DNA from: Nannocystis bainbridge
Lineage (GTDB): Bacteria > Myxococcota_A > Polyangia > Nannocystales > Nannocystaceae
Length of the DNA stretch: 64,000 nucleotides
Assembly (NCBI RefSeq): GCF_028368995.1
Contig: NZ_JAQNDL010000003.1
Coordinates: 2,688,001 to 2,752,000, forward strand
Direction of reading: 5' to 3'
The notes under the pieces: generated by a model
What the model was told of the DNA's origin: nothing
The model's database searches: none
What the model saw: the letters and a program-made list of their open reading frames with translations, nothing else
Made by a program: the position numbers and the translations under genes
Shown: piece after piece, positions 1-64,000 of the stretch
Layout: the number at the start of each line of letters is the position of its first letter
Numbering within the stretch: the stretch's first letter is position 1

Positions 1-610
1 CGACAACGACCGCGGCTGGGGCATGATCGGCGGCCCCGCGGCTGCCGGCCTCCATTGCACCTGCACCGACGGCGACCGCGATGGTCACTACGCGGTCGCT
101 TGCGGCGGCGACGACTGCGACGACGCCGACCCGGCGCGCCACCCCGGGGCCGCCGAGGTGTGTGACGGTCGCGACAATGACTGCGACGGCGACCTCCCGG
201 CCGACGAGGTCGACGGCGACGGCGACGGCGTGCGCGTCTGCGCCGGCGATTGCGACGACGCCGATCCATCGCGCTGGCCGGGCGCCGTCGAGGACCCCGA
301 CGATTGCATCGACAACGACTGCGACGGCGACGGCGGCCTCGCCTGCGCCCCGACCACCGGCGCCCAGACCTCGAGCGGAGGCAGCGGCACCGGCGAGCAC
401 GAGCCCACCACCACGAACACGACGTCGGGCACCACCGATGCCGACGCCACGGGCCTGACCGACGGGGCCAGCGACAGCGGCGGGGCCGTCGAGGGCGCGG
501 GTTGCGGCTGCAGCACCGGCGGTCCTGCGGCCCCGCTGGGCCTGCTTCTCGGCCTCGTCGGCATGAGGCGGCGGCGGTCGCGTTCTCGGGTATCCTCGCC
601 CCCGCAGTGA
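1..610 (+). CDS. C-terminal part of a secreted MYXO-CTERM protein with Cys/Asp-rich putative metal-binding (MopE-like) repeats; 5' end lies outside the window
   Basis: Repeats DCDDADPARHPGAAEVCDGRDNDCDG, a Thr/Ser-rich linker, and the C-terminal GCGCSTGG-hydrophobic-RRRR sorting signal. Confidence 0.85.
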   Translation, partial: DNDRGWGMIGGPAAAGLHCTCTDGDRDGHYAVACGGDDCDDADPARHPGAAEVCDGRDNDCDGDLPADEVDGDGDGVRVCAGDCDDADPSRWPGAVEDPDDCIDNDCDGDGGLACAPTTGAQTSSGGSGTGEHEPTTTNTTSGTTDADATGLTDGASDSGGAVEGAGCGCSTGGPAAPLGLLLGLVGMRRRRSRSRVSSPPQ

Positions 611-1686
611 AGCGCGCAGCGACAATCCGGACCCTGGCCGCCATGGCGGCGCTCCTCCTCGCCTGCCAGACCTTCGGCCCGCGCTCGCTCCGCTACGGCC
701 GCGGCACCTACAACACCGCGATTCAGCAGACCAACAGCGAGCAGCTGCTGCTCAACCTGGTCCGCCTGCGCTACCGCGACGCCCCGCTGTTCCTCGAGGT
801 CACCAGCATCTCCAGCAGCCTCTCGCTCGAGCTCGGCGCCGCCGTCGGCGGCAATGTCGGCACCGTCGGCAGATCGGTCGCCCCCGGCACCGCCGTCACC
901 TATATCGAGCGCCCGACCATCACCTACGCCCCGCTGCAGGGCTCGCGCTTCGGCACTCAGTTCCTGAGCCCCATTCAGCTGAGCGACATCCTCCTGCTCT
1001 ACCACGCCGGCTGGGCCATCGATCGCATCTTCCGCGTGTTCGTGCAGAAGCTCGGGCCGCTGCAGAACGCCCCGCGCGCGTCCGGCCCGACCCCCTCGCA
1101 CGCGCCCGAGTACGAGGCCTTCTTCACCGCCACCGAGTTGATGCGCTCCTTGTGGGTCGACGGCCTGGTCGACCTCAACTACCTGCCCAGCGTCGCCGGC
1201 GACGCCCTCACCCTGACCTTCACCCGCCGCCCCGACGCCGAGGGGCGGGTCGCCCGGCTGTGCGCGCTGTTCGGCCTGGCCGAGCCCCGCTACACGATCA
1301 CCCTCACCGAGTCCCCGCGCCCGGGCGAGGGGGCGGTGCTGCTGGTCCCGCGCTCGCTGCTCGGCGGCATGTACTACGTCTCGCACGGGGTCGAGGTCCC
1401 GGCCGAGGATTACGCCGTCGGCCGCGTGCCGGTCACCCGCGACGCCAAGGGCGCCGTGTTCGACTGGGCCCGCCTCACAGGCACGCTGATGCGCGTCCGC
1501 CACGGCACGCAGGAGCCCAAGAACGCCTACGTCTCGGTGTACTACCGCGGCCTGTGGTTCTGGATCGCCGACAACGACCTCGACTCCAAGTCGACGTTCT
1601 CCTTCATCGCCCAGGTGCTCGAGCTGCAGTCGGGCGAGATCAAGGGCGCCGCCCCGTTGCTGACCCTGCCGATCGCCGCCGAGTGA
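607..1686 (+). CDS. Conserved hypothetical lipoprotein
   Basis: GTG at 607 overlaps the upstream TGA; lipobox-like ALLLAC; LLLNLVRLRYRDAPLFLEV block; strong GC3 codon bias. Confidence 0.75.
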   Translation: MKRAATIRTLAAMAALLLACQTFGPRSLRYGRGTYNTAIQQTNSEQLLLNLVRLRYRDAPLFLEVTSISSSLSLELGAAVGGNVGTVGRSVAPGTAVTYIERPTITYAPLQGSRFGTQFLSPIQLSDILLLYHAGWAIDRIFRVFVQKLGPLQNAPRASGPTPSHAPEYEAFFTATELMRSLWVDGLVDLNYLPSVAGDALTLTFTRRPDAEGRVARLCALFGLAEPRYTITLTESPRPGEGAVLLVPRSLLGGMYYVSHGVEVPAEDYAVGRVPVTRDAKGAVFDWARLTGTLMRVRHGTQEPKNAYVSVYYRGLWFWIADNDLDSKSTFSFIAQVLELQSGEIKGAAPLLTLPIAAE

Positions 1687-1702
1687 TTCTTTTATCGAGG
1701 CC

Positions 1703-1808
1703 GCGCCCGGAGCTGTCCTCCGGGACATGTTATTTCGCGACTGCGCCCGGAGCTGTCCTCCGGGACATGTGAGACGGCCGTGCCCGGAGCTGTCCTCCGG
1801 GACACGTG
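1703..1808. repeat. Three copies of a ~28-bp unit GCGCCCGGAGCTGTCCTCCGGGACATGT, each carrying the TGTCC-N4-GGACA palindrome
   Basis: Copies near 1703, 1743 and 1781, between convergent genes. Confidence 0.95.
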
Positions 1809-1816
1809 ATTTCGCC

Positions 1817-3091
1817 TCAGGCGACGAACGCCGCCAGGCGATCGATCGCCGTCAGCACCCGCGGCGCGTGCCGGCGCAGCCACGCCTCGTCGATCGTCGC
1901 CGCCGGGTCGTGGCCGGCCAGCGCCGCCGCCCCGTCGAAATCGACGTAGGCCAGGCGCGCCGTCCAGTCGCCGAACGGCCGGCCGAAGTCGCTGCCCGGG
2001 AGAATGGCCACACCTGTCTCTTCGAGCAGGCGCTCGCACAGCGCCTCGCCGCCGGCGATCCCGCGCCGGCGCAGCGCGTCGGCCTGGCCGGAGAAGTCTG
2101 GGAACAGGTAGAACCCGCCCTGCGGAGCCGCGCAGGCGACCCCGCCGGCGAGCAAGCGCCGGTGGCACCAGCCGCCGAGCGCCTTCAAGATCGCCTGCTC
2201 GTGGGCCACGTAGGCGGCGATGTCCGGGCCGAATCCGAACGCGGTCACCGCGGCGCACTGGATCGGCGCGCTGGTCGAGGTGTACGTCTCGCTGGCGACC
2301 GCGATCATCGCCTGCTGCAGCCACTGCAGCTCGCGCGGGAACAGGAACGTGCCGAGGCGCCAACCGCCGGCCCCGCACCACTTGCTGAGGCCCGAGCTGA
2401 TGATCGTGCCCTCGGGGTAGAAGCGGGCGATCGACGTGTGAGCGCCGTCGTGGTGCAGCTCGCCGTAGATCTCGTCGGACACCACCAGCACCTCGTGCGC
2501 GCGCAGGACCTCGGCCAGCGCCGCCAGCTCGTCGGCGTCGTAGGTCTGCCCGGTCGGGTTCGACGGGTAGTTGAGGATCAGCACCCGCGGGCGCCCGGCG
2601 TCGCGCCGGCACAGCCCGTCGACGTCGGCCGGCGTCAGCTTCCAGCCGTTGTCGGCCCGCGTCGGCAGCCACACCACCTGCCGGCCGATGATGCGCGCCT
2701 GCGGCGAGTACGACACCCACGCCGGCGACGGCAGCACCAGGTCGCCGTAGAACGCCAGCTGGGTGATGAACATCAGCTCCTTGCTGCCGGGGGCGACCAG
2801 CACGTGATCGCCGCTGTACTCGCGCTCGCCGGCGACCCCGCGCTGATGGTAGGCCGCGACCGCCTCGCGCAGCGCCGGCAGCCCGCGCACCGGCATGTAC
2901 TCCTTGCGCGTCGCGTGGGCCCGCAGCGCCTCGACCACGCTGTCCGGCACCGGGAACGGCGACTGGCCGAGCCCGAGCTTGAACACCTCGCGTCCGGCGG
3001 CGAGGAGGTCGTTGCTGCGCTCGTTGATCGCCACCGTGGCCGACGGCGACAGGCCGCGGACCTGGAGGTTGAGGCTGGCTCGGCCGTGCAT
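1817..3091 (-). CDS. PLP-dependent aminotransferase, class I/II (aspartate aminotransferase-like)
   Basis: NYPSNPTG, SDEIY and SGLSKW..GGWRLG (PLP lysine) motifs. Confidence 0.92.
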   Translation of the reverse strand: MHGRASLNLQVRGLSPSATVAINERSNDLLAAGREVFKLGLGQSPFPVPDSVVEALRAHATRKEYMPVRGLPALREAVAAYHQRGVAGEREYSGDHVLVAPGSKELMFITQLAFYGDLVLPSPAWVSYSPQARIIGRQVVWLPTRADNGWKLTPADVDGLCRRDAGRPRVLILNYPSNPTGQTYDADELAALAEVLRAHEVLVVSDEIYGELHHDGAHTSIARFYPEGTIISSGLSKWCGAGGWRLGTFLFPRELQWLQQAMIAVASETYTSTSAPIQCAAVTAFGFGPDIAAYVAHEQAILKALGGWCHRRLLAGGVACAAPQGGFYLFPDFSGQADALRRRGIAGGEALCERLLEETGVAILPGSDFGRPFGDWTARLAYVDFDGAAALAGHDPAATIDEAWLRRHAPRVLTAIDRLAAFVA

Positions 3092-3095
3092 TCGA

Positions 3096-4742
3096 TCACC
3101 TGGCCTTTCGAGCAGCTTGCCTGTCCTCGCGGACGGCGCTGTTGTGGAGCGGGTTGGCGCGGCCGGAGCTGTCGGCGTCGGCCTGCCAGCGCGGCACCCA
3201 CCGCCGCACGCAGCGGGCCGCGTGCTCGCCGGGGAACAGCTCGGCGAACAGCGAGCGGTAAAGGTAGCCCTCCTTGGTGGTCGGCGTCTCGTGCGGGAAC
3301 CGGCGCCCGGCCTCGGCCAGATGCAGGTCCGAGACCGTCGCCTCGGCGTGGGCCTTGAGGCGCTCGACCCAGCCGTAGCCGACCCCGTCGGAGAACTGCT
3401 CTTTTTGCCGCCACAGCACCGCCGGCGGCAGCAGCGGGTCGGCCGGATCGGCGAACGCCGCCCGCAGCAGCGCCTTCTCCATCCGCGCCTCGCGCCCGGG
3501 CTCGGCCCGCAGCGGCCGCTTGAGCGCCGGATCGATCGTCATCGCCAGGTCGAGGAAGGCGAGGTCGAGGAACGGCACCCGCGCCTCGACGCCGTGCGCC
3601 ATCGTGCTCTTGTCGGCGCGCAGGACGTCGCTGAGGTGGAGGTTCTTGACCCGCTCGACCGTCTCGCGGAAAAACGCCTCCTCGCCCTCGGCGAAGTAGA
3701 AGTAGAGGTAACCGCCGAACACCTCGTCGGAGCCCTCGCCCGACAGCACCACCTTGACCCCCTGGTCCTTGATGTAGCGGCTGAGGCAATACATCGGGAT
3801 GCTCGCCCGCACCGTCGGGATGTCATACGATTCGGTGTGCCAGACGATGTCGCGCAGCGCCGCGACGCCCTCGTCGAGGTCGAGCCGGACCTCGTGGTGG
3901 TCGGTGCCGACGAACGCCGCCACGTCCCGCGCCGCCCGCAGGTCCGGCGAGTCGCCGTCGACCCCGATCGCGAACGACATCAGGCGCGCGTCCGGGTCGC
4001 GCCGCCGCGCCAGTCGGGCCGCCAGCGCCGCCACCAGGCTCGAGTCGAGCCCGCCCGACAGCAGCACCCCGAGCGGCACGTCGCTCATCAGCCGCTTGTC
4101 GACCGCCGCCTCGAACCGCTCGCGCAGGCCGGCGGCGTCGCGCCGGTAATCCGCCTGTCCTTCGAGCCATGTCCGCTCGTACCAGCGGCGCAGCCCGCCG
4201 CGGCGGGTGTAGACGTGGCCGGGCGGGAACACCTCGAACCACTCGCACTCGCCGGCCAGGACCTTGAGCTCGGACGCGAACCACAGGTTGCCGGCGCGGT
4301 CGCGGCCGTAGTAGAGCGGCTTTACGCCGATCGGGTCGCGCGCGACCAGCCAGTCGTCGTCGCGCAGGGCCGCCAGCGCGAACACGCCGTCGAGCTTGTC
4401 GACGAACGCGTCGCCCTGGGCCTCGAACAGGTGGGCCAGGACCTCGCTGTCGGAGCCGGTGCGGAACACCCGCCCCGCCGCCTGCAGCCCGGCGCGCAGG
4501 GCGGCGTGGTTGTAGATCTCGCCGTTGTGGACCACGGCGGCGCCGTCGCGCCCGAACAGCGGCTGCCGGCCCGAGGCCGGGTCCATGATCGAAAGCCGCC
4601 GGTGCAGCAGCGCGCCGACCCCCGGCAAGTAGTGCCTCCCGTGCCCGTCCGGGCCTCGGTGCGTCAGCCGCTCGCTCGCGGCTGTCGCTCGCGAGAGGAT
4701 CGCGTCATCGACGGCCCCGAAGACCGCGAGGATTCCACACAT
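3096..4742 (-). CDS. asnB: Asparagine synthetase B (glutamine-hydrolysing)
   Basis: MCGI Ntn start, HRGPD, HNGEIYN, LLSGGLDSS, SGEGSDE, RVPFLD, RQKEQFSDGVG. Confidence 0.95.
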   Translation of the reverse strand: MCGILAVFGAVDDAILSRATAASERLTHRGPDGHGRHYLPGVGALLHRRLSIMDPASGRQPLFGRDGAAVVHNGEIYNHAALRAGLQAAGRVFRTGSDSEVLAHLFEAQGDAFVDKLDGVFALAALRDDDWLVARDPIGVKPLYYGRDRAGNLWFASELKVLAGECEWFEVFPPGHVYTRRGGLRRWYERTWLEGQADYRRDAAGLRERFEAAVDKRLMSDVPLGVLLSGGLDSSLVAALAARLARRRDPDARLMSFAIGVDGDSPDLRAARDVAAFVGTDHHEVRLDLDEGVAALRDIVWHTESYDIPTVRASIPMYCLSRYIKDQGVKVVLSGEGSDEVFGGYLYFYFAEGEEAFFRETVERVKNLHLSDVLRADKSTMAHGVEARVPFLDLAFLDLAMTIDPALKRPLRAEPGREARMEKALLRAAFADPADPLLPPAVLWRQKEQFSDGVGYGWVERLKAHAEATVSDLHLAEAGRRFPHETPTTKEGYLYRSLFAELFPGEHAARCVRRWVPRWQADADSSGRANPLHNSAVREDRQAARKAR

Positions 4743-4832
4743 GCGTCGTTCTCCCTCCGCCGGGCCGCCGCCCGCGCAGGGGCCGGTTATAACGCCCCCG
4801 CGCCCCCGCGGCAACCGACGATCTCGCTCACA

Positions 4833-4950
4833 TGTCCCTCGGGACAGATTCATGAATCTCCTCGGTCGCATTACGCACGCGTAACGCCAATCGTGATTGT
4901 AATGAACGTCGGTTCGTCAATCGCATTGCGCGCAAAATTCCGGCGATTGA
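4833..4950. promoter_or_regulatory. Divergent promoter region with stacked palindromes
   Basis: TGTCC-N4-GGACA 4833-4846; AGATTCATGAATCT 4846-4859; TTACGC-AC-GCGTAA 4871-4884; CAATC-GT-GATTG 4888-4899; TCAATCGC..GCGATTGA 4917-4950. Confidence 0.55.
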
Positions 4951-5124
4951 TCCTTGCGGTGGCATCAGGCCCCATGTTAAGTTGCTGCTCAATCAGCGCA
5001 CAGCGGCGGCAGCGCGCCGGCGGACAGATCGTGCGGACTCTCGTGCGGCGTCTCGCCCGCGCCCGGCCGGCGCCTCATCCGCCCGATCGGCGAATCGCAC
5101 GGTCGGGCTCGCTCGGAGGATCCG

Positions 5125-6501
5125 ATGCCGGACGGCGCATTGAATCTGGGGACCTATCGCGCCTTCACGGCGCGCGACATCGACGTGATCCCGCAATTGC
5201 GCGGCCTGCCCGAGGAGGCGCGGCTGCGCCTGCGGGCGGTCGCGCAGGTGCTGCCGTTCCGCGTCAACGCCTACGTGCTCGAGCAATTGATCGATTGGTC
5301 GCGGGTCCCTGACGACCCGATGTATCAATTGACGATCCCGCAGGCGGAGATGCTGCACGAGGCCGACGTGAGCGCGTTGGTCGACCTGCTGCGCCGCGGC
5401 GACGACGCGGCGGTGCAGGCGCGGGCGCGGACGATCCAGCGGGCCATGAACCCGCACCCGGCCGGCCAGGTCGACCTCAACGTGCCGATCGAGGCCGGCG
5501 TCGAGCAGCGCGGGCTGCAGCACAAGTACCGCCAGACGGTACTGTTCTTCCCGGCGCAGGGCCAGACGTGCCACGCGTACTGTACGTATTGCTTCCGCTG
5601 GGCCCAGTTCGTCGGCCTCGACGACCTCAAGTTCGCCACGCGCGAGGCCGACTCGCTGGTCGAGTACCTCCGGCGTCACCCCGAGGTCAGCGACGTGCTG
5701 TTCACCGGCGGCGACCCGCTGGTGATGCGCACCAGCGTGCTGCGGCGCTACGTCGAGCCGCTGCTCAAGGCCGACCTGCCGAACCTGGCTCACATCCGCT
5801 TCGGCACCAAGGCGCTGGCGTACTGGCCGGCCCGCTTCCTCACCGACCCCGACGCCGACGACCTGCTGCGCCTGTTCGGCGAGATCGAGGCCGCGGGCAA
5901 GCACGTGGCCGTGATGGCCCACTACAGCCACCCGCGCGAGCTGGCGACGCCGGCCGCGGCGCGGGCGCTGCAGCGGGTGCGCGAGGCGGGCGCCGTCGTG
6001 CGCTGTCAGGCGCCGCTCATCCGCCACGTCAACGACGACCCCGACGTGTGGGCCGAGCTGTGGCGCACGCAGGTCCGCCACGGAGCTGTCCCTTATTACA
6101 TGTTCGTCGAGCGCGACACGGGCCCCAAGGAGTACTTCAAGGTCCCGCTGGACCGCGCGCTGAACATCTACCAGGGCGCCTACCGCCAGCTCTCGGGCCT
6201 GTGTCGCAGCGTGCGGGGGCCTTCCATGTCAGCGACGCCAGGAAAGATCCTCCTTGATGGCGTGACCGAAATTGACGGTCGTCGCTACTTTGTCCTACGT
6301 GTACTCCAAGGGCGCAACCCGGAGTGGGTGGGGCGCATCTTCTTCGCCGAATACGACCCCGACGCCGCGTGGCTGGACGAGCTCCGACCCGCATTCGGGG
6401 CATCCGAGTTCTTCTATACGGCTGAGCTCGCTGATCTGCGCCTTCGTCGCGCCGACCTGCGGCTGAGCGTGATCGGCGGTTCACATGCGGTCACCACGTG
6501 A
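5125..6501 (+). CDS. KamA-family radical SAM aminomutase-like protein
   Basis: GLQHKYRQTVLFF, CHAYCTYCFRW (CxxxCxxC), DVLFTGGDPL, HYSHPREL, PYYMFV, SATPGK (candidate PLP lysine). Confidence 0.9.
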   Translation: MPDGALNLGTYRAFTARDIDVIPQLRGLPEEARLRLRAVAQVLPFRVNAYVLEQLIDWSRVPDDPMYQLTIPQAEMLHEADVSALVDLLRRGDDAAVQARARTIQRAMNPHPAGQVDLNVPIEAGVEQRGLQHKYRQTVLFFPAQGQTCHAYCTYCFRWAQFVGLDDLKFATREADSLVEYLRRHPEVSDVLFTGGDPLVMRTSVLRRYVEPLLKADLPNLAHIRFGTKALAYWPARFLTDPDADDLLRLFGEIEAAGKHVAVMAHYSHPRELATPAAARALQRVREAGAVVRCQAPLIRHVNDDPDVWAELWRTQVRHGAVPYYMFVERDTGPKEYFKVPLDRALNIYQGAYRQLSGLCRSVRGPSMSATPGKILLDGVTEIDGRRYFVLRVLQGRNPEWVGRIFFAEYDPDAAWLDELRPAFGASEFFYTAELADLRLRRADLRLSVIGGSHAVTT

Positions 6502-6574
6502 GCACAGCCGGAAATCTCGGCGTTGACGCCTCCAGCCCCTTGCCGCACCATCGAAGACCCCCTGGATTTGACCG

Positions 6575-6877
6575 ATGAGTGAGCTCATGCCCGAGAACCC
6601 AGATGGCTGGACCTTCCTGACCAATCACGCGCACGTCTTGCTGTGCCTGGCGCAAGACCCCGAGATTCGTCTGTGCGATGTCGCCGCCGAAGTCGGCCTG
6701 ACCGAGCGTGGTGTCCAGCGAATCGTGAAAGAGTTGGCGACCTCAGGGTACATCACCCGCGAGCGCAACGGCCGGCGCAACCGTTACTTGGTGCATCAGC
6801 GCCAGCCCCTGCGCCGAACCATCGCCCGCCACCGCCAGGTCGGTGATTTGCTGCAGCTGATCGTCCAGGCGCGGTGA
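6575..6877 (+). CDS. Small winged-helix transcriptional regulator
   Basis: WTFLTNHAHVLLCLA, HTH VGLTERGVQRIV, wing RERNGRRNRY. Confidence 0.88.
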   Translation: MSELMPENPDGWTFLTNHAHVLLCLAQDPEIRLCDVAAEVGLTERGVQRIVKELATSGYITRERNGRRNRYLVHQRQPLRRTIARHRQVGDLLQLIVQAR

Positions 6878-7096
6878 GCCGCGGCGATCGCTCGCCGGGC
6901 GAGGCGCCGCCGATTCATGACTCCGGCTTCGGCATCGCCCATGTCCCATCAGACAGGTGCTGACGACGCCGAGGGCCGCTCCCGAGCTCCCGCTCACGGA
7001 GCGCCCGACGGGCCTCGCAGCCCTCCGCGCCCGGCTCGCCGCGGCCGCCTGCACCGGTGCGCGGCGGCGGCAGGTTCGCCCTGAGGGCTCGGCCGA

Positions 7097-8797
7097 TCAG
7101 CCGGGCGGGTTGGGGTTGATCTTGCCGGTGCCGGTGCCGCCCAGATACGCGTACGAGTCGTGCTGGTCGTAGCCGACGATGATGACCTGGAACGGTGAGT
7201 CGCCGCCGTCGAACACGTGCACGCCGTCAGGGCAGGTGATGCGCGCGACCTCGTAGCCGCTGGCGCCGACGGGGTTGAACTCGGCGTCGGAGATCGGGAC
7301 ACCATCCATGGTGATCGGGGCGCCGACCGGGCGGGTGATGACGGCGACGTCGGTGATCCAGGTGCCGGGCACGAGGACGACGTAGCGCGGCAGGTACTGC
7401 TCGACGGGCGCCATCTGCACCATCGCCGGGTCGCCGATCGAGCTGCCGAACGCCTCGGCGCCGACCATGTAGCCGTAGACGGCGATCGGCTTGTCGGCGA
7501 TGACCTCGAAGTCACCAGGCTCGGTCGCCGGCCCGGTGGCGTAGAACTCGCTCATCTGGTTGGCGTTGAGCACGAAGTTGGTCGCGGGGATGCCCGAGAC
7601 CCCCGGGTCGGCGTGGATGGTGACGTTGGTGTTCGGCTCGGAGGCGTAGATCTGCCACAGCGTGTTCTCGGGCGCGCCGGGGCTGCGGATCGGCATGCGC
7701 GAGGCGATGAAGTGCTTGCCCCACTGGCGCACGCCGGCCAGCTGCTCCTCCATGTGATCGCAGCAGCAGGTCGACTCGGGGATGAGCGCGCACTCCTGGC
7801 CGGCGAACACGGCGACGGGGTGATTCTCGTTGCTGTTGATCTTGGTGCCGGTCATGCTGTCGGGGATCGACTGCACGGCGACCGACAGCACGTCGCCCTC
7901 GTTGAGCGGGATCACGAACGGCGCCCCCGGAGCCCCCTGCGGCACGCTCGGGCCGGCCGCGGTCACGACGCTGGGCTCGACCTGGACCATGGTCCCGTCG
8001 ACGGTGGCGATGACGGTCACGTAGCTGTGCTGAAAGCCGTTGGTGTTGTCGTACATCGATTTCCACGCGGTCACGCGATTGATCGTGTCGAGCGCGGCCG
8101 CGGGGTACAGCATCGCCGCGTCCGAGAGGTACGAGGAGGCGCCGTCGACCGGGTTGAACTGATAGGCGACGACCGGGACGTCGGAGGTGACGCGATACGA
8201 GCCGCCCGGGTTGACGCCGGAGTCGTCGATGTGACGGTCGGGCAAGTTGAAGGTGTGCAGCGACAGCGGACCGACCGGCTGCGGCCCGCCGACAGTGGTC
8301 CACACCCCGCCGTTCTTGACCTCGACGACGACGTTGGCGCTGGCCGCCAGCTGGACGTTGGCGACGGCGATCGCGTACTGCGAGGTCTCGACCGAGTCGT
8401 GCGAGTCCATGTCGACGGCGTAGAAGCGACAGCCCACGGTGCTCTTGCCGGCGCTCGCCTGCTCGCACGTCTCGGGGATGATCGGCCCGTCGTCCGGCCC
8501 GCCGAAATCGGGCTGCATCTCGTTGCCGAAGTCGAACTTCGGGGTCGTGTCGCTGCTCACCGAGGTGGCGTCGGTCGGCGCGGTGGGGCTGGTCGTGCCG
8601 GCGGTGGTCGTGGGGTTGCTGGTCCCGGACTCGGTGCCGGGCTCGTCGGTGGTCGGGCTGCCCGTCGGGCCGATGCTGGCGATCGACGACACCCCGGTGA
8701 CCGGGAGGGTGGTCTCGCCGCGGCCCGAGTCGCCGCAAGCAGCGAGCAGGAGCAGGAGCGAGCCGAGAGGAGCGAGCCGCGGAGAGACGATGTGCAT
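7097..8797 (-). CDS. Lipoprotein with IgGFc-binding-like domain
   Basis: Lipobox LLAAC, Thr/Ser linker, STVGCRFYAVD, SDVPVVAYQFNP, CCCDHMEEQL, GDPAM, SYAYLGG. Confidence 0.85.
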   Translation of the reverse strand: MHIVSPRLAPLGSLLLLLAACGDSGRGETTLPVTGVSSIASIGPTGSPTTDEPGTESGTSNPTTTAGTTSPTAPTDATSVSSDTTPKFDFGNEMQPDFGGPDDGPIIPETCEQASAGKSTVGCRFYAVDMDSHDSVETSQYAIAVANVQLAASANVVVEVKNGGVWTTVGGPQPVGPLSLHTFNLPDRHIDDSGVNPGGSYRVTSDVPVVAYQFNPVDGASSYLSDAAMLYPAAALDTINRVTAWKSMYDNTNGFQHSYVTVIATVDGTMVQVEPSVVTAAGPSVPQGAPGAPFVIPLNEGDVLSVAVQSIPDSMTGTKINSNENHPVAVFAGQECALIPESTCCCDHMEEQLAGVRQWGKHFIASRMPIRSPGAPENTLWQIYASEPNTNVTIHADPGVSGIPATNFVLNANQMSEFYATGPATEPGDFEVIADKPIAVYGYMVGAEAFGSSIGDPAMVQMAPVEQYLPRYVVLVPGTWITDVAVITRPVGAPITMDGVPISDAEFNPVGASGYEVARITCPDGVHVFDGGDSPFQVIIVGYDQHDSYAYLGGTGTGKINPNPPG

Positions 8798-9224
8798 GCG
8801 AGACACCTCGAGCAGAGGCTCACGATAGGACCCACACCCACCCGCGCGGCGCACCACGGACGCGAGTTCTCACACGGTCATCACGGCCCCGCTCGCGTAC
8901 GACGACGGGGCATGACCCATCGCTCGCGCGGGCTCCTCCCCATCGCCCCGGCGGGCGCCACAGGCGGTCTCAAGGGCGATCGGGCCGCGAATTCGCGGAC
9001 GACGACCGGCGCGAGCGCGAGGGCCACGGTCCCCGCTCCGACGACCGCGAGCGCGCCCACGAGCACTCCGATCACGCATTCGAGTTCGACCTCGTCGATC
9101 GCGCGCGACAGGCCCGCGAACGACGCGACCGCGGCGATCACCGCCACAGGGCGAATGCGCGCCGGTCACGAGCGCTGAACCCCGGCCGCTGCACCGCGCG
9201 ACGCTGACGCCCGGCGCCGAGGAC

Positions 9225-9294
9225 TGGTCGTCACGACATGTCCTATTTAACATGCTCAAAAGGGCATGTCATCATGAACATGTCCTATGTGCCA
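9225..9294. repeat. Five tandem degenerate 14-bp units (TGYYY-N4-RRRCA type)
   Basis: CATG at 9237, 9251, 9265 and 9279. Confidence 0.9.
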
Positions 9295-9299
9295 GTCAA

Positions 9300-9833
9300 T
9301 CAGGAATCACGCGGCGAGCCGCGGGCCGGCGATCGCGTCAGGCTGTAATAGCGGTGCGGCAGGTCGGCGCGGTCGAACTCGAATCGATAGATCAGCCCGG
9401 CCAGCTCGAGCACGCGGCGCGAGCCGAGGTTCTCGGTCCAGGTGAATCCACACACCTCGGGCAGACCGAGCTCGCCCAGGGCCAGCTCGACCAGCGCGCG
9501 CGCGACCTCGGTGGCCAGCCCGCGGCGCCACACCGCCGGCGCGAATCCATAGAGGATCTCGACGCTGTCGCGACCGCCCGCGTCGGTCGGCGCCAGGCCG
9601 GCGTAGCCGCACGCGACGTCGCCCTCGCGCAGGGTGTAGACGCCGAAGCCGTGGCTGTGCCACATCGCCACCAGGCGATCGATCTTCGCGTCGATCTGCG
9701 CCAGCGTGCGCGGGCCGCCGAGCGTGCGCACGACCTCGGGCTCCTGCCACAGCGCGCGGTACAGCGGGCGGTCCGCGGCGGTGATGCGCGCCCCGTGCAG
9801 GCGCGCCGTGGTCAGCGTCGCGGGCGCGGTCAT
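9300..9833 (-). CDS. GNAT N-acetyltransferase (RimJ/RimL-like)
   Basis: LTTARL, VEILYGFAPAVWRRGLATE, ENLGSRRVLE; ATG overlaps the sirtuin stop (ATGA). Confidence 0.88.
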   Translation of the reverse strand: MTAPATLTTARLHGARITAADRPLYRALWQEPEVVRTLGGPRTLAQIDAKIDRLVAMWHSHGFGVYTLREGDVACGYAGLAPTDAGGRDSVEILYGFAPAVWRRGLATEVARALVELALGELGLPEVCGFTWTENLGSRRVLELAGLIYRFEFDRADLPHRYYSLTRSPARGSPRDS

Positions 9834-10552
9834 GCCAGCAGCTCGGCGTCGCCGTCGGCGAGGCGGGTCAGCATCTCGGTCGCCGGCCCGCGCAGGTGGA
9901 GCTCGTAGAGCTCCGAGGCCGGCGTCTCGTCGGGGTTGATCTCCACCCGCCTGGCCCCGGCCTTGCGCGCGTACTCGGGCAAGTACGCGGCGGGGTAGAC
10001 CACCGCCGAGGTGCCGATCGAGACGAACAGATCGCAGGCGGCGATCGCCGCCTGGGCCGCGTCGAGGGTCGGCTCGTGGAGATAGTCGCCGAACCACACG
10101 ATGTCGGGCCGCCACCAGCCGCCGCAACCGTCGCACCGCAGCACCTCGCGGACCACGTGGCCGTCCTGCTGCTTGACGCCGCACGTGTCGCAGCGGACCC
10201 GCCACAGGTTGCCGTGGAGCTCGAGGATCTCGCTGCTGCCGGCGAGCGCGTGCAGACCGTCGATGTTCTGGGTGACGACGGTGACGCGAGCGGAGCGCCG
10301 CCCGCTGCGCGCGACGATCTGGTGGCCGAGGTTGGGCGCGCAGCGGGCGACCAGACCGCGGCGGTAGTTGTGAAACTCCCACACCGCCTCGGGATCGCGG
10401 ACGAACGCCTCCTGACAGGCATACCGACGATAGTCGTACTCCTTCCAAATCCCGCCGGCGCCGCGATAGGTGGGCACGCCGCTCTCTGCAGACATGCCTG
10501 CCCCTGTGAAGAAGACGATCCGGCTGAAATCGCGCAATCGAGAGGTCGACAT
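9830..10552 (-). CDS. cobB: NAD-dependent protein deacylase (sirtuin)
   Basis: TGAGMSAESGVPTYRG, TQNIDGLH, ELHGNL, CxxC..CxxC, RPDIVWFG, IGTSAVVYPAA. Confidence 0.93.
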   Translation of the reverse strand: MSTSRLRDFSRIVFFTGAGMSAESGVPTYRGAGGIWKEYDYRRYACQEAFVRDPEAVWEFHNYRRGLVARCAPNLGHQIVARSGRRSARVTVVTQNIDGLHALAGSSEILELHGNLWRVRCDTCGVKQQDGHVVREVLRCDGCGGWWRPDIVWFGDYLHEPTLDAAQAAIAACDLFVSIGTSAVVYPAAYLPEYARKAGARRVEINPDETPASELYELHLRGPATEMLTRLADGDAELLA

Positions 10553-11362
10553 CGCGAGGATGGTATCGGCGCCCGGGTCGTCGCGCGAGGCCGATTGTTT
10601 CCGATGCAGCAACCCGACAGTGCTGCGATCGGCCTCGTGCCCCCACCGATGATTGCGTGTCATCCGGCGATCTACAGGGTAGACTGCTGATGCGAGCGCC
10701 GTCGGGAAGCTGCTGAGTCTGCCGACACGCCTGCGCCGGGATGGACCGGCTCTCGCGGCCCGTTCCGGCATCTCGCCGCGCTCGGCGCCGGTCCGGGCCG
10801 GAATTCGCCGGAGATTCTCCCGAGCTGCATCTGCGGCGGGTTCGCCGTGCGCGCGGTGTTTCACCGCCCGTCGACCGGCCATTCGCAGCGCGAAGCTGTT
10901 TTGCGAGCTGCTTCGATTTGGTCGTTCGCGCCATCACGACCGGGCCGGGTAGCGTTCGCACAGCGTTCGCACAAGGACGACGGGCGCGCGCCCGCGGCCG
11001 GGCCGTCGGCAGGCTCTCCGACCCCACCTGGCGGATCTCGCTTCCGGCCGTCTGGCTGCGCTTGCGGGCAGCTTTCTCTGGCCGACGGCGTTCACGCAGG
11101 GGCTGCACGGTGGTCTGCAGCCCCTGTTCAATGTCCGTCCAGACATGTTCGAACAGACATGCAGCAGACTGCGCAGGACAATGTGCTGATGATAACACCG
11201 TATGTACGATGATACGTGCGTCGCACCGACCCAGGGCGGAAGCGACCGCCATGTCTGCGCGATCGCAAGGACCGATGTTCACCAATCGCGGGGGGGCTGG
11301 TCAGCGCGGAGCGTGGTCAGTACCCTGGATTTTGGCCCGCTCGGCGGGTCGGAGTAGCTGCG

Positions 11363-12247
11363 ATGAACGACATCAGCGCCTCGAACCCCCCGGAGTCCGA
11401 CAGCGAGATCCAGGCCCTGCGGCGGCGGGTGGCCGAGCTGGAGCAGAACATCGCGGCCCTCGAGCAGGAGCGGGACGTGTTCAAGCACGTCGTGCAGCAC
11501 GCCCCCGCCTTCATCTCGCGGCTCACCCCGGACGGGCGGACCATCTACGCCAACGCCACCTGCGAGCGGATCGTCGGCAAGACCTCCGAACAGATCGCGG
11601 GCACCAACACCATGCCGCTGCTGTACCCCGGCGACCTTTACCCGGCGGTCGAGGAGTACTTCAAGATCGCGGCCGAGGGCGGCGACGTCAGCGACTACGA
11701 GCTGACGATTCAGTCGCACACCGGCGAGCGGCGGACCCTGGCGTGGAACTCCTATCACCGCTACGGACCCGACGGCACCCTCCAGGAGGTGGTCTCGTTC
11801 GGGGTCGACGTCACCGACCGCAAGCGCGACGAGAACGAGCGCCGGCGGCTGCAGGAGGAGATCATCGCGGTACAGGCGGCCACGCTCGCCGAGCTCTCGA
11901 CGCCCCTCATCCCGATCAGCGCCAAGATCGTCGCCATGCCGCTGATCGGCTCGATCGACCCGGCGCGGGCCCAGCGGATCATCGAGACCCTGCTCGCCGG
12001 CATCAGCGAGGCCCGGGCGAGCACGGCGATCCTCGACATCACCGGCGTGGCCGTGGTCGACACCCAGGTCGCCGACTCGCTGATGCGGGCCGCTCGCGCG
12101 GTGAAGCTGCTCGGGGCCGAGGTCATCCTCACGGGCATTCGCCCGGACGTCGCTCAGACCTTGGTCCACCTCGGCACCAATCTCGACGGCATCGTGACTC
12201 GCGCCACCCTGCAGAGCGGCATCGCCTTCGCCATGCAGCAAGGCTGA
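11363..12247 (+). CDS. PAS-STAS protein (RsbR-like stressosome sensor)
   Basis: PAS/PAC region followed by ELSTPLIPI, PLIGSID, LDITGVAVVDTQVA, LTGIRPDVAQTLV. Confidence 0.92.
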   Translation: MNDISASNPPESDSEIQALRRRVAELEQNIAALEQERDVFKHVVQHAPAFISRLTPDGRTIYANATCERIVGKTSEQIAGTNTMPLLYPGDLYPAVEEYFKIAAEGGDVSDYELTIQSHTGERRTLAWNSYHRYGPDGTLQEVVSFGVDVTDRKRDENERRRLQEEIIAVQAATLAELSTPLIPISAKIVAMPLIGSIDPARAQRIIETLLAGISEARASTAILDITGVAVVDTQVADSLMRAARAVKLLGAEVILTGIRPDVAQTLVHLGTNLDGIVTRATLQSGIAFAMQQG

Positions 12248-12534
12248 CGCAGCCGTCGGCGCAAATCGCCATTGGGTGACCCCACCCCCGGTGATTCGCG
12301 GGCGCGAATCGCCGCGGAACGTCGTACGAGCATTCGGCCGCGCGCGCCCGCCGGGCGGCGTGCGGCCGCCTCCACGCCGCCGCGCCGGGGTGAGACCGAT
12401 GTGAGGCGTTCGCCGCTGGTGTGGTGATTGCCGCAGCGGCCCGAGTGAATGCACTTCGATGCGATAGAAACAAGTGGCAAAAGTGCTCGTCCACGGTTCG
12501 CTCGCCCGCTCGCGGCGGGGAGTTCGCGTGCGAA

Positions 12535-12590
12535 GCAAAATTGTCCATGATTAAATCATAGCAGTCTATATAATCAGGATAGCGATCAAA
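12535..12590 (+). promoter_or_regulatory. AT-rich promoter/operator upstream of the NRPS-like gene
   Basis: Perfect TATAAT at 12569-12574; inverted repeats ATGATT-A-AATCAT (12547-12559) and ATAG-N4-CTAT (12558-12569); no good -35 element; GAGGA RBS before ATG 12653. Confidence 0.55.
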
Positions 12591-12652
12591 ACCGCTGGGA
12601 CGGCCGTGGCCTGCACGCGCCGCCGTGACCGCGATTTGCCGGAGGACTGAGC

Positions 12653-15600
12653 ATGACGAACTTCGACGCCCCACCCATCGACGCAGCATGGACCGGCGGC
12701 TTTTCACCCTACCCCGACGCCGAGGGGCTCGCGGCCCTGCTGGCGCACCAGGTCCGCGCCCGGCCTGACGCGCTGGCCGTGGACGCCGGCGAGGAGCGGC
12801 TGACGTACGCCGAACTCGACCGGCGCGCGAGCCAGATGGCGCACGGCCTCCAGGCCGCGGGCGTCGGCGTGGAGACGCCCGTCGGGGTCTTCATGAGTCC
12901 TCGCATCGAACAGATCGTCGCCCAGGTCGCGATCTGCATGGTGGGCGCCACATATGTCCCGCTCGACCCCGATTACCCACACGAGCGCCTGGAGTTCATG
13001 ATCGCCGACGCCGGGGTCGAACTGGTCCTCACCGACCGACGTCACTTCGGACTCGCGCTGGGCGGCCGGCGCGAGCTGTGCGTCGACCGCGAGCGCCCGC
13101 AATTCGAAAGCAACCCGACCCGCTTCTCCGGTATTCAGGGCGGACCCGACAGCCGCACCCACATCCTCTACACCTCCGGCTCGACCGGCAAACCCAAGGG
13201 TATCGAGATCGTCACGCGGGCGATCAGCCGCCTCGTGCTGGCCACCGATTACGTGCAGATCGAGCCGAGCGACCGGGTCGCGCAGATCGCCAATTTCTCG
13301 TTCGACGCCGCCATCTTCGAGGTCTGGGGCGCGCTGCTCAACGGGGCGGCGCTGGTCCTGATCCCGCGCCGCCGGGTCCTCGATCCGCACGAGTTCCGCG
13401 CCGAGCTGGCGAGCCGCGGCGTCACCGTGATGTTCCTGACCACCGCGCTGTTCAACCTGGTCGCCGGCGTCTGCCCCGACGCGTTCGGATCGCTGCGCTA
13501 CTTGCTGGTCGGCGGCGAGAAGGCCAACGCCGAGGCGTTCCGCGCGGTGCTGCAGGCCGGGCCACCGCTCCATCTGCAGAACATCTACGGCCCGACCGAG
13601 AGCACCACCTTCGCCGTCGCCTGCGAGCTGGACCATGAGCGCGCCGCCGGCATCAACGTGCCGATCGGTCGCCCCATCCGCAACACCCTGGTCTTCATCC
13701 TCGACGCGGCGCAGCGGCCAGTCGGCATCGGCGAGGTGGGCGAGCTCTACATCGGCGGTCACGGCCTCGCCCGCGGATACCTCCATCGCCCCGAGCTCAC
13801 CGCCGAGCGCTTCGTGATGGTGGCAGGATTGACCGGCGAGGGCGCGATTCGCCTGTATCGCACCGGCGACCAGGTCCGCTGGCGCCCCGACGGGCTGATC
13901 GAGTTCGTCGGCCGCACCGATTTTCAGGTCAAGATCCGCGGTCATCGCATCGAGCTCGAGGAGATCGAGGCGGCGCTGGTGGCCAGCGGAATGGTCGCCG
14001 ACGCGGCCATCACGGTGCACGAGAGCCCGAGCGGCGAAAAATCGCTGGTCGCCCACGTGATCCCGCGCGACCGCGCGGCCTTCCGCGTCGCGCTGCTGCA
14101 AGAGCACCTGCAGACCAAGCTGCCGCGCTTTATGGTCCCCGCCCGCTTCGTCGAGCTCGACGCCATGCCGCTCAACGCCAACGGCAAGGTCGACCGCAAG
14201 GCGCTCGCCGCCGGCCAGGCCCACTCGGGGGTGTTCAGCCTCAACGCCATGCTCGCGACCACCCAAGATCCGCTGACCGGCGAGCTGGCGGCGATATGGG
14301 CCGACCTCCTCGGCGTCCCGCTGGTCCTGCCGGAGGACGATTTCTTCCGCCTCGGCGGCAGCTCGCTGCTGGCCGCGCGCCTGGTGCTGCGGGTGCGCGA
14401 CGTCTATCGCGTGCGCTTCCCGGTCTACGCGCTGTACGAGGCCGGCACGCTGCGCGAGTTCGCGGCCCAGCTGCGACGAGCGCTGCGCGGCGAGACGATC
14501 CGCAGCGCCACGACGGCAGGGCCGGAGACGTGGCGGGCGGACGCGCAGCTGCCCGCCGATCTGCGCGCGCAGATCGTCCAGGCGGCCGCGCTGCCGCGCC
14601 CGGCGGCCGACGCCTGGCGCTCGGGCCAGGTGCTGCTGACCGGCGCGACCGGGTTCCTCGGCGCGTTTCTGCTGCGCGACCTGCTGCTACACACCGGGGC
14701 GCGCGTGCACTGCCTGGTGCGCGCCGCCGACGCGACCGAAGGGCTGGCCCGCGTGCGCCAGGCGCTGGCCAAGTACGGCCTGTGGCAGGCCTCGTTCGCC
14801 GCGCGCATCGAAGCCGTGCCCGGCGACCTGGCCCTGCCGCGCCTCGGCCTCGACGAGGCCGGCTTCGCCGCGCTCGCGGCCGACGTCGACGCCGTCTTCC
14901 ACAGCGGCGCCCAGGTCAACTACGTCCAGCCGTACGCGGCCCACCGCACCACCAATGTCGGCGGCACCCACGAGGTGCTGCGGCTGTGCGCCACCGGCAA
15001 GCTCAAGCCGCTGCACCACGTCTCGACGATCGCGGTGTTCGGCCCGAGCGGGTTCTTCGGCGGCAAGCGGGTGGTGCACGAGCACGACCCGATCGACGAC
15101 CACGTCGAGTACCTGGTGCTCGACATCGGCTACTCGGCCAGCAAGTGGGTGGCGGAGAAGTCGGTGTGGTATGCGGGCGCGCTCGGGCTGCCGGTCACGG
15201 TCTATCGCCCCGGCTTCATCATGGGCGACAGCCGCAGCGGGGCCGGCAACGCCGACGATTTTGTCGGCCGCTGGGTCCGCGGCGCGGTCCAGGTCGGCGG
15301 CTTCCCGGAGCTGCCGCGGCAGCGCAAGGAGTTCGTGCCGGTCGATTTCGTGAGCCGGGCGATCCTCCACGTCGCCGGCGCGCCGGACAACGTCGGCCGC
15401 GCCTACCACCTGGTCCCGCCCGACCTGCGTCAGTCGCCCGACCTCGAGCAGTTCTTCGCCATGATCCGCGAGTTCGGCTACCCGCTGGCGCAGTGGGCCT
15501 ACGGCGAATGGGTCGACCGCGTCATCCAGGACTCGCGCGGGCGCGACAACCCGCTGTGCTCGCTGCTGCCGATGCTGTTCGAGCGGGTCTATCGCGACGA

Positions 15601-15802
15601 GCTGACCCGCTGGGAGCTCTACGAGGACATGCCGGCCTACGACACCAGCCACACCGACGCGGCGCTGGCCGGCAGCGGCGTCCGCTTCGTCGCCATGGAC
15701 CGGGCCCTGGTCGCCCGCTACCTGCGCTACTGGATCGCCAGCAGCCAGCTCCCGCCCGTGCCCGCCGAAGCGCCCGAGGAGCAGCGCAAGGCGGGGCCTT
15801 GA
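12653..15802 (+). CDS. Standalone NRPS-like adenylation-thiolation-thioester reductase (A-T-R)
   Basis: LTYAEL, YTSGSTGKPKG, YGPTE, LYRTGD, NGKVDR; T domain FFRLGGSSL; R domain TGATGFLG and YSASK. Confidence 0.95.
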   Translation: MTNFDAPPIDAAWTGGFSPYPDAEGLAALLAHQVRARPDALAVDAGEERLTYAELDRRASQMAHGLQAAGVGVETPVGVFMSPRIEQIVAQVAICMVGATYVPLDPDYPHERLEFMIADAGVELVLTDRRHFGLALGGRRELCVDRERPQFESNPTRFSGIQGGPDSRTHILYTSGSTGKPKGIEIVTRAISRLVLATDYVQIEPSDRVAQIANFSFDAAIFEVWGALLNGAALVLIPRRRVLDPHEFRAELASRGVTVMFLTTALFNLVAGVCPDAFGSLRYLLVGGEKANAEAFRAVLQAGPPLHLQNIYGPTESTTFAVACELDHERAAGINVPIGRPIRNTLVFILDAAQRPVGIGEVGELYIGGHGLARGYLHRPELTAERFVMVAGLTGEGAIRLYRTGDQVRWRPDGLIEFVGRTDFQVKIRGHRIELEEIEAALVASGMVADAAITVHESPSGEKSLVAHVIPRDRAAFRVALLQEHLQTKLPRFMVPARFVELDAMPLNANGKVDRKALAAGQAHSGVFSLNAMLATTQDPLTGELAAIWADLLGVPLVLPEDDFFRLGGSSLLAARLVLRVRDVYRVRFPVYALYEAGTLREFAAQLRRALRGETIRSATTAGPETWRADAQLPADLRAQIVQAAALPRPAADAWRSGQVLLTGATGFLGAFLLRDLLLHTGARVHCLVRAADATEGLARVRQALAKYGLWQASFAARIEAVPGDLALPRLGLDEAGFAALAADVDAVFHSGAQVNYVQPYAAHRTTNVGGTHEVLRLCATGKLKPLHHVSTIAVFGPSGFFGGKRVVHEHDPIDDHVEYLVLDIGYSASKWVAEKSVWYAGALGLPVTVYRPGFIMGDSRSGAGNADDFVGRWVRGAVQVGGFPELPRQRKEFVPVDFVSRAILHVAGAPDNVGRAYHLVPPDLRQSPDLEQFFAMIREFGYPLAQWAYGEWVDRVIQDSRGRDNPLCSLLPMLFERVYRDELTRWELYEDMPAYDTSHTDAALAGSGVRFVAMDRALVARYLRYWIASSQLPPVPAEAPEEQRKAGP

Positions 15803-15809
15803 TCAAAAC

Positions 15810-15865
15810 TGTCCAGGAGGACATGCCCAATCGGACATGCCCTCCAGGACATGTCTCTACAAAAT
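15810..15865. repeat. Tandem 14-bp unit array (three good units plus one degenerate)
   Basis: tgtccaggaggaca-tgcccaatcggaca-tgccctccaggaca-tgtctc... Confidence 0.9.
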
Positions 15866-16915
15866 ACCTGCCCGATCGACCAGGCGCCAGGCGATGCGCT
15901 CGCCGGCGCGCAGCGGCACCAGCTCGTCCCGGCCGAACGGATAGCTGGCCGGGACGTCCCAGGCCGCCCGCTCGAGGCGTACGGTCTCGGTGTTGACCGG
16001 CAGGTCGTAGAACCGCGGGCCGAACCGGCTGGCGAAGCCCTCGAGCCGCGCCAGCGCCCCCGCGCGCTCGAACGCCTCGGCGTACAGCTCGATCGCCGCG
16101 TGGGCGGTGAACATCCCGGCGCAGCCGCACGCGCTCTCCTTGGCCCCGCGCGGGTGCGGGGCGCTGTCGGTGCCGAGGAAGAATTTGGCCTCGCCGCTGG
16201 TGGCGGCCGCGAGCAGCGCCTCGCGGTGGAGCTCGCGCTTCAGCACCGGCAGGCAGTAGTAGTGCGGGCAGATGCCGCCGGTGAACATGGCGTTGCGGCT
16301 GTACAGCAGGTGATGCGCGGTGATCGTGGCGGCCACCTTCGGGCCGGCGGCGCGGACGAAGGCGACGGCGTCGCGGGTGGTGATGTGCTCGACGACCACG
16401 CGCAGGTCGGGCAGGCGCTCGAGCAGCGGCGCCAGGTGGCGCTCCAGGAACACCGCCTCGCGGTCGAACACGTCGACGCCCGGATCGGTGACCTCGCCGT
16501 GGACCAGCAGCGGCAGCCCGAGCGCCTGCATGGCCTCGAGCACCGGCAGCACCCGCGCCAGATCGGTCACGCCCGACTGCGAATTGGTGGTCGCGCCGGC
16601 CGGGTAAAGCTTGACCCCGTGCACGAACCCGCAGTCGCGCGCGCGGGCGATCTCCTCCGGCGCCGTCGCGTCGGTCAGGTACAGCGTCATCAGCGGCGTG
16701 AACCGCCCCGCCAGCGCCGTCGGCACGGCCGCGACGATGCGCGCGCGATAGGCCGCCGCCTCCTCGACCCGCGTGACCGGCGGCTTCAGGTTGGGCATCA
16801 CGATCGCCCGCGCGAACTGCCGCGCGGTGTGGGCCACCGCGTCGGCCAGCACGACGCCGTCGCGCAGGTGGAGGTGCCAGTCGTCGGGGCGTACGAGCTC
16901 GAGCGCGTCGGTCAC
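15857..16915 (-). CDS. pyrC: Dihydroorotase (homodimeric, E. coli type)
   Basis: [43 protein letters not shown]. Confidence 0.95.
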
Positions 16916-16956
16916 GGCGCCCCCATAACACGCGCCCGGGCCGCGCGCCCGCGGAT

Positions 16957-19497
16957 TCACGCCCGCAGCGTCGCCAGCTCGCGCTCGCCCGCCGACAGCA
17001 GGATCGCCACCTCCTGCAGGCCCGCCGCGTGCTCCGCTCGCGGCGCCAGCCGCTCCGACAGCTCGATGAACGCGCGCCGGTTCTGCTGCAGCCCCAGCGG
17101 CGAGCCCTTGTCGCGGTTGAACACCACCGAGTCGCGCAGCAGCGTCACCGCCTCGGCGTCGCGCCCGAGCAGCGCCAGCACCTGCGACAGCGCCTCCGTC
17201 GTCTGCCCCAGGCCGGTCAGGTCGCCGAGCTGGGTCTGCACCTCGGCCGCCGCGTCGAACCGCTGCTTGGCCGCCATCGTCCGCCCCGCGCGCAGCTCGA
17301 GCCGGCCCATCGTCTCCCACACCCGCCCGAGCTCGCGGACCTCGCCGAGGTCGCGATAGAACCGCTCGGCCGCGCGCGCGTGCTCGAGCCCCATCTCGAA
17401 GCCCTCCGCCTCGCGACCGACGCGCAGCTGGGCGTGCAGCGGCAGGCGAGCGAACAGGTGCTCGGTCTCGGCGAGCTCGCGCAGCGCCACCGGGTCGGTG
17501 TGCACGTGCGGGTCGAACACCTTGCGCGACTGCCGGAGCAATTGCAGCGCGCGGCCCGGGTCGCCCATGCGCACCAGCACCGCCGCCTGATCGTTGAGCA
17601 GGCAGGCCGCCCCGATCGCGTCCCCCGCGGCTTGCAGCATGCTCGCGGCCGCGGCCAGCTCGGTCAGCGCCCGCTCGAGCGAGCGCGGGTCGCCGAGGTC
17701 GAAGCACACGCCGGCGATCGCCTGCGCCAGGTCGGCCGCCAGCTCGACCGGCGCGCCCTCCTCGAGCTCGGCCCGCGCCGACTCGAGGGTCGCCTGCGCC
17801 TGCGTCAGCGTGAACCCGAACTCGTAGCCCGCCGCTTGCCACTGCAGCCGCCCGAGCTCGATCAGCGCCTGCACCCGCAGCAGCCGCCGCGACGCGCTCA
17901 CCGGCAGCGTCGCCAGCAGCGCCAGCGCGCTCCCGGCGTGCTGCGCCGCCGCCTGCGGCGCACCCATCTCCGCCGCCTTGCGCGCCGCCTCGCACAGGTG
18001 CTGCGCCGCCGCGTCGAACTCGCCCGCCAGCCGCATGTGCTCGGCCGCCCGCGCCTCGTCGACCAGCGGGTCCTCGAGCCGCGTCGGCACCACCCGCGAC
18101 GGCGCGCCCCAGCCGGCCGGGCCCGCGTCTTCCTCGGCCGGCGGAGCCGCGAAGATCGTCTTGCGCCGCGCCGGCGACCAGCCCGCCGGGCGCGCCTCGA
18201 CCTGCTCGCCTGGACCTGTCCCTTGCGACACCTTGACGTTCGGCCCCAGCGCGCTGGCCCCCAGCGCGAGCGGCACCGGCCCGGACCGCTCGCCCTTGGC
18301 CGGCACCCGCCACGCCGGCGCGCCGCTCGCCCCGGAATCACCTGTCCCATCGGCCAGCTTGTCTCCGCCCTGGCCCGCCTCGTCACCTGTCCCTTCGGAC
18401 ACATCAAGACTCTCGCCGGCGATCAGAGCGTCGGCCCGCGGGGACGTCTCGATGCCACCTGTCCCTGCGGACATATCCTGACTCTGCTCGGCGACCGCCG
18501 CCATCTCGCTGGCGACCTGCGCCGCCAGCCCGGTGTCGTCGACGAGGTCGACCACCTCGGCCGAGAGGTCGATGATCTCGGCCACGTGGGCGGCGCTGGG
18601 GATCTTGCCGCGCGACTTGACGCGCGGCACGGGCGGCCGCGGCGGGCCCGCGACCTCTTCGCCGGCACGCGCGCCCAGCAGCCGTCCGAGCTTGCGGTGC
18701 CACGCCTGCGCGAGCGACGGCATCAGCGACTTCGACAACGCCGTCAGCGCCGAGGTCGGCAGCGAGAACCGACCCTCGCCGCGGTCCTCGAGCGGCAACC
18801 CGAGGTCGGTCGCCTGCTGCAGCAGCTCGAGCACCACCAGCGGCTCGAGCGACAGTAGGTCGGCCACGATCCGCGTCTCGAAGCCCGGCCCGATCAACGC
18901 GCCCGCCCGCAGCACCCGCAGCACCTCCGGCGGCAGCGTACGCCACGCGATCGCCTGCGCCTCGCCGCTCGGCGGCTCCTCCCCGCGCACCACCCCGGCA
19001 GCGTCGCGCGTCCGCACCGCCAGCAACAGCTCGGCCGCCGCGTCCTTCGGCTCGCCGTGGAACACCAGCACCAGCGGCAGCTGCAACCAGCCCTGCCGCT
19101 TCACGATCTGGGTCAGCGCCGCCAGCGTCGCCTCGTCGGCCTGCTCGACCGCGTCGAACACCACGACCCATTGCGAACCTGTCTGTTGGGCCAGGTGATT
19201 CCACAGCTCGACCAGCACCGCCTCGGTGGCCCGCTCGGGCGCCTCGCCGAACAGGGTCCGCCGGCGCAGCGACTTCGCACGATCGGGCGGCTTGGGCCGC
19301 GCCTCGCCGAGGATCGCCTCGGTCAGCCGGCGCGCCTCGAGCAGCGGCCGCAGGGCCGCCGGGGCCACCTCGCAGCTGACCCGCAGCAGCTGCAGCGCGG
19401 GCGGTGGATCGGGCAACCGCCCGCGCACCGCCGTCGCCAGCCGCTCACGCACTCGCTGCCACAGTCGCCCGGGGTCGCGCTCGTCGATTTGGGTCAT
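16957..19497 (-). CDS. Tetratricopeptide-repeat protein with a degenerate ATPase-like N-terminus and a low-complexity linker
   Basis: [15 protein letters not shown] (Walker-B-like), [16 protein letters not shown] wHTH-like segment, C-terminal helical repeats. Confidence 0.7.
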
Positions 19498-19590
19498 GCG
19501 AGCCCGAGCTTACCGGAGCCGCGCGCCCGCGTCGCGTGGCCTGGCGACCTCGCGCGGATGCGACCTGTCCCTCGGGACATCTCTCGGGCT

Positions 19591-21312
19591 TCACCAGCCG
19601 TCCGCGACCGCACCGACGCCGGGCCCGAGCCCCGTCACGGTCAGATCGGCGGCCGTCACCGGCCCGCCCGGCGTCGCCGTCGGCGCCACGAACAGCAGCG
19701 GCAAGGCCCCCGCGCCGTGCGACGACGCCGCCAGCCCGACGTGCGTCAGCGGCTCGGCGAAGCAATGCTCGGCGATCGCCGTCCAGGTCGCCCCGTCGCT
19801 CGAGCCGAGCCCGCGCACGCAGGTCGCGTCGAGGGTCCGCTCGAGCCGCACGAACGCCGGCGACTCGCCCGTCAGCCCGGCCACGCCCGCGAACTCGAGC
19901 GCCTGCGTGGACGCGCCGGCCACCTCGCGCAGCTGCACGCGCAGCGGGTGATCGTCGGCGGGCCGGCAGATCGCCAGGTACGCCGCGTCGGCCTCCAGCC
20001 CCGCGCGGGCCGCCAGACACGCCTTGGCCCACGGCTCGACGTGGCTGTTGGGCGCGGCGATCGCCGCCGTCCACGCGACATCTCCTTCACCCACTTCGGC
20101 CCACGCCAGCAGCCCCTCGTCGCTGCTGTCCCACAGGTCGCCCGAGTCGACCGTCACCGCCACGATCGCCGCCGACTCGCGCTCCGGCGCCTCGCACGCG
20201 TCGATGCAGGTGAACGGCCAGCCCTGCGGCCCCGCGGTGTTCGCCCACGGATCTTCGTCGACGTTGATCTGATTGGTGGCGATGTGATGCACCCCCGCCT
20301 GCTCGGACTCCTCCCACGCACCCTCGTCGTCGGCCACCCACACGCGGCTGACCAGCCCGGCCGCGCGCACCGCCGCGGCCAGCTCCACGTCGCCGAGCGC
20401 CAGGTTGAACACGATCGCCTCCGCGTGCTCGCCCAGGTCTCGCCCGTCGCTCAGCCCGGGCGCGACGAAGGCCGCGCGCGCCCCCGCGTCGGCGCCGACG
20501 TAGCTCGCCAGCGGCCCTGACGGATCGTCGAGGTCGCCGCCGGTCAACATCGCGATCACCCGCCCGCGCCAGCTCTCGAGCCGCGGCCAGGCGCAGCCGC
20601 GTCGGGTCACCGCGTCCTGCAGCGTGGTCGCGCCGGGGCAGTCCGCGAGCAGCTCGGCCGGCCGCACCAGCGCCGCGCCGAAGGCCGCGTCCAGCAGCGC
20701 GTCGAGGTCGCCCGGCTGATGCCCGCCGCCGAACCCGTCCTTCAGATCGATCCACAGCGTCACCACCTCGTGCTCGGGCACCGCGCGAGCGAACGCCGCC
20801 ACCTGCCCCAGACACTGCGACAGGCTGCGGCAGTGCGTGTCGTCGTCGACGATGTCGGTGTGATACACGAACCAATCGCCGGCCAGCGCCGACTCGAACG
20901 CCTTGCCGGTGTGAATATCGAGCTCGAGCGAGCGGATCCGGTGATACACGAATTGGTCGAACAGCGCCTCGTGCCGCTGAAACGCGTTGTGCGCTGATTT
21001 CTGCCGCACCTCGTGATAGCGTGGGCCGCTCGCCTCGGCGCCCGTGGTCCCGTCCGTCGATTCACCGCTGCTCGTCGCCGGCTCCGTGGTCGTCACGGTC
21101 GAGCTCGTCGAGGTCGTCACGGTCGAGCTCGTCGAGGTCGACGACGAGGTCGAAGTCGTCGTCGTCGTGCCCGGCGCCTCCCCGCTCGTCGGTACCTCGC
21201 TGCCGGTCGTCGTGCTCGTCGCGGTCCCGGTCCCGGCCTCGCTCGCGGTCCCACCCGACGCGCCTCCGCAGGCCGCAAACACGACGAAGAGGGTCCGCGA
21301 GAGACGGTGCAT
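19591..21312 (-). CDS. Lipoprotein with PI-PLC-like phosphodiesterase domain and C-terminal beta-sandwich
   Basis: FAAC lipobox, Thr/Ser linker, KSAHNAF, RSLELDIH, WIDLKD. Confidence 0.8.
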   Translation of the reverse strand: MHRLSRTLFVVFAACGGASGGTASEAGTGTATSTTTGSEVPTSGEAPGTTTTTSTSSSTSTSSTVTTSTSSTVTTTEPATSSGESTDGTTGAEASGPRYHEVRQKSAHNAFQRHEALFDQFVYHRIRSLELDIHTGKAFESALAGDWFVYHTDIVDDDTHCRSLSQCLGQVAAFARAVPEHEVVTLWIDLKDGFGGGHQPGDLDALLDAAFGAALVRPAELLADCPGATTLQDAVTRRGCAWPRLESWRGRVIAMLTGGDLDDPSGPLASYVGADAGARAAFVAPGLSDGRDLGEHAEAIVFNLALGDVELAAAVRAAGLVSRVWVADDEGAWEESEQAGVHHIATNQINVDEDPWANTAGPQGWPFTCIDACEAPERESAAIVAVTVDSGDLWDSSDEGLLAWAEVGEGDVAWTAAIAAPNSHVEPWAKACLAARAGLEADAAYLAICRPADDHPLRVQLREVAGASTQALEFAGVAGLTGESPAFVRLERTLDATCVRGLGSSDGATWTAIAEHCFAEPLTHVGLAASSHGAGALPLLFVAPTATPGGPVTAADLTVTGLGPGVGAVADGW

Positions 21313-21620
21313 GGCACGAGCTGACCGCCACCCGGCCGCCGCTGTCAAGCCGACCTGTCTCCGGGGACATCTCGGGTCCCGCGCGGCCCTGGGAGCCCCG
21401 CAGGGGGCTTCTGCGAGGTTTGCGCGGTCCGCCTTTTCGCGCCAGCGGGCTCACCGCCCGACCCCTGTTCGCGACCTTTCTCCGCGCTGAGCCTGCTCTC
21501 GCCTCTCGCCGCTCGTGGCCCGCGCGTGCCCACGATCGTCGGCGTATCCCCCCGCGGGGGAGCACCCACGCACGGGCCGGGCGGCTTGACAGCGCGGCCT
21601 CGCGCGCTACCAGTCCAGGC

Positions 21621-22565
21621 ATGCCGGCCAGAGCAATTTGGGAAGGAACCATCGGTTTTGGTCTCGTTCAGATCCCCGTCGGGCTGTACTCCGCCGAGAC
21701 CCGGGACGAGCTCGACTTCGACATGCTCGATCGGCGCGACATGTCGCCCGTCGGTTATCAGCGGTACAACCGCGAGACCGGCGAGCCCGTCGAATGGGAC
21801 GACATCGTCAAGGGTTATGCCATCAAGAAGGGCGAGTACGTGATCGTCGAGCCCGAGGACTTCAAGCGCGCCAGCGTCAAGGCGACCCAGACCGTCGACA
21901 TCGTCCAGTTCGCCGACGCCGAGGCCATCGATCCGACCTTCTTCGAGAAGCCCTACGTGCTCGTGCCCGGCAAGCGCGGCGCCAAGCCGTACGTGCTGCT
22001 GCGCGAGGCCCTGCGCAAGGCCGGCAAGGTCGGCATCGCCCGCGTCGTCATCCGCACCCGCGAGAGCCTCGCCGCGGTGATGGTCAAGGGCGACGCCCTC
22101 GTGCTCGAGCTGCTGCGCTACGCCCACGAGCTCAACAAGATCGACGATTTCGACCTGCCCAAGGGCAAGGACGCGCCCAAGATCTCCGCGCCCGAGCTCA
22201 AGATGGCCGAGCGGCTCATCGACGAGATGACCGCCGAGTTCAAGCCCGAGGAGTTCAAGGACACCTACCGCGACGACCTGCTGGCCTTCATCAAGAAGAA
22301 GGCCAAGGGCGAGGAGATCGAGGAGGTCGACGTCGAGGCCGAGGCGCCGGCGACCAATGTGGTCGACATGATGGCGCTGCTGAAGAAGAGCCTCACGCGC
22401 GGCGGCAAGGCCCCTGCGGCCGAGACCGACAAGCAGAAGAACAAGCCCCGGCGTAGCGCGGCGCGCAACGAGAAGCCGGCGGCCAAGGCCAAGAAGGCGA
22501 CCGCCACCAACCGCAAGAAGAAGCCGGCCAAGCGCGCCAAGACGACCCGGCGAAAGGCGGCCTGA
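21621..22565 (+). CDS. ku: NHEJ protein Ku
   Basis: RAIWEGTIGFGLVQIPVGLYSA, IVKGY, FFEKPYVL, NVVDMMALLKKSL, basic tail. Confidence 0.97.
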   Translation: MPARAIWEGTIGFGLVQIPVGLYSAETRDELDFDMLDRRDMSPVGYQRYNRETGEPVEWDDIVKGYAIKKGEYVIVEPEDFKRASVKATQTVDIVQFADAEAIDPTFFEKPYVLVPGKRGAKPYVLLREALRKAGKVGIARVVIRTRESLAAVMVKGDALVLELLRYAHELNKIDDFDLPKGKDAPKISAPELKMAERLIDEMTAEFKPEEFKDTYRDDLLAFIKKKAKGEEIEEVDVEAEAPATNVVDMMALLKKSLTRGGKAPAAETDKQKNKPRRSAARNEKPAAKAKKATATNRKKKPAKRAKTTRRKAA

Positions 22566-25351
22566 TGGCGTCGCTGGACTCCTATCACCGCAAGCGCGAC
22601 TTCACCCGCACCTCGGAGCCGCGCGGCGAGACCCCGAAGCGCCGCTCGCAGGGTGAGTTCATCATCCACAAGCACGCGGCGACCCGGCTCCACTACGACC
22701 TGCGGCTCGAGATCGACGGCGTGCTCAAGAGCTGGGCGGTGCCGAAGGGCCCGAGCCTCGACCCGCACGACAAGCGGCTCGCCGTCCACGTCGAGGACCA
22801 CCCGCTCGAGTACGGCGGCTTCGAGGGCACCATCCCGCAGGGCGAGTACGGCGGCGGCTCGGTGGTGCTGTGGGACCGCGGGCGCTGGTACCCCGAGGGC
22901 GATGCGCGCGCCGACTACCGCGCCGGCAAGCTCAAGTTCCGCTTCGACGGCCACAAGCTCCACGGCGCCTACACGCTGGTGCGCATGCACGGCCGTCGGG
23001 GCGACGATCACGACAACTGGCTGCTGATCAAGGAAGCCGACGAGGAGGCCAGCGACGACGGCGAAGCCCTGGTGCGCGACCAACCCGAGAGCGTGATCAG
23101 CGGCCGTACCGTCGAAGAGGTCGCCGCCGGCGTGCCCGCGAAGAAGCAGGCCAGGAACAAGAAAAAGGCGACGAAGAAGGCTCCTGCCAAGAAGACCCCC
23201 AAGAAATCGACCCCCAAGAAGGCGACCGCCAAGAAGGCGGCCAAAGTCGCGGCAAAGAAAGCCCCCGCCAAGAAATCCGCGGCCAAGAAGTCGACCGCCA
23301 AGAAGGCGGCCAAAGTCGCGGCAAAGAAAATCCCCGCCAAGAAGACAGCCAAGAAATCCACGACCAAGAAGACCGCCGCCAAGAAATCCGCCAAGAAGAC
23401 CCCCGCGATCAAGGCCACCAGCCGGCCGCGCGCCACCCGGAAGAAGACCAGCAAGAAGACCGCCGCCAAGGCCGAATCTGCCCCAGCGCGCGCGCTCCCG
23501 GCCCGCATCGCCCCCGAGCTGGCCACCCTGGTAGAAAAAGTCCCGCCCGGCGACGAGTGGGTCCACGAGATCAAGTTCGACGGCTATCGCCTGCTCGTCC
23601 GCCTCGACGGTGACGACATTCGCCTCATCACCCGCGGCGAGCAGGACTGGACCGAGCGGCTCGCCCCGCTCGCCAAATCACTACAGCGGCGCTTCGGCGA
23701 CCGGCGCCTGCTCGTCGACGGCGAGCTCGTGCACGTCGACGACGACGGCCTCACTCGCTTCGGCCCGCTGCAGGCCGCCCTCGCCGAGGAGCGCACCGGG
23801 GAGCTCGTGTTTTATGCCTTCGACCTGCTCCACCTCGACGGTCACGACCTGCGCGGCCTCCCGCTGGTCGAGCGCAAAGAGCTGCTCGCCGCCCTGCTCC
23901 CGCCCGAGGACGCCCCCGGGCGCGTGCGCCTGTCGGAGCACGTCGTCGGCGGCGGCGAGGAGCTGCTCGCACGCGCCTGCTCGCTCGGCCTCGAGGGCAT
24001 CCTCGCCAAGCGCGCCGACGCCCCCTATCGCAGCGGCCGCACCCGCGACTGGCTGAAGATCAAGTGCGGCCGCCGCCAGGAGGTCGTCGTCGGCGGCTAC
24101 GCGACCGCGCGCAGCGGCCCGCGGGCCCTCGGTGCCCTGCTGATCGGCGTATTCGACGACGACGGCAAATTGCAGTACGCCGGCAAGGTCGGCACCGGCT
24201 TCGATTTCGCCGAGGCCGCCCGGCTCAAAAAATTGCTCGCCGCCCGCGAGGCCCCGCGCTCCCCCTTCGCCGGCCGCCTCCCGCCCGGCCTCGGCGACGT
24301 CCATTTCGTCCGCCCCGACGTCGTCATCGAGGTCCGCTTCGGCGAGTGGACCCGCGACGATCGCATGCGTCACGCCGTCTACGAGGGCGTGCGCGAGGAC
24401 AAGCGGCCCAAGCAGGTCCAGCGCGAGACCCCGGCCGCCGCCCCGACCAGCGCCACGACCGAGGTCCTCGGCGTCGCCTTGAGCAACCCCGGCCGCGTGC
24501 TGTGGCCGGACGATGGCATCACCAAGCGCGACCTCGCCGAGTACTACGAGAAGATCGCCGGGTGGATCCTCCCGCAGGTCGCCGAGCGCCCGCTCAGCCT
24601 CGTGCGCTGCCCTGACGGCGTCGGCAAGCCGTGCTTCTTCCAGCGCCACATGAAGCACGACCTGCCCGAAGGCATCCACGCGATCGATCTCGACGGCGAC
24701 GGCGAGCCGGCCTACGTCTACGTCCGCGACGCCGCGGGCCTGGTCGGCCTGGCCCAGATCGGCGTGCTCGAGCTGCACGCCTGGGGCGCCACCGTCGCCG
24801 ATCCCGACGGCCCCGACCGCCTGGTCCTCGACCTCGACCCTGCCGAGGATGTCCCCTGGGACATGGTCAAAGGGGCAGCCCGGGCCATGCACGAGCGCCT
24901 CGCCCAGCTCGACCTCGACAGCTTTTTGAAGACCACCGGCGGCAAGGGCTTGCACGTCGTCGTCCCGCTGACCGCCGGTCGCCAGAGCTGGGCCGAGGTC
25001 AAGGCGTTCGCCCGCGGGATCGCCCGCGAGTTCAGCCTCGCCGACCCCGAGCATTTTGTCGACGTCGCCGCCAAGCTCAAGCGGCGCGGCAAGATCTACA
25101 TCGACTACCTCCGCAACGACCGCAAGGCCACCAGCGTCGCCGCCTACTCGCCGCGGGCTCGCCCCGGCGCGCCCGTGTCGGTCCCGCTGCGCTGGTCCGA
25201 GCTCGCGGGCCTCGAAGCCCCGCAGACCTACGACCTCACAAGCACCGTCGCTCGCCTCGCCAAGCTGCGCAGCGACCCCTGGCGCGAGCTGGCGCGCGTC
25301 CGCCAGGTCCTGACGCCCGCCCGTCTGCGCGCCGTCGGCGTCAAGAAATAA
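22565..25351 (+). CDS. ligD: DNA ligase D (PE-LIG-POL order) with Lys/Ala-rich insert
   Basis: HYDLRLE, KSWAVPKGPS; EIKFDGYR; EGILAKR, WLKIK; LDLDP, KTTGGKGLHV, IDYLRN. Confidence 0.97.
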   Translation: MASLDSYHRKRDFTRTSEPRGETPKRRSQGEFIIHKHAATRLHYDLRLEIDGVLKSWAVPKGPSLDPHDKRLAVHVEDHPLEYGGFEGTIPQGEYGGGSVVLWDRGRWYPEGDARADYRAGKLKFRFDGHKLHGAYTLVRMHGRRGDDHDNWLLIKEADEEASDDGEALVRDQPESVISGRTVEEVAAGVPAKKQARNKKKATKKAPAKKTPKKSTPKKATAKKAAKVAAKKAPAKKSAAKKSTAKKAAKVAAKKIPAKKTAKKSTTKKTAAKKSAKKTPAIKATSRPRATRKKTSKKTAAKAESAPARALPARIAPELATLVEKVPPGDEWVHEIKFDGYRLLVRLDGDDIRLITRGEQDWTERLAPLAKSLQRRFGDRRLLVDGELVHVDDDGLTRFGPLQAALAEERTGELVFYAFDLLHLDGHDLRGLPLVERKELLAALLPPEDAPGRVRLSEHVVGGGEELLARACSLGLEGILAKRADAPYRSGRTRDWLKIKCGRRQEVVVGGYATARSGPRALGALLIGVFDDDGKLQYAGKVGTGFDFAEAARLKKLLAAREAPRSPFAGRLPPGLGDVHFVRPDVVIEVRFGEWTRDDRMRHAVYEGVREDKRPKQVQRETPAAAPTSATTEVLGVALSNPGRVLWPDDGITKRDLAEYYEKIAGWILPQVAERPLSLVRCPDGVGKPCFFQRHMKHDLPEGIHAIDLDGDGEPAYVYVRDAAGLVGLAQIGVLELHAWGATVADPDGPDRLVLDLDPAEDVPWDMVKGAARAMHERLAQLDLDSFLKTTGGKGLHVVVPLTAGRQSWAEVKAFARGIAREFSLADPEHFVDVAAKLKRRGKIYIDYLRNDRKATSVAAYSPRARPGAPVSVPLRWSELAGLEAPQTYDLTSTVARLAKLRSDPWRELARVRQVLTPARLRAVGVKK

Positions 25352-25395
25352 CATGCCTCTTCGGGCATGTCCAAAAGGTCATTGTCAACACCCGC

Positions 25396-25686
25396 TCAGC
25401 GCAACATGCGATCGAGCTCGTCCTGGACCTTGCCCTCGACCGCGCCCCTGAACCCGCGCAGCAGCAGCGGCAGATCGATCTCCACCCGCACGCTGGTGTC
25501 GTCGACGCTGACCGTCCCCGACGTCCCGCGGGCCGCCCCGCGCGGCGTGTCGAAGCGTAATTGGTCGCCCTTCCAGTGCCAGCGGATCCCCAGCTTCGCC
25601 TCCATGCTGAGCGCCAGCGACTCGGTCTTCTGCCGCGCCATCGCCTTGCCCAGCGCGTTCGGGCGCCGAATGCTGATGTTGGCCAT
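25396..25686 (-). CDS. Small 'polyhydroxyalkanoic acid system' family protein
   Basis: 96 aa; ISIRRPNALG..WKGDQLRF..VRVEIDLPLLL pattern. Confidence 0.7.
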   Translation of the reverse strand: MANISIRRPNALGKAMARQKTESLALSMEAKLGIRWHWKGDQLRFDTPRGAARGTSGTVSVDDTSVRVEIDLPLLLRGFRGAVEGKVQDELDRMLR

Positions 25687-25912
25687 GATCGGCAGCATGA
25701 CTCGAGACTTCCCCTCGACCACCGGTGGTCCGGGTCGCACTCCGACGCGTCTCACACCGCGTGCGGGCCCGGCTCGACGGGCGTCCGCGGCCCCTCTACG
25801 CGCCCTCCGCGCTCGCAGCACGAACGCCCGCATGCGCCCGTGACCGCCCGCGCGCGCATGCGCCTGCGCCCGCGCCCCGCGGCCTCGCCGGCGTGGTAGA
25901 AGGCCCGCCGTC

Positions 25913-27181
25913 ATGCGCCTCGCTGTCCCGAAGTTCCAGTTCCGCTTCGTGCCCTCGCTCGGCCACGTCATCCACCCGGGCAACTTCCACCCGGTCGGCG
26001 TCCAGCGCTCGGCCGACGCGCTGGTCGACCGCGCCGCCGCCAGCGACCTCGCGCGGCCCGCTGGCGAGTCCGGCGCCTGGCTGGTGGTCGGCGGCTCCGG
26101 CGGCTTCGGCAGCGCCGCGCGCGTGGTCCTCGGGACCTGCCTCGGCGCCCACACCCTGAACGTCTCTTACGATCCCGCGCCGCAGCCCGAGAGCTCCAAC
26201 AAGCTGCGCAAGATCGGCTCGCCCGGGTTCCACCGCACCCTGGCGATCGAGCGGCGCCTGCGGGCCCGCGGCACCGTCGCCCGCACGGTCCTCGGCGACG
26301 CCTTCGACCCGGCGGTGCTGGCGGCCGCGATCGCGGAGATCCGCGAGAACTTCGGCGGCAAGCTGCACGGCCTCGTGTGGGCGCTGGCGGCCCCGCGCGC
26401 GACCGACCCGCGCACCGGCAAGCCGGTCCAGAGCGCCCTCAGGCCGCTCGGCAAGCCCGCCACCGTGCGCACCTTCAGCGGCCGCGGCGAGACCCCGGCC
26501 GACCTGCCCAAGCTCGTCGAGCTCGAGCTGCCGCCCGGCACACCCGAGGAGGCGGTCGCCACCCAGTTCGTCATGGGCGGGCGGATCGTCGAGCAGTGGA
26601 TCGACGCGCTCTTGCAGCAAGACCTGCTGGCGCCCGGCTTCACCCTGGCGACCATCTCGTACCGCGGCAACCCGCTCAACGCCGCCGTCTATCGCAACGG
26701 CCTGATCGGCCTCGCCAAGGCCGACCTCGAGTTCTACACCCGGGCGATCGACGCGGTCCTGCGCGCGCGCGTCGGCGGCCGTGCCGTCGCCGTCGAGGGC
26801 CCCGCCGTCGTCACCGAGGCCTCGGGCGGGATCCCCGGCGTCCCGTACTACATGGCCCTCGTGCGCGACGTCCTCGGCGACCGCTTCGAGGACCCGCTCG
26901 CCTCCATGCTCCGCCTGTTCCGCGACAAGCTCCCGCCCGGCGGCGAGCCCGTGGTCGACGCCGAGGGCCTGGTCCGCCTCGACGACGTCGAGCTCGACGA
27001 CGCCGTGCAGGCCGAGCTCTCGCGCCGCTTCTTCGCCGGCCAGCCCGGCGACGCCTTCGACCCCGAGCTCTACCAGCGCTTCATGGACGAGTACGCCCGC
27101 ACCCGCGGCTTCAACGTCGAAGGCGTCGACTACGCCGCCGAGTTCGACACCGACGAAGTCTGCCGCGCCGAGATCGCGTAA
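25913..27181 (+). CDS. fabV: FabV/Ter-like enoyl-ACP/CoA reductase
   Basis: GGSGGFG, GDAF, MGG, YRNGLIGLAKADL (catalytic Tyr/Lys), VVTEASGGIP, GFNVEGVDY. Confidence 0.8.
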   Translation: MRLAVPKFQFRFVPSLGHVIHPGNFHPVGVQRSADALVDRAAASDLARPAGESGAWLVVGGSGGFGSAARVVLGTCLGAHTLNVSYDPAPQPESSNKLRKIGSPGFHRTLAIERRLRARGTVARTVLGDAFDPAVLAAAIAEIRENFGGKLHGLVWALAAPRATDPRTGKPVQSALRPLGKPATVRTFSGRGETPADLPKLVELELPPGTPEEAVATQFVMGGRIVEQWIDALLQQDLLAPGFTLATISYRGNPLNAAVYRNGLIGLAKADLEFYTRAIDAVLRARVGGRAVAVEGPAVVTEASGGIPGVPYYMALVRDVLGDRFEDPLASMLRLFRDKLPPGGEPVVDAEGLVRLDDVELDDAVQAELSRRFFAGQPGDAFDPELYQRFMDEYARTRGFNVEGVDYAAEFDTDEVCRAEIA

Positions 27182-27193
27182 CCTCCGCCTCGC

Positions 27194-28378
27194 GTGCCCG
27201 CCGTCCTCGTCCCCGATCGCCTCACCCGCCACGTCGCCGCCGGCCACCCGTGGCTGTACGCCGACGCCGTCCCCGAGGTCGGTGGCGCCCGCACCGGCGA
27301 CATCGTCCTCCTGGTCGGCCAGGGTCGGCGGCCGATCGGTCACGCGATCTTCGACGCCGACTCGCCGATCGCCCTGCGCGTGCTCGCCACCCGCAAGGAC
27401 GAGCGGCCCGGCCCCGCATTGTGGCGCCGGCGGATCGAGACCGCCTGGCGGCTGCGCCAGACCACCCTCGACCTGTCCACCACCGACGCCTTCCGCGTGC
27501 TCCACGGCGAGGGCGATCGCCTGCCCGGCGTCGTCGTCGATCTGTACGCCGGCTGCGCCGTGCTCAAGCTCGACACCGCCGCCTGGCTGCCGCACCTCGA
27601 CGACCTCACCGCAGCGATCGTCGAGGTCGTCAATCCGCGCTCGCTGTGGTTCAAGGGTCTGAGCGGCCAGCGCGGCGGCGACGAAGTGCCGGCCTCGCAG
27701 CGCCCGCGCGTGCTCGCCGGCGAGGAGCCGCCGCCGCAGGTCGAGATCCGCGAGCACGGCATGCGCATGCGCGTCGACGTGCGGCGCGGCCAGAAGACCG
27801 GCATGTTCCTCGACCAGCGCGAGAACCGGCGCCTCATCCGCCAGGTCGCGCGCGGGCGCGAGACCCTCAACCTGTTCTCGTACACCGGCGGCTTCTCGCT
27901 GGCCGCCGCGCTCGGCGGGGCTCCGCGCGTCACCAGCGTCGACCTCGCGCGCAACGCCGTCGACGCCGCGCGTGACAACTTCGCCCTCAACGACCTCGAC
28001 CCCGCCGCGCACGCCTTCGTCGCCGCCGACGCCTTCGCCTTCCTCGAGCAGACCGCCGGCGCCGCCTACGACCTCGTCATCGTCGACCCGCCCTCGTTCG
28101 CGCCCAATCACAAGGCCGTGCGCGCCGCCGAGGCCGCCTACGCCCGCCTCAACGCCAGCGCCCTGCGCCAGGTCCGCCCCGGCGGCCTGCTCGCCGCCGC
28201 CAGCTGTTCGAGCCATGTCCCGATGGACATGTTCTTGAGGATCCTCAGCGAGGCCGCGCGGCAAGCGAGGCGCCCGCTGCGACTGCTCGAGGTGCGCCAC
28301 GAGCCGCCCGACCACCCGTCACCGCTGCACTTCCCCGAGGGTCGTTACCTCAAGTTCGTGCTCGCGGTGGCCGAGTAG
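27194..28378 (+). CDS. RlmI-like class I SAM-dependent rRNA methyltransferase
   Basis: GHPWLY, GEGDRLPG, GQKTGMFLDQRENR, LFSYTGGFS, DPPSF, YLK. Confidence 0.92.
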   Translation: MPAVLVPDRLTRHVAAGHPWLYADAVPEVGGARTGDIVLLVGQGRRPIGHAIFDADSPIALRVLATRKDERPGPALWRRRIETAWRLRQTTLDLSTTDAFRVLHGEGDRLPGVVVDLYAGCAVLKLDTAAWLPHLDDLTAAIVEVVNPRSLWFKGLSGQRGGDEVPASQRPRVLAGEEPPPQVEIREHGMRMRVDVRRGQKTGMFLDQRENRRLIRQVARGRETLNLFSYTGGFSLAAALGGAPRVTSVDLARNAVDAARDNFALNDLDPAAHAFVAADAFAFLEQTAGAAYDLVIVDPPSFAPNHKAVRAAEAAYARLNASALRQVRPGGLLAAASCSSHVPMDMFLRILSEAARQARRPLRLLEVRHEPPDHPSPLHFPEGRYLKFVLAVAE

Positions 28379-28385
28379 TTCGCGC

Positions 28386-28718
28386 TCACTTCACCGCCAG
28401 CAGCTCGACCTCGAACAGCAGCGCCGCGTGCGGCGGGATCGCGTCGGAGAACCCGCGACGCCCGTACCCCAGGTGATGCGGGATCGTCAGCCGCCGCTTG
28501 CCGCCGACCTTCATGCCGACCACGCCCTGGTCCCAGCCCTTGATGACGTCGCCGGCCCCGAGCTGAAAGTCGAACGGTCGCCCGCGATCGAGCGAGCTGT
28601 CGAACTTGGCCCCGCCTTCGACGAGCCAGCCGGTGTAGTGCACGCGGACCTGCTTGCCCGCCTCGGCGGTCGCCCCGGTGCCCTCGACGATGTCTTCGAT
28701 CTGCAGCTCTTCGGCCAT
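28386..28718 (-). CDS. FKBP-type peptidyl-prolyl isomerase
   Basis: [26 protein letters not shown]. Confidence 0.96.
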
Positions 28719-29070
28719 GACCGAGCCTAGCGCACCTGCGCCGGCCTGTCGCCCGCGAGACCCGCGTTCGCACGCGACTTCGCGCCGCGCTCGGGCCACG
28801 CGCGCAGCGACTCGACATGCCGCGAACCATCAGCACGACCTCGGACCGAGTCACCGGTGTTACGAACTCTGTGCCGCCGTCAACGCCCGCCGCCAGTCCT
28901 TCGCCGAAGTCACGATCCGCGTCGCCGTGATCCTTCCCTGTCGCCCCTGCGCCGCGTCAGACTTCACGCACGCGTCAGCGCGGCCTGGAGGCACCCGTGA
29001 GCCCGCGTCGGATCGTCGCAGCCTTGCGAGCGGTGGTCGCGCTGTCCCGGACGCGCTAGCTTCACGCCCG

Positions 29071-29376
29071 ATGCTCAACACCGAGATTGGTCGGTTCCGC
29101 CTCGTCAGCCTCCTCGAAGGCGTCTCGTTCCTCGTGCTGCTCGGCATCGCCATGCCGCTCAAGTACGCCGCCGGCATCCCCGAGGCCGTGCGCTACGTCG
29201 GCTGGGCCCACGGTCTGCTGTTCGTGCTCTTCATCCTCGCCCTGCTCTCGGCCTCGACCGCCGCCCGCTGGCCGCTGTCGAAGATCGCCGGCGCCTTCAT
29301 CGCCAGCATCGTCCCCTTCGGCGCCTTCGTGCTCGAGCGGCGCCTCCGCGAAGAAGAGCGGGCCACCGCGCGCTGA
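29071..29376 (+). CDS. DUF3817-like small membrane protein
   Basis: LLEGVSFLVLL..AMPLKY..GWAHGLLF..IVPFG. Confidence 0.85.
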   Translation: MLNTEIGRFRLVSLLEGVSFLVLLGIAMPLKYAAGIPEAVRYVGWAHGLLFVLFILALLSASTAARWPLSKIAGAFIASIVPFGAFVLERRLREEERATAR

Positions 29377-29535
29377 ACCCTCACCGCGGCCCGTGGCCCG
29401 CGAGCGGTGCATTGATTCGCAGTTCGGCGAACCCTCTACTCGCGCCGCGCGGCCCAGCGCGCCGCCGACGCTCCAGGCCCGCGCGAGCGCCGGGTCGACC
29501 GCAGCCCCGTCGTCGGCGGTGAAGCCCGCTCGCGC

Positions 29536-30294
29536 TCACGAAGGCGCGGCCACGTCGTTCGGCAGCTCGATCATCCGGAAGTGCGGCCCGTCGGGGTTGA
29601 GCCGGCGCAGCAGCGGCAGCGCCACGTTGTACACCGGCACCCCGTTGCTCATCTGTCCTTCGGGACATCCCTTGTGCGCGTGGCCGTGGACCACCGCCGA
29701 CACCGGGTAGCGCATCAACGGCTCTTCGAGCCGGCTCGAGCCGAGGAACGGGAAGATCTCGAGCGGCTCGCCCTCGACCGTCCCCCGGATCGGCGAGTAG
29801 TGCAGCAGCGCCAGGCGCTGCGGCGTACGCAGGCGGGCCAGCGCCGACTCGAGCTTGAGCGCCTCGTCGAGCGTCTCGCGCACGAACGCCTTGGTCCCCG
29901 ACTCGCCCCACGGGCCCAGCGAGTAGCGGCCGAACCCGCCGCAGAAGCCCTTGATCCCGGCGATCCCGACCCCGCGGACCTCGATCGACTCGCCGTCGAG
30001 CACCGTCACGCCGGCCGCGGTGAGGATCTCCTTCACCTCGTTCTCGTGGCCTGACTCGTAGTCGTGGTTGCCCAGCACCGCCACGATCGGCGCGCGCAGC
30101 CCGTGCAGCTCGCGCGCCAGCACATGCGCCTCCTCGGGCAGGCCGTAGTCCGTCAGGTCGCCGCACATCACCAGGACGTCGGCGTTCTGGGCCGCTTGTT
30201 GCAGCAGCGGCGCCAGCGCCCCGTGCGAGTGCTTGGTGCAGTGCAGGTCGCTGACCGCCGCGATGCGGGTGTTCGTGCTCGTCGCGCCATCCAT
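29536..30294 (-). CDS. Calcineurin-like metallophosphoesterase
   Basis: SDLH, GDLTDYG, GNHD, LHYSP, HGHAH. Confidence 0.92.
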   Translation of the reverse strand: MDGATSTNTRIAAVSDLHCTKHSHGALAPLLQQAAQNADVLVMCGDLTDYGLPEEAHVLARELHGLRAPIVAVLGNHDYESGHENEVKEILTAAGVTVLDGESIEVRGVGIAGIKGFCGGFGRYSLGPWGESGTKAFVRETLDEALKLESALARLRTPQRLALLHYSPIRGTVEGEPLEIFPFLGSSRLEEPLMRYPVSAVVHGHAHKGCPEGQMSNGVPVYNVALPLLRRLNPDGPHFRMIELPNDVAAPS

Positions 30295-30297
30295 CCG

Positions 30298-31080
30298 TCA
30301 CCTCCCGTGCTTGTCGATCGCGGCCGTCCAGTGGGCGATGTCTTCGCGCGACATCCAGTGCTCCTCGAGCCGGGCGTCGGCGAGGTCCCACAGGTCGATG
30401 TCGGTCAGGTATTGCTGTCTCGACAGCAACGTCCCTTTGCACACGCTCGTCTGGTCATATCCGTCGCGGCGCAGGCGGTCGAGCATGTCGCGCATCACCC
30501 GGTCGGGGATCTTGCTCTGCTCCCCGGGGTAGATGAAGCCGAACAGGATCAGGTGCGACAGCAGCACGCGGAAGTGTTCGCCGAAGCGCTCGACCAGGCG
30601 GTCCCAGTCGAGCTGGTCGGCGCAGGAGCGCAGCACGTGGGCGACGTCGGCCCCGTCGAAGCGCTCGCGCTCCATGATGAACGCCTTGCTCCACACCATC
30701 TCTTCGGGCGGCACCAGCAGCACGCTCTGGCCGAGCACCATGTCGCGGGGGGCGTGCGCGAACCATTGCTCGTCGACGCGGGCCACCGCGTTGCCGGAGC
30801 TGAAGATCACGTCGACGAAGTCCTCGCCGCAGTGGCACTTGCCCAGCCAGTGCGGGTACGCCATGTCGCAGGCGAAGCCCTCGGCGGCCAGCACCTCGAG
30901 CGTGCGCTCGGCGTCCTCCGGCAGCACGAAGATGTCGAGGTCCTTGGTGTGGCGCTCGATGCTGGTGTAGCGGGCGAACGCGTAGGCGCCGCCCACCATG
31001 AACGGCACCTCTGCGTTCGTCAGCGCGATCATCGTGCGGACGTAGAATGCCCGGGCGTGTGGGTCCACGAGGTCGGTCAT
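30298..31080 (-). CDS. Uncharacterised nucleotidyltransferase (Pol-beta superfamily)
   Basis: VGGAYA..RHTKDLDIF, VDVIF, KAFIMERERFDGAD. Confidence 0.85.
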   Translation of the reverse strand: MTDLVDPHARAFYVRTMIALTNAEVPFMVGGAYAFARYTSIERHTKDLDIFVLPEDAERTLEVLAAEGFACDMAYPHWLGKCHCGEDFVDVIFSSGNAVARVDEQWFAHAPRDMVLGQSVLLVPPEEMVWSKAFIMERERFDGADVAHVLRSCADQLDWDRLVERFGEHFRVLLSHLILFGFIYPGEQSKIPDRVMRDMLDRLRRDGYDQTSVCKGTLLSRQQYLTDIDLWDLADARLEEHWMSREDIAHWTAAIDKHGR

Positions 31081-31254
31081 GCGTCGTGCCTTCGGCATGG
31101 GGTTCTGGAACCTGAGCACCGCGGCGCCAAGCGTCGAAGCGGCGTCCGCCGCGACCGCCGAAAAGTGTGCTTCGCGTCAAATTCCGCCGCTGCCGGCCCG
31201 ATCGGCGGCGAACACGCGGCACCCCGGGCGCGGCCGGCGTCGGGGCTACGGGCC

Positions 31255-32760
<1,506 letters not shown>

Positions 32761-33340
32761 GGCCGGCAGCATAAGAGAATTCGGGCCCGCGGCGCCATCG
32801 CGCGTCCGCTCACGCTGATGCGCCCAGCAGCGCCCCGCGAGCCCTGCGAGCACGCGTCCGCGCGAGCGCGCCGGGCCGCACCCGCGGCCGGCCCCGCGCT
32901 GTCCGCTCCCCCTTGACGGCGCGACCCGCACCCGGAGATCGCCGCACCTCCGCCGGCAGACCCCCGCCTGCGGCCGCGCCGGATGGCGCGCTCGGTCCCC
33001 GCGCGCCCGCGTGCCCGCGGCGCCGACGTCCGCCGCCGCCTCCGACCGCCGCCCCGTCCGGGCCTGTCCCTTCGGACATCCGGTCTCCGCGCTCCCTGAC
33101 CGCATTTCACAATGCGCCGATCTTGCGTGACACCGGCGCAGCGGTGAATCAAAGCAGTTTGTTCTCAGCACATTGATCCGCGTCCGCGCGCGCCCCCGCC
33201 CGTCGCTCGCAGGCCCCAATCCATCCGCGTCTGCGCATTTCGTCGCCACGAATACGGCGTTCCTCGCGATCGCTCGTTCCCCGCCGCGTCCGTTCGCGCT
33301 TGAATGTAGCGAGACGCGAGCCTATCCTCGCCGCGGTCGG

Positions 33341-33732
33341 ATGGACGAATCGATGATGACGCTGCGACGTCTGCTCGCGGTCCACGACGAGGCCATCATC
33401 GACGCCGGCCTGGCGTGGGTGCGCCAGGCCGGCGCGCTCGACCTCGCGGAGCGGCCGCTCGCCGAGGCCCGGGCCCTGGTCGCCGACAGCGGCTCCTTCG
33501 CGTTCCACCCCGCGGGTTCTTCGCTCCGCATCTCCACCCCGCTGCGCCGCTCCTTCGCATTCCACCCCGCCGGTTCTTCACCCCCGCGCGCGGCACCGGC
33601 GGCAGCGGGCTCGCGCTCCACATCGTCCTCCACCCTGTCACCGAGTTGCTGGGCGGCACCATTCACCTCGACCCCGCGCCCGAGCGCGGCGCTCGCTTCA
33701 ACGTCCGCTTCCCCCCCGAGGCCGGCGCATGA
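33341..33732 (+). pseudogene. Internally deleted, frameshifted histidine kinase remnant
   Basis: N-terminal helical segment in one frame; HATPase tail FFTPARGTGGSGLALHIV..LLGGTI..GARFNVRFP in another; 31-bp duplication at the junction; TGA overlaps the next ATG. Confidence 0.7.
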
Positions 33733-35258
33733 CCCCTCCTGAAACGCGAACTTGCTCGATTCGGACCCCCTCTGCCCCGCTCGTGCCCCACCTCGGTCGC
33801 CTCGAGCTCGACCCGCGGCTGGTCGTCCGCAGCTTCGACGCCGGCTTCGCCGCGCTCGCGGGCGAGCGCGCCGACGAGGTCCTCGGGCGCCCGCTCGACG
33901 CCCTCTTCAGCGTCCGTGACCGCCGGGGGATCCGCCGCTTCGACGAGGCCATCAGCCACAGCGACGCCCGCCACATCGACCTCCACATCGACCTTCACCT
34001 CGGCGCCCGCGACGTCCTCGCCCGCCTCCTCCTCTCGCGCACCGATGTCGGCTGGCTCGCCTTCGTCGAGGATCTCGGCGGCGCCGGCAACCTCGTGTCC
34101 GAGCTGGCCCACAGCCGCGAGCTGTGGCGCGAGGTCGTGCATCAATCGGCCGAGGGCGTCGCCGTGCTCGGCAGCGACGGCCGCCTGCTCGAGTACAACC
34201 CCGCCTTCTTCCGCCTGCTCGACCTCCGCTCGACCCGCAACATCGCCCTCAGCGAGGAGGCCGTGCGCGGCGCCCCGCTCGTCGACCTGCTGCTCGACGA
34301 CTCGCTCGCCCCTCTGCGCGAGCACCTCGCCGGCAGCGGCGGGCTCGCCCGCGAATTGCAGCACCGCAGTCGCTGCCTCGAGTTCGCCGTTCGCCCGCTC
34401 GCCTTGCCGCGCCAGCGGTTCGCCGGCGTCTGGCTGGCCTTGCGCGACATCACCGAGCGGCGCCGCGCCGAGCGTCTGCGGGCCGCCCTCGACGCCGCCC
34501 GCGAGGAGCTCTTGCTCAAGGAGAAGCTCGCCGCGCTCGGCGGCCTCGTCGACGGCATCGCCCACGAGCTCGGCGACCCGCTCGGCGTCGCCGTCACCGC
34601 CGCCGGCCTCGCCCGCGATCAGCTGCACGAGCTGCGCGCCTCGTTCGAGGCCGGCATCCTGCGCCAGCGCGACATGCGGCACCACCTGCAGCAGGCCCTG
34701 GCCGCCGCCGACCTCGCCCTCGCCAACCTGCGCCGCGCCGCCGCCCTCGTCGCTGGCGTCAAGCGGGTCGCCGTCGACAGCTCCGAGACAATTCGGAGGG
34801 ACATGTCCGTCGGGACATATGTCAATACCATCGTCGCCGGCCTGAGCCCGTGGACCGCCGGCACCCCGCACCGCGTCCACGTCGAACTGCGCGCCGACCC
34901 GCTCGTCTCCGTGTTCCCGGCCGCCCTGGCGCAGATCGTCACCAACCTGGTCCACAACGCCCTGACTCATGCCTTCCCTGCCGGTCGCCCCGGTCGCATC
35001 GTCGTGTGGGTCGACGTCGCCGGCGACAAGGTCGAGATAGGCTGCCGCGACGACGGCGTCGGCATGACCCCCACCACCTTGCCGCGGATCTACGAGCCCT
35101 TCTTCACCACCACCCGCGAGCACGGCACCGGCCTCGGCCTCTACATCGTCCACAACCTCGTCACCGACCTCCTGCGCGGCACCGTCGTCGCCCGCTCCAC
35201 CCCCGAGCGCGGCACCACCGTGGTCATCCGCTTCCCCGCCCGCCCCGCAGACCCGTGA
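33729..35258 (+). CDS. PAS-domain sensor histidine kinase
   Basis: GIAHELGDPL, NLVHNA, DDGVGM, EPFFTT, GTGLGL. Confidence 0.92.
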   Translation: MTPPETRTCSIRTPSAPLVPHLGRLELDPRLVVRSFDAGFAALAGERADEVLGRPLDALFSVRDRRGIRRFDEAISHSDARHIDLHIDLHLGARDVLARLLLSRTDVGWLAFVEDLGGAGNLVSELAHSRELWREVVHQSAEGVAVLGSDGRLLEYNPAFFRLLDLRSTRNIALSEEAVRGAPLVDLLLDDSLAPLREHLAGSGGLARELQHRSRCLEFAVRPLALPRQRFAGVWLALRDITERRRAERLRAALDAAREELLLKEKLAALGGLVDGIAHELGDPLGVAVTAAGLARDQLHELRASFEAGILRQRDMRHHLQQALAAADLALANLRRAAALVAGVKRVAVDSSETIRRDMSVGTYVNTIVAGLSPWTAGTPHRVHVELRADPLVSVFPAALAQIVTNLVHNALTHAFPAGRPGRIVVWVDVAGDKVEIGCRDDGVGMTPTTLPRIYEPFFTTTREHGTGLGLYIVHNLVTDLLRGTVVARSTPERGTTVVIRFPARPADP

Positions 35259-35437
35259 ATCACGACACCCGCCGAGCAGCCCTCTCCGACGCTCCACCCG
35301 CAGGTCCACGATTCCTCGCCGCTCGTTACCTCCGACCCTCCTCGTCGCAACCAACCCGCGCCCTTGATGCGACCTGCTCGAGTATATTAGCCATGCCTTC
35401 GCGGCCTCGTGGACCGCTCTTCGCTCGCCCGTCCGCC

Positions 35438-36190
35438 ATGCTCTTCGACGCCCACCTCCACATCATCGAACCGCGCTTCCCGCTCGTCCCCAATCAAGGC
35501 TGGCTGCCCGCTGCTTTTGATGTCCCCGAGTACATGTCCCATGCGACAGCCATGGGCATCACTGGCGGCGCCGTCGTGTCCGGCTCGTTCCAGGCGTTCG
35601 ACCAGTCGTACCTCGAGGACGCCCTCGCCCGGCTCGGCCCCACCTACGTCGGCGTCACCCAGCTCCCGGCCGACGTCCCGGACGCCGAGGTCGTGCGACT
35701 GAACCATCTCGGCGTCCGGGCCGTGCGCTTCAACCTGCGTCGCGGTGGTTCGGCCGACCTCGCCGACCTCGAGACCCTCGCCCGCCGCGTCCACGACCTC
35801 GCGGGATGGCACACCGAGCTCTACGTCGATTCGTCCGACCTGTCGGAGCTCGCGCCGCGACTGCGTGCGCTGCCCCGGGTCAGCATCGATCACCTCGGCC
35901 TGTCGGCGGCCGGTCTGCCGACCTTGCTCGCGCTGGTCGAGCATGGCGTGCGCGTCAAGGCCACCGGCTTCGGCCGCGTCGACTTCGAAGTGGCTGACGT
36001 CCTGCGCCAGATCTCCGCCATCGACCCTCACGCCCTCATGTTCGGCACCGACCTGCCCTCGACCCGCGCCCCGCGGCCCTTCACACCCGCGGACCTCCCT
36101 CTTTTAAAAGAGGCCCTGAGCCCCGAGCTGTCACGCCGCGCCCTCTACGACAACGCGATCGCCTGGTACCGCCCCGCCGCCCTCGCATAA
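35438..36190 (+). CDS. Amidohydrolase family protein (2-pyrone-4,6-dicarboxylate lactonase-like)
   Basis: FDAHLH, VRFN, IDHLG, MFGTDLP. Confidence 0.88.
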   Translation: MLFDAHLHIIEPRFPLVPNQGWLPAAFDVPEYMSHATAMGITGGAVVSGSFQAFDQSYLEDALARLGPTYVGVTQLPADVPDAEVVRLNHLGVRAVRFNLRRGGSADLADLETLARRVHDLAGWHTELYVDSSDLSELAPRLRALPRVSIDHLGLSAAGLPTLLALVEHGVRVKATGFGRVDFEVADVLRQISAIDPHALMFGTDLPSTRAPRPFTPADLPLLKEALSPELSRRALYDNAIAWYRPAALA

Positions 36191-36195
36191 TCACT

Positions 36196-36575
36196 GCTCG
36201 CCCGTTCGTACTGAATCACGCTGCGCCACTGTGCCTCCTCCGTTCCGTGCTGCTCACCCCGCAGCGTTGCGCCTCGCCCGTTCATGCCAGTCACCCCGCG
36301 GCGTTGCGCCTCCTCCGTCCGCGCTGGTCACCCCGCGGCATTGCCCCTCCGTTCTTGCTGGTCCCCTGCGGTCATGCACCTCGCCCGTTCGTGCTGCTCA
36401 CCCCCGCGGCGTTGCGCCTCGCCCGTTCGTGCCAGTCACCCCGCGGCGTTGCGCCTCGCCCGTTCGTGCCAGTCACCCCGCGGCGTTGCGCCTCCTCCGT
36501 CCGTGCTGGTCCCCCCGCGCCGTTACGCTTCCTCCGTTCGTGCTGGTCCCGCTGCGGTCATGCACCTCGCCCGCT
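36196..36575. repeat. About 10 tandem copies of a ~37-bp unit GCCTCGCCCGTTCGTGCCAGTCACCCCGCGGCGTTGC
   Basis: Identical adjacent copies at 36416 and 36453; near-identical copy at 36271; no spacers. Confidence 0.93.
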
Positions 36576-36583
36576 CGCGCCGC

Positions 36584-38500
36584 TCACGTCGGCTCCTCGC
36601 GCAGCCTCCCGTTCGCCAACCGCACCGTTCGGCCTGCGCACAGCCCCACGAAGCGCGCGTCGTTCGTGGCCACCAGCGCCGCCCCGCCCGCGGCCGCGTG
36701 CTCGCGCAGCATCGTCGCCATCAGCGCGCCGCCGGCCGGATCGAGGCCATTGCTCGGCTCGTCGAGCACCCATAGCGGCGGCGCCCCGATCGTCGCCGCC
36801 GCCAGGTACGTCCGCTTCACCTGGCCGAAGGACAACGTGCGCATCCGCTGCTCCATCACTGGCGTCAATCCCAGGCGCTCGCACAGCGCCGGGCTCGGCG
36901 GCGGCGCGCGCTTGATCACAGCGACCAGCGCCAGCAGCTCGCGCACTCCCAGGTCCGGGAACGCATCCGCCGTGTCGGGCGCATAGGCCAACGCTCGCCG
37001 CCCTTCGGCGCCTCCGTCCAGCGCTGCCCCGGCCACCGTCACCTGCCCGCGATCGGGTTCGACCAGCCCGGCCGCGATCCGCAGCAGCGTCGACTTGCCG
37101 GCCCCGTTCTCGCCCAGCAGCAGCACCACCTCGCCGGCGGCGCAGCGCAGATCGATCTCCTCCAGCACGATCCGGGTCCCCAGCCGCTTGCGCACACCGA
37201 TCATCGCCAGCACCACCGCCGCACCTCCAGCTGCTCGCCCATCGCGGCTGACCGATCGGGCATGTCCGAACAACCATATCACCGCCACCGCCAGCGCCCA
37301 CGCCAGCATTGCCAGCGTCGGTTGCCACGCCAGGGTGGCCAGCGCCAGCGTCGCCGCCAGCAATAGCACCAGCACCAGTCGCCCCGGCCCCCGGCTGCCG
37401 AATCGCTCCGTCCAGCGCCCCGCCAGCCCGGCGAAGGTCAGCAGACTCGCGCCCGCCAGCCCCCCCGCCAGCAGCAGCCGCGGCGCCGACGACCACTCCG
37501 TCGCCAGTGCCAGCGCGGCCGCGCTGGCGACCCCGAGTCCGGCTCCCAGCCCCGCCAACGCCAGCGCCATCGCCCCGCGCCGGATCGGCCCCGACGCCCC
37601 CGCCGTCCGCAGCAACCACAGCGCCCCGGCCTCGAGCCGCAGCAGCGGCCCGCTCGCCGCCGACCCTGCGACCAGCCCCGCCGGCACCATGAAGCCGCAC
37701 AGATAGTGCTGCAGCCCCGACGGATCGCGCACCGCATTGGTGCGCGCCGCCAGCCACGCCGCCGCCGTCGCCAGCGCCATCATCAGCGCTCCGCGGGCCA
37801 GCACCGTCGCGTGCCCGCGGGCCACACTCGTCAGCAGCGCCTGCGCCAGCATCCACGGCCCTGGCAGCCGCCGCGACAGACCGCGCCCGCCTGACGAGCG
37901 CGTCGGCGCCGCCAGCCACGCCGCGCGCAACGCCAGCAGCGCGATCGGCCAGCTCACCACCGCCAGCACCAGCGGCGGAGCCAGGACCAGACCTGCCACC
38001 ACCGCCATCACCGCGGCCCATCCGCGCGCCCCCGCCGGTCGTGCCAGCAGCACCCCGTGCCCCGCCAGCGCCCCGCCGAGCGCGCCTGCGGCCGCCACCG
38101 GCCCGCCCCCCAGCGCCCAGAGCAGCCCCCACAGCGACTCGGCCACCAGCGAGAAGCCCAGCAGGATCGCCAGGTGCCACCCGCGCCGCGCCGGCAGTGA
38201 GCGCAACCACAAGCTCGACCTCGACTGCCACAGCGCCGCCATCGTCGGCGCCAGCGCGATCAGCCACGCGCACCACAGCAGCGCCCGCGCCAGCGGCGAC
38301 GCCCCTGCGCCCTCGACCACCGTCGCCGTCGTCAACCCGTTGCCGCCGAACAACAGCCCCGCCACCGCCACGAGCCCGACGTACACCGGCAGCCCACGAC
38401 GCGACGCCTCCTGACCCGCCGTCAGCGCGAGCGCCCGGGCCAGCGCCCACGCTGCGGGCAGTTCGGCGAGGACGCGCGCGACCGCCACGCGCCTTGCCAT
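36584..38500 (-). CDS. Fused polytopic membrane domain + ABC ATPase (CcmA-like ATPase)
   Basis: Many hydrophobic helices, then GENGAGKST, LSFGQ, VLDEP, ATND. Confidence 0.8.
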   Translation of the reverse strand: MARRVAVARVLAELPAAWALARALALTAGQEASRRGLPVYVGLVAVAGLLFGGNGLTTATVVEGAGASPLARALLWCAWLIALAPTMAALWQSRSSLWLRSLPARRGWHLAILLGFSLVAESLWGLLWALGGGPVAAAGALGGALAGHGVLLARPAGARGWAAVMAVVAGLVLAPPLVLAVVSWPIALLALRAAWLAAPTRSSGGRGLSRRLPGPWMLAQALLTSVARGHATVLARGALMMALATAAAWLAARTNAVRDPSGLQHYLCGFMVPAGLVAGSAASGPLLRLEAGALWLLRTAGASGPIRRGAMALALAGLGAGLGVASAAALALATEWSSAPRLLLAGGLAGASLLTFAGLAGRWTERFGSRGPGRLVLVLLLAATLALATLAWQPTLAMLAWALAVAVIWLFGHARSVSRDGRAAGGAAVVLAMIGVRKRLGTRIVLEEIDLRCAAGEVVLLLGENGAGKSTLLRIAAGLVEPDRGQVTVAGAALDGGAEGRRALAYAPDTADAFPDLGVRELLALVAVIKRAPPPSPALCERLGLTPVMEQRMRTLSFGQVKRTYLAAATIGAPPLWVLDEPSNGLDPAGGALMATMLREHAAAGGAALVATNDARFVGLCAGRTVRLANGRLREEPT

Positions 38501-39467
38501 CGCAGGACCCGCGGCGCCTGTCAATGCCGGCCCGTCCCCGCGTCGCCCTGCTCGCTCCACCTCGGGAGCCTTCTCCGGCGCGCGTCGCCTGACCATCATC
38601 CTCCGCGCGGAGACTCTGGCCGACCCGATCTTCTTCCTCGATCGACCTCGCCCCGTCGGGGTCGACCTCGCAGCCGCGTCCATGGGCGCTCGCCGACGTC
38701 CCCGTCGCTCCCTCCACGCTGCCCTGACCGCGCAAGCGACCACCGAGGAAGCAGGCAAAAAGCCGTTGCAGGCGCGAACGGACGGTCACGAAAACATCCA
38801 CGACGAGCGCTCCATCGATTCCTCGTTGGGTCTACACGCATACCATTGCCCTCGCAACGCCCGCTGGTCGTGAGTCCCAGCCACAACTCGATTTGGCCCC
38901 TCACCATCGCAGCAGGGCCAGCCCAACCGAGATTGGTGAGCCAATGCAATCTCTCGCCCTGGACCTTCGACGACGGCGACCGCATCCTGCTGAGCCGGCT
39001 CGCCCGCGATCTTCCACTCCCGACAATCGAATGCCACGGATCACCGCCTATGTACATTGTGCAGCCACGACCGCGACGACCTCGTCACCCCGCGAGCGCC
39101 GGCCGACGAGCACCTACATTGTCGACATCGACCCACCGCCAGACCCCAATTTCGCCCCACGCGGCCCCCGCCTCGCTTTCAGGGTCTGGCGCTGGCGCCG
39201 AGCTGACTACCTGCGCGGCCCTCCGCGGCCCACTCCGCGTGCGCACAATCGCTCGACTCAGCCCCTCCCGGACACCGCGAATTGCGCACTCTGAAGACGG
39301 CGCCAATCCCGCAGCTACCGCAGCCGGCGCAAACCTGGCTACGACCCGTTTACGGGGCCCCTCGTAGAATTGTGCGCGGCGCACGCAGCGCGATTGCTCT
39401 TCTCCCTGGGCAGTCCATGCAGGGGGTCCAGGGTGGCGTACGCGTCCCCGTGCCCACCGAGGATTCC

Positions 39468-39638
39468 ATGCGTGATCACAACCATACCCCTCAAGCCCCC
39501 TACCACCGGGAACACCCGAACATCCCGCTGTCGATGACGGCCGCGGACAGCGCCCCGTATACGGCCGCGTCCAGCTTCTCGCCGTGGGGCGGCGACGATT
39601 TGGAAGAGTGCGAAGAGGAGCCGTGCGCCTGGTCGTGA
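39468..39638 (+). CDS. 56-aa small protein of unknown function
   Basis: GAGGA RBS, host-like codon usage, ends GGDDLEECEEEPCAWS, followed by a hairpin. Confidence 0.55.
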   Translation: MRDHNHTPQAPYHREHPNIPLSMTAADSAPYTAASSFSPWGGDDLEECEEEPCAWS

Positions 39639-39805
39639 CTGGCCTCTGGGCCAGGTCCTCGAGGACAGGCCCCTCTCGCGAGCCCGGCGCGTGAATTCCA
39701 AGGCGCGTCCGGCGATCGGGCGAAATTGCGCCAATTGACGAGAAGCTGGTCGTAAAGGGCGTCCAGACGATTGACAAGCGGTGGCCCGTCGGACGAATTG
39801 GGGCC

Positions 39806-40960
39806 GTGCAGTCCGTCACGCCCCTCACTGTGCGCATCCGCCGCGCGTTCTCTCGGCTGTTCGATTCGCGGCGGATCGGCCGCAGCATCGCCCTCGGCGC
39901 TGCGCTGTCCGTGCCGCTGATCGCTTGCACCTCGCTGACCCTCACTCGCCTGAATTCGGCGCAGAAGAAGCCCAACAACGTGTGGGTATTCTTCACCGTC
40001 GAGCAGAACGAGGAGCCGGTCGCAGGCCTCCAGGCCGAGGACTTCCAGATCTACGAAGACGGCGATCTGGTCTCGACCTACGAGAGCAAGCAGGTCATTC
40101 AGAACCCCGAGGTCGCGGCGGTCATGTACACCATGCTGCTGCTCGACGTGTCGGGCTCCGTGTCCGAGTCCGGCTCGGCGGACCAGTTGGTCGACGCCGC
40201 GCAGCTGTTCACCGACCGCGTCGGCAAGACCCAGAAGGTCGGCGTCTACGCGTTCGACGGTGAGAAGGAGCTGCACTCGGTGACGCCCTTCACCGAGTCG
40301 GAGGGCGCCGTCTCGGGCGGCCTCGACGGCCTGCGGACCTACAAGCCCAAGGACCCCTCGACCAACCTTCACGGTGCGGTCATGGAGGGGCTCAAGGAGC
40401 TCAAGAAGTCGCTCGACAAGGAGAAGAAGCCGCTCAAGTTCGGCACCCTCGTCGTGTTCACCGACGGCACCGACCGCGCCGCCCGCTTCTCGCGCGAGGA
40501 CATGAAGGGCGAGCTGCTGAAGGAGCAGTACAAGGACTACGAGATCTACGCGATCGGCGTCGGCGCGGAGATCAAGAAGGCCGGCCTCGGCGACATCGGC
40601 CGCGACGGCACCGAGCTGGCGACCGAGCAGACCGGCGTCAAGACGGCCTTCGAGAAGGTCGCCGACCGCATCGAGCGCCACACCAAGCGCTTCTACCTGC
40701 TGTCCTACTGCACCCCGGCGCGCAAGGGCACCCACACCGTCCGCATCGTCGCCAACAGCAAGAGCCCCAAGGGCTCCGGCCAGCTCGAGTGGGACTTCAA
40801 CGCCGACGGCTTCGGCCCCCCGCCTGAGTGCGACCCCAACACCCCGCCCGTGTTCCCGCTCAAGACCGGCGAGATCGTCGACACCGGCAAGATCCAGGGC
40901 GACAGCGGCAGCGGCGGCAAGGTCAAGGTCAAGGCCAGCGCCTCCGCCTCGGCCGGTTAA
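39806..40960 (+). CDS. vWA-domain lipoprotein (start uncertain)
   Basis: LIAC lipobox, MIDAS LLDVSGS, TNLHGAV, VFTDG, YLLSY. Confidence 0.88.
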   Translation: MQSVTPLTVRIRRAFSRLFDSRRIGRSIALGAALSVPLIACTSLTLTRLNSAQKKPNNVWVFFTVEQNEEPVAGLQAEDFQIYEDGDLVSTYESKQVIQNPEVAAVMYTMLLLDVSGSVSESGSADQLVDAAQLFTDRVGKTQKVGVYAFDGEKELHSVTPFTESEGAVSGGLDGLRTYKPKDPSTNLHGAVMEGLKELKKSLDKEKKPLKFGTLVVFTDGTDRAARFSREDMKGELLKEQYKDYEIYAIGVGAEIKKAGLGDIGRDGTELATEQTGVKTAFEKVADRIERHTKRFYLLSYCTPARKGTHTVRIVANSKSPKGSGQLEWDFNADGFGPPPECDPNTPPVFPLKTGEIVDTGKIQGDSGSGGKVKVKASASASAG

Positions 40961-40993
40961 CTGAGCCGCGCGCGCTCGCGTCAGCGCCGAGAA

Positions 40994-41073
40994 GGGCATG
41001 TCCTCGCGGACATGCCCTTTTTGACATGGTCAAAAGAGCATGTCTCAGAGGGCATGACCATTCAGACATGTCA
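40994..41073. repeat. Longest 14-bp periodic array: six CATG-centred decamers with 4-nt spacers
   Basis: CATG at 40997, 41011, 41025, 41039, 41053 and 41067. Confidence 0.95.
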
Positions 41074-41180
41074 CGACATTGCGCGCCATGCATCACCCCG
41101 ACGCGCCCGAGCCGCCTCGACGCGCGCGTGATTCCAGCGCCCGCTTTTTGATAAAGCGAGAGAGAGTCTTTGGGACAGGC

Positions 41181-42935
41181 TCAGCCGCCGAGCCGGCGCG
41201 CCAGTTGGTCTTCGTACAGCGACGGCGGGTCGAGCGGCTCGACCTGACCGGGGCCCTCGACCCAGTCCTCCGGCGCGGTCCCGGCGGCGTCGGGCGACTC
41301 CAGGCTGGTCTCGACCGCCAGCTGCGGGCCGACCCCGATCACGTAGCCGTGGCCGAACTGGCGCGAGCGCACCACCCCCTTGCCGCTCGCGTTCCACACC
41401 GCCGACTGCGTCGCGCTGTGGCCGGCCCCGCTCGACCACGCCAGGCGATTGACCGCGCCCCAGCCGTCGTCGACCACGCTCTGGTCGAGCAGGTTCGCCG
41501 TCGCCAGCGAGTGGTGGAACTCCGACAGCCCCACCGTCCCGAACTCGCTGCCCATCAGCGCCACCGCCTTGCCCTCCGAGCTGTGCACCCGCAGCCACAC
41601 GATCCCCGTCGCGCCGAAGCCCCAGTTCTGCACGAAGTTGTGCCGCCCCGCCCGCGCCACGCAGTCGCGCACCAGCACCTCCCCGCTCTGCATCACCTCG
41701 AACAGATAGCCGTTGCCGCCGTCGCCGCGGTGCTGCGCCAGCTCGAGCGTGCTCTCGGCCACCGTCACCCGCGCGCTGCGCTGAATCGTCAGACCGCCGG
41801 ATTGCAGGTGGCGCCCGGACCCCTTGCCCTCCGCCGGCGCTCCTGGCGACACGAACGACCTCACCCCCGAGACCCACGCGTCGCGCACCCCGATCATCGC
41901 CACCGCGTACACCTGGTCCTGCGACCACGCGTCCTCCCAGCCGACCGCGTTGGCGACCCCGACGTCCATCAACGCCACCTCGCGCAGCAGCCCCGTCACC
42001 GGCCGCACGCTGGCCTGGTCGCGCACGAGCGCCGGGTAGCGCAGCGGCACGTCGAGCTCGAGCGTGCCGCTGACGCCGTCGACCGCCGTCACGGTGCGCC
42101 AGAAGAACGGCTGCCAGGTGTCGTTGAACTGCTGCCAGGTGCCCGTCATCGCGTGCTCGCCGACGAACGCCGGGGAGATCTGCCAACCGATGGCGATCTC
42201 GTCGCCGACCTTCAGGCTGCTCGGATCGGCCACCGTGATCGTGCGCGACCGCTCCTCTCCGCTCTCGGTCAGCGCCACGTCGACCCCCAGCTGCGGCGCG
42301 CCGGCGAACGTCAGATGTGCCTCATAGGACATGTCCGAAAAGGCAGTGAACCATAGTCGGCTCTGCTCGGCCCCGTCGCCCTGGATCACCGTGTTCGAGC
42401 TGCTGACCGTCAGCCGCCCGTCGACCCGGTAGAGCCCCGCCGGCAGGCGCACGACCGCCCCGCCGGCCGCGGCCGCGGCGTCGAGCGCGGCCTGCAGCGC
42501 CGCCGTCGCGTCGCTCGCCCCGGTCTGATCGGCCCCGTGGTCGCGCACCGCGTCGATCGTCTCGGCCGGCAACACGCTGCCCGGCGTCACCTCGGCCAGG
42601 CGATAGCCGGCGTACGAAAAATCGTGGAGATAGCGCCCCTCCGGCCCCGTGAACGCCGGCGTCCAGTCCTCCGGATAGAGCTCGCTGCGCCACCCCGCCG
42701 GCTCGCCGGTCGTGCTCGTCCCGTCGCCCGTGCTGCTGCTCGTCCCGGTCGGCCCCGTCGTGCTCGTCGGCTCGCCCGTGGTGCCTGACGGATCGCTCGT
42801 GGTCCCCGTCGTCGTGCCCGTCACCTCCGCGCCCGTGCTCGGGCCCTCGCCCGTCGAGGTCGACGCGCTCGTGCTGCCGTCGCCCCCGCCACAGGCCATC
42901 ACCCACACCACCGACGTCACCGCGAGCCGACGCAT
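41181..42935 (-). CDS. Lipoprotein with pectate-lyase-like beta-helix (GH28/55-related)
   Basis: VMAC lipobox, Thr linker, DFSYAGY, HGADQTGASDATAALQAALD, LPAGLY, IQGDG. Confidence 0.82.
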   Translation of the reverse strand: MRRLAVTSVVWVMACGGGDGSTSASTSTGEGPSTGAEVTGTTTGTTSDPSGTTGEPTSTTGPTGTSSSTGDGTSTTGEPAGWRSELYPEDWTPAFTGPEGRYLHDFSYAGYRLAEVTPGSVLPAETIDAVRDHGADQTGASDATAALQAALDAAAAAGGAVVRLPAGLYRVDGRLTVSSSNTVIQGDGAEQSRLWFTAFSDMSYEAHLTFAGAPQLGVDVALTESGEERSRTITVADPSSLKVGDEIAIGWQISPAFVGEHAMTGTWQQFNDTWQPFFWRTVTAVDGVSGTLELDVPLRYPALVRDQASVRPVTGLLREVALMDVGVANAVGWEDAWSQDQVYAVAMIGVRDAWVSGVRSFVSPGAPAEGKGSGRHLQSGGLTIQRSARVTVAESTLELAQHRGDGGNGYLFEVMQSGEVLVRDCVARAGRHNFVQNWGFGATGIVWLRVHSSEGKAVALMGSEFGTVGLSEFHHSLATANLLDQSVVDDGWGAVNRLAWSSGAGHSATQSAVWNASGKGVVRSRQFGHGYVIGVGPQLAVETSLESPDAAGTAPEDWVEGPGQVEPLDPPSLYEDQLARRLGG

Positions 42936-43172
42936 GATCTCCAGCATGCCCGAGCACCGACCTCAGCCGTAAGGGGCCGCCGATCGCCGCTGCCTCACGA
43001 CCTCCGCCACAGCGCCTGACTGTTCGGACATGCCCTTACGGACATCTTCGAAAGTGCGCGCGGCCGCGGTCCGCCGACCCCGGCGAACAGCGGCCGGTTT
43101 CACTCGCAAAGACGTGTCGTGAATCTCACCCGAGCGGGAACTTTACCGCCCTCCGAGCGTGCCACCCTTTGC

Positions 43173-44828
43173 GTGAGCGCCCCCAGCGTGACCCCTGTCG
43201 CACCCGTCGTCGCCGAGGTCGTCGCCCGTCATCGCGGCCGCATCGTCGACGTCCAGCACGTCCGCTGGCGCGAGCCGCCCGCTGTCACTCCGGCGGCCTT
43301 GCTCGTCGGCGGCGCGGCGCTCTCGCTGCTCGGCCTCGCCCTCGCCCTGCGCGGCCTGGCCCAGGTCGGAGCCGCCGCCGCCTGCGAGCTGCCCCCCTGT
43401 CCCACCGTCGGCGCCGGCACTGGCCTCGGCGCCTGCCTCGTCGCCGCCGGCCTGCTCCCGCTGGTCCTCGGACTGGTCCGCTGGCGCGACCGCGCGCGCG
43501 CTCGCTACACCCTCGGCGAGGCCCCCGGGGCCGACTTCATCGTCGCCGTGCCCGGGGCCCCCGCCGAGGGCGTCCCGCTGATCATCGCCCTCGAGCAGGG
43601 CTTCGTGCTCGGCCTCCCGCCCGGCGCGCGCGGCCACGTCAGCGGCGACAGCCCGATCGACCTCGCCGAGGCCGTCGCCCAGGGCCGCCGCTCGCTCGCC
43701 CTCCCGGCCGGCGCCGCGGCCCGCATCGAGCTCGGCGACCTGACCTTCGAGATCTCCCAGGTCGCGCCCGCCGACGCCCCACACGACCCGATCGAGCTCG
43801 ACCGCCTCGCCTGGCTCAGCCACGCGGCCGCCCTCTTGCTGGTCGGCGGCTGGGCGCTGTGGCTCGGCACCTCCGAGCCGGTCGCCGTCGTGCTCGACCA
43901 CGAGGCGCAGATCGAGCTGGCCGCCCGCTACATCACCCCCGCGCCGCCGCAGCCCGAGTCGGCCCCGCCCCCGCCGCCGGTCACCACCCCACGCGTGGCG
44001 CTGCCGCGTCAGGTCGAGAAGCCCGCGCGCGCCCCCGAGCCTGCGCCCGAGCCCGAGGCCCCGCCGCTCGGCTTCGTCGTCGACGAGAGCGCCGGCCTGG
44101 TCGCCCCGTCCTCACCGGCAGCCTTCGCCCGTCGCCCGACCAAAGTCGGCTCTCGCTTCGACCGCCGCTTCGACTACGACCGCGTCGCCGGCCACCTCGG
44201 CGATCCCGGCTTCGTCGGCGCCGTCGAGGACTTCACCGTCAACATGAAGCACGGCCAGCGCGCCTACAAGGGCGGTCCCGAGGACGACGCCTGGTGGGCC
44301 CAGGCCACCGGCGGTCCCCCGCGCACCAGCAAGCATTTCGGCGGCCTCGAGCTCGCCGAGACCGAGCGCGGCGGCGGCCTCCACCCCGCCAAGCCCGCGG
44401 CCAAGCAGGCACCTGTCTCTCAGGTCACGTTGACCGCCTCGCGCGGCCTGCCGCCGCCGACCAAACAGGAGCTGGCCGAGGACCGCATCATCGCCCAGCT
44501 CCACATCGACGGCCCGGTGATCACCGGCGACGCCGGCCTCGACAAGATCGCCCTCAAGCAATACGCGCGCAAGCGGGCCGGCCCGTGGCGCGCCTGCTAC
44601 GAAAAGGCGCTGCTCAAGGACCCCGAGCTCGCCGGCATCATGCAGTTCCAGGTCCACTTCGACGAGGCCGGCGAGGCCACCCTCGCCCGCGTCAACTGGT
44701 CGACTCTCTCGATCGGCAAGATCGAGGACTGCCTCGCCAAGGCCTCGCTCGGCTGGCGGCTCGCGCCGATCATGCCCAAGCCGACCAAGGCCGTGTTCGA
44801 GCTGCAGTTCGAGTCGCACACCCGCTGA
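43173..44828 (+). CDS. AgmX/PglI (GltG-like) protein with TonB-like C-terminal domain (start uncertain)
   Basis: YTLGEAPGADF, Pro-rich stalk, RACYEKALLKDPELAG, IEDCL. Confidence 0.7.
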   Translation: MSAPSVTPVAPVVAEVVARHRGRIVDVQHVRWREPPAVTPAALLVGGAALSLLGLALALRGLAQVGAAAACELPPCPTVGAGTGLGACLVAAGLLPLVLGLVRWRDRARARYTLGEAPGADFIVAVPGAPAEGVPLIIALEQGFVLGLPPGARGHVSGDSPIDLAEAVAQGRRSLALPAGAAARIELGDLTFEISQVAPADAPHDPIELDRLAWLSHAAALLLVGGWALWLGTSEPVAVVLDHEAQIELAARYITPAPPQPESAPPPPPVTTPRVALPRQVEKPARAPEPAPEPEAPPLGFVVDESAGLVAPSSPAAFARRPTKVGSRFDRRFDYDRVAGHLGDPGFVGAVEDFTVNMKHGQRAYKGGPEDDAWWAQATGGPPRTSKHFGGLELAETERGGGLHPAKPAAKQAPVSQVTLTASRGLPPPTKQELAEDRIIAQLHIDGPVITGDAGLDKIALKQYARKRAGPWRACYEKALLKDPELAGIMQFQVHFDEAGEATLARVNWSTLSIGKIEDCLAKASLGWRLAPIMPKPTKAVFELQFESHTR

Positions 44829-44831
44829 GTT

Positions 44832-45881
44832 TCAGCGGGCGATCATCCCCTCGTCGACGAAGAACCGGTGCCACGCGCGCACCGCCGCCGGCAGGTCGCC
44901 CGGCACGAACCCGAGCTCCTGCTGCGCCTTGGTGGTGTCGGCGCGGCGCTGCATCGTCAGCACGAACACCGCGCCGGGCGTCAGGTGCTGCGGCACGTTG
45001 GGGAACAGCCTGGCCATCGGCTTGGAGATCGTGCGCGCCACCGCCGACATCAGCCGCGGCGACAGGGCGATCGGCCGCCGGTCGGTCCCGATCTGCTCGG
45101 CGAACAGCGCCACCATCTCGTCCATCGTCACGTAGCGGGTGCTGAAGATGTAGCGCTGACCGGTGCGCCCGCGCTCCATCGCCAGCACGTGCCCGCGCGC
45201 CAGGTCCTCGGTCGTCACCGCCTCGTAGCCGCCGGGGATGATCGCCCGCAGCTTGCCGCGCGAGAAGTCGATCATCGCCTTGCCCGTGCGCGACGGCAGA
45301 TAGTCGTACGGCCCGACCACCCCGGTCGACACCGCGATCACCACGTCGAGCCCGTCGGCGCACGCCTGCAGCACCTCGTGCTCGGCCAGCACCTTGGTCC
45401 GCGAGTACGGCATCCACTCGACGAACGGATAGAACGGCATGTCCTCGTGGCACGCCTTGCGCGGGTCGTCCGGGTCGAAGCCGATCGTCGAGAACGAGCT
45501 CGTGTGGACCACCCGGGCCACCCCGGCCCGCTGGGCCGCGCGCAGCACGTTGCGGGTGCCGAGCACGTTGATCTGCCACAGCTCCCGCATCTGCGGCTCG
45601 GTCGGGCTCAGCACCGAGACCTTGGCCGCGGTGTGGTACACGCGCACGCAGCCCTTGGCCGCGCGGGCCACCGAATCGGCGTCGAGCAGGTCGCCTTCCA
45701 CACGCTCGACCGGCAGGCCCTCGACCCCGCGGTTGTTGTGCCGAGGATGCACCAGCACTCGCACATCCTCTCCTGCGGCCAGCAGATGTCGCACAAGGCT
45801 CGCACCGACGTGTCCGCTCGCGCCGGTCACCAGCGTCTTGCCGTTGGGAGGCGACGGAACACTGCTCTGAGGGGTCGTCAT
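44832..45881 (-). CDS. NAD-dependent epimerase/dehydratase (HpnA/dihydroflavonol-reductase-like extended SDR)
   Basis: TGASGHVG, HTAA, NVLGT, HTSS, YSRTK. Confidence 0.9.
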   Translation of the reverse strand: MTTPQSSVPSPPNGKTLVTGASGHVGASLVRHLLAAGEDVRVLVHPRHNNRGVEGLPVERVEGDLLDADSVARAAKGCVRVYHTAAKVSVLSPTEPQMRELWQINVLGTRNVLRAAQRAGVARVVHTSSFSTIGFDPDDPRKACHEDMPFYPFVEWMPYSRTKVLAEHEVLQACADGLDVVIAVSTGVVGPYDYLPSRTGKAMIDFSRGKLRAIIPGGYEAVTTEDLARGHVLAMERGRTGQRYIFSTRYVTMDEMVALFAEQIGTDRRPIALSPRLMSAVARTISKPMARLFPNVPQHLTPGAVFVLTMQRRADTTKAQQELGFVPGDLPAAVRAWHRFFVDEGMIAR

Positions 45882-45987
45882 GGCGCGCAACGAGACCACG
45901 GCGAACGCGCCCTGTAAAGCGCACCCCGCTCGCGACGTGGCCCACGTCGCACCGCGATGGCCGCTGCGTTATGCTCGCGGGCCCCGG

Positions 45988-47424
45988 ATGGCACAGCGCC
46001 CGCTGACATGGTCGCGTCGGCTGATCGCCGTGCTCGAGCGCGGCCTGCCGCCCGCGCTGCTGGAGGACCACGAGATGCGCCGCCGCGCCCTCCTCATCGA
46101 GGGCACCGCCTGGCTGGTCATCCTCGCCTGCGCGCTCACCGTGCCGGTCATCCTCGCCACCACCACCGGCATCGGTCGCATCACCTCGCTGGCCGCCGAC
46201 CTCGGCACCATGCTGCTCACCTTCGTGGGCCCGGGGCTGCTGCGCCTGCGCGGCACCCCGGCCGCCGCCGGCCACTGGATCACCGGCTGCGTGTTCGCAG
46301 GTACCCTCTACGCCGTCTCGACCACCGGCGCCTTCGCCTCGCCCTACTGGATCTTGCTGGCGATCGTGCCCTTCCTGGCCGCGCAGATGGCGGGCCGCAG
46401 CGCCGGCCACCTGTGGGGCGCGATCTGCCTGGTCGGCGTCGTCGCGCTGTTCGCCGTCGACCGCTTCACTGGCGTCCTGCCCCAGTTCCACGACCCTGAC
46501 CTCACCGGCTCGACCACCGCGATCTACGGCGCCATGACGATCCTCGCCGTGCACGGCCTCAGCCACCTGGCCGACCTCGCCAAGGACGAGGCCATCGCGC
46601 GCGCCGAGGCGGCGGCGGTCCAGCTCGAGCACGCCGACCTCGAGGTCGAGCGCGCGCGGATCCTCGCCCAGCAGGCGGTCGCGGCCAGCACCGCCAAGTC
46701 GGCCTTCATGGCCACCATGAGCCACGAGCTGCGCACCCCGCTCAACGCCGTCATCGGCTACGCCGAGATGTTGGTCGAGGACGCCGACGCCCAGGGCCTG
46801 CCCGACATGCGCGACGACCTCGTCAAGATCGTCGGCGCCAGCCAGCACCTGCTCGGCCTCATCGACGACGTGCTCGACCTCTCGCGCGTCGAGGCGACCA
46901 AGCTCGACCTCCAGCGCGAGCAGTTCGCCGCCGAGGACGTCGCCCGCGAGGTCGCCGAGGCGCTGCAGCCGCTCGCGCGCACCCGCGGGACCGCGCTCGA
47001 GGTCCGCCCGCCCGCGGTCCCGCTCATCACCCAGCTCGACCGCGGCCGCGTGCGCCAGGTCCTCGTCAACCTGGTCGGCAACGCCCTCAAGTTCACCGCT
47101 CGCGGCCGCGTCACCGTGTACGTGCGCGGCGAGGCCGACGGCGACGCGCAGTTCGTCGTGTTCGCGGTCGAGGACACCGGGATCGGCATCCGCGAGGGCG
47201 ACCACAAGCGCATCTTCGAGCCCTTCACCCAGGTCGACTCGTCGCCGCGCCGCCGCTACGAGGGCACCGGCCTCGGCCTCTCGCTGTGCAAGCACCTCGT
47301 CGAGATGATGGGCGGCACGATCGGCGTGCGCTCGCAGGTCGGTCAGGGCAGCGTCTTCACCGTGCGCTTGCCTGTCGCGGCTCCAGGGCGATCCGCACCG
47401 GCCGCGCCGGACGCAGCGTGCTGA
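45988..47424 (+). CDS. Membrane sensor histidine kinase
   Basis: Transmembrane helices, MSHELRTPLN, NLVGNALKF, DTGIG, GTGLGL. Confidence 0.95.
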   Translation: MAQRPLTWSRRLIAVLERGLPPALLEDHEMRRRALLIEGTAWLVILACALTVPVILATTTGIGRITSLAADLGTMLLTFVGPGLLRLRGTPAAAGHWITGCVFAGTLYAVSTTGAFASPYWILLAIVPFLAAQMAGRSAGHLWGAICLVGVVALFAVDRFTGVLPQFHDPDLTGSTTAIYGAMTILAVHGLSHLADLAKDEAIARAEAAAVQLEHADLEVERARILAQQAVAASTAKSAFMATMSHELRTPLNAVIGYAEMLVEDADAQGLPDMRDDLVKIVGASQHLLGLIDDVLDLSRVEATKLDLQREQFAAEDVAREVAEALQPLARTRGTALEVRPPAVPLITQLDRGRVRQVLVNLVGNALKFTARGRVTVYVRGEADGDAQFVVFAVEDTGIGIREGDHKRIFEPFTQVDSSPRRRYEGTGLGLSLCKHLVEMMGGTIGVRSQVGQGSVFTVRLPVAAPGRSAPAAPDAAC

Positions 47425-48736
47425 CCCCGACGCTCGGCACCTCCGCCTCCGTCAGCCGCCAGCTGTAGCGCCGGGCCACCGCCGCCAGCGCGATCACCAG
47501 CTCGAGCAGCGCGAAGTGGATGCCGATGCAAATGCGATGACCTGCCCCAAAGGGCATGTACGCCGATTTCTGGCGGGCCTGCGCCGCGCCGGGGGCGAAC
47601 CGATCGGGGTCGAAGCGGTTGGGGTCGGCCCACACGTCGGGCTGGCGGTGCAGCTCGTGGACCATCACCGTGATGATCGTGCCCTTGGCGATCGGGTAGC
47701 CGCCGAGCACGTCGTCGCGCGCGGCGGTGCGGGGGATCGCCCACACCGCCGGGTACAGCCGCAGCGTCTCGTCGATCACCTGCCGCGTGTACGGCAGCTT
47801 CGGGATGTCCTCGAGGCCAGGGATGTCGTGGTCCAGCGCGTCGACCTCGGCCTGCACGCGCGCCAACACCTCCGGGTGGCGGGCCAGCAGCGCCAGCGCC
47901 CACGTCAGCGACACCGCCGTCGTCTCGTGGCCGGCGATGAACACCGTCATCACCTCGTCGCGCAGCTGCTCGTCGCTCATGCGGCGGCCCGACTCCTCGT
48001 CGCTGGTGGCGATCAGCACGTCGAGCAGGTCGCGCTGCTCCGAGCCTGACGCGCCCGCGCGGCGCTTGCCGATGAGGTCGTAGATGAACGCGTCGACCTC
48101 TTGCTTGGCCGCCACGAACCGGCGGTTCTGCGGCGTCGGGATCCACAGCGGCGGCGTGAACAGCTCGAACAGGCGCCGGCTGGCCAGGTCGAGCGCCGTC
48201 CCGATCGAGCGCCCGATCGGACCGGCCTCGCCGATCTCCGGCACCCCGAACATGGTCCGGCCGATCACGTCCATCGCCATCCGCATCGACTCGAACAGCG
48301 CCTCGATCTCGGTCTGGCCCGACCAGCGCTGCAGCATCTGCTCGACCGCCGCGCGCATGTCGTCGGCGTAGCGCTGCACCGCCTTCGGCGTGAAGTGCGG
48401 CTGCATCAATCGCCGCTGGCTGGTCCACGTCTCGCCCTCGGACGAGAACAGCCCCTGCCCGACCAGCAGCCGCAGCCCGTCGATCTCGCCGAGCTTTTGA
48501 TACGCCCCGCGGCTCTCGACCAGGATGTGCTGCGCGTGCTCCGGGCGGACCGTCGGCACCACCACGATCTTGCCGAAGTGGACCGCCAGCGGCGCGCCGT
48601 AGCGGCGCACCAGGTCGGTCATGCCGACGAAGTTGGTCTTCCTGGCGATGTCGACCATGCTCCCGAGCCACGGCAGACCGGGCGCCCGCGGCATCGACCT
48701 GAACGGCGTTTTACGGACATCGACGGGCGCGTTCAT
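47357..48736 (-). CDS. Cytochrome P450
   Basis: AGHETT, ETLR, FDPDRF, PFGAGHRICIG. Confidence 0.96.
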   Translation of the reverse strand: MNAPVDVRKTPFRSMPRAPGLPWLGSMVDIARKTNFVGMTDLVRRYGAPLAVHFGKIVVVPTVRPEHAQHILVESRGAYQKLGEIDGLRLLVGQGLFSSEGETWTSQRRLMQPHFTPKAVQRYADDMRAAVEQMLQRWSGQTEIEALFESMRMAMDVIGRTMFGVPEIGEAGPIGRSIGTALDLASRRLFELFTPPLWIPTPQNRRFVAAKQEVDAFIYDLIGKRRAGASGSEQRDLLDVLIATSDEESGRRMSDEQLRDEVMTVFIAGHETTAVSLTWALALLARHPEVLARVQAEVDALDHDIPGLEDIPKLPYTRQVIDETLRLYPAVWAIPRTAARDDVLGGYPIAKGTIITVMVHELHRQPDVWADPNRFDPDRFAPGAAQARQKSAYMPFGAGHRICIGIHFALLELVIALAAVARRYSWRLTEAEVPSVGVSTLRPARPVRIALEPRQASAR

Positions 48737-48785
48737 CGCAACGGTCAGCGTCGCACAATCGCTGCCCGTCTGGTACTGTCGCGGC

Positions 48786-50075
48786 GTGACGGCCCTCGGC
48801 GTCGGCATCCTCGGCCTCGGCAACGTCGGCGCGGGCACGGTGCGGCTCCTCGGCGAACGCCGCGAGCGCATCGAAGCCCGCCTCGGGGTGGCCCCGACCA
48901 TTCGTCGTATCCTCGTGCGCGACCGCGAGCGCGAGCGGGCCGTCGAGGTCGCGCCGGAGCTGCTCACCACCGACATCGACGAGGTCCTCGGCGACCCCGA
49001 GATCGCCATCGTCGTCGAGCTCATGGGCGGCGTCGAACCGGCGCGCAGCTACATCCTGGCCGCGCTGCGGGCCGGCAAGCACGTCGTCACCGCCAACAAG
49101 GCGGTGCTCGCCGAGCGCGGCGCCGAGATCTTCGCCGAGGCCGCGCGGGTCGGTCGGGCCGTCGTCTTCGAGGGCAGCGTCGCCGGCGGGATCCCCCTGC
49201 TCCGCAGCCTGCGCGAAGGCCTCGCAAGCGACCGGATCACCGGCCTTTGCGGGATCGTCAACGGCACCTCCAACTACATCCTCGACGCCATGACCCGCAC
49301 CGGCGCCGGCTTCGCCGACGCGCTCGCCGGGGCCCAGGCCGCCGGTTACGCCGAGGCCGACCCCAGCCTCGACGTCGGGGGCGGCGACGCGGCCCACAAG
49401 CTGGCGCTGCTGGCCCTCGTGGCCTTCGGCGTGCAGGTCGACCCGGGCACGATCGCCACCGAGGGGATCTCCCACGTCACCGCGTTCGACATCCGGGCCG
49501 CGGCGGAGCTCGGGTTCGTCATCAAGAGCCTGGCGATCGGCCAGCGCGACGAGCACGGCGTCGGCCTCCGCGTCCACCCCACGCTGGTCCCCCGGGACCA
49601 CGTGCTCGCCGGCGTCCAGGGGGCCTTCAACGCCGTGCTGGTCCAGTCCGACGCCCTCGGCCCCAGCCTCTACTACGGCCGCGGCGCCGGCATGATGCCG
49701 ACCGCCGTCGCCGTGGTCTCCGACATCCTCGAGGTCGCCCGCGACATCCTCGCTGGCCTGTACTCGCGGCCAGGTCCTTCCGGACATGTCCCTTCGACCA
49801 CCTCAAAGCCCGTCAGCCTGCGCCCGCTGGCCGAGGTCGTCTGCGCGCACTACCTGCGCTTCCGCGCCCCGCACGTCCCCGGCGTGCTCGGCCGCGTCGC
49901 CGCCTGCCTCGGCCGCCACGGCGTCAGCATCCGCCGCATGGCGCAGGAGACCCCGTCGGCCGACGGCTCGGCGGCGATGGTCATGCTGACCGAGCCCGTC
50001 GCCGACGGCTCACTCGCGGCCGCCCTGGTCGAGGCCGCCCTGCCCGTCACCCGCCTGCGCCTGCTCGCGGAGTGA
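48786..50075 (+). CDS. hom: Homoserine dehydrogenase with ACT domain
   Basis: GLGNVG, VVTANK, FEGSVAGGIP, NGTSNYIL, GYAEADP, GRGAG. Confidence 0.95.
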   Translation: MTALGVGILGLGNVGAGTVRLLGERRERIEARLGVAPTIRRILVRDRERERAVEVAPELLTTDIDEVLGDPEIAIVVELMGGVEPARSYILAALRAGKHVVTANKAVLAERGAEIFAEAARVGRAVVFEGSVAGGIPLLRSLREGLASDRITGLCGIVNGTSNYILDAMTRTGAGFADALAGAQAAGYAEADPSLDVGGGDAAHKLALLALVAFGVQVDPGTIATEGISHVTAFDIRAAAELGFVIKSLAIGQRDEHGVGLRVHPTLVPRDHVLAGVQGAFNAVLVQSDALGPSLYYGRGAGMMPTAVAVVSDILEVARDILAGLYSRPGPSGHVPSTTSKPVSLRPLAEVVCAHYLRFRAPHVPGVLGRVAACLGRHGVSIRRMAQETPSADGSAAMVMLTEPVADGSLAAALVEAALPVTRLRLLAE

Positions 50076-50234
50076 CGGCGGCTCGACCTGTTCGAAGAGA
50101 CAGATCGCGGCGTTCGGCGCGGTCGACGGCGGACCGACCTGCCCGAAGAGACAGTGATCGGCATGCGGCGCAGCCGGCCGAAGCTCCTCGGCCCGGCGAG
50201 CGACGATCGTGAATCACCTGTCCTCAGGGACAGC

Positions 50235-50540
50235 TCACACGATCTCCGGGAACACCGCGTCGTAGCGCAGCAGGCAGAAGATCGCCCGCGGCTGATCGCG
50301 GATCCCGGCGATGTGCAGCGCGCCTCCGCGCTGCTTGAGGTGCATGTACAGCCCCATGATCTTGGCCACCCCCGCGTTGTCGATGTGCTCCAGCCCGGAC
50401 AGCTCGAGCGTCACCTGCTTGCGGCCCTCGGCGAGCACCGCGTCGAACGGCGTGTCGGTGTTCGCCGCCGTCGCGGCATCGAGGCTGCCGGCGAGCGCGA
50501 GGGTGGTCGTATCGTCCTGGTCGGTGCGCGAGATCTGCAT
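50235..50540 (-). CDS. STAS-domain anti-sigma factor antagonist
   Basis: LAGSLDA, LELSGLEHIDNAG, 101 aa. Confidence 0.85.
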   Translation of the reverse strand: MQISRTDQDDTTTLALAGSLDAATAANTDTPFDAVLAEGRKQVTLELSGLEHIDNAGVAKIMGLYMHLKQRGGALHIAGIRDQPRAIFCLLRYDAVFPEIV

Positions 50541-50607
50541 GGGCTTCGCCGCATCGTAGCCCGGCGCCCGGCCCATGCACGAGCGCGATCCGCCGCGAGC
50601 CTCCGCG

Positions 50608-52077
50608 CTATGAGACGTCGGCCTCGATGCGCGCCACCAGCCGCTCGCAGAGCGTCTCCACGTACTCGCGCGACGCCAGCGCGCGCAGCCACGCCTCCGG
50701 GATCGCCGCGCGCCCGTGCATCGCCCCGGCCAGCGCCCCCGTGACCGCCGCCGTCGTGTCCGTGTCCTCGCCGAGGTTGATCGCTGCCAGCACGGCCGCC
50801 TCGTAGCTCGGGTGATTCGCCGCGCACCACAGGCTCGCCTCGAGGCAGTGCACCACATAGCCGCTGCCGCGGATCGCCGACGCCGGCGCCTCGACGATCG
50901 ACCCGTCGAGGATCGCCGCGAGCACCTCGCGCTCCGCATCCGGCACGAACGGCGCCAGCTGTTGCGACGCCGTCGTCATCGCCTGCGCCAGCGGCCGCCC
51001 CTGCACCACCTGCGCCAGCAGCAGCGAGAAGTACGCGCAGCACAGCTGCGAGCGCGGGTGCGCGTGCGTCAGCCCGCTGACCTCCATGCTGCAGCGAACG
51101 ATCTCCGCCGGCGCCAGCGCGCGGGTGAACAGCGACAGCGGCGCGATCCGCATCAGCGACCCGTTGCCGTTGTCGCGCTCGCTGCGGCAGCCCCACTCGC
51201 TCGCCGGGGCGCCGTGGGCGTGGCGGGCGATCGCGCTGCGCGTGGCGATGCCGACGTCGAACACCGCCCCGTGCGGCGTGTATGCCTGTCCCTTGAGCCA
51301 GGTCAAGAACCGCGCCATCATGTCGGGTGGGTCGTAGCCGTTGTGGATCAGGCTGTCGGCGGTGGCCAGCAGCAGCGAGCTGTCGTCGGACCACGTCCCC
51401 GGCGGCTGATCATACGTCCCGTGGCCGCGCACCCCCGTGACCGGGTCCGCGGACAGTTGCTCGCGGCTGCGGAATTCGACGGGGACACCGAGCGCATCAC
51501 CGACCACGGCCCCGAGCAGGCACCCGAGCATGCGCGCATGCGCGTCGACGCTTGCCGAGGGCCCAGGGTCGGCCAGAATCGCCGCATACGCCTCATGCAC
51601 GGCCCCGTCGAAGCACACCAGCACGACCCGCTCGATCGCGGCGTCCTCGGCCAGGAACGCCGAGATCGTGCGCACCGCGACGGCGCAGGCCTCCGCGATC
51701 GGGTAGCCGTAGATGCCGCACGAGATCGCCGGGAAGGCGATCGTGCGCAGCCCGTGGGCCCGCGCCAGCTCGAGGCTGCTGCGATAGCACGACGCCAGCA
51801 GCGCCTCCTCGCCGCGATGGCCCCCGTTCCACACCGGGCCCACCGTGTGGATCACGTGCTTCGCCGGCAGGCGATGGCCGCCGGTGATCTTCGCCTGTCC
51901 CGTGGGGCAGCCGTGGAGCATGCGGCACTCCTCGACCAGCTCGCGCCCGGCCGCGCGGTGGATCGCCCCGTCGACCCCGCCACCGCCGAGCAGCGACGTG
52001 TTGGCCGCGTTGACGATCGCGTCCACCGCGAGCCGCGTGATGTCCCCGCGAACCAGCTCGATCCGTCGCTCCGCCAT
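50608..52077 (-). CDS. Macro domain (YmdB-like) fused to ADP-ribosylglycohydrolase (DraG/ARH)
   Basis: [29 protein letters not shown]; GDALG, WSDD, GNGSLMR, THAH, GEDTDT. Confidence 0.93.
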
Positions 52078-52181
52078 CCCGGGAGTGTAAGCCCCGATCG
52101 CCCCTCCGGCCACCGGCACCGCCGCGCTTGCACATTTTTCAACCCTCGGTCAGATTCTCGACACTCATGAAGGAGGCCCGC

Positions 52182-52853
52182 GTGCTGCAGCCGATCGACA
52201 CCAACTTGTGGACCGCCACCCAGCCGCTGCGCATGCTCGGCCTGCAGATCGGCGCTCGCATGACCATCGTCCGGCTCGGCTCCGGCGGCCTCCTGGTCCA
52301 CGCGCCGATCGGTCTGACCCCCGAGCTGCGGGCCGAGATCGACACGCTCGGGCCGGTGCAGGTCGTCATCGCTCCCAACTCGATGCACCACCTGTTCCTC
52401 GGGCCCTTCCTCGCCGCCTACCCGCAGGCGCGCGGCTACGCGGTCGCCGGCGCGATCGCCAAGCACCCCGAGCTGCAGCTCGAGAGCATCCCCAACAACC
52501 CCGACCTGCTCTGGGCCGGCGACCTCGACCAGATCGAGCTCGAGGGCGCCCCCAAGCTCGGCGAGGTCGCCTTCTTCCACCGCGCCTCGCGCACGCTGAT
52601 CCTCACCGACTGGGTGTTCTACTTCGAGCAGGCGCCCAACTGGATCACCGGGCTCTACCTCCGCCTCACGCGCGCCCTCGGCAAGCCGACCCAGACCGCG
52701 GTGATGAAGGGCCTGATCAAGGACCGGGCCGCCGCCCGCGCCTCGATCGAGCGCCTGTTGCAGTGGGACTTCGACCGCGTCGTCATGAGCCACCGCGACA
52801 TCCTGCCGGCCGGCGGCAAGCAGGCCGTGCGCGCCGCCACCGCCTGGCTGTAG
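52182..52853 (+). CDS. DUF4336-like (metallo-beta-lactamase fold) protein
   Basis: AGGAGG RBS before GTG; RMTIVRL, APNSMHH, EVAFFH..TLILTD, MSH. Confidence 0.85.
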   Translation: MLQPIDTNLWTATQPLRMLGLQIGARMTIVRLGSGGLLVHAPIGLTPELRAEIDTLGPVQVVIAPNSMHHLFLGPFLAAYPQARGYAVAGAIAKHPELQLESIPNNPDLLWAGDLDQIELEGAPKLGEVAFFHRASRTLILTDWVFYFEQAPNWITGLYLRLTRALGKPTQTAVMKGLIKDRAAARASIERLLQWDFDRVVMSHRDILPAGGKQAVRAATAWL

Positions 52854-52892
52854 CGCCAGGTCCTTCGCGGCATGTTCTCTGCGACAGGTCCC

Positions 52893-53555
52893 ATGGGACA
52901 GCCACGCACCGCCGCCGAACCCGAGCCGAGCCCCGAGGCGCGGCGCCTGGCTCGCAAGTCGCGGCGCCAGGACAACCGCCGCCAGCAGATCCTCCGCGCC
53001 GCCCGCGAGGTGCTGCTGGCGAGCGGCCCCGAGGCGTTCACGATGGAGCAGGTGGCCCGGGCCGCCGACGCCAGCAAGGCCGCGCTCTACTATTATTTCG
53101 AGGCCAAGGAGGAGGTCGTCGCGGCCCTGGCGATCGAGGCCCTGCGGCGCGAGGTCGAGGCCGTCAGCGCCGCCGTGATCGCCGCCGAGCGCGGCATCGA
53201 CGGCCTCGCGGCGCTGCTGCGCGGCCGCGTCGAGCACTACCTCGCCGACCCCGACTCGTTCCGGATCCTCTACACCTGGGCGCCGACGCTGGGCGCGACC
53301 CAGCGCCTGGTCCTGGCCGAGATCTTGCCCCTCACCGCGGTCGTCAGCCAGACGCTCGAGGCCAAGCTGCAGCGCGACCGCAAGGCCGGTCTGCTCCACC
53401 CCGACGCCAACCCGGCCCGCCTGTCCCAGGTCGCCTGGATCACCAGCCACGGCCTGCTCAGCTACGCGATGAACCAACCCCACCCGGAGCGCGGCGCCTG
53501 GCGCCCCCTGTGCGACGAAGCCTGCGCCGCCCTGGTCCGCGGCGCCACGCGCTGA
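52893..53555 (+). CDS. TetR/AcrR-family regulator
   Basis: ILRAAREV..FTMEQVARAADASKAALYYYFEAKEE. Confidence 0.92.
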   Translation: MGQPRTAAEPEPSPEARRLARKSRRQDNRRQQILRAAREVLLASGPEAFTMEQVARAADASKAALYYYFEAKEEVVAALAIEALRREVEAVSAAVIAAERGIDGLAALLRGRVEHYLADPDSFRILYTWAPTLGATQRLVLAEILPLTAVVSQTLEAKLQRDRKAGLLHPDANPARLSQVAWITSHGLLSYAMNQPHPERGAWRPLCDEACAALVRGATR

Positions 53556-53793
53556 CGCAGCTCATGGCCGCGAGCCGCGGCGTCGTGATGCACTGCGATG
53601 AATGCTGCGCCAGCCCGGTCCGCGGCGCCACGCGTGACTCAGTACATCGCCGCGAACCGCAGCGTCGCTATGCGCTGCGACGAAGCCTGCGCCGCCCCGG
53701 TCCGCGGCGCCACGCGTGACTCAGGACATCGCCGCGATCCGCGGCGTCTCAATGCGCTGTGACGAAGCCTGCGCCACCCCGGTCCGCGGCGCC
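53511..53793. repeat. About 3.5 tandem copies of an 82-83-bp unit starting inside the TetR 3' end
   Basis: Unit starts at 53511, 53594, 53676 and 53758. Confidence 0.93.
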
Positions 53794-53899
53794 TCGAACG
53801 TCGCGTGCTCCGTCCCCCTGCCAGCAATCGCGCCTCTGAGGCCGCGGTCGCTTCGCCACGATCTCTTTCGATCTTCGAGCCCGCGAGGCGACGCTCGTC

Positions 53900-54682
53900 T
53901 CACGGCGCCAGCCACACGTCGCCGGACTCGACCCTGCGCGGCGGCCCGCCGTCTGCCAGCGCGACCATCAGCGCCCCGTCGTCGGCCAGCCCCAGCGCCT
54001 TTGCCTGCACCTTCGGGCCTGCCCCATTCGACATGTCCACAAAGACATCCCGATCTCGCAGCGCGCAGTGGGGCTCGTAGCGGCCGCGGATCGCCGCGAA
54101 CCCGCCGGAGAAGAACTGCTCCAGCGCGGCCTCCAGCGCCGGCAAGATCCGCCCCAGCACCGCCTCGCGGCTCGGCGTTGCTTCGCCCAGCTCGCGGCGC
54201 AGGCTCGTCGCCGTCGCTGCCAGCGGCTCGGGGAACAGCGACCGACCCACGTTGACGCCGAAGCCGACCACCACCTCGGGCGACGACCCGACCCACCGCG
54301 CCTCGCAGAGGATCCCCGCCAGCTTGCGGCCTTCGACCAGCACGTCGTTGGGCCACTTCAGCTGCGCCGCTGGCAGCCAACGCGACAGGCCCTCGCGCAG
54401 CCCTGCGCCCACCGCCAGCCCGAGCGCCCCGATCGGCTTGCCCGCGTCCGGCCGCAAGATCGCGCTGACATACAGGTCCTCGCCCGACTCCGACGCCCAC
54501 GCCCGCCCCAGCCGCCCGCGCCCCGCCGTCTGTGCGTCCGCGGTCACCAGCGCCCCGTGCGGCGCCCCGGCCCGCGCCCACGCCAGCGCGCGATCGTTGG
54601 TCGACCCGAGCTCGGCCCAGTGCTCGCGCGGGCGCCCGAGCCAGCGCGTCGCAAAGGCCATATTTTCGAAGGAGTCGCTCAC
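53900..54682 (-). CDS. birA: Biotin-protein ligase (no N-terminal HTH)
   Basis: STND, QTAGRGRLGRAW, KWPNDV, KLAGIL, GFGVN. Confidence 0.92.
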   Translation of the reverse strand: MSDSFENMAFATRWLGRPREHWAELGSTNDRALAWARAGAPHGALVTADAQTAGRGRLGRAWASESGEDLYVSAILRPDAGKPIGALGLAVGAGLREGLSRWLPAAQLKWPNDVLVEGRKLAGILCEARWVGSSPEVVVGFGVNVGRSLFPEPLAATATSLRRELGEATPSREAVLGRILPALEAALEQFFSGGFAAIRGRYEPHCALRDRDVFVDMSNGAGPKVQAKALGLADDGALMVALADGGPPRRVESGDVWLAP

Positions 54683-54863
54683 GCCCGCCCCCCGCAGGGC
54701 ATCCGCCGTTGCGAGCCCCTGGACAGGCGCATCGTCAGCACGAACACCCTCGATCGCTCGAAGAATCTGTCCCTTCGGACATCCCCAGCGCTCCGCGCGA
54801 GCATCCGCGCACGCGGTCGCTCTTCACTGCACATGTCCCTTCAGACATGCCCCATTCACCGGC

Positions 54864-55727
54864 TCACGCCCACGTCCCGTCGGCGCGCTCGAACAGCAGC
54901 GAGATGTCCGCCGCCGGCACGCTGTGCGTCAGGCGGCCCACGCTGATCACGTCGATCCCCAGCTGCGCCACCGCGGCGATGCGCTCGAGCCCGACCCCGC
55001 CCGACACCTCGAGGATCGCCTTGCCGGCCGTGATCGCCACCGCCTCGCGGACCGCGGCGTCGTCCATGTTGTCGAGCATGATGATGTCGGCCCCCGCGGC
55101 CAGCGCCTCGCGCAGCTCCGCGTGGCTCGTCACCTCGCACTCGATCTTCATCGTGTGCGGCGCCACCTGGCGCGCGCGCGTGATCGCCGGCGTGATCCCG
55201 CCGGCCGCGCGCACGTGGTTCTCCTTGATCAGCACCGCCGCCCCGAGGTCGTTGCGGTGGTTGTGGCCGCCGCCGCAGCGGACCGCGTAGCGGTCGAGCG
55301 CGCGCAGGCCGGGCATCGTCTTGCGGGTGTCGGTGATCCTGCATCGACCGCCGGCCGCGTCGGCGTAGGCGCGGGTCAGCGTCGCCACCCCGGACATGCG
55401 CTGCAGCAGGTTGAGCGCCGTGCGTTCGGCCGCCAGCAGCGCCTGGGCCGGCCCCTCGATGCGCGCGATCTCGGTCCCGACCGTCACGCGCGCGCCCTCG
55501 CGCACGTAGGCGGTGAACCCCACTCCTGGCTCGACCCGGCGGAACACCGCCTCGGCGACCTGCAGACCGGCCACCACCAGGTTCGCCTTCGCCACCATGT
55601 GCGCGACCGCGCCCACCTCGGGGCTCACCGTCGCGCGGCCGGTGACGTCGCCGCTGGCCAGGTCCTCGGCCAGCGCCGTGTCGATGATCGCCGCCACGGA
55701 TCCGAGCTCGCTCCAGGGGTCACGCAT
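54864..55727 (-). CDS. nadC: Quinolinate phosphoribosyltransferase
   Basis: ERTALN, DTRKT, NHR, LIKENH, IMLDN, EVSGG. Confidence 0.96.
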   Translation of the reverse strand: MRDPWSELGSVAAIIDTALAEDLASGDVTGRATVSPEVGAVAHMVAKANLVVAGLQVAEAVFRRVEPGVGFTAYVREGARVTVGTEIARIEGPAQALLAAERTALNLLQRMSGVATLTRAYADAAGGRCRITDTRKTMPGLRALDRYAVRCGGGHNHRNDLGAAVLIKENHVRAAGGITPAITRARQVAPHTMKIECEVTSHAELREALAAGADIIMLDNMDDAAVREAVAITAGKAILEVSGGVGLERIAAVAQLGIDVISVGRLTHSVPAADISLLFERADGTWA

Positions 55728-55836
55728 GGCCCGGAGGGTGCCACACGGCCCTGCCGCTCGCCACCGCCGCTGCGTCCGCGCGGCCGCGTCGTCCCCGGCC
55801 CATGCCGGCGCGCGCTCGGCATGTCCCGCTCGCCAC

Positions 55837-56517
55837 TCACGCCGCGTGCCAGCGCTCGATCGGCCAGCCGAGGGCGCGGGCGCGCCGGAGCAGGCGTGGG
55901 TCCGGGCTCACCACTTGCGGTCGGCCCACGCGCTCGAGCATCGGCAGGTCCGAATAGCTGTCCGTATAAAAGTAACTTCGGGACAGGTCGATGTCGTGCT
56001 CCGCCGCGAACTTCTCCGCCAGCACCACCTTGCCCGGCCCCGCGCACGCCGGCGCCACGTGCTTGCCGGTGAGGCGCCCGCCCTGCTCCTCGAGCCGGGT
56101 GCACAGCACGTGCTCGACGCCCAGGCGCTCCGCCAGCGGCTCGACCGAGAAGCGCGTGCCTGACGACAGCAGCGCCACCACGTGCCCGTCGCGGCGGTGG
56201 CGGGCCACGCGGGCCTGTCCTTCGGGGCAGATCCAGCGCACGATCTCCGCCTCGAACCACGCCCGCGTCTCCGCCTCCACCTCGGCCACGGGCACCCCTG
56301 CGTAGTCGCGGACCGCCTTGGCCGTCATCGCCTCGAGGTCGAGCAGCGAGAGGCGGTAGCGGACCACCCACGCCAGCGAGCGCAGCGCCCTGGCCGCCGA
56401 CATCTTGCCGGAGCGTCGCTGGTGCCGCACCCACAGCACCGCCGAGTTCACGGCGAGCAGGGTGTGATCGACGTCGAAGAACGCGGCCACGGTGCTCGGC
56501 TCGGGCCTGGTCGTCAC
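55837..56517 (-). CDS. HAD-IB family hydrolase
   Basis: FFDVDHTL, GPGK, FYTDSYSDLPML; GTG overlaps the upstream TGA. Confidence 0.92.
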   Translation of the reverse strand: MTTRPEPSTVAAFFDVDHTLLAVNSAVLWVRHQRRSGKMSAARALRSLAWVVRYRLSLLDLEAMTAKAVRDYAGVPVAEVEAETRAWFEAEIVRWICPEGQARVARHRRDGHVVALLSSGTRFSVEPLAERLGVEHVLCTRLEEQGGRLTGKHVAPACAGPGKVVLAEKFAAEHDIDLSRSYFYTDSYSDLPMLERVGRPQVVSPDPRLLRRARALGWPIERWHAA

Positions 56518-57332
56518 GCGCGGAAGGTACTCGCCAGCAGCAGCTCCATCAACAAGTTGGCGCTCATGTGGAACAGGGCGGGGGCCCAGAGGTTGCCGCT
56601 GCGGCGCCACAGCCAGGCGAACACCAGCGCCGGGAAGAAGGTCGCAAGCCGCGCCGCCTGGGCCATGCCGACCAGGTGTCCGACCGCGAACAGGAGGCTC
56701 GAGAGGACCGCGGCCACGCCGATCTGGGCCCCGAGGATCTTGCGGCGCGGCGGGAACCGCTCCTCGAGCGCGCTCATGAGGTAGCCGCGGTGGAACACCT
56801 CTTCGGCCAGGGCCACCGCGAACAGCCCCTCGACCACTTGCAGCACGAAGCCGAGGCCGCCGTAGCTGGTCCAGGTCGCCGGCAGGCGCAGCGACTCCGG
56901 CCAAAAGCTGCCACTGTGGCTGCGGCACAGCCGCTCCAGATAGTGCTCGAGCCCCCCGGCCCACGGCGTCGCTTGCTCGACCCACAGCGCCGGTGAAAGC
57001 ACCCGCAGGTCGCCGGCGCAGACCTCGTCGTAGAACCACCAGAACCCGAGCATGAACGGCGGGAACACCAGCAGGCACGCGCCGACGGCCCAGCGGACCG
57101 CGCGCCAGCTCCACGGCGGGATCGGACCGTCCGGACCGACCTGGTAGCGGGCCTGGACCTCGGGTGCGTCGCGCAGCAGCCAGCCGGGCAGGAAGTAGAA
57201 CGCGGCCACCAGCGCGGCCCCGCGGACCATCGCCAGCCCAGGGACGAGGCCCATCACGCCATATGCGGCGTACAGGCCGCAGGTCGCGAGCACCGCGGTG
57301 CGGGCGCGCCGGCTGGCCTCGGGGGACGTCAC
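56514..57332 (-). CDS. CPBP-family intramembrane glutamic protease, myxosortase-like
   Basis: EEVFHRG, LFAVGH, RLATFFPALVFAW, FHMSAN. Confidence 0.85.
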   Translation of the reverse strand: MTSPEASRRARTAVLATCGLYAAYGVMGLVPGLAMVRGAALVAAFYFLPGWLLRDAPEVQARYQVGPDGPIPPWSWRAVRWAVGACLLVFPPFMLGFWWFYDEVCAGDLRVLSPALWVEQATPWAGGLEHYLERLCRSHSGSFWPESLRLPATWTSYGGLGFVLQVVEGLFAVALAEEVFHRGYLMSALEERFPPRRKILGAQIGVAAVLSSLLFAVGHLVGMAQAARLATFFPALVFAWLWRRSGNLWAPALFHMSANLLMELLLASTFRA

Positions 57333-57357
57333 GGCGCGGGAGCTTACCTCACCGGTC

Positions 57358-57771
57358 TCAGCGCAGGCTGGTCGCCAGCTTCGTCAGGCGGCGGCGCAGC
57401 GTCTCGAGGTTCTCGACCAGCATGTCCACGTGGTCGAGCACGCGGGTGTCGCTGGCGAGCGCGTGGACATCCTCACGCTTGATGCGGGGGCCCTCGAGCA
57501 TCCGCAAGATCTCGACCAGATAGGCCTCCACGTGTCCGAGCGCCATCCCTGTCTCGCGGAGGTCGTCGTCGATGAACAGCACCAGGTTCTCGACGCCCCG
57601 CACGCCGGCGAGGGCGTCGCTCTCCGGGTAGTCGCGGGAGGCGCGGTCCATGATGCGGTCGCGGGCGCGGGAGCGGTTGCCGCTGCGGCGGCGCTCCCGG
57701 CCGTCGAGCTCGCGAGCCTCAGCAATTTCTGGACCAGCCGGGGTCAGGGGGGGAGCGAGTGACTCGGGCAT
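57358..57771 (-). CDS. Hypothetical helical protein
   Basis: Good codon bias, coiled-coil-like C-terminus; head of the CPBP-HAD run. Confidence 0.7.
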   Translation of the reverse strand: MPESLAPPLTPAGPEIAEARELDGRERRRSGNRSRARDRIMDRASRDYPESDALAGVRGVENLVLFIDDDLRETGMALGHVEAYLVEILRMLEGPRIKREDVHALASDTRVLDHVDMLVENLETLRRRLTKLATSLR

Positions 57772-58103
57772 GACGGTGGCATGGCAGCCTTCGCGGCGGC
57801 CGGCAAGTTTTCGGCTAAATCCTCGTGCGTGGTCCTTCAAGGCCGATCCGTCGCGCGGCGGGCCCCTGCATGGGAGCAGATGTTCACGTCTTCGCCGGCC
57901 CGCCCGGCCCTGCGTGAAGATCCTTACGAGCGCGCGCAGGGCCTGGCCGGAGGAGTTGTCCTAATCTGTGCCGCTCGAAGCGGCCGGAAGGGCGCAGCGT
58001 GCGGTCCGCCGCGGCTGCGCCCGAAGTGCACGGGCCCGGGCGGCCTTCACAGCAGAATCAGCGGAAGCGGAAACCACGGCGCGCGCCGGCCAGAACCTCT
58101 GTG

Positions 58104-59987
58104 ATGATCCCCGATGAGAAACTGCAGGAGCTGCGGGATCGGATCGACATTGTCGATTTGATCGGGCGCTACGTCGGGCTCAAGCGGGCGGGCAAGAACT
58201 TCACCGCGTGCTGTCCCTTCCACCAGGAGCGCACGCCGAGCTTCTTCGTCAACCCCGAGCGGCGCAGCTTCAAGTGCTTCGGCTGCGGCGTGTGGGGCGA
58301 CGGCCTCGAGTTCGTGATGAAGATGGACGGGCTCGGCTTCCTCGAGGCCGCGCGCCACCTCGCCGGGCTGTTCGGCGTCACCTTGCCCGAGGGCCTGGTC
58401 GACCGGAAATCGAGCGAGCAGCAGCTCGAGCTCGAGAAGGCCCGCGAGATCACCCAGGTCAGCGCCGAGCTCTACCGCGAGATCCTCGAGAGCCGGCCCG
58501 AGGGCAAGCTCGGGCGCTTGTACCAGCAACAGCGGGCCATCAGCCCCGAGCTGGCCGAGACCTTCATGCTGGGCTACGCGCCCGCGCCGGCCGAGTCGGG
58601 CAGCTGGGACCGCCTGGTGCGCCACTTGCAATCCAAGGGCTGCGACCTCGGGCTGGCCGAGAAGCTCGGCCTGGTGGTGCGCAGCGACAAGGGCTCGCTG
58701 TACGACCGGTTCCGCGGGCGCTTGATGTTCCCGGTGCTGCAGTCGAACCGCAAGCCGATCGCCTTCTCCGGCCGGATCTTGCCCGAGTACGCCAAGGACG
58801 CCGACGGCCGCGAGGCGCCCAAGTACATGAACAGCCCCGAGTCGATGCTCTACACCAAGAGCAAGACCCTGTTCGGGCTCCACGTCGCCGGCCAGGCGAT
58901 GAGCCGGGCCCGGCGGGCGATCCTCGTCGAGGGCAACGTCGACGTCGTCAGCATGCATCAGCGCGGTTACGTCGAGACCGTCGCCCCGCTGGGCACCGCG
59001 CTGACGCCCCAGCAGTGCGGGCTCCTCAAGCGCTTCACCGAGACCGTGGTGCTGTGCCTCGACGGCGACAACGCCGGCCGCAAGGCGATCCGCGCCGCCA
59101 TCCCGATCTTGTTGGACGAGGGCCTCGACGTCCGCGTGGTCGCGCTCGACGCCGGCACCGACCCTGACAGCACCGACCCCAAGCGGCTGACGGCCCTGCT
59201 CGAAGAGCCAGGTTCGGCGATCGAGTGGCTCGTCAAGCAAATGGTGGCCCATGGCGCGCTCGACTCGATCGACGCCCAGGAGCGCGCCATCGCCGCGCTG
59301 CAGCCGCTGCTCGGCAAGGTCAAGAGCGACGCCGCCCGCGAGCGCTATGCCGAGCGCGCCGCAAAGTTGCTCAGGCTGCCGGTGGGGCGCATATCGTCGC
59401 GCCAGGGTCCTCATGGGCCACAAGGTCCGCAAGGAAACCGTGCCGCGCCCAGCCCGCCGTCTCGCACTGCTGCCACGTCGTCCGCGCCAGCACGGCCCTT
59501 GCCCGAGCTTCCGCGCCATCAAGTTGCGCTGCTCGCCCTGCTGGTGGACAACCCACACCTGGCTGACAAAGCCGAGCAGGCGGGTGTGCAGCACTACGTG
59601 ACAGATCGCAGACTCGCGCCCATCGCCGAGGTGGTGGTGCGGCAGGCCCTCGTCGGCGAGAACCCGACCGAGGGCGAGCTGCTCGAGCTCATCCCGCCGG
59701 AGACGCGGCGGCAGGTCCACGACGCGGTGTTCGTCGGCACCTTCCGCGACACGCAGGACGACCCGGTGTCGCTGTTGAAGGAGTGCCTCCTCGATTGCCG
59801 ACGCGAGCAGCTCAAGGCCGAGTCGCGGCGGCTCGACGTCCAGCTGCGCGAGGCGAAGGAGCGGGGCGAGCTCGACCGCGCCCGCGAGCTGTCGTTGAAG
59901 AAGATCGAGCACAGCCGCCTGCTCGCCAACCTCGACGAGCACGCTTTGATTCCCCCGCCGCAACCTTCATCGGGCCTGCGGGCCTGA
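58104..59987 (+). CDS. dnaG: DNA primase
   Basis: [48 protein letters not shown]. Confidence 0.97.
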
Positions 59988-60066
59988 TCGTCCGCGGTCC
60001 TGCGGGACCCGGAGCTTCATCTCGCCTTTGTCGCATACGCAGTCACTCCGAGGCCAGAGCAACCCT

Positions 60067-61914
<1,848 letters not shown>

Positions 61915-62122
61915 CAGCCGACGCCCGCGGACCCGCTGGCACGATGCGCCCCCGCGCGTCGTCCAGCGGGTCTCGCAATTCAGGCTCGCAGCCAACGCAG
62001 CGCCGATCTCCTGGCCCCCCGGCGCACAGTGACCTCCACGCCGCCGGGCGGCTCCGCGCGGCGGTGTGGCGTGGTTCGAAGCGCGGTGAGCGCATGCATG
62101 CGCTGCCCGTCGAACCTGCGCT

Positions 62123-62719
62123 ATGGTGAGGCCCTCCGTGTCGCTCGTCCTCCTCGCCTTCATGTTCCTCTACGGCGCCGTGCGGTCGGCCCTGTGGGCG
62201 CGAGGGCAGCTGCGATTCCGTCGTCTGCGCGCCCACCTGCCGCGGGCCGCAGCGCCCTGCGAGGCCCCGGCCCACCTCGGCGACTCGCTCACGCGACTGC
62301 TCGCGCGCAGCCACGCCGGCCGCGTGCGCCTCGTGGGCAGCGCGCGGCAGGTCGCCACGGTGCTCATCGTCGACCCGGACGTGGCCTTCGGGTGCGTCCG
62401 TGACTTTCGCTTCCGGCTCGCGCTGGCCGACGCCTGGACGGCCGCGAACGGGTGGCTGCACGCCTACGACGACCTCTCGGAGCACGAGCAGCGCCAGCTC
62501 GAGGCCTACGGCTACACCGCCCGAAGGTTCGGCGAACGGCGCGCGGAGCTGGGCGGCGCGGTGCGACGATGCGTCCGCGCGCCCGCGCTCGAGCCGTTCG
62601 CGGTCGCCGACGTCGAGGCGGTGCAGCAGCTCCTCCTGGCCCTGATCGGCGACCTCGAGGGCTGCGAGCGCGCGCTGCTGGCGAGCGCTCCGGACCACCC
62701 GTACCGCGCCACCGGCTGA
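62123..62719 (+). CDS. Hypothetical protein with N-terminal transmembrane helix
   Basis: Hydrophobic N-terminus, host codon bias, C-terminal HPYR. Confidence 0.65.
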   Translation: MVRPSVSLVLLAFMFLYGAVRSALWARGQLRFRRLRAHLPRAAAPCEAPAHLGDSLTRLLARSHAGRVRLVGSARQVATVLIVDPDVAFGCVRDFRFRLALADAWTAANGWLHAYDDLSEHEQRQLEAYGYTARRFGERRAELGGAVRRCVRAPALEPFAVADVEAVQQLLLALIGDLEGCERALLASAPDHPYRATG

Positions 62720-62759
62720 GCTCGTCCCGCGAATTCTTGAATCGGGTTAAGCTTCGGCC

Positions 62760-63524
62760 GTGTTCGACCCCGCCGTGCTCGGGACTCCCGAGGTCTGGAT
62801 CAGCCTGCTCACGCTCTCGGCCCTCGAGATCGTGCTCGGGCTCGACAACATCATCTTCATCTCGATCCTCGTCGGCAAGCTGCCCGAGGCCAACCGCGAC
62901 CGCGCGCGACGGATCGGCCTCATGGGCGCGTTCGTCACCCGCCTGGGCCTGTTGGCGACGCTCAGCTGGATCATGCAGCTCGACCACCCGCTGTTCGAGC
63001 TGCTGGGCCACGCGTTCACCGGCAAGGAGGTCGTGCTCCTGCTCGGCGGCCTGTTCCTGATCTACAAGTCGACCAAGGAGCTCCACGACAAGATCGAGGG
63101 CGACGCCGAGGGTCACGTCGCGGCCACGGGCGCCGCCTCCGTCGGCGGCGTGATCTTCCAGATCCTCCTGCTCGACCTGGTGTTCTCGATCGACTCCGTC
63201 ATCACCGCGGTCGGCATGGCCCAGGAGCTGTGGATCATGGTCGCGGCCAACGTGCTCGCCCTCGGCGTCATGCTGCTGGCCAGCAAGTCGATCGCGGTGT
63301 TCGTCGATCGCCACCCGACCATCAAGGTGCTCGCCCTCAGCTTCCTGCTGACGATCGGCCTGCTGCTGACCGCCGAGGCGTTCGAGATCCACGTGCCCAA
63401 GGGCTACATCTACTTCGCCATGGCCTACTCGGTGGCGGTCGAGATGATCAACATCAAGGTCGGCCGCAAGGGCAAGGTCAAGCACGCGCCCGAGACCGAC
63501 CCGCAGGCCACCAACCCGTTCTGA
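62760..63524 (+). CDS. TerC-family membrane protein
   Basis: LEIVLGLDN, DLVFSIDSVITAVGM, HPTIKVLALSFL, PKGYIYFAM. Confidence 0.95.
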   Translation: MFDPAVLGTPEVWISLLTLSALEIVLGLDNIIFISILVGKLPEANRDRARRIGLMGAFVTRLGLLATLSWIMQLDHPLFELLGHAFTGKEVVLLLGGLFLIYKSTKELHDKIEGDAEGHVAATGAASVGGVIFQILLLDLVFSIDSVITAVGMAQELWIMVAANVLALGVMLLASKSIAVFVDRHPTIKVLALSFLLTIGLLLTAEAFEIHVPKGYIYFAMAYSVAVEMINIKVGRKGKVKHAPETDPQATNPF

Positions 63525-63548
63525 CGACGAGAGCCCCGGGGCAAAGCG

Positions 63549-63575
63549 GCGCGCGCGGCCCCGGGCCGCGCGCGC
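63549..63575. terminator. Perfect 12-bp GC hairpin between convergent genes
   Basis: GCGCGCGCGGCC-CCG-GGCCGCGCGCGC; no clear U-tract. Confidence 0.5.
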
Positions 63576-63583
63576 TGGTTCGT

Positions 63584-64000
63584 TCAGCGCCCCTGCGGGT
63601 GGCGATCGATCTGCGTGCGGGCCGACGGGGCGTATCGCCCGAGCCGCGGCGCCGCGGCGAATGGCGTGAGGGCGTGCGCCAGGTCTTGCGTGGAGGTGAA
63701 GCGCTTGTCGCGGTCCTTCTTGAGGCATCGAGCGACGACCTGCTCGAGCTCCGAGGGCACCTGCGGATTGACCACACTCAGGCGCTTGGGTCGCGACAGG
63801 ATCACGTTCTCGCAGATCGACTCGACGCTCTCGCCCTCGAACGGGCGCAGCCCGGCCAACATCTCGTAGAGCACGACGCCGAGCGCCCAGATGTCGCTGC
63901 GGACATCGGGCTCCGTGGTGCGCAGGATCTGCTCGGGGGACATGTACTGCGGCGAGCCCGTCAGGCCCTCGGAGGCGATCTGCGCGCTGTCGGCAGGCTC
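63584..64000 (-). CDS. C-terminal part of a Ser/Thr protein kinase; 5' end lies outside the window
   Basis: GSPQYMSPEQ, SDIWALGVVLYEML, RCLKKD..RF. Confidence 0.93.
   Translation of the reverse strand, partial: EPADSAQIASEGLTGSPQYMSPEQILRTTEPDVRSDIWALGVVLYEMLAGLRPFEGESVESICENVILSRPKRLSVVNPQVPSELEQVVARCLKKDRDKRFTSTQDLAHALTPFAAAPRLGRYAPSARTQIDRHPQGR

Follow-up and report, generated by a model that had tools for sequence, protein, structure and literature searches.

What is the palindrome TGTCC-N4-GGACA that recurs in genes and spacers throughout a 64,000-nt window (the whole stretch analysed) of the Nannocystis bainbridge genome? All 16 perfect copies reported in an earlier note were found in the window, against a mean of 0.04 in 100 dinucleotide-preserving shuffles (largest, 1). 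At ≤1 mismatch, the window holds 38 sites versus 1.58 expected (largest shuffle, 4). Eight of the 14 degenerate loci in that note are exact one-mismatch sites (3122, 6942, 11132, 21356, 35521, 49773, 54834, and 56216). Four others (25354, 43017, 52874, and 54020) lie 13–14 nt off a one-mismatch site, at the neighboring array unit, and those placed at 42318 and 47543 are two-mismatch sites at 42319 and 47542. The 11-Mb genome contains 1987 perfect copies and 6245 at ≤1 mismatch. The motif matches no described repeat or signal, including the matS, SBS, NBS, parS, HIP1, and DNA uptake sequences with which it had already been compared.

Sites in the window are listed below, with strand given as "." for palindromes. 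Gene calls are heuristic and were made in this analysis; start codons and some spacers are uncertain. Congeners are other Nannocystis genomes.

1714–1727 (.), perfect site, copy 1 of a local 37–40-bp tandem triplet in convergent spacer 1687–1816
1754–1767 (.), perfect site, copy 2 of the triplet
1791–1804 (.), perfect site, copy 3 of the triplet
3122–3135 (.), one-mismatch site in the last codons of asparagine-synthase-like gene 3096–4742 (−)
4833–4846 (.), perfect site in divergent spacer 4743–5124 (or the gene 5′ end if the start is 4871)
6942–6955 (.), one-mismatch site in convergent spacer 6878–7096
11132–11145 (.), one-mismatch site in the long uncalled stretch 10478–11362
15805–15856 (.), array of about four 14-bp units filling convergent spacer 15803–15856, with sites at 15810 (perfect), 15824 and 15838 (one mismatch each); begins 3 nt past the stop of gene 12653–15802
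18217–18230 (.), one-mismatch site in TPR-protein gene 16957–19497 (−)
18343–18356 (.), one-mismatch site in the same TPR-protein gene
18388–18401 (.), perfect site in the same TPR-protein gene
18460–18473 (.), perfect site in the same TPR-protein gene
19566–19579 (.), perfect site ~11 nt past the stop of gene 19591–21312 (−); perfect in one of five congeners (G001), one mismatch in G010, G007, and G005, two in G003
21356–21369 (.), one-mismatch site in divergent spacer 21313–21722; perfect in three of five congeners (G001, G007, and G005), one mismatch in G010, no alignment in G003
24850–24863 (.), perfect site in LigD gene 22565–25351; perfect in four of five congeners, one mismatch in the fifth
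25355–25381 (.), degenerate two-unit array (25368 has one mismatch) directly after the LigD stop, in convergent spacer 25352–25395
28216–28229 (.), perfect site in methyltransferase gene 27194–28378; identical in five of five congeners
29654–29667 (.), perfect site in metallophosphoesterase gene 29536–30294 (−), here using codons TGT and GGA; present in G000, G001, and G003, with 4–5 mismatches in G005, G007, and G010 and 3 in G002
31390–31403 (.), one-mismatch site (TGACC half) in kinase gene 31255–32772 (−); the same variant is retained in five of five congeners
33065–33078 (.), perfect site in the long uncalled stretch 32773–33782; no alignable orthologue
34804–34817 (.), perfect site in histidine-kinase gene 33783–35258; perfect in five of five congeners, with a different spacer in four
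35521–35548 (.), two abutting one-mismatch sites (35521 and 35535) at the 5′ end of called gene 35438–36190
39654–39667 (.), one-mismatch site in uncalled stretch 38489–39829
40994–41077 (.), six-unit 14-bp array in convergent spacer 40961–41180, with a perfect site at 40999; orthologue kept in five of six congeners, absent in G004
42319–42346 (.), degenerate two-unit stretch (two mismatches each) around GGACATGTCC in gene 41181–42947 (−); 42319 reads TGCCT-CATA-GGACA
43031–43044 (.), one-mismatch site in divergent spacer 42948–43172
47542–47555 (.), symmetric two-mismatch variant TGCCC-CAAA-GGGCA, ~120 nt past the stop of gene 45988–47424
47806–47819 (.), one-mismatch site in co-directional spacer 47425–48083
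49773–49786 (.), one-mismatch site in homoserine dehydrogenase gene 48621–50075
50219–50232 (.), perfect single site in convergent spacer 50076–50234
51896–51909 (.), one-mismatch site in gene 50608–52077 (−)
52887–52900 (.), one-mismatch site 34 nt past the stop of gene 52167–52853, overlapping a called TetR gene start
54034–54047 (.), one-mismatch site in gene 53900–54661 (−)
54768–54781 (.), perfect site ~83 nt past the stop of gene 54864–55697 (−)
54834–54847 (.), one-mismatch site ~16 nt past the stop of gene 54864–55697 (−)
56216–56229 (.), one-mismatch site in gene 55837–56490 (−)
63892–63905 (.), one-mismatch site in the gene starting at 63584 (−)

Spacer length is strict genome-wide. 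The N4 form occurs 1987 times, and other spacings across N0–N12 occur 0–16 times. The earlier description of a free spacer and mostly unrelated flanks holds, with two refinements: the spacer favors Y-Y-R-R, and three bases on each side are semi-conserved (ACA-TGTCC...GGACA-TGT), giving the extended form ACATGTCC-yyrr-GGACATGT. Conservation declines symmetrically away from the dyad. This combination is typical of the geometry of a dimer site. The indivisible unit is the N4-centered 14-mer: both outer halves are missing (≥3 mismatches each side) at 493 of the 1987 perfect sites, and only 33 of 956 GGACATGTCC decamers lack both partners. The GGACA half-site alone is not enriched (11418 versus 10251 expected).

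The dominant feature of the motif is its anchoring to the 3′ ends of protein-coding genes, mostly just past stop codons and above all between convergent genes. Density at ≤1 mismatch is 0.15–0.3/kb in genes, 5.2–6.3/kb at 0–75 nt after stops (a 25–30-fold jump at the stop codon), and 0.8/kb just upstream of starts. A site lies within 100 nt past the stop of 2058 of 8088 genes. Perfect sites per kb number 1.56 in convergent spacers, 0.64 in co-directional spacers, 0.22 in divergent spacers, and 0.084 in coding sequence, and the overall intergenic/coding density ratio is ~8. Among spacers of equal length (60–100 nt), 58% of convergent versus 14% of co-directional ones contain a site, and in convergent spacers of 400–800 nt the sites are close to the two stops. 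This co-directional depletion and clustering near stops indicate that the motif is not neutral to transcription. Across codon-score quintiles, a proxy for expression, the share of genes with a post-stop site rises from 16% to 32%. The pattern is seen again in a 400-kb portion of a second species. Stable-RNA genes largely lack the motif: a site lies ≤150 nt downstream of only 9 of 102 tRNA genes and within ~1 kb of none of three 5S rRNA genes. These numbers are small and count against a general terminator, which should serve such genes too. A scan of 40 kb of the window found classic hairpin-plus-T terminators at close to chance frequency, with 10 versus 4.1 expected at 1–20000 (three are the motif itself) and 4 versus 4.5 expected at 40001–60000.

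Sites at gene ends also form arrays of abutting 14-bp units that begin at the TGA stop. Genome-wide, GGACA-to-GGACA distances peak at 14, 28, 42, 56, and 70 nt (639, 322, 288, 146, and 73 cases), and CATG-N10-CATG occurs 3736 times, versus 72 for N9 and 262 for N11. Array units keep register with the stop codon: their offsets from it peak at −2, 12, 26, 40, and 54 and at 3, 17, and 31. Spacers within one array all differ from each other, as in 40994–41077, which reads GGGCATGTCC tcgc GGACATGCCC tttt TGACATGGTC aaaa GAGCATGTCT caga GGGCATGACC attc AGACATGTCA. Neither the gene-end anchoring nor the stop-phased arrays appeared in the earlier note.

Copies inside genes are likewise far above expectation. 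Called coding regions of the whole genome hold 771–778 perfect copies; in the comparison with codon-preserving shuffles that had been set beforehand, 771 copies stood against 17–28 in ten synonymous-codon shuffles (a 35-fold enrichment) and 2–5 in five codon-order shuffles. At ≤1 mismatch, coding copies number 2536 versus ~450 and ~260, respectively. Coding sequence holds 39% of perfect copies, in all three phases and with a reading-frame bias. Internal density climbs with gene length (0.12 to 0.40/kb), and enrichment over synonymous shuffles halves in the top codon-score quintile. A gene-end role does not explain these abundant copies, which are conserved between species.

In the genomes searched, the motif appears restricted to the genus Nannocystis. 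All 10 same-genus genomes carry 114–2090 copies, and 28 of 30 other relatives carry 0–8. Of 30 sites that are perfect in a congener, 21 are also perfect at the aligned positions of this genome and 9 have one mismatch. Between species, the core differs at 8 of 250 coding and 1 of 50 intergenic positions, versus 12–30% in flanks and 8 of 20 in intergenic spacers. The core is under purifying constraint, and sites arise in place; orthologous sites differ through point changes without clean insertions. A search for the cognate protein among 40 small genes with promoter-proximal sites turned up two ordinary TetR regulators and no consistent family of DNA-binding proteins. PF01555 genes occur in 40 of 41 related genomes searched and do not single out a cognate methyltransferase.

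Sequence is kept at the sites, and pairing is not. One-mismatch sites number 4258 versus ~250 in N3 and N5 controls. Watson-Crick-compensated pairs make up ~331 of the ~2874 excess two-mismatch sites, and compensated double changes are in ~3-fold excess. In sense RNA of co-directional spacers, G.U-giving changes (319) are about matched by C.A-giving ones (286), and spacer composition is mirror-symmetric. The near-independent variation of the half-sites and the lack of transcript-strand asymmetry point to recognition of double-stranded DNA over an RNA hairpin. Stems extend beyond the core by a mean of 1.47 bp at intergenic sites versus 0.95 in the control, with no extension in coding copies. 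Folded as RNA, convergent spacers with sites have a mean z of −4.8 (90% below −2), and those without sites are likewise structured (z −1.9). This strong structure keeps a hairpin mechanism in play at arrays.

An RNA-level element, a 3′-end mRNA hairpin that is the same from either direction, is worth weighing. Such a hairpin would terminate without a U-tract or shield mRNA from 3′ exonucleases, as REP hairpins do, with its sequence kept by the preference of a hairpin-binding factor or nuclease. An mRNA element would be expected to lie after protein-coding stops and only seldom behind tRNA or rRNA genes, as seen here; a spacer of 4 nt suits a hairpin loop, and the compensated changes are in modest excess. 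Arrays fold very stably (−24.4 kcal/mol, z −4.3, at 15805–15856; −43 kcal/mol, z −6.2, at 40994–41077), in line with the convergent-spacer mean above. Single sites reach only −5.8 to −11.7 kcal/mol (−5.8, z −0.5, at 54768; −11.7, z −2.3, at 50219), and two of three fold no better than shuffles. Stems are no longer than 7 bp at about 78% of intergenic sites, and one-mismatch sites, in which the 5-bp stem is interrupted, outnumber perfect ones two to one. The sense strand shows no preference for G.U-forming over C.A-forming changes, loops show neither strand bias nor a stable-tetraloop excess, coding copies are conserved without stem extension, and no T-run follows the sites. The motif resembles Rho-independent terminators in lying after stops, in being bidirectional between convergent genes, and in the GC-rich stems and 4-nt loops of its arrays, but it differs in lacking a U-tract, in its mostly 5–7-bp stems, in conserving stem sequence rather than pairing, and in seldom following tRNA genes and following none of the 5S rRNA genes. 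An RNA element is improbable. A DUS/USS- or HIP1-like genome word is a stronger contender, though still on the unlikely side. An uptake, recombination, or methylation-linked machinery would prefer the dyad, molecular drive or selection for exchange would fill the genome, and selection would purge costly places, so that copies pile up in the permissive zone after stops, where palindromes double as terminators. The hugely enriched, frame-biased, conserved coding copies fit this, as do the intergenic/coding ratio of ~8, the dialect-like genus restriction, and one coding site built via two amino-acid changes (codons TGT and GGA). The longest site-free gaps have low GC and low codon score, as in acquired DNA. 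ComEC and DprA genes are present; they are near-universal and hence carry little weight. Known uptake words, the DUS of Neisseriaceae and the USS of Pasteurellaceae, are asymmetric 9–12-mers that act as single copies and form hairpins only from inverted pairs, whereas here the unit is a strict 5-N4-5 dyad, with no enrichment of one half by itself. The 8-mer HIP1 is contiguous and includes sites of known orphan methyltransferases; by contrast, the Nannocystis motif is bipartite, 8-fold denser in spacers, stop-anchored, and array-forming. Stop-anchored arrays in 14-bp register have no counterpart in DUS/USS and, with the local tandem duplications, are unexpected from uptake alone. Also against a genome word are the co-directional depletion relative to equal-length convergent spacers, the clustering near stops in long spacers, the clumped site spacing (CV 1.29), and the failure to find an alternative 5-Nx-5 word in 0.4–0.5 Mb of each of two sister genera. 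About half of DUS/USS copies are reported to lie in predicted terminators, and coding copies are frame-biased; enrichment of ~500-fold, a density near one site per 1–2 kb, conservation, and taxon restriction are further likenesses to the Nannocystis motif (10.1101/2025.10.24.684340). HIP1 (GCGATCGC) of cyanobacteria is described as a hyperabundant palindrome, 15–300-fold over-represented and selectively maintained within and between ORFs, like the Nannocystis motif, with no evidence reported of a peptide motif, RNA motif, or gene-expression role (PMC5861425). Its function is described there as still debated (PMC5861425, PMC4390886).

Two other explanations fare worse. A mobile or copied element, either a REP/REPIN spread by a RAYT transposase or a MITE end, is hardly credible. 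REP and BIME elements are described as lineage-specific short palindromes with hundreds to thousands of copies, located downstream of genes and commonly in convergent spacers, either singly or in clusters of regular spacing (PMC2817692, PMC3337134). The Nannocystis motif resembles these REP/BIME/REPIN elements of enterobacteria and pseudomonads in being a many-copy, lineage-specific palindrome clustered and arrayed at gene 3′ ends, and a few local tandem duplicates exist. However, only 127 of the 1987 sites share ≥23 of 28 non-core positions with another site, and these are mostly local tandem duplicates (e.g., 1714/1754/1791). At the other 1860, flank and spacer identity is no higher than among random 38-mers. 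Copies share only 10–16 core bases, not loop or flanks, and their arrays run head to tail with an exact 14-bp period, whereas BIMEs are alternating REPs with linker motifs. The 39% of perfect copies inside genes cannot be 14-nt insertions, since they occupy all three phases and such an insertion shifts the frame. Point changes, not clean insertions, separate orthologous sites. The Y1 transposase family PF01797 had 0 matches in this genome (90.5% complete) and was detected in 6 of 14 control genomes. The mobile repeat was rejected on its unrelated flanks and spacers, the lack of a RAYT gene in the search, and the 35-fold coding enrichment, and the earlier preference for a recognition site over a copied element stands. 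The main proposal of the earlier note, a chromosome-scale site for a nucleoid-organizing, segregation, or division-site protein, is very improbable. Thousands of sites with only 6 of 550 20-kb bins empty, conserved coding copies, and internal density that rises with gene length would suit a need for a site at intervals. Organizer sites such as matS, SBS, NBS, and parS number tens to about a hundred in defined regions. Here, density shows no ori/ter gradient and no regional confinement tied to GC-skew switches, site clusters are spaced less evenly than random placement would give (CV 1.29), and the jump at stop codons, the convergent versus co-directional difference, and the stop phasing are left unexplained. 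The DNA-binding protein of that proposal is retained, as symmetry and near-independent half-sites fit a dimer; its nucleoid, segregation, and division roles are unsupported.

The reading we favor, tentatively and at somewhat less than even odds, is that TGTCC-N4-GGACA is the site of a candidate dimeric DNA-binding protein that marks mRNA gene ends. A roadblock inside genes should be costly, and the coding copies sit uneasily with this reading. In MetJ met-boxes and plasmid partition iterons, a short symmetric site is repeated, abutting or in phase, and each copy binds a dimer; the roadblock terminators mTERF of mitochondria and Reb1/TTF-I of Pol I use several protein sites just downstream of a gene. 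The Nannocystis motif shares the abutting symmetric repeats and the downstream position; those systems involve a handful of loci and known proteins, whereas here there are thousands of loci and the role is inferred from position. To our knowledge, no genome-wide roadblock terminator is known in bacteria. In the proposed mechanism, a symmetric, probably dimeric, sequence-specific Nannocystis protein would read double-stranded DNA at sites created in place by point mutation and then held by selection. Its main place of action would be the 3′ end of protein-coding transcription units, at one or more sites within ~75 nt past the stop, often beginning within the TGA. Where gene ends are busy or convergent, sites are stacked as abutting 14-bp units; neighboring dimers would be placed 120 degrees apart around the helix, where they could bind cooperatively, and the arrays contribute strong hairpin potential. 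Once bound, the protein may mark or enforce gene ends from either side, acting as a block or insulator against RNA polymerase.

The 16 perfect copies of TGTCC-N4-GGACA that the earlier note had located in the window were confirmed, and dinucleotide-preserving shuffles gave a mean of 0.04 and a maximum of 1. With one core mismatch allowed, the window contains 38 sites vs 1.58 expected. The list of 14 degenerate loci held in part: eight have exactly one mismatch, four represent the adjoining 14-bp unit of such a site, and two (42319 and 47542) are two-mismatch loci. The source genome (11.05 Mb, five contigs named C1–C5, 71–72% GC), in which the window spans C2:2688001-2752000, contains 1,987 perfect copies. 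Spacer lengths of 0–12 nt other than 4 occur in merely 0–16 copies each. Exactly one mismatch was found at 4,258 sites, bringing sites with ≤1 mismatch to 6,245 over all contigs, and two mismatches at 7,530. Control spacers of 3, 5 or 6 nt between the same half-sites gave 98–267 and 2,058–4,617 sites, respectively, which points to about 6–9 thousand genuine sites. Enrichment persisted over codon-preserving shuffles, with 771 coding copies vs 17–28 for synonymous-codon and 2–5 for codon-order shuffling. Chance or a codon artefact is excluded by the dinucleotide and codon shuffle comparisons, in the window and genome-wide.

The extended consensus is a 20-bp palindrome, R-C-(A/C)-TGTCC-Y-Y-R-R-GGACA-(T/G)-G-Y. 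In the core, position 2 (G) and position 13 (C) hardly vary; positions 3 and 12 are loosest. The half-site GGACA by itself shows no enrichment, with 11,418 occurrences vs 10,251 expected. Dyads without either outer half number 493, and CATG-centred decamers (GGACATGTCC) without either partner number 33 of 956. The independent unit is the N4-centred 14-mer rather than the decamer, which is ruled out as the unit because it rarely stands alone. The decamer equals the p53 half-site consensus; a p53-type response element is ruled out because the decamer is no independent unit. A PF00870 (p53-fold) profile had zero matches in the source genome, and zero in control genomes alike.

Many sites abut head-to-tail as GGRCATGYCC-N4 units, forming arrays with a 14-bp period. 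GGACA-GGACA distances peak at 14, 28, 42, 56, and 70 nt (639, 322, 288, 146, and 73 cases), and CATG-N10-CATG occurs 3,736 times vs 72 for N9 and 262 for N11. Among sites with ≤1 mismatch there are 5,306 singles and, as exact 14-bp chains, 426 doubles, 25 triples, and three quadruples; allowing two mismatches reveals further array units. Examples in the window:
15805–15856, array of abutting motif units
40994–41077, array of abutting motif units
Spacers inside one array all differ, which indicates that arrays are not recent slippage products. Site offsets of -2, 12, 26, 40, and 54, and of 3, 17, and 31, from the stop codon are over-represented. This phasing of arrays with the stop codon arises because TGA contributes to a half-site, as TGAcc or TGAca. 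A second route of site multiplication is local tandem duplication of 37–75-bp units with one site each, as at 1714, 1754, and 1791. These sites belong to three tandem copies of a 37–40-bp unit (1700–1815), which also hold an overlapping second palindrome (CCCGGAG/CTCCGGG) that is favoured over the motif stem in RNA folding. Comparable tandem families with a period of ~54–72 bp are found elsewhere in the genome, e.g. at C1:306356-306467 and C1:4162786-4162984.

The earlier view of the motif as a recognition site and not a copied element is supported by the flanks. Only 127 of the 1,987 perfect sites match another at ≥23 of 28 non-core positions; nearly all of these are local tandem duplicates, and the remainder resemble random 38-mers. 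The RAYT family PF01797 (Y1 transposase) had no match in the source genome, which is 90.5% complete, and six of 14 control genomes were positive. Coding copies occupy all three phases along genes (441, 271, and 66) and are not insertions, because inserting 14 nt would disrupt the reading frame. REP/REPIN-RAYT elements are likewise enriched at gene 3′ ends and clustered. However, they are extragenic and their copies are related over the whole length including loop and flanks, whereas 778 of the perfect copies here are coding and copies are unrelated outside the core. A mobile REP/MITE was ruled out on the absent RAYT match, the unrelated flanks and the coding copies in all phases, and a mobile origin is extremely improbable. 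Identical Pfam scores were obtained for three glutathione-S-transferase genes (C5:711340-712086, C5:715820-716566, and C2:963-1709, the last at a contig start), which probably represent a repeat at which the assembly broke.

Genes were called using a codon log-odds model, which gave 8,088 genes with approximate starts and 83.6% coding sequence. Intergenic spacers, only 16.4% of all sequence, contain 1,209 of the perfect sites; the other 778 lie within called genes. Perfect-site density per kb is 1.56 for convergent, 0.64 for co-directional, and 0.22 for divergent spacers, vs 0.084 for coding sequence. Sites with ≤1 mismatch rise from 0.15–0.3/kb within genes to 5.2–6.3/kb in the first 75 nt past stop codons, a 25–30-fold jump, and fall to ~1.2/kb by 400 nt; directly upstream of starts the density is 0.8/kb. 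A site lies within 100 nt past the stop in 2,058 of the 8,088 genes. Convergent spacers of 30–400 nt bear at least one site in 50–65% of cases, and in those of 400–800 nt the sites are close to both stops. At equal length, convergent spacers carry a site more often than co-directional ones (58% vs 14% at 60–100 nt; 38% vs 11% at 30–60 nt), which speaks against neutrality of the site within operons. The same pattern recurs in 400 kb of a second species, a congener, where sites with ≤1 mismatch have densities per kb of 3.1 (convergent), 0.93 (co-directional), 0.70 (divergent), and 0.35 (coding), and follow the stop in 56 of 299 genes and precede the start in 18.

Codon score was used as a rough stand-in for expression and is a poor one for abundance; across its quintiles the share of genes with a post-stop site climbs from 16% to 32%, and with at least two such sites from 5.6% to 15%. 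Relative to synonymous shuffles, the enrichment of coding copies stays level (26–44-fold) in quintiles 1–4 and drops to 19-fold in the top quintile. Among 102 tRNA genes predicted with ARAGORN, a site occurs within 150 nt downstream of nine and upstream of three, and no site was found within ~1 kb of any of the three 5S rRNA genes. This scarcity and the conserved coding copies count against a general-terminator role.

Site neighbours in the window are ordinary housekeeping genes by Pfam, including an asnB-like gene, Ku-LigD, kinases, and dnaG-rpoD. An NHEJ pair occupies 21723–25351, where a Ku gene stands beside a LigD gene with all three domains (phosphoesterase, ligase, and primase-polymerase). 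Within LigD lies the conserved site 24850, and a degenerate array follows directly past the LigD stop. The reverse-strand gene at 50608–52077 encodes a Macro domain fused to an ADP-ribosylglycohydrolase domain and adjoins a STAS-domain gene. The dnaG-rpoD pair lies at 58104–61914; RpoD (615 aa) contains a long non-essential region, and its closest named relative is from a Nannocystis MAG (87% identity). Elsewhere in the genome, three tandem tRNA-Cys genes (C1:3057230-3057513) have motif sites in between. Few or no sites occur in C1:1.1–1.3 Mb, C2:741506-785869, and other gaps >25 kb. The longest site-free gaps, 25–44 kb, have low GC, low codon score, or giant genes. Site-poor stretches have a GC content of 0.66–0.70, lower codon score, or giant genes of up to 5,728 aa, and are possibly acquired islands or biosynthetic clusters. 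GC skew flips sign near 1.5 Mb on C3 and 4.4 Mb on C1, candidate regions for origin or terminus, with motif density unchanged there.

Thirty perfect congener sites were aligned to the source genome; 21 are perfect there and nine have one mismatch. Core differences number 8/250 in coding and 1/50 in intergenic copies, the intergenic figure being thin with only 14 of 111 alignable sites intergenic; flank differences are 12–30%, and intergenic spacers differ at 8/20. One-mismatch coding sites diverge like their flanks (10.3% vs 11–13%). Four to five of five congeners have perfect copies of window sites 24850, 28216, and 34804, and site 31390 is the identical one-mismatch variant in all five. Of the five, one has a perfect site 19566, three have it with one mismatch, and the last with two. 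The array after the gene at 39830–40960 is kept in five of six congeners with altered spacers. At site 29654, three species encode the peptide K-G-C-P-E-G-Q (TGT, GGA), three others K-G-Y-P-E-G-T, and a more distant congener K-G-S-P-E-G-Q; the locus shows the birth of a site. This gene had no orthologue in a family-level search at E≤1e-30, and among five additional congeners an orthologue was found only in G002. Judged by these comparisons, the dyad is kept by selection or sustained drive.

All 10 same-genus genomes searched have perfect copies, 114–2,090 each. Two other genera of the family (genomes G011 and G013) have 87 and 161 copies vs 10 and 1 for a reversed control. The other 28 relatives have 0–8 copies, and the reversed pattern gave 0–10 across genomes. 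Sites in G011 and G013 are dispersed, and CATG flanks occur at only two of the 161 sites of G013. The low-level dyad of these sister genera may be the starting state of the Nannocystis expansion. Scans of G011 (400 kb) and G013 (498 kb) revealed no other enriched palindrome of the form 5-N0..8-5. The 24-bp double unit GGACATGTCC-N4-GGACATGTCC was searched in one genome per species across 185,579 species and returned 78 stretches. Nannocystis accounts for 64 (N. exedens, N. pusilla, N. punicea, N. radixulma, sp. RBIL2, and MAGs), a Nannocystaceae MAG for nine, a Myxococcales MAG for two, and unrelated taxa for three lone matches. With 75 of 78 stretches in Nannocystis, Nannocystaceae, or related myxobacteria, the motif is an almost exclusive mark of Nannocystis DNA. 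One viral contig has the double unit and bears one perfect site. Parts of the window locus are present in soil and root metagenome contigs.

Tests of the site as DNA or RNA point to sequence reading on duplex DNA. One-mismatch sites, which break the 5-bp stem, outnumber perfect sites two to one. Compensated pairs make up ~11% of excess two-mismatch sites, ~3-fold over their share of combinations, yet a minority. In co-directional spacers read as sense RNA, G.U-forming changes are no commoner than C.A-forming ones (319 vs 286), spacer composition is mirror-symmetric, and stable tetraloops show no excess. Coding copies show no stem extension past the core; intergenic extension is 1.47 bp vs 0.95, and 22% of intergenic stems reach ≥8 bp. 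No T-run or T enrichment was found downstream of the site. An intrinsic terminator consists of a stable GC-rich hairpin followed by a U-tract, whereas this motif has no U-tract and single sites fold weakly (-5.8 to -11.7 kcal/mol, two of three no better than shuffles). Hairpin-plus-T terminators are near chance in the scanned 40 kb of the window, with 10 vs 4.1 expected at 1–20000, three of which are the motif itself, and 4 vs 4.5 expected at 40001–60000. Arrays, on the other side, fold strongly as RNA (z -4.3 and -6.2), as do convergent spacers with sites (mean z -4.8 vs -1.9 without), so hairpins may contribute at stacked sites. Despite these strong folds, a reading of the motif as an RNA hairpin alone is unlikely given the common stem-breaking variants, the lack of G.U preference and T-runs, and the weak single sites.

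The earlier proposal of a nucleoid-organizing, segregation, or division-site role fares poorly. The organizer sites matS, SBS, NBS, and parS number tens to about a hundred and occupy one chromosomal region; the motif, by contrast, is found genome-wide on all contigs with no gradient, and a chromosome organizer is very improbable. A DUS/USS- or HIP1-like genome word, whose gene-end excess would reflect permissive space plus secondary terminator use, is the main rival, though we give it rather low odds. Its distribution closely resembles that of uptake sequences, which have hundreds to thousands of copies in genes and spacers, concentration at terminators, and frame-biased coding copies (10.1101/2025.10.24.684340). 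The motif shares the hundreds to thousands of copies in genes and spacers, the gene-end concentration, and the frame bias. However, DUS/USS is an asymmetric word working singly, whereas the motif unit is a dyad whose half-site alone is not enriched, and the strict dyad, arrays, and operon-internal depletion fit a genome word less well. The uptake-related genes ComEC (PF03772) and DprA (PF02481) are both present in the source genome but near-universal. HIP1 is over-represented 15–300-fold and conserved within and between ORFs according to PMC5861425; the motif is likewise palindromic, hugely over-represented, and conserved in both places. HIP1 has no gene-level positional preference, in contrast to the stop-codon jump and phasing seen here. 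The HIP1 site also contains an orphan methyltransferase target. Of 41 related genomes, 40 carry methyltransferases of family PF01555 whatever their motif count, so this family does not discriminate motif-rich genomes.

We tentatively favor a putative dimeric DNA-binding protein that would read the dyad on duplex DNA, act principally as a stop or insulator at mRNA gene ends in both directions, and bind arrays cooperatively. A bolder form of this proposal, which we hold as doubtful, is a protein-written full stop. An abundant genus-specific dimer would polymerize on 14-bp-phased dyads from the stop codon, halting or insulating polymerase from both sides at about a quarter of genes, and conserved intragenic copies would be fail-safe stops for polymerases without a ribosome. 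Sequence-specific roadblock terminators occur in mitochondria and eukaryotic Pol I systems; we know of no genome-wide roadblock terminator or insulator code in bacteria. Candidates for the cognate protein were sought in two gene sets. Pfam searches of 46 window genes returned only ordinary housekeeping context. A promoter-proximal site unexplained by a neighbor's 3′ end is present at 238 genes of any size, 47 of them small. Nothing recurred among 40 of these 47, which included two unremarkable TetR regulators.

The open-access literature searched, supplements aside, yielded no account of the motif; PMC5217627 concerns different motifs in different bacteria. Since it belongs with none of REP/RAYT, DUS/USS, HIP1, intrinsic terminators, and organizer sites, we regard the motif as a distinct form of hyperabundant, selectively maintained genome word. 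Its stop-codon-anchored, array-forming architecture is unusual. It represents a fourth architecture beside REP, DUS/USS, and HIP1: bipartite, strictly spaced, stop-anchored, array-forming, and arisen in place without transposition. To our knowledge, the ending of transcription in GC-rich myxobacteria is poorly understood. In an 11–13-Mb genome, about a quarter of gene ends are marked by a single 14-bp dyad that is conserved across the genus. The genus includes cultivable type strains, so the gene-end question is directly testable, and the motif is a candidate for a portable part, a terminator or insulator, in the engineering of these natural-product producers.

What the first reader, a model, noticed from the sequence alone, without database searches (positions are those of the whole stretch)
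40994..41073. Head-to-tail arrays with strict 14-bp CATG periodicity
SEEN: GGGCATGTCC-tcgc-GGACATGCCC-tttt-TGACATGGTC-aaaa-GAGCATGTCT-caga-GGGCATGACC-attc-AGACATGTCA. The same register recurs at 9225-9294 (5 units), 15810-15851 (3 units) and in 2-unit arrays at 11132, 24850, 25354, 35521, 42318, 43017, 52874 and 54020. Units differ in sequence while the phase is exact, which argues against recent slippage and for selection on spacing. Long arrays sit just past gene 3' ends (GNAT; A-T-R/pyrC; vWA/beta-helix; ligD). INFERENCE: 14 bp is ~1.33 helical turns, so three units (42 bp) give ~4 turns. This would suit a protein polymerising cooperatively around the DNA, with long arrays acting as nucleation sites or transcription roadblocks.
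Basis: partly seen in the sequence, partly recalled or inferred. Interest (0 to 1): 0.75.

Follow-up and report, generated by a model that had tools for sequence, protein, structure and literature searches.

The report
Genome-wide 14-bp palindrome lattice in Nannocystis
The arrays are real and belong to a family of about ten thousand copies of one 14-base palindrome that tiles head to tail behind genes in the myxobacterial genus Nannocystis, an apparently undescribed repeat system whose reader and purpose are still unknown.

Summary
Observation confirmed and far larger than reported. Genome-wide (11.05 Mb, 71.5% GC), CATG-to-CATG distances peak at 14 (3736), 28, 42, 56 and 70 bases, against 72 and 262 at 13 and 15. 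The physical unit is the 14-bp palindrome TGYCC-N4-GGRCA. Abutted units create the CATG, and arrays end in inward-facing half-sites. A weight-matrix census finds about 11,000 units versus 657 in a reversed-sequence control.

Units fill gene 3' ends: 64% of convergent intergenic regions hold at least one, versus 20% of divergent ones. They abut stop codons. They are also about 35-fold enriched inside genes, in variable linkers in the three genes examined.

The family is confined to Nannocystaceae: hundreds of arrays in large Nannocystis genomes and 44 pattern matches in one genome of another genus. Apart from simple tandem repeats in 3 genomes, it was not found in 300 other Myxococcota.

Spacing is rigid, covariation is weak, and real arrays fold no better than shuffled-unit arrays. 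No U-tract and no RAYT transposase were found.

Best reading (0.35): a dimeric DNA-binding protein reads each unit as duplex DNA, and arrays form a lattice at convergent gene ends. Rivals are REP-like hairpin terminators and a self-propagating or uptake-type palindrome. No protein was identified.

The parts
40994..41073 (.). Main array: six decamers (RRRCATGYYY) at a 14-bp period. The weight matrix calls five TGYCC-N4-GGRCA units at 40999-41068.
   Evidence: Folds as one long hairpin on either strand.
39806..40960 (+). Upstream gene (VWA_2 domain). Its stop lies 34 nt before the array.
41181..42947 (-). Convergent downstream gene (pectate-lyase-like beta-helix). Its stop lies at 41181.
9239..9294 (.). 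Array of four units between a + gene ending at 9178 and a - gene (GNAT domain) ending at 9300.
15810..15851 (.). Array of three units between an A-T-R gene (+, ends 15802) and an amidohydrolase gene (-, ends 15857).
   Evidence: Arrays are present at the orthologous place in 4 of 4 relatives whose flanks aligned, with different units.
11132..11159 (.). Two-unit array.
25354..25381 (.). Two-unit array just after a stop codon. In relatives the same place holds a hairpin built on the same motif but in another register.
43017..43044 (.). Two-unit site in the divergent intergenic region between 42947 and 43119. The motif is conserved in all 5 relatives while the flanks diverge.
28216..28229 (.). 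Single unit overlapping the probable ATG start of the minus-strand gene that ends at 25796. Nearly identical in all 5 relatives.
24850..24877 (.). Two-unit site inside coding sequence.
35521..35548 (.). Two-unit site, conserved in all 5 relatives. My crude gene caller left it uncalled, but its conservation pattern looks like coding sequence.
42318..42345 (.). Two-unit site inside the beta-helix gene.
52873..52900 (.). Two-unit site inside coding sequence.
54020..54047 (.). Two-unit site inside coding sequence.
18217..18473 (.). Four solitary units (CCTGTCC-N4-GGACA type) in a hypervariable in-frame linker of the ORF 16957-19497 (-).
1714..1804 (.). Three copies of a repeat of about 38 bp, each holding one unit, just after a stop codon.

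Best explanation
The arrays belong to a lineage-specific, highly iterated 14-bp palindrome, TGYCC-N4-GGRCA. There are about 11,000 units in this 11-Mb Nannocystis genome. Units abutted head to tail create the CATG at each junction.

I think the unit is most likely read as double-stranded DNA by a dimeric sequence-specific protein, one dimer per unit. The two half-sites lie 9-10 bp apart centre to centre, which is the geometry of a classical helix-turn-helix dimer site. In an array each successive dimer is turned about 120 degrees, so three units make four helical turns. The array then becomes a continuous protein-DNA lattice. These lattices sit mainly at the ends of convergent transcription units, where they would act as a two-way barrier or insulator. 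Single and double units elsewhere, in gene linkers and a few promoters, would be lower-occupancy sites of the same protein.

Shown: the unit, the lattice, its rigidity, its location, its lineage restriction and its turnover. Inferred: that a protein reads it, and what the lattice does.
For: Rigid geometry:
- TGYCC-Nk-GGRCA occurs 2828 times at k=4 against 23-93 at every other k from 0 to 14. The junction GGRCA-N0-TGYCC occurs 1771 times against 27-78 at k=1-13, with 1107 at the k=14 harmonic.
- There is no excess at CATG lags 13 or 15.
- Arrays end in inward-facing half-sites, so the 14-mer is the unit.

Half-sites are conserved independently. Mutual information between pairing partners is at most 0.023 bits. 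Only 199 of 3736 adjacent decamer pairs are perfectly complementary, against 73 expected.

Real arrays (n=447) fold no better than synthetic arrays built from shuffled units and spacers: -0.450 against -0.436 kcal/mol per nt. There is no T-tract after arrays.

The core is much better kept than the spacers. The middle core is CATG in 1670 of 2073 cases, while spacers are close to random.

The same unit is about 35-fold enriched deep inside genes: 695 against 4-47 at other spacings in 5.5 Mb. Terminator hairpins have no business there.

The sites at 43017 (divergent promoter region) and 28216 (start codon) are conserved in all 5 relatives while their flanks diverge.

The same core occurs in another genus, where 17 of 21 arrays examined lie between convergent genes. 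Single arrays occur in further Nannocystaceae genera. This suggests a reader conserved across the family.

Coverage of convergent intergenic regions is high: 64% hold at least one unit and 43% at least two, against 20% and 6% for divergent ones.
Against: No candidate protein was found. Of 60 small genes next to promoter-side arrays scanned in Pfam, none formed a coherent regulator set.

Arrays turn over fast between species in unit number and sequence. One relative has no intergenic DNA at all at the main locus. So an individual array is dispensable.

A minority of arrays look like fresh slippage products.

Sense-strand T..G units outnumber C..A units 323 to 249 (p=0.002). This could reflect selection on RNA pairing, although transcription-linked mutation bias predicts the same skew.

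The rigid spacing could come from how units are made and not from selection, if arrays are young.

The gene calls behind the location statistics are crude. Only 74-77% of the genome was called as coding, and 5' ends are over-called.
Confidence: 0.35

Rival explanations
1. REP/BIME-like extragenic palindromes that act as RNA (or single-stranded DNA) hairpins. Transcribed arrays fold into very stable stems that stop transcription in both directions or protect mRNA 3' ends. The shared sequence reflects common descent of a spreading repeat, not a protein reader.
For: Arrays abut stop codons: the median distance is 28 nt and a quarter lie within 3 nt. 46% of arrays with at least three CATG lie in convergent regions, which make up about 20% of intergenic bases, and 3.6% lie in divergent ones. 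The main array folds at -47.7 and -43.4 kcal/mol (z -6.2 and -5.4) on the two strands. At the 25352 locus relatives keep a hairpin but in a different register. Complementary Y/R pairs show a slight excess, odds ratio about 2.4, and there is a sense-strand wobble skew.
Against: Loop and linker lengths are rigid although hairpins tolerate variation. There is no covariation, and real arrays fold no better than shuffled-unit arrays. There is no U-tract. Only 3 of 102 tRNA genes are followed by an array. Units are strongly enriched inside genes. No Y1/RAYT transposase was found in the genome. There is no GTAG/CGTC tag, and the unit is 14 bp, not 20-40 bp.
Confidence: 0.25
2. A self-propagating short palindrome kept abundant by a molecular drive and not by host function. 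Candidates are a DNA-uptake signal for natural transformation (like DUS/USS), or a HIP1-like word favoured by a methylation or repair bias. It accumulates wherever it is tolerated and expands locally by slippage.
For: Density is about one unit per kb and even along all contigs. Units are present in coding sequence, where the three genes examined carry them in variable, repeat-rich linkers with in-frame indels. In intergenic DNA they occur as hairpin-forming sets behind genes. Distribution is lineage-restricted, with a second expansion in another genus. Turnover between species is fast. Fresh tandem duplications occur at 14-bp and higher-order periods.
Against: Known uptake signals are asymmetric and do not form phased arrays (recalled, not tested). 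No uptake or repair machinery was linked to the motif. A D12-class methyltransferase is present in 58 of 61 family genomes whether or not they carry arrays. Some sites are conserved more than their flanks. Without a reader, a drive does not explain the rigid lattice.
Confidence: 0.2
3. Scars or insertions from a sequence-specific DNA-cutting or integrating enzyme. Each event adds one unit in register at a CA|TG junction, or duplicates the decamer around a 4-bp fill. The lattice would then be built by construction.
For: The constant repeat with variable but fixed-length spacers, and the unrelated neighbouring spacers, fit unit-wise addition. Units begin with TG and end with CA.
Against: Array flanks are unique, so no larger multicopy element carries the arrays. 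No candidate enzyme was found. A 14-bp insertion cannot explain units inside intact genes. No known element is this small.
Confidence: 0.05

Closest known systems
REP elements and BIME arrays of enterobacteria and pseudomonads (RAYT-associated)
   Same: High-copy short palindromes in regular arrays behind genes, often between convergent genes. They can form hairpins. REP and BIME properties are taken from the abstracts of PMC2817692 and PMC3733652 as listed.
   Different: The unit is 14 bp, not 20-40 bp, and carries no GTAG/CGTC tag. The lattice has zero gap and a fixed 4-bp spacer. No Y1/RAYT transposase is present in the genome. Units are also abundant inside genes.
HIP1 (GCGATCGC) of cyanobacteria
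   Same: A lineage-specific palindromic word, over-represented tens to hundreds of fold in coding and non-coding DNA, with unknown function. This comes from the abstract of PMC5861425 and passages of PMC4390886.
   Different: HIP1 is a contiguous 8-mer and is not reported to form phased tandem arrays. Here the word is split (5-N4-5), tiles at 14 bp and is concentrated at 3' ends. A link to a methyltransferase was not shown here.
DNA uptake sequences (DUS of Neisseriaceae, USS of Pasteurellaceae); properties recalled, from no call
   Same: About one copy per kb, family-specific, present in genes at tolerant places and as inverted pairs in terminators.
   Different: Uptake sequences are asymmetric single words and do not form phased arrays. 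Uptake bias was not tested here.
Iterated operators coated by small dimeric repressors (MetJ met-boxes, omega heptads, ParR/ParG centromere repeats); recalled, from no call
   Same: Short units abutted at a fixed period, each bound by one dimer, giving a helical protein coat.
   Different: Those occur at one or a few loci next to the cognate gene. Here there are thousands of loci genome-wide and no cognate gene is known.

Membership tests
REP/BIME (RAYT-mobilised extragenic palindromes) | Imperfect palindrome of 20-40 bp with a conserved GTAG or CGTC tag at one end | tested here: not met
   The unit is 14 bp (TGYCC-N4-GGRCA), and flank profiles show no conserved tag beyond the half-sites. The definition comes from the abstract of PMC3733652.
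REP/BIME (RAYT-mobilised extragenic palindromes) | A Y1 (IS200/IS605-like) RAYT transposase gene in the genome | tested here: not met
   PF01797 gave 0 matches in G000, whose completeness by marker genes is 90.5%. The control search rang in 6 of 14 reference genomes.
REP/BIME (RAYT-mobilised extragenic palindromes) | High copy number, extragenic, in regular arrays at 3' ends | tested here: inconclusive
   High copy number and 3'-end arrays are met. But units are also about 35-fold enriched deep inside genes.
Intrinsic (Rho-independent) terminators | G+C-rich hairpin followed by a U-tract on the transcribed strand | tested here: not met
   Hairpins are present. No T enrichment was found in spacers or in the 15 nt after 486 unidirectional arrays (T 0.17). 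The consensus scan found 0 sites at 40500-41500. The first unit pair of the main array does carry TTTTT, so single cases may qualify.
Highly iterated palindromes (HIP-like) | Short palindromic word over-represented many-fold in both coding and non-coding DNA of one lineage | tested here: met
   2828 at N4 against 23-93 at other spacings genome-wide. 695 against 4-47 in 5.5 Mb of deep coding sequence. Lineage restriction is shown.
Highly iterated palindromes (HIP-like) | Cognate orphan methyltransferase acting inside the word | tested here: inconclusive
   One D12-class methyltransferase is present in G000 and in 58 of 61 family genomes, irrespective of arrays. Its specificity is unknown.
DNA uptake sequences (DUS/USS) | Preferential uptake of DNA carrying the word by competent cells | not testable with these tools
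   Only the genomic signature (about 1 per kb, even spread, presence in genes and behind genes) could be compared.
CRISPR arrays | Repeats of 23-50 bp, spacers of similar length, few loci, cas genes | tested here: not met
   The repeat is 10 bp and the spacer 4 bp, at about 2000 loci. Cas genes were not searched.

The most novel reading that the evidence does not exclude
Nannocystis uses a dedicated sequence-specific DNA-binding protein that coats phased arrays of a 14-bp palindrome as its general means of ending or insulating convergent transcription units. This would be a protein-lattice terminator or boundary system encoded genome-wide, doing the work usually done by hairpin-plus-U-tract terminators.
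Probability: 0.15. Interest if true: 0.85.

Novelty: new variant of a known kind. Interest (0 to 1): 0.66.

Why it matters
If a protein reads this lattice, it would be a genome-wide DNA code that marks gene ends in a group of very large, G+C-rich genomes where classical terminators are hard to recognise. It could then be tested directly with arrays whose spacers are changed by one base.

If instead it is a self-propagating palindrome, it is a clean new case for the long-open question of how words such as HIP1 or uptake sequences spread. It has an unusual, easily scored feature in the exact 14-bp phase.

Either way the motif has practical uses. It marks Nannocystis DNA in metagenomes, it is likely to break short-read assemblies, and it flags gene 3' ends for annotation.

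Tried and rejected
- Larger mobile element: 400-bp flanks of arrays with at least three CATG matched one another only at overlapping neighbours, contig-end duplicates and a few paralogues. Rejected.
- RAYT: none found.
- Rfam: no match at 40000-42000 at E up to 1.
- Consensus terminator scan at 40500-41500: 0 sites.
- tRNA 3' ends: 3 of 102 have an array within 120 nt. Arrays are not general terminators of stable RNA genes.
- Cognate regulator by position in other genera: single arrays in six other Nannocystaceae genomes lie near unrelated genes.
- Cognate regulator by position in G000: of 129 genes with an array of at least two units on the promoter side, 67 were at most 400 aa. I scanned 60 of these in Pfam and found three AraC-type regulators, one HC2-like protein and otherwise enzymes. 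No candidate emerged.
- Methyltransferase profile: PF02086 is present in 58 of 61 family genomes, so it does not discriminate.
- RNA evidence: only metagenome or metatranscriptome contigs from relatives were on offer. They stop near the stop codon of the VWA gene, but contigs break at repeats and cannot show transcript ends. No conclusion.
- Viral contigs: 4 loci carry two decamers. None resembles G000 by BLAST. Not followed up.
- The one Nocardiopsis hit of the strict pattern has no similarity to G000. It is unexplained and treated as an isolated case.
- Literature: searches for the decamer, for Nannocystis with repeat, palindrome or terminator terms, and for myxobacteria with extragenic palindromes found no description of this repeat. 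The decamer search returned p53 response-element papers among its 47 hits, a coincidence of consensus.

Full report
**What is there.** The quoted sequence is present at 40994-41073: six decamers of the form RRRCATGYYY separated by 4-nt spacers, with CATG at 40997 and every 14 nt up to 41067. The array at 15810 has three CATG in phase plus a left half-site. The array at 9225 has four in strict phase, not five.

The window is part of an 11.05-Mb, 71.5% G+C assembly in five contigs.

**More than chance.** In the window, CATG pairs at lag 14 occur 14 times against 0-4 at nearby lags. Over the genome, with 39,940 CATG, the lag counts are:
- lag 14: 3736
- lag 28: 2073
- lag 42: 1586
- lag 56: 751
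- lag 70: 383

Lags 13 and 15 give 72 and 262, and about 144 are expected at any one lag from CATG density. Chains of CATG in strict phase number 2066 with at least two members and 801 with at least three, the longest having 12.

**The true unit.** Profiles of array ends show an inward-facing half-site on each side: TG.CC at -12 to -8 and GG.CA at +11 to +15. There is no conservation beyond these. Counting spacings gives the following:
- TGYCC-Nk-GGRCA occurs 2828 times at k=4 and 23-93 times at every other k from 0 to 14.
- GGRCA-Nk-TGYCC occurs 1771 times at k=0 and 27-78 times at k=1-13, with 1107 at the k=14 harmonic.

So the unit is the 14-bp palindrome TGYCC-N4-GGRCA, and CATG is the joint between two abutted units.

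A weight-matrix census at 10 bits finds 11,005 units: 6172 solitary, 1151 pairs, 370 triplets and 301 longer chains. The reversed sequence gives 657 hits, all solitary but one pair. That is about one unit per kb, spread evenly over all contigs.

**Where it lies.** I used a crude caller based on third-position G+C. It calls only 74-77% of the genome as coding and over-' ends.
- Of 799 arrays with at least three CATG that could be classed, 46% lie in convergent, 34% in co-directional and 3.6% in divergent intergenic regions, and 16.5% in called genes. Convergent regions make up about 20% of intergenic bases.
- Of 984 convergent intergenic regions of 20-1000 bp, 64% hold at least one unit and 43% at least two. 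The figures are 36% and 15% for 2547 co-directional regions and 20% and 6% for 904 divergent regions.
- Arrays abut stop codons. The median distance to a 3' end is 28 nt and a quarter lie within 3 nt.
- There is a sharp peak where the TGA stop supplies the TG of the terminal half-site: 45 cases against about 8 at neighbouring offsets.

In the window, the three long arrays all lie between convergent genes:
- an unknown gene and a GNAT gene;
- an A-T-R gene and an amidohydrolase gene;
- a VWA gene and a beta-helix gene.

**Also inside genes.** I masked 5.5 Mb of deep coding sequence: genes of at least 900 nt, minus 300 nt at the 5' end and 60 nt at the 3' end. Within it the N4 unit occurs 695 times against 4-47 at other spacings. 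This includes spacings with the same codon phase, k = 1, 7 and 10, which give 12, 4 and 9. The abutted decamer occurs 306 times against 10-37.

Examples lie in low-complexity, repeat-rich linkers. One protein, whose translation shows the HRDLKPEN kinase motif (family not scanned), carries a run of PVPADM-type repeats. A second carries DVLGDR-type repeats. In the window, the linker at 18150-18520 of ORF 16957-19497 carries four units. Its length differs among six species by 0, 9, 12 or 39 nt, always a multiple of three. Unit positions in coding sequence are only slightly better conserved than their flanks, 0.90 against 0.86.

**Who has it.**
- A strict three-decamer pattern scanned over one genome for each of 185,579 species gave 13 loci. 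Twelve are in Nannocystis (N. exedens DSM 71, N. pusilla Na p29, N. radixulma, Nannocystis sp. RBIL2 and a Nannocystis MAG) and one is in a Nocardiopsis contig.
- A looser triple pattern gave 850 matches in this genome and 475-536 in four other large genomes of the genus. It gave 5-12 in three fragmented, more distant genomes of the genus, and 0-2 in other Nannocystaceae. The exception is one genome of another genus, G067, with 44. The backwards control gave 0 everywhere.
- Of 300 other Myxococcota genomes, 3 matched, all with simple tandem repeats unrelated to the unit.
- In G067 I fetched 20 loci chosen from the listed matches. By the same crude criteria, 17 of the 21 arrays in them lie between convergent genes.
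- The single arrays in six other genomes sit in A+T-rich intergenic DNA next to unrelated genes.

**Evolution at orthologous places.** The main locus carries an array in this genome and 5 of the 6 relatives compared. The arrays have two to six CATG, different spacers and partly different units, although the flanking genes are 90-95% identical. The sixth relative has only 9 bp between the genes.

The 15822 locus has arrays in all four relatives whose flanks aligned, again with different content. At 25352 every species keeps a hairpin built on the motif, but centred either on a spacer or on CATG. The array at 54832 is present in two species and absent in three.

By contrast, the two-unit site at 43017 (divergent region) and the unit at 28216 (at a probable start codon) are kept in all five relatives while neighbouring bases diverge.

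Some arrays are fresh duplications, with identical units and spacers in a row or higher-order repeats of about 64 bp. Flanks of arrays are unique, so no larger repeated element carries them.

**Hairpin or duplex?** As a single strand, the main array folds into one long nested hairpin: -47.7 kcal/mol (z -6.2) on the plus strand and -43.4 kcal/mol (z -5.4) on the minus strand. This appears to follow from the palindromic motif and not from any extra selection on pairing:
- Mutual information between positions that would pair is at most 0.023 bits.
- Perfectly complementary neighbouring decamers are 199 of 3736 against 73 expected, and identical neighbours 113 against 74.
- Flanking spacers are fully complementary in 101 and identical in 148 of 5802 cases, against 59 and 61 expected.
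- 447 real arrays fold at -0.450 kcal/mol per nt, against -0.436 for arrays assembled at random from the same pools of units and spacers.

Within units, complementary Y/R combinations are modestly enriched, with an odds ratio of about 2.4. In 486 arrays behind co-directional genes, T..G units outnumber C..A units on the sense strand 323 to 249 (p=0.002). Spacers and trailing sequence are not T-rich. The skew fits RNA wobble pairing, but it also fits the usual excess of G and T on sense strands. Only 3 of 102 tRNA genes are followed by an array. Rfam has no match.

**Reading.** The rigid 5-4-5 geometry with zero gap, near-random spacers and missing covariation mean one of two things. Either the half-sites and their spacing are what is maintained, or units are added in register by some machine. 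Hairpin function alone would tolerate loops of 3-5 nt and any linker length.

The half-sites are 9-10 bp apart centre to centre. That is the geometry of classical helix-turn-helix dimer sites such as those of the CRP/FNR family, a resemblance I recall and did not test.

I therefore rank a duplex-reading dimeric protein and a lattice at convergent gene ends first, at 0.35. A REP-like hairpin terminator or stabiliser comes next at 0.25, then a self-propagating or uptake-type palindrome at 0.20. Unit-wise insertion or scarring trails at 0.05. These are not exclusive: a protein reader could both drive spread and be used by the host.

No protein was identified. The genome has no RAYT. Genes beside promoter-side arrays show no coherent regulator. 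A D12-class methyltransferase is present across the family regardless of arrays.

**Known relatives and novelty.** The closest known kinds are REP/BIME arrays, the HIP1 palindrome of cyanobacteria, DNA uptake sequences, and iterated operators coated by small dimers. The family fails two defining tests for REP (size and tag, and RAYT). It meets the descriptive definition of a highly iterated palindrome. It differs from all of these by its exact 14-bp tiling.

Four literature searches found no description of it. Subscription journals and supplements were not covered. I file it as a new variant of a known kind, a lineage-specific highly iterated palindromic repeat. A categorically new function is not excluded.

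Noticed in passing
window 18150-18520: Hypervariable in-frame linker in ORF 16957-19497 (-). Its length differs among six species by multiples of three, and it carries four units of the CCTGTCC-N4-GGACA type at shifting positions.
   Followed up: partly
window 1700-1805: Three tandem copies of a repeat of about 38 bp just after a stop codon, each containing one unit (GCTGTCCTCCGGGACA).
   Followed up: no
window 1-6000: Little or no synteny with the five relatives, whereas 6000-64000 is collinear with them. This may be a variable island at the window's left end.
   Followed up: no
G000 contig ends: C1 4.516-4.534 Mb, C2 3.023-3.031 Mb, C2 0.8-2.1 kb, C5 711-717 kb: Identical copies of array-bearing sequence at contig ends, some inverted. 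They are either large repeats or assembly overlaps.
   Followed up: no
G000:C1:3591550-3592293: A single D12-class adenine methyltransferase gene, with a counterpart in 58 of 61 Nannocystaceae genomes searched. It looks like a conserved orphan enzyme of unknown specificity.
   Followed up: partly
L016 (Nocardiopsis contig), L058-L061 (viral contigs): Isolated occurrences of two or three decamers at the same spacing outside Nannocystaceae. None is similar to G000 by BLAST.
   Followed up: partly
G000:C2:158671-159786 (L108): A gene with a histone H1-like (HC2) low-complexity region and a two-unit array on its promoter side.
   Followed up: no
G000:C3:1501540-1501900: The densest locus: 19 units in 1 kb of intergenic DNA, organised as a higher-order repeat of about 64 bp (four units plus an 8-bp linker).
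   Followed up: partly
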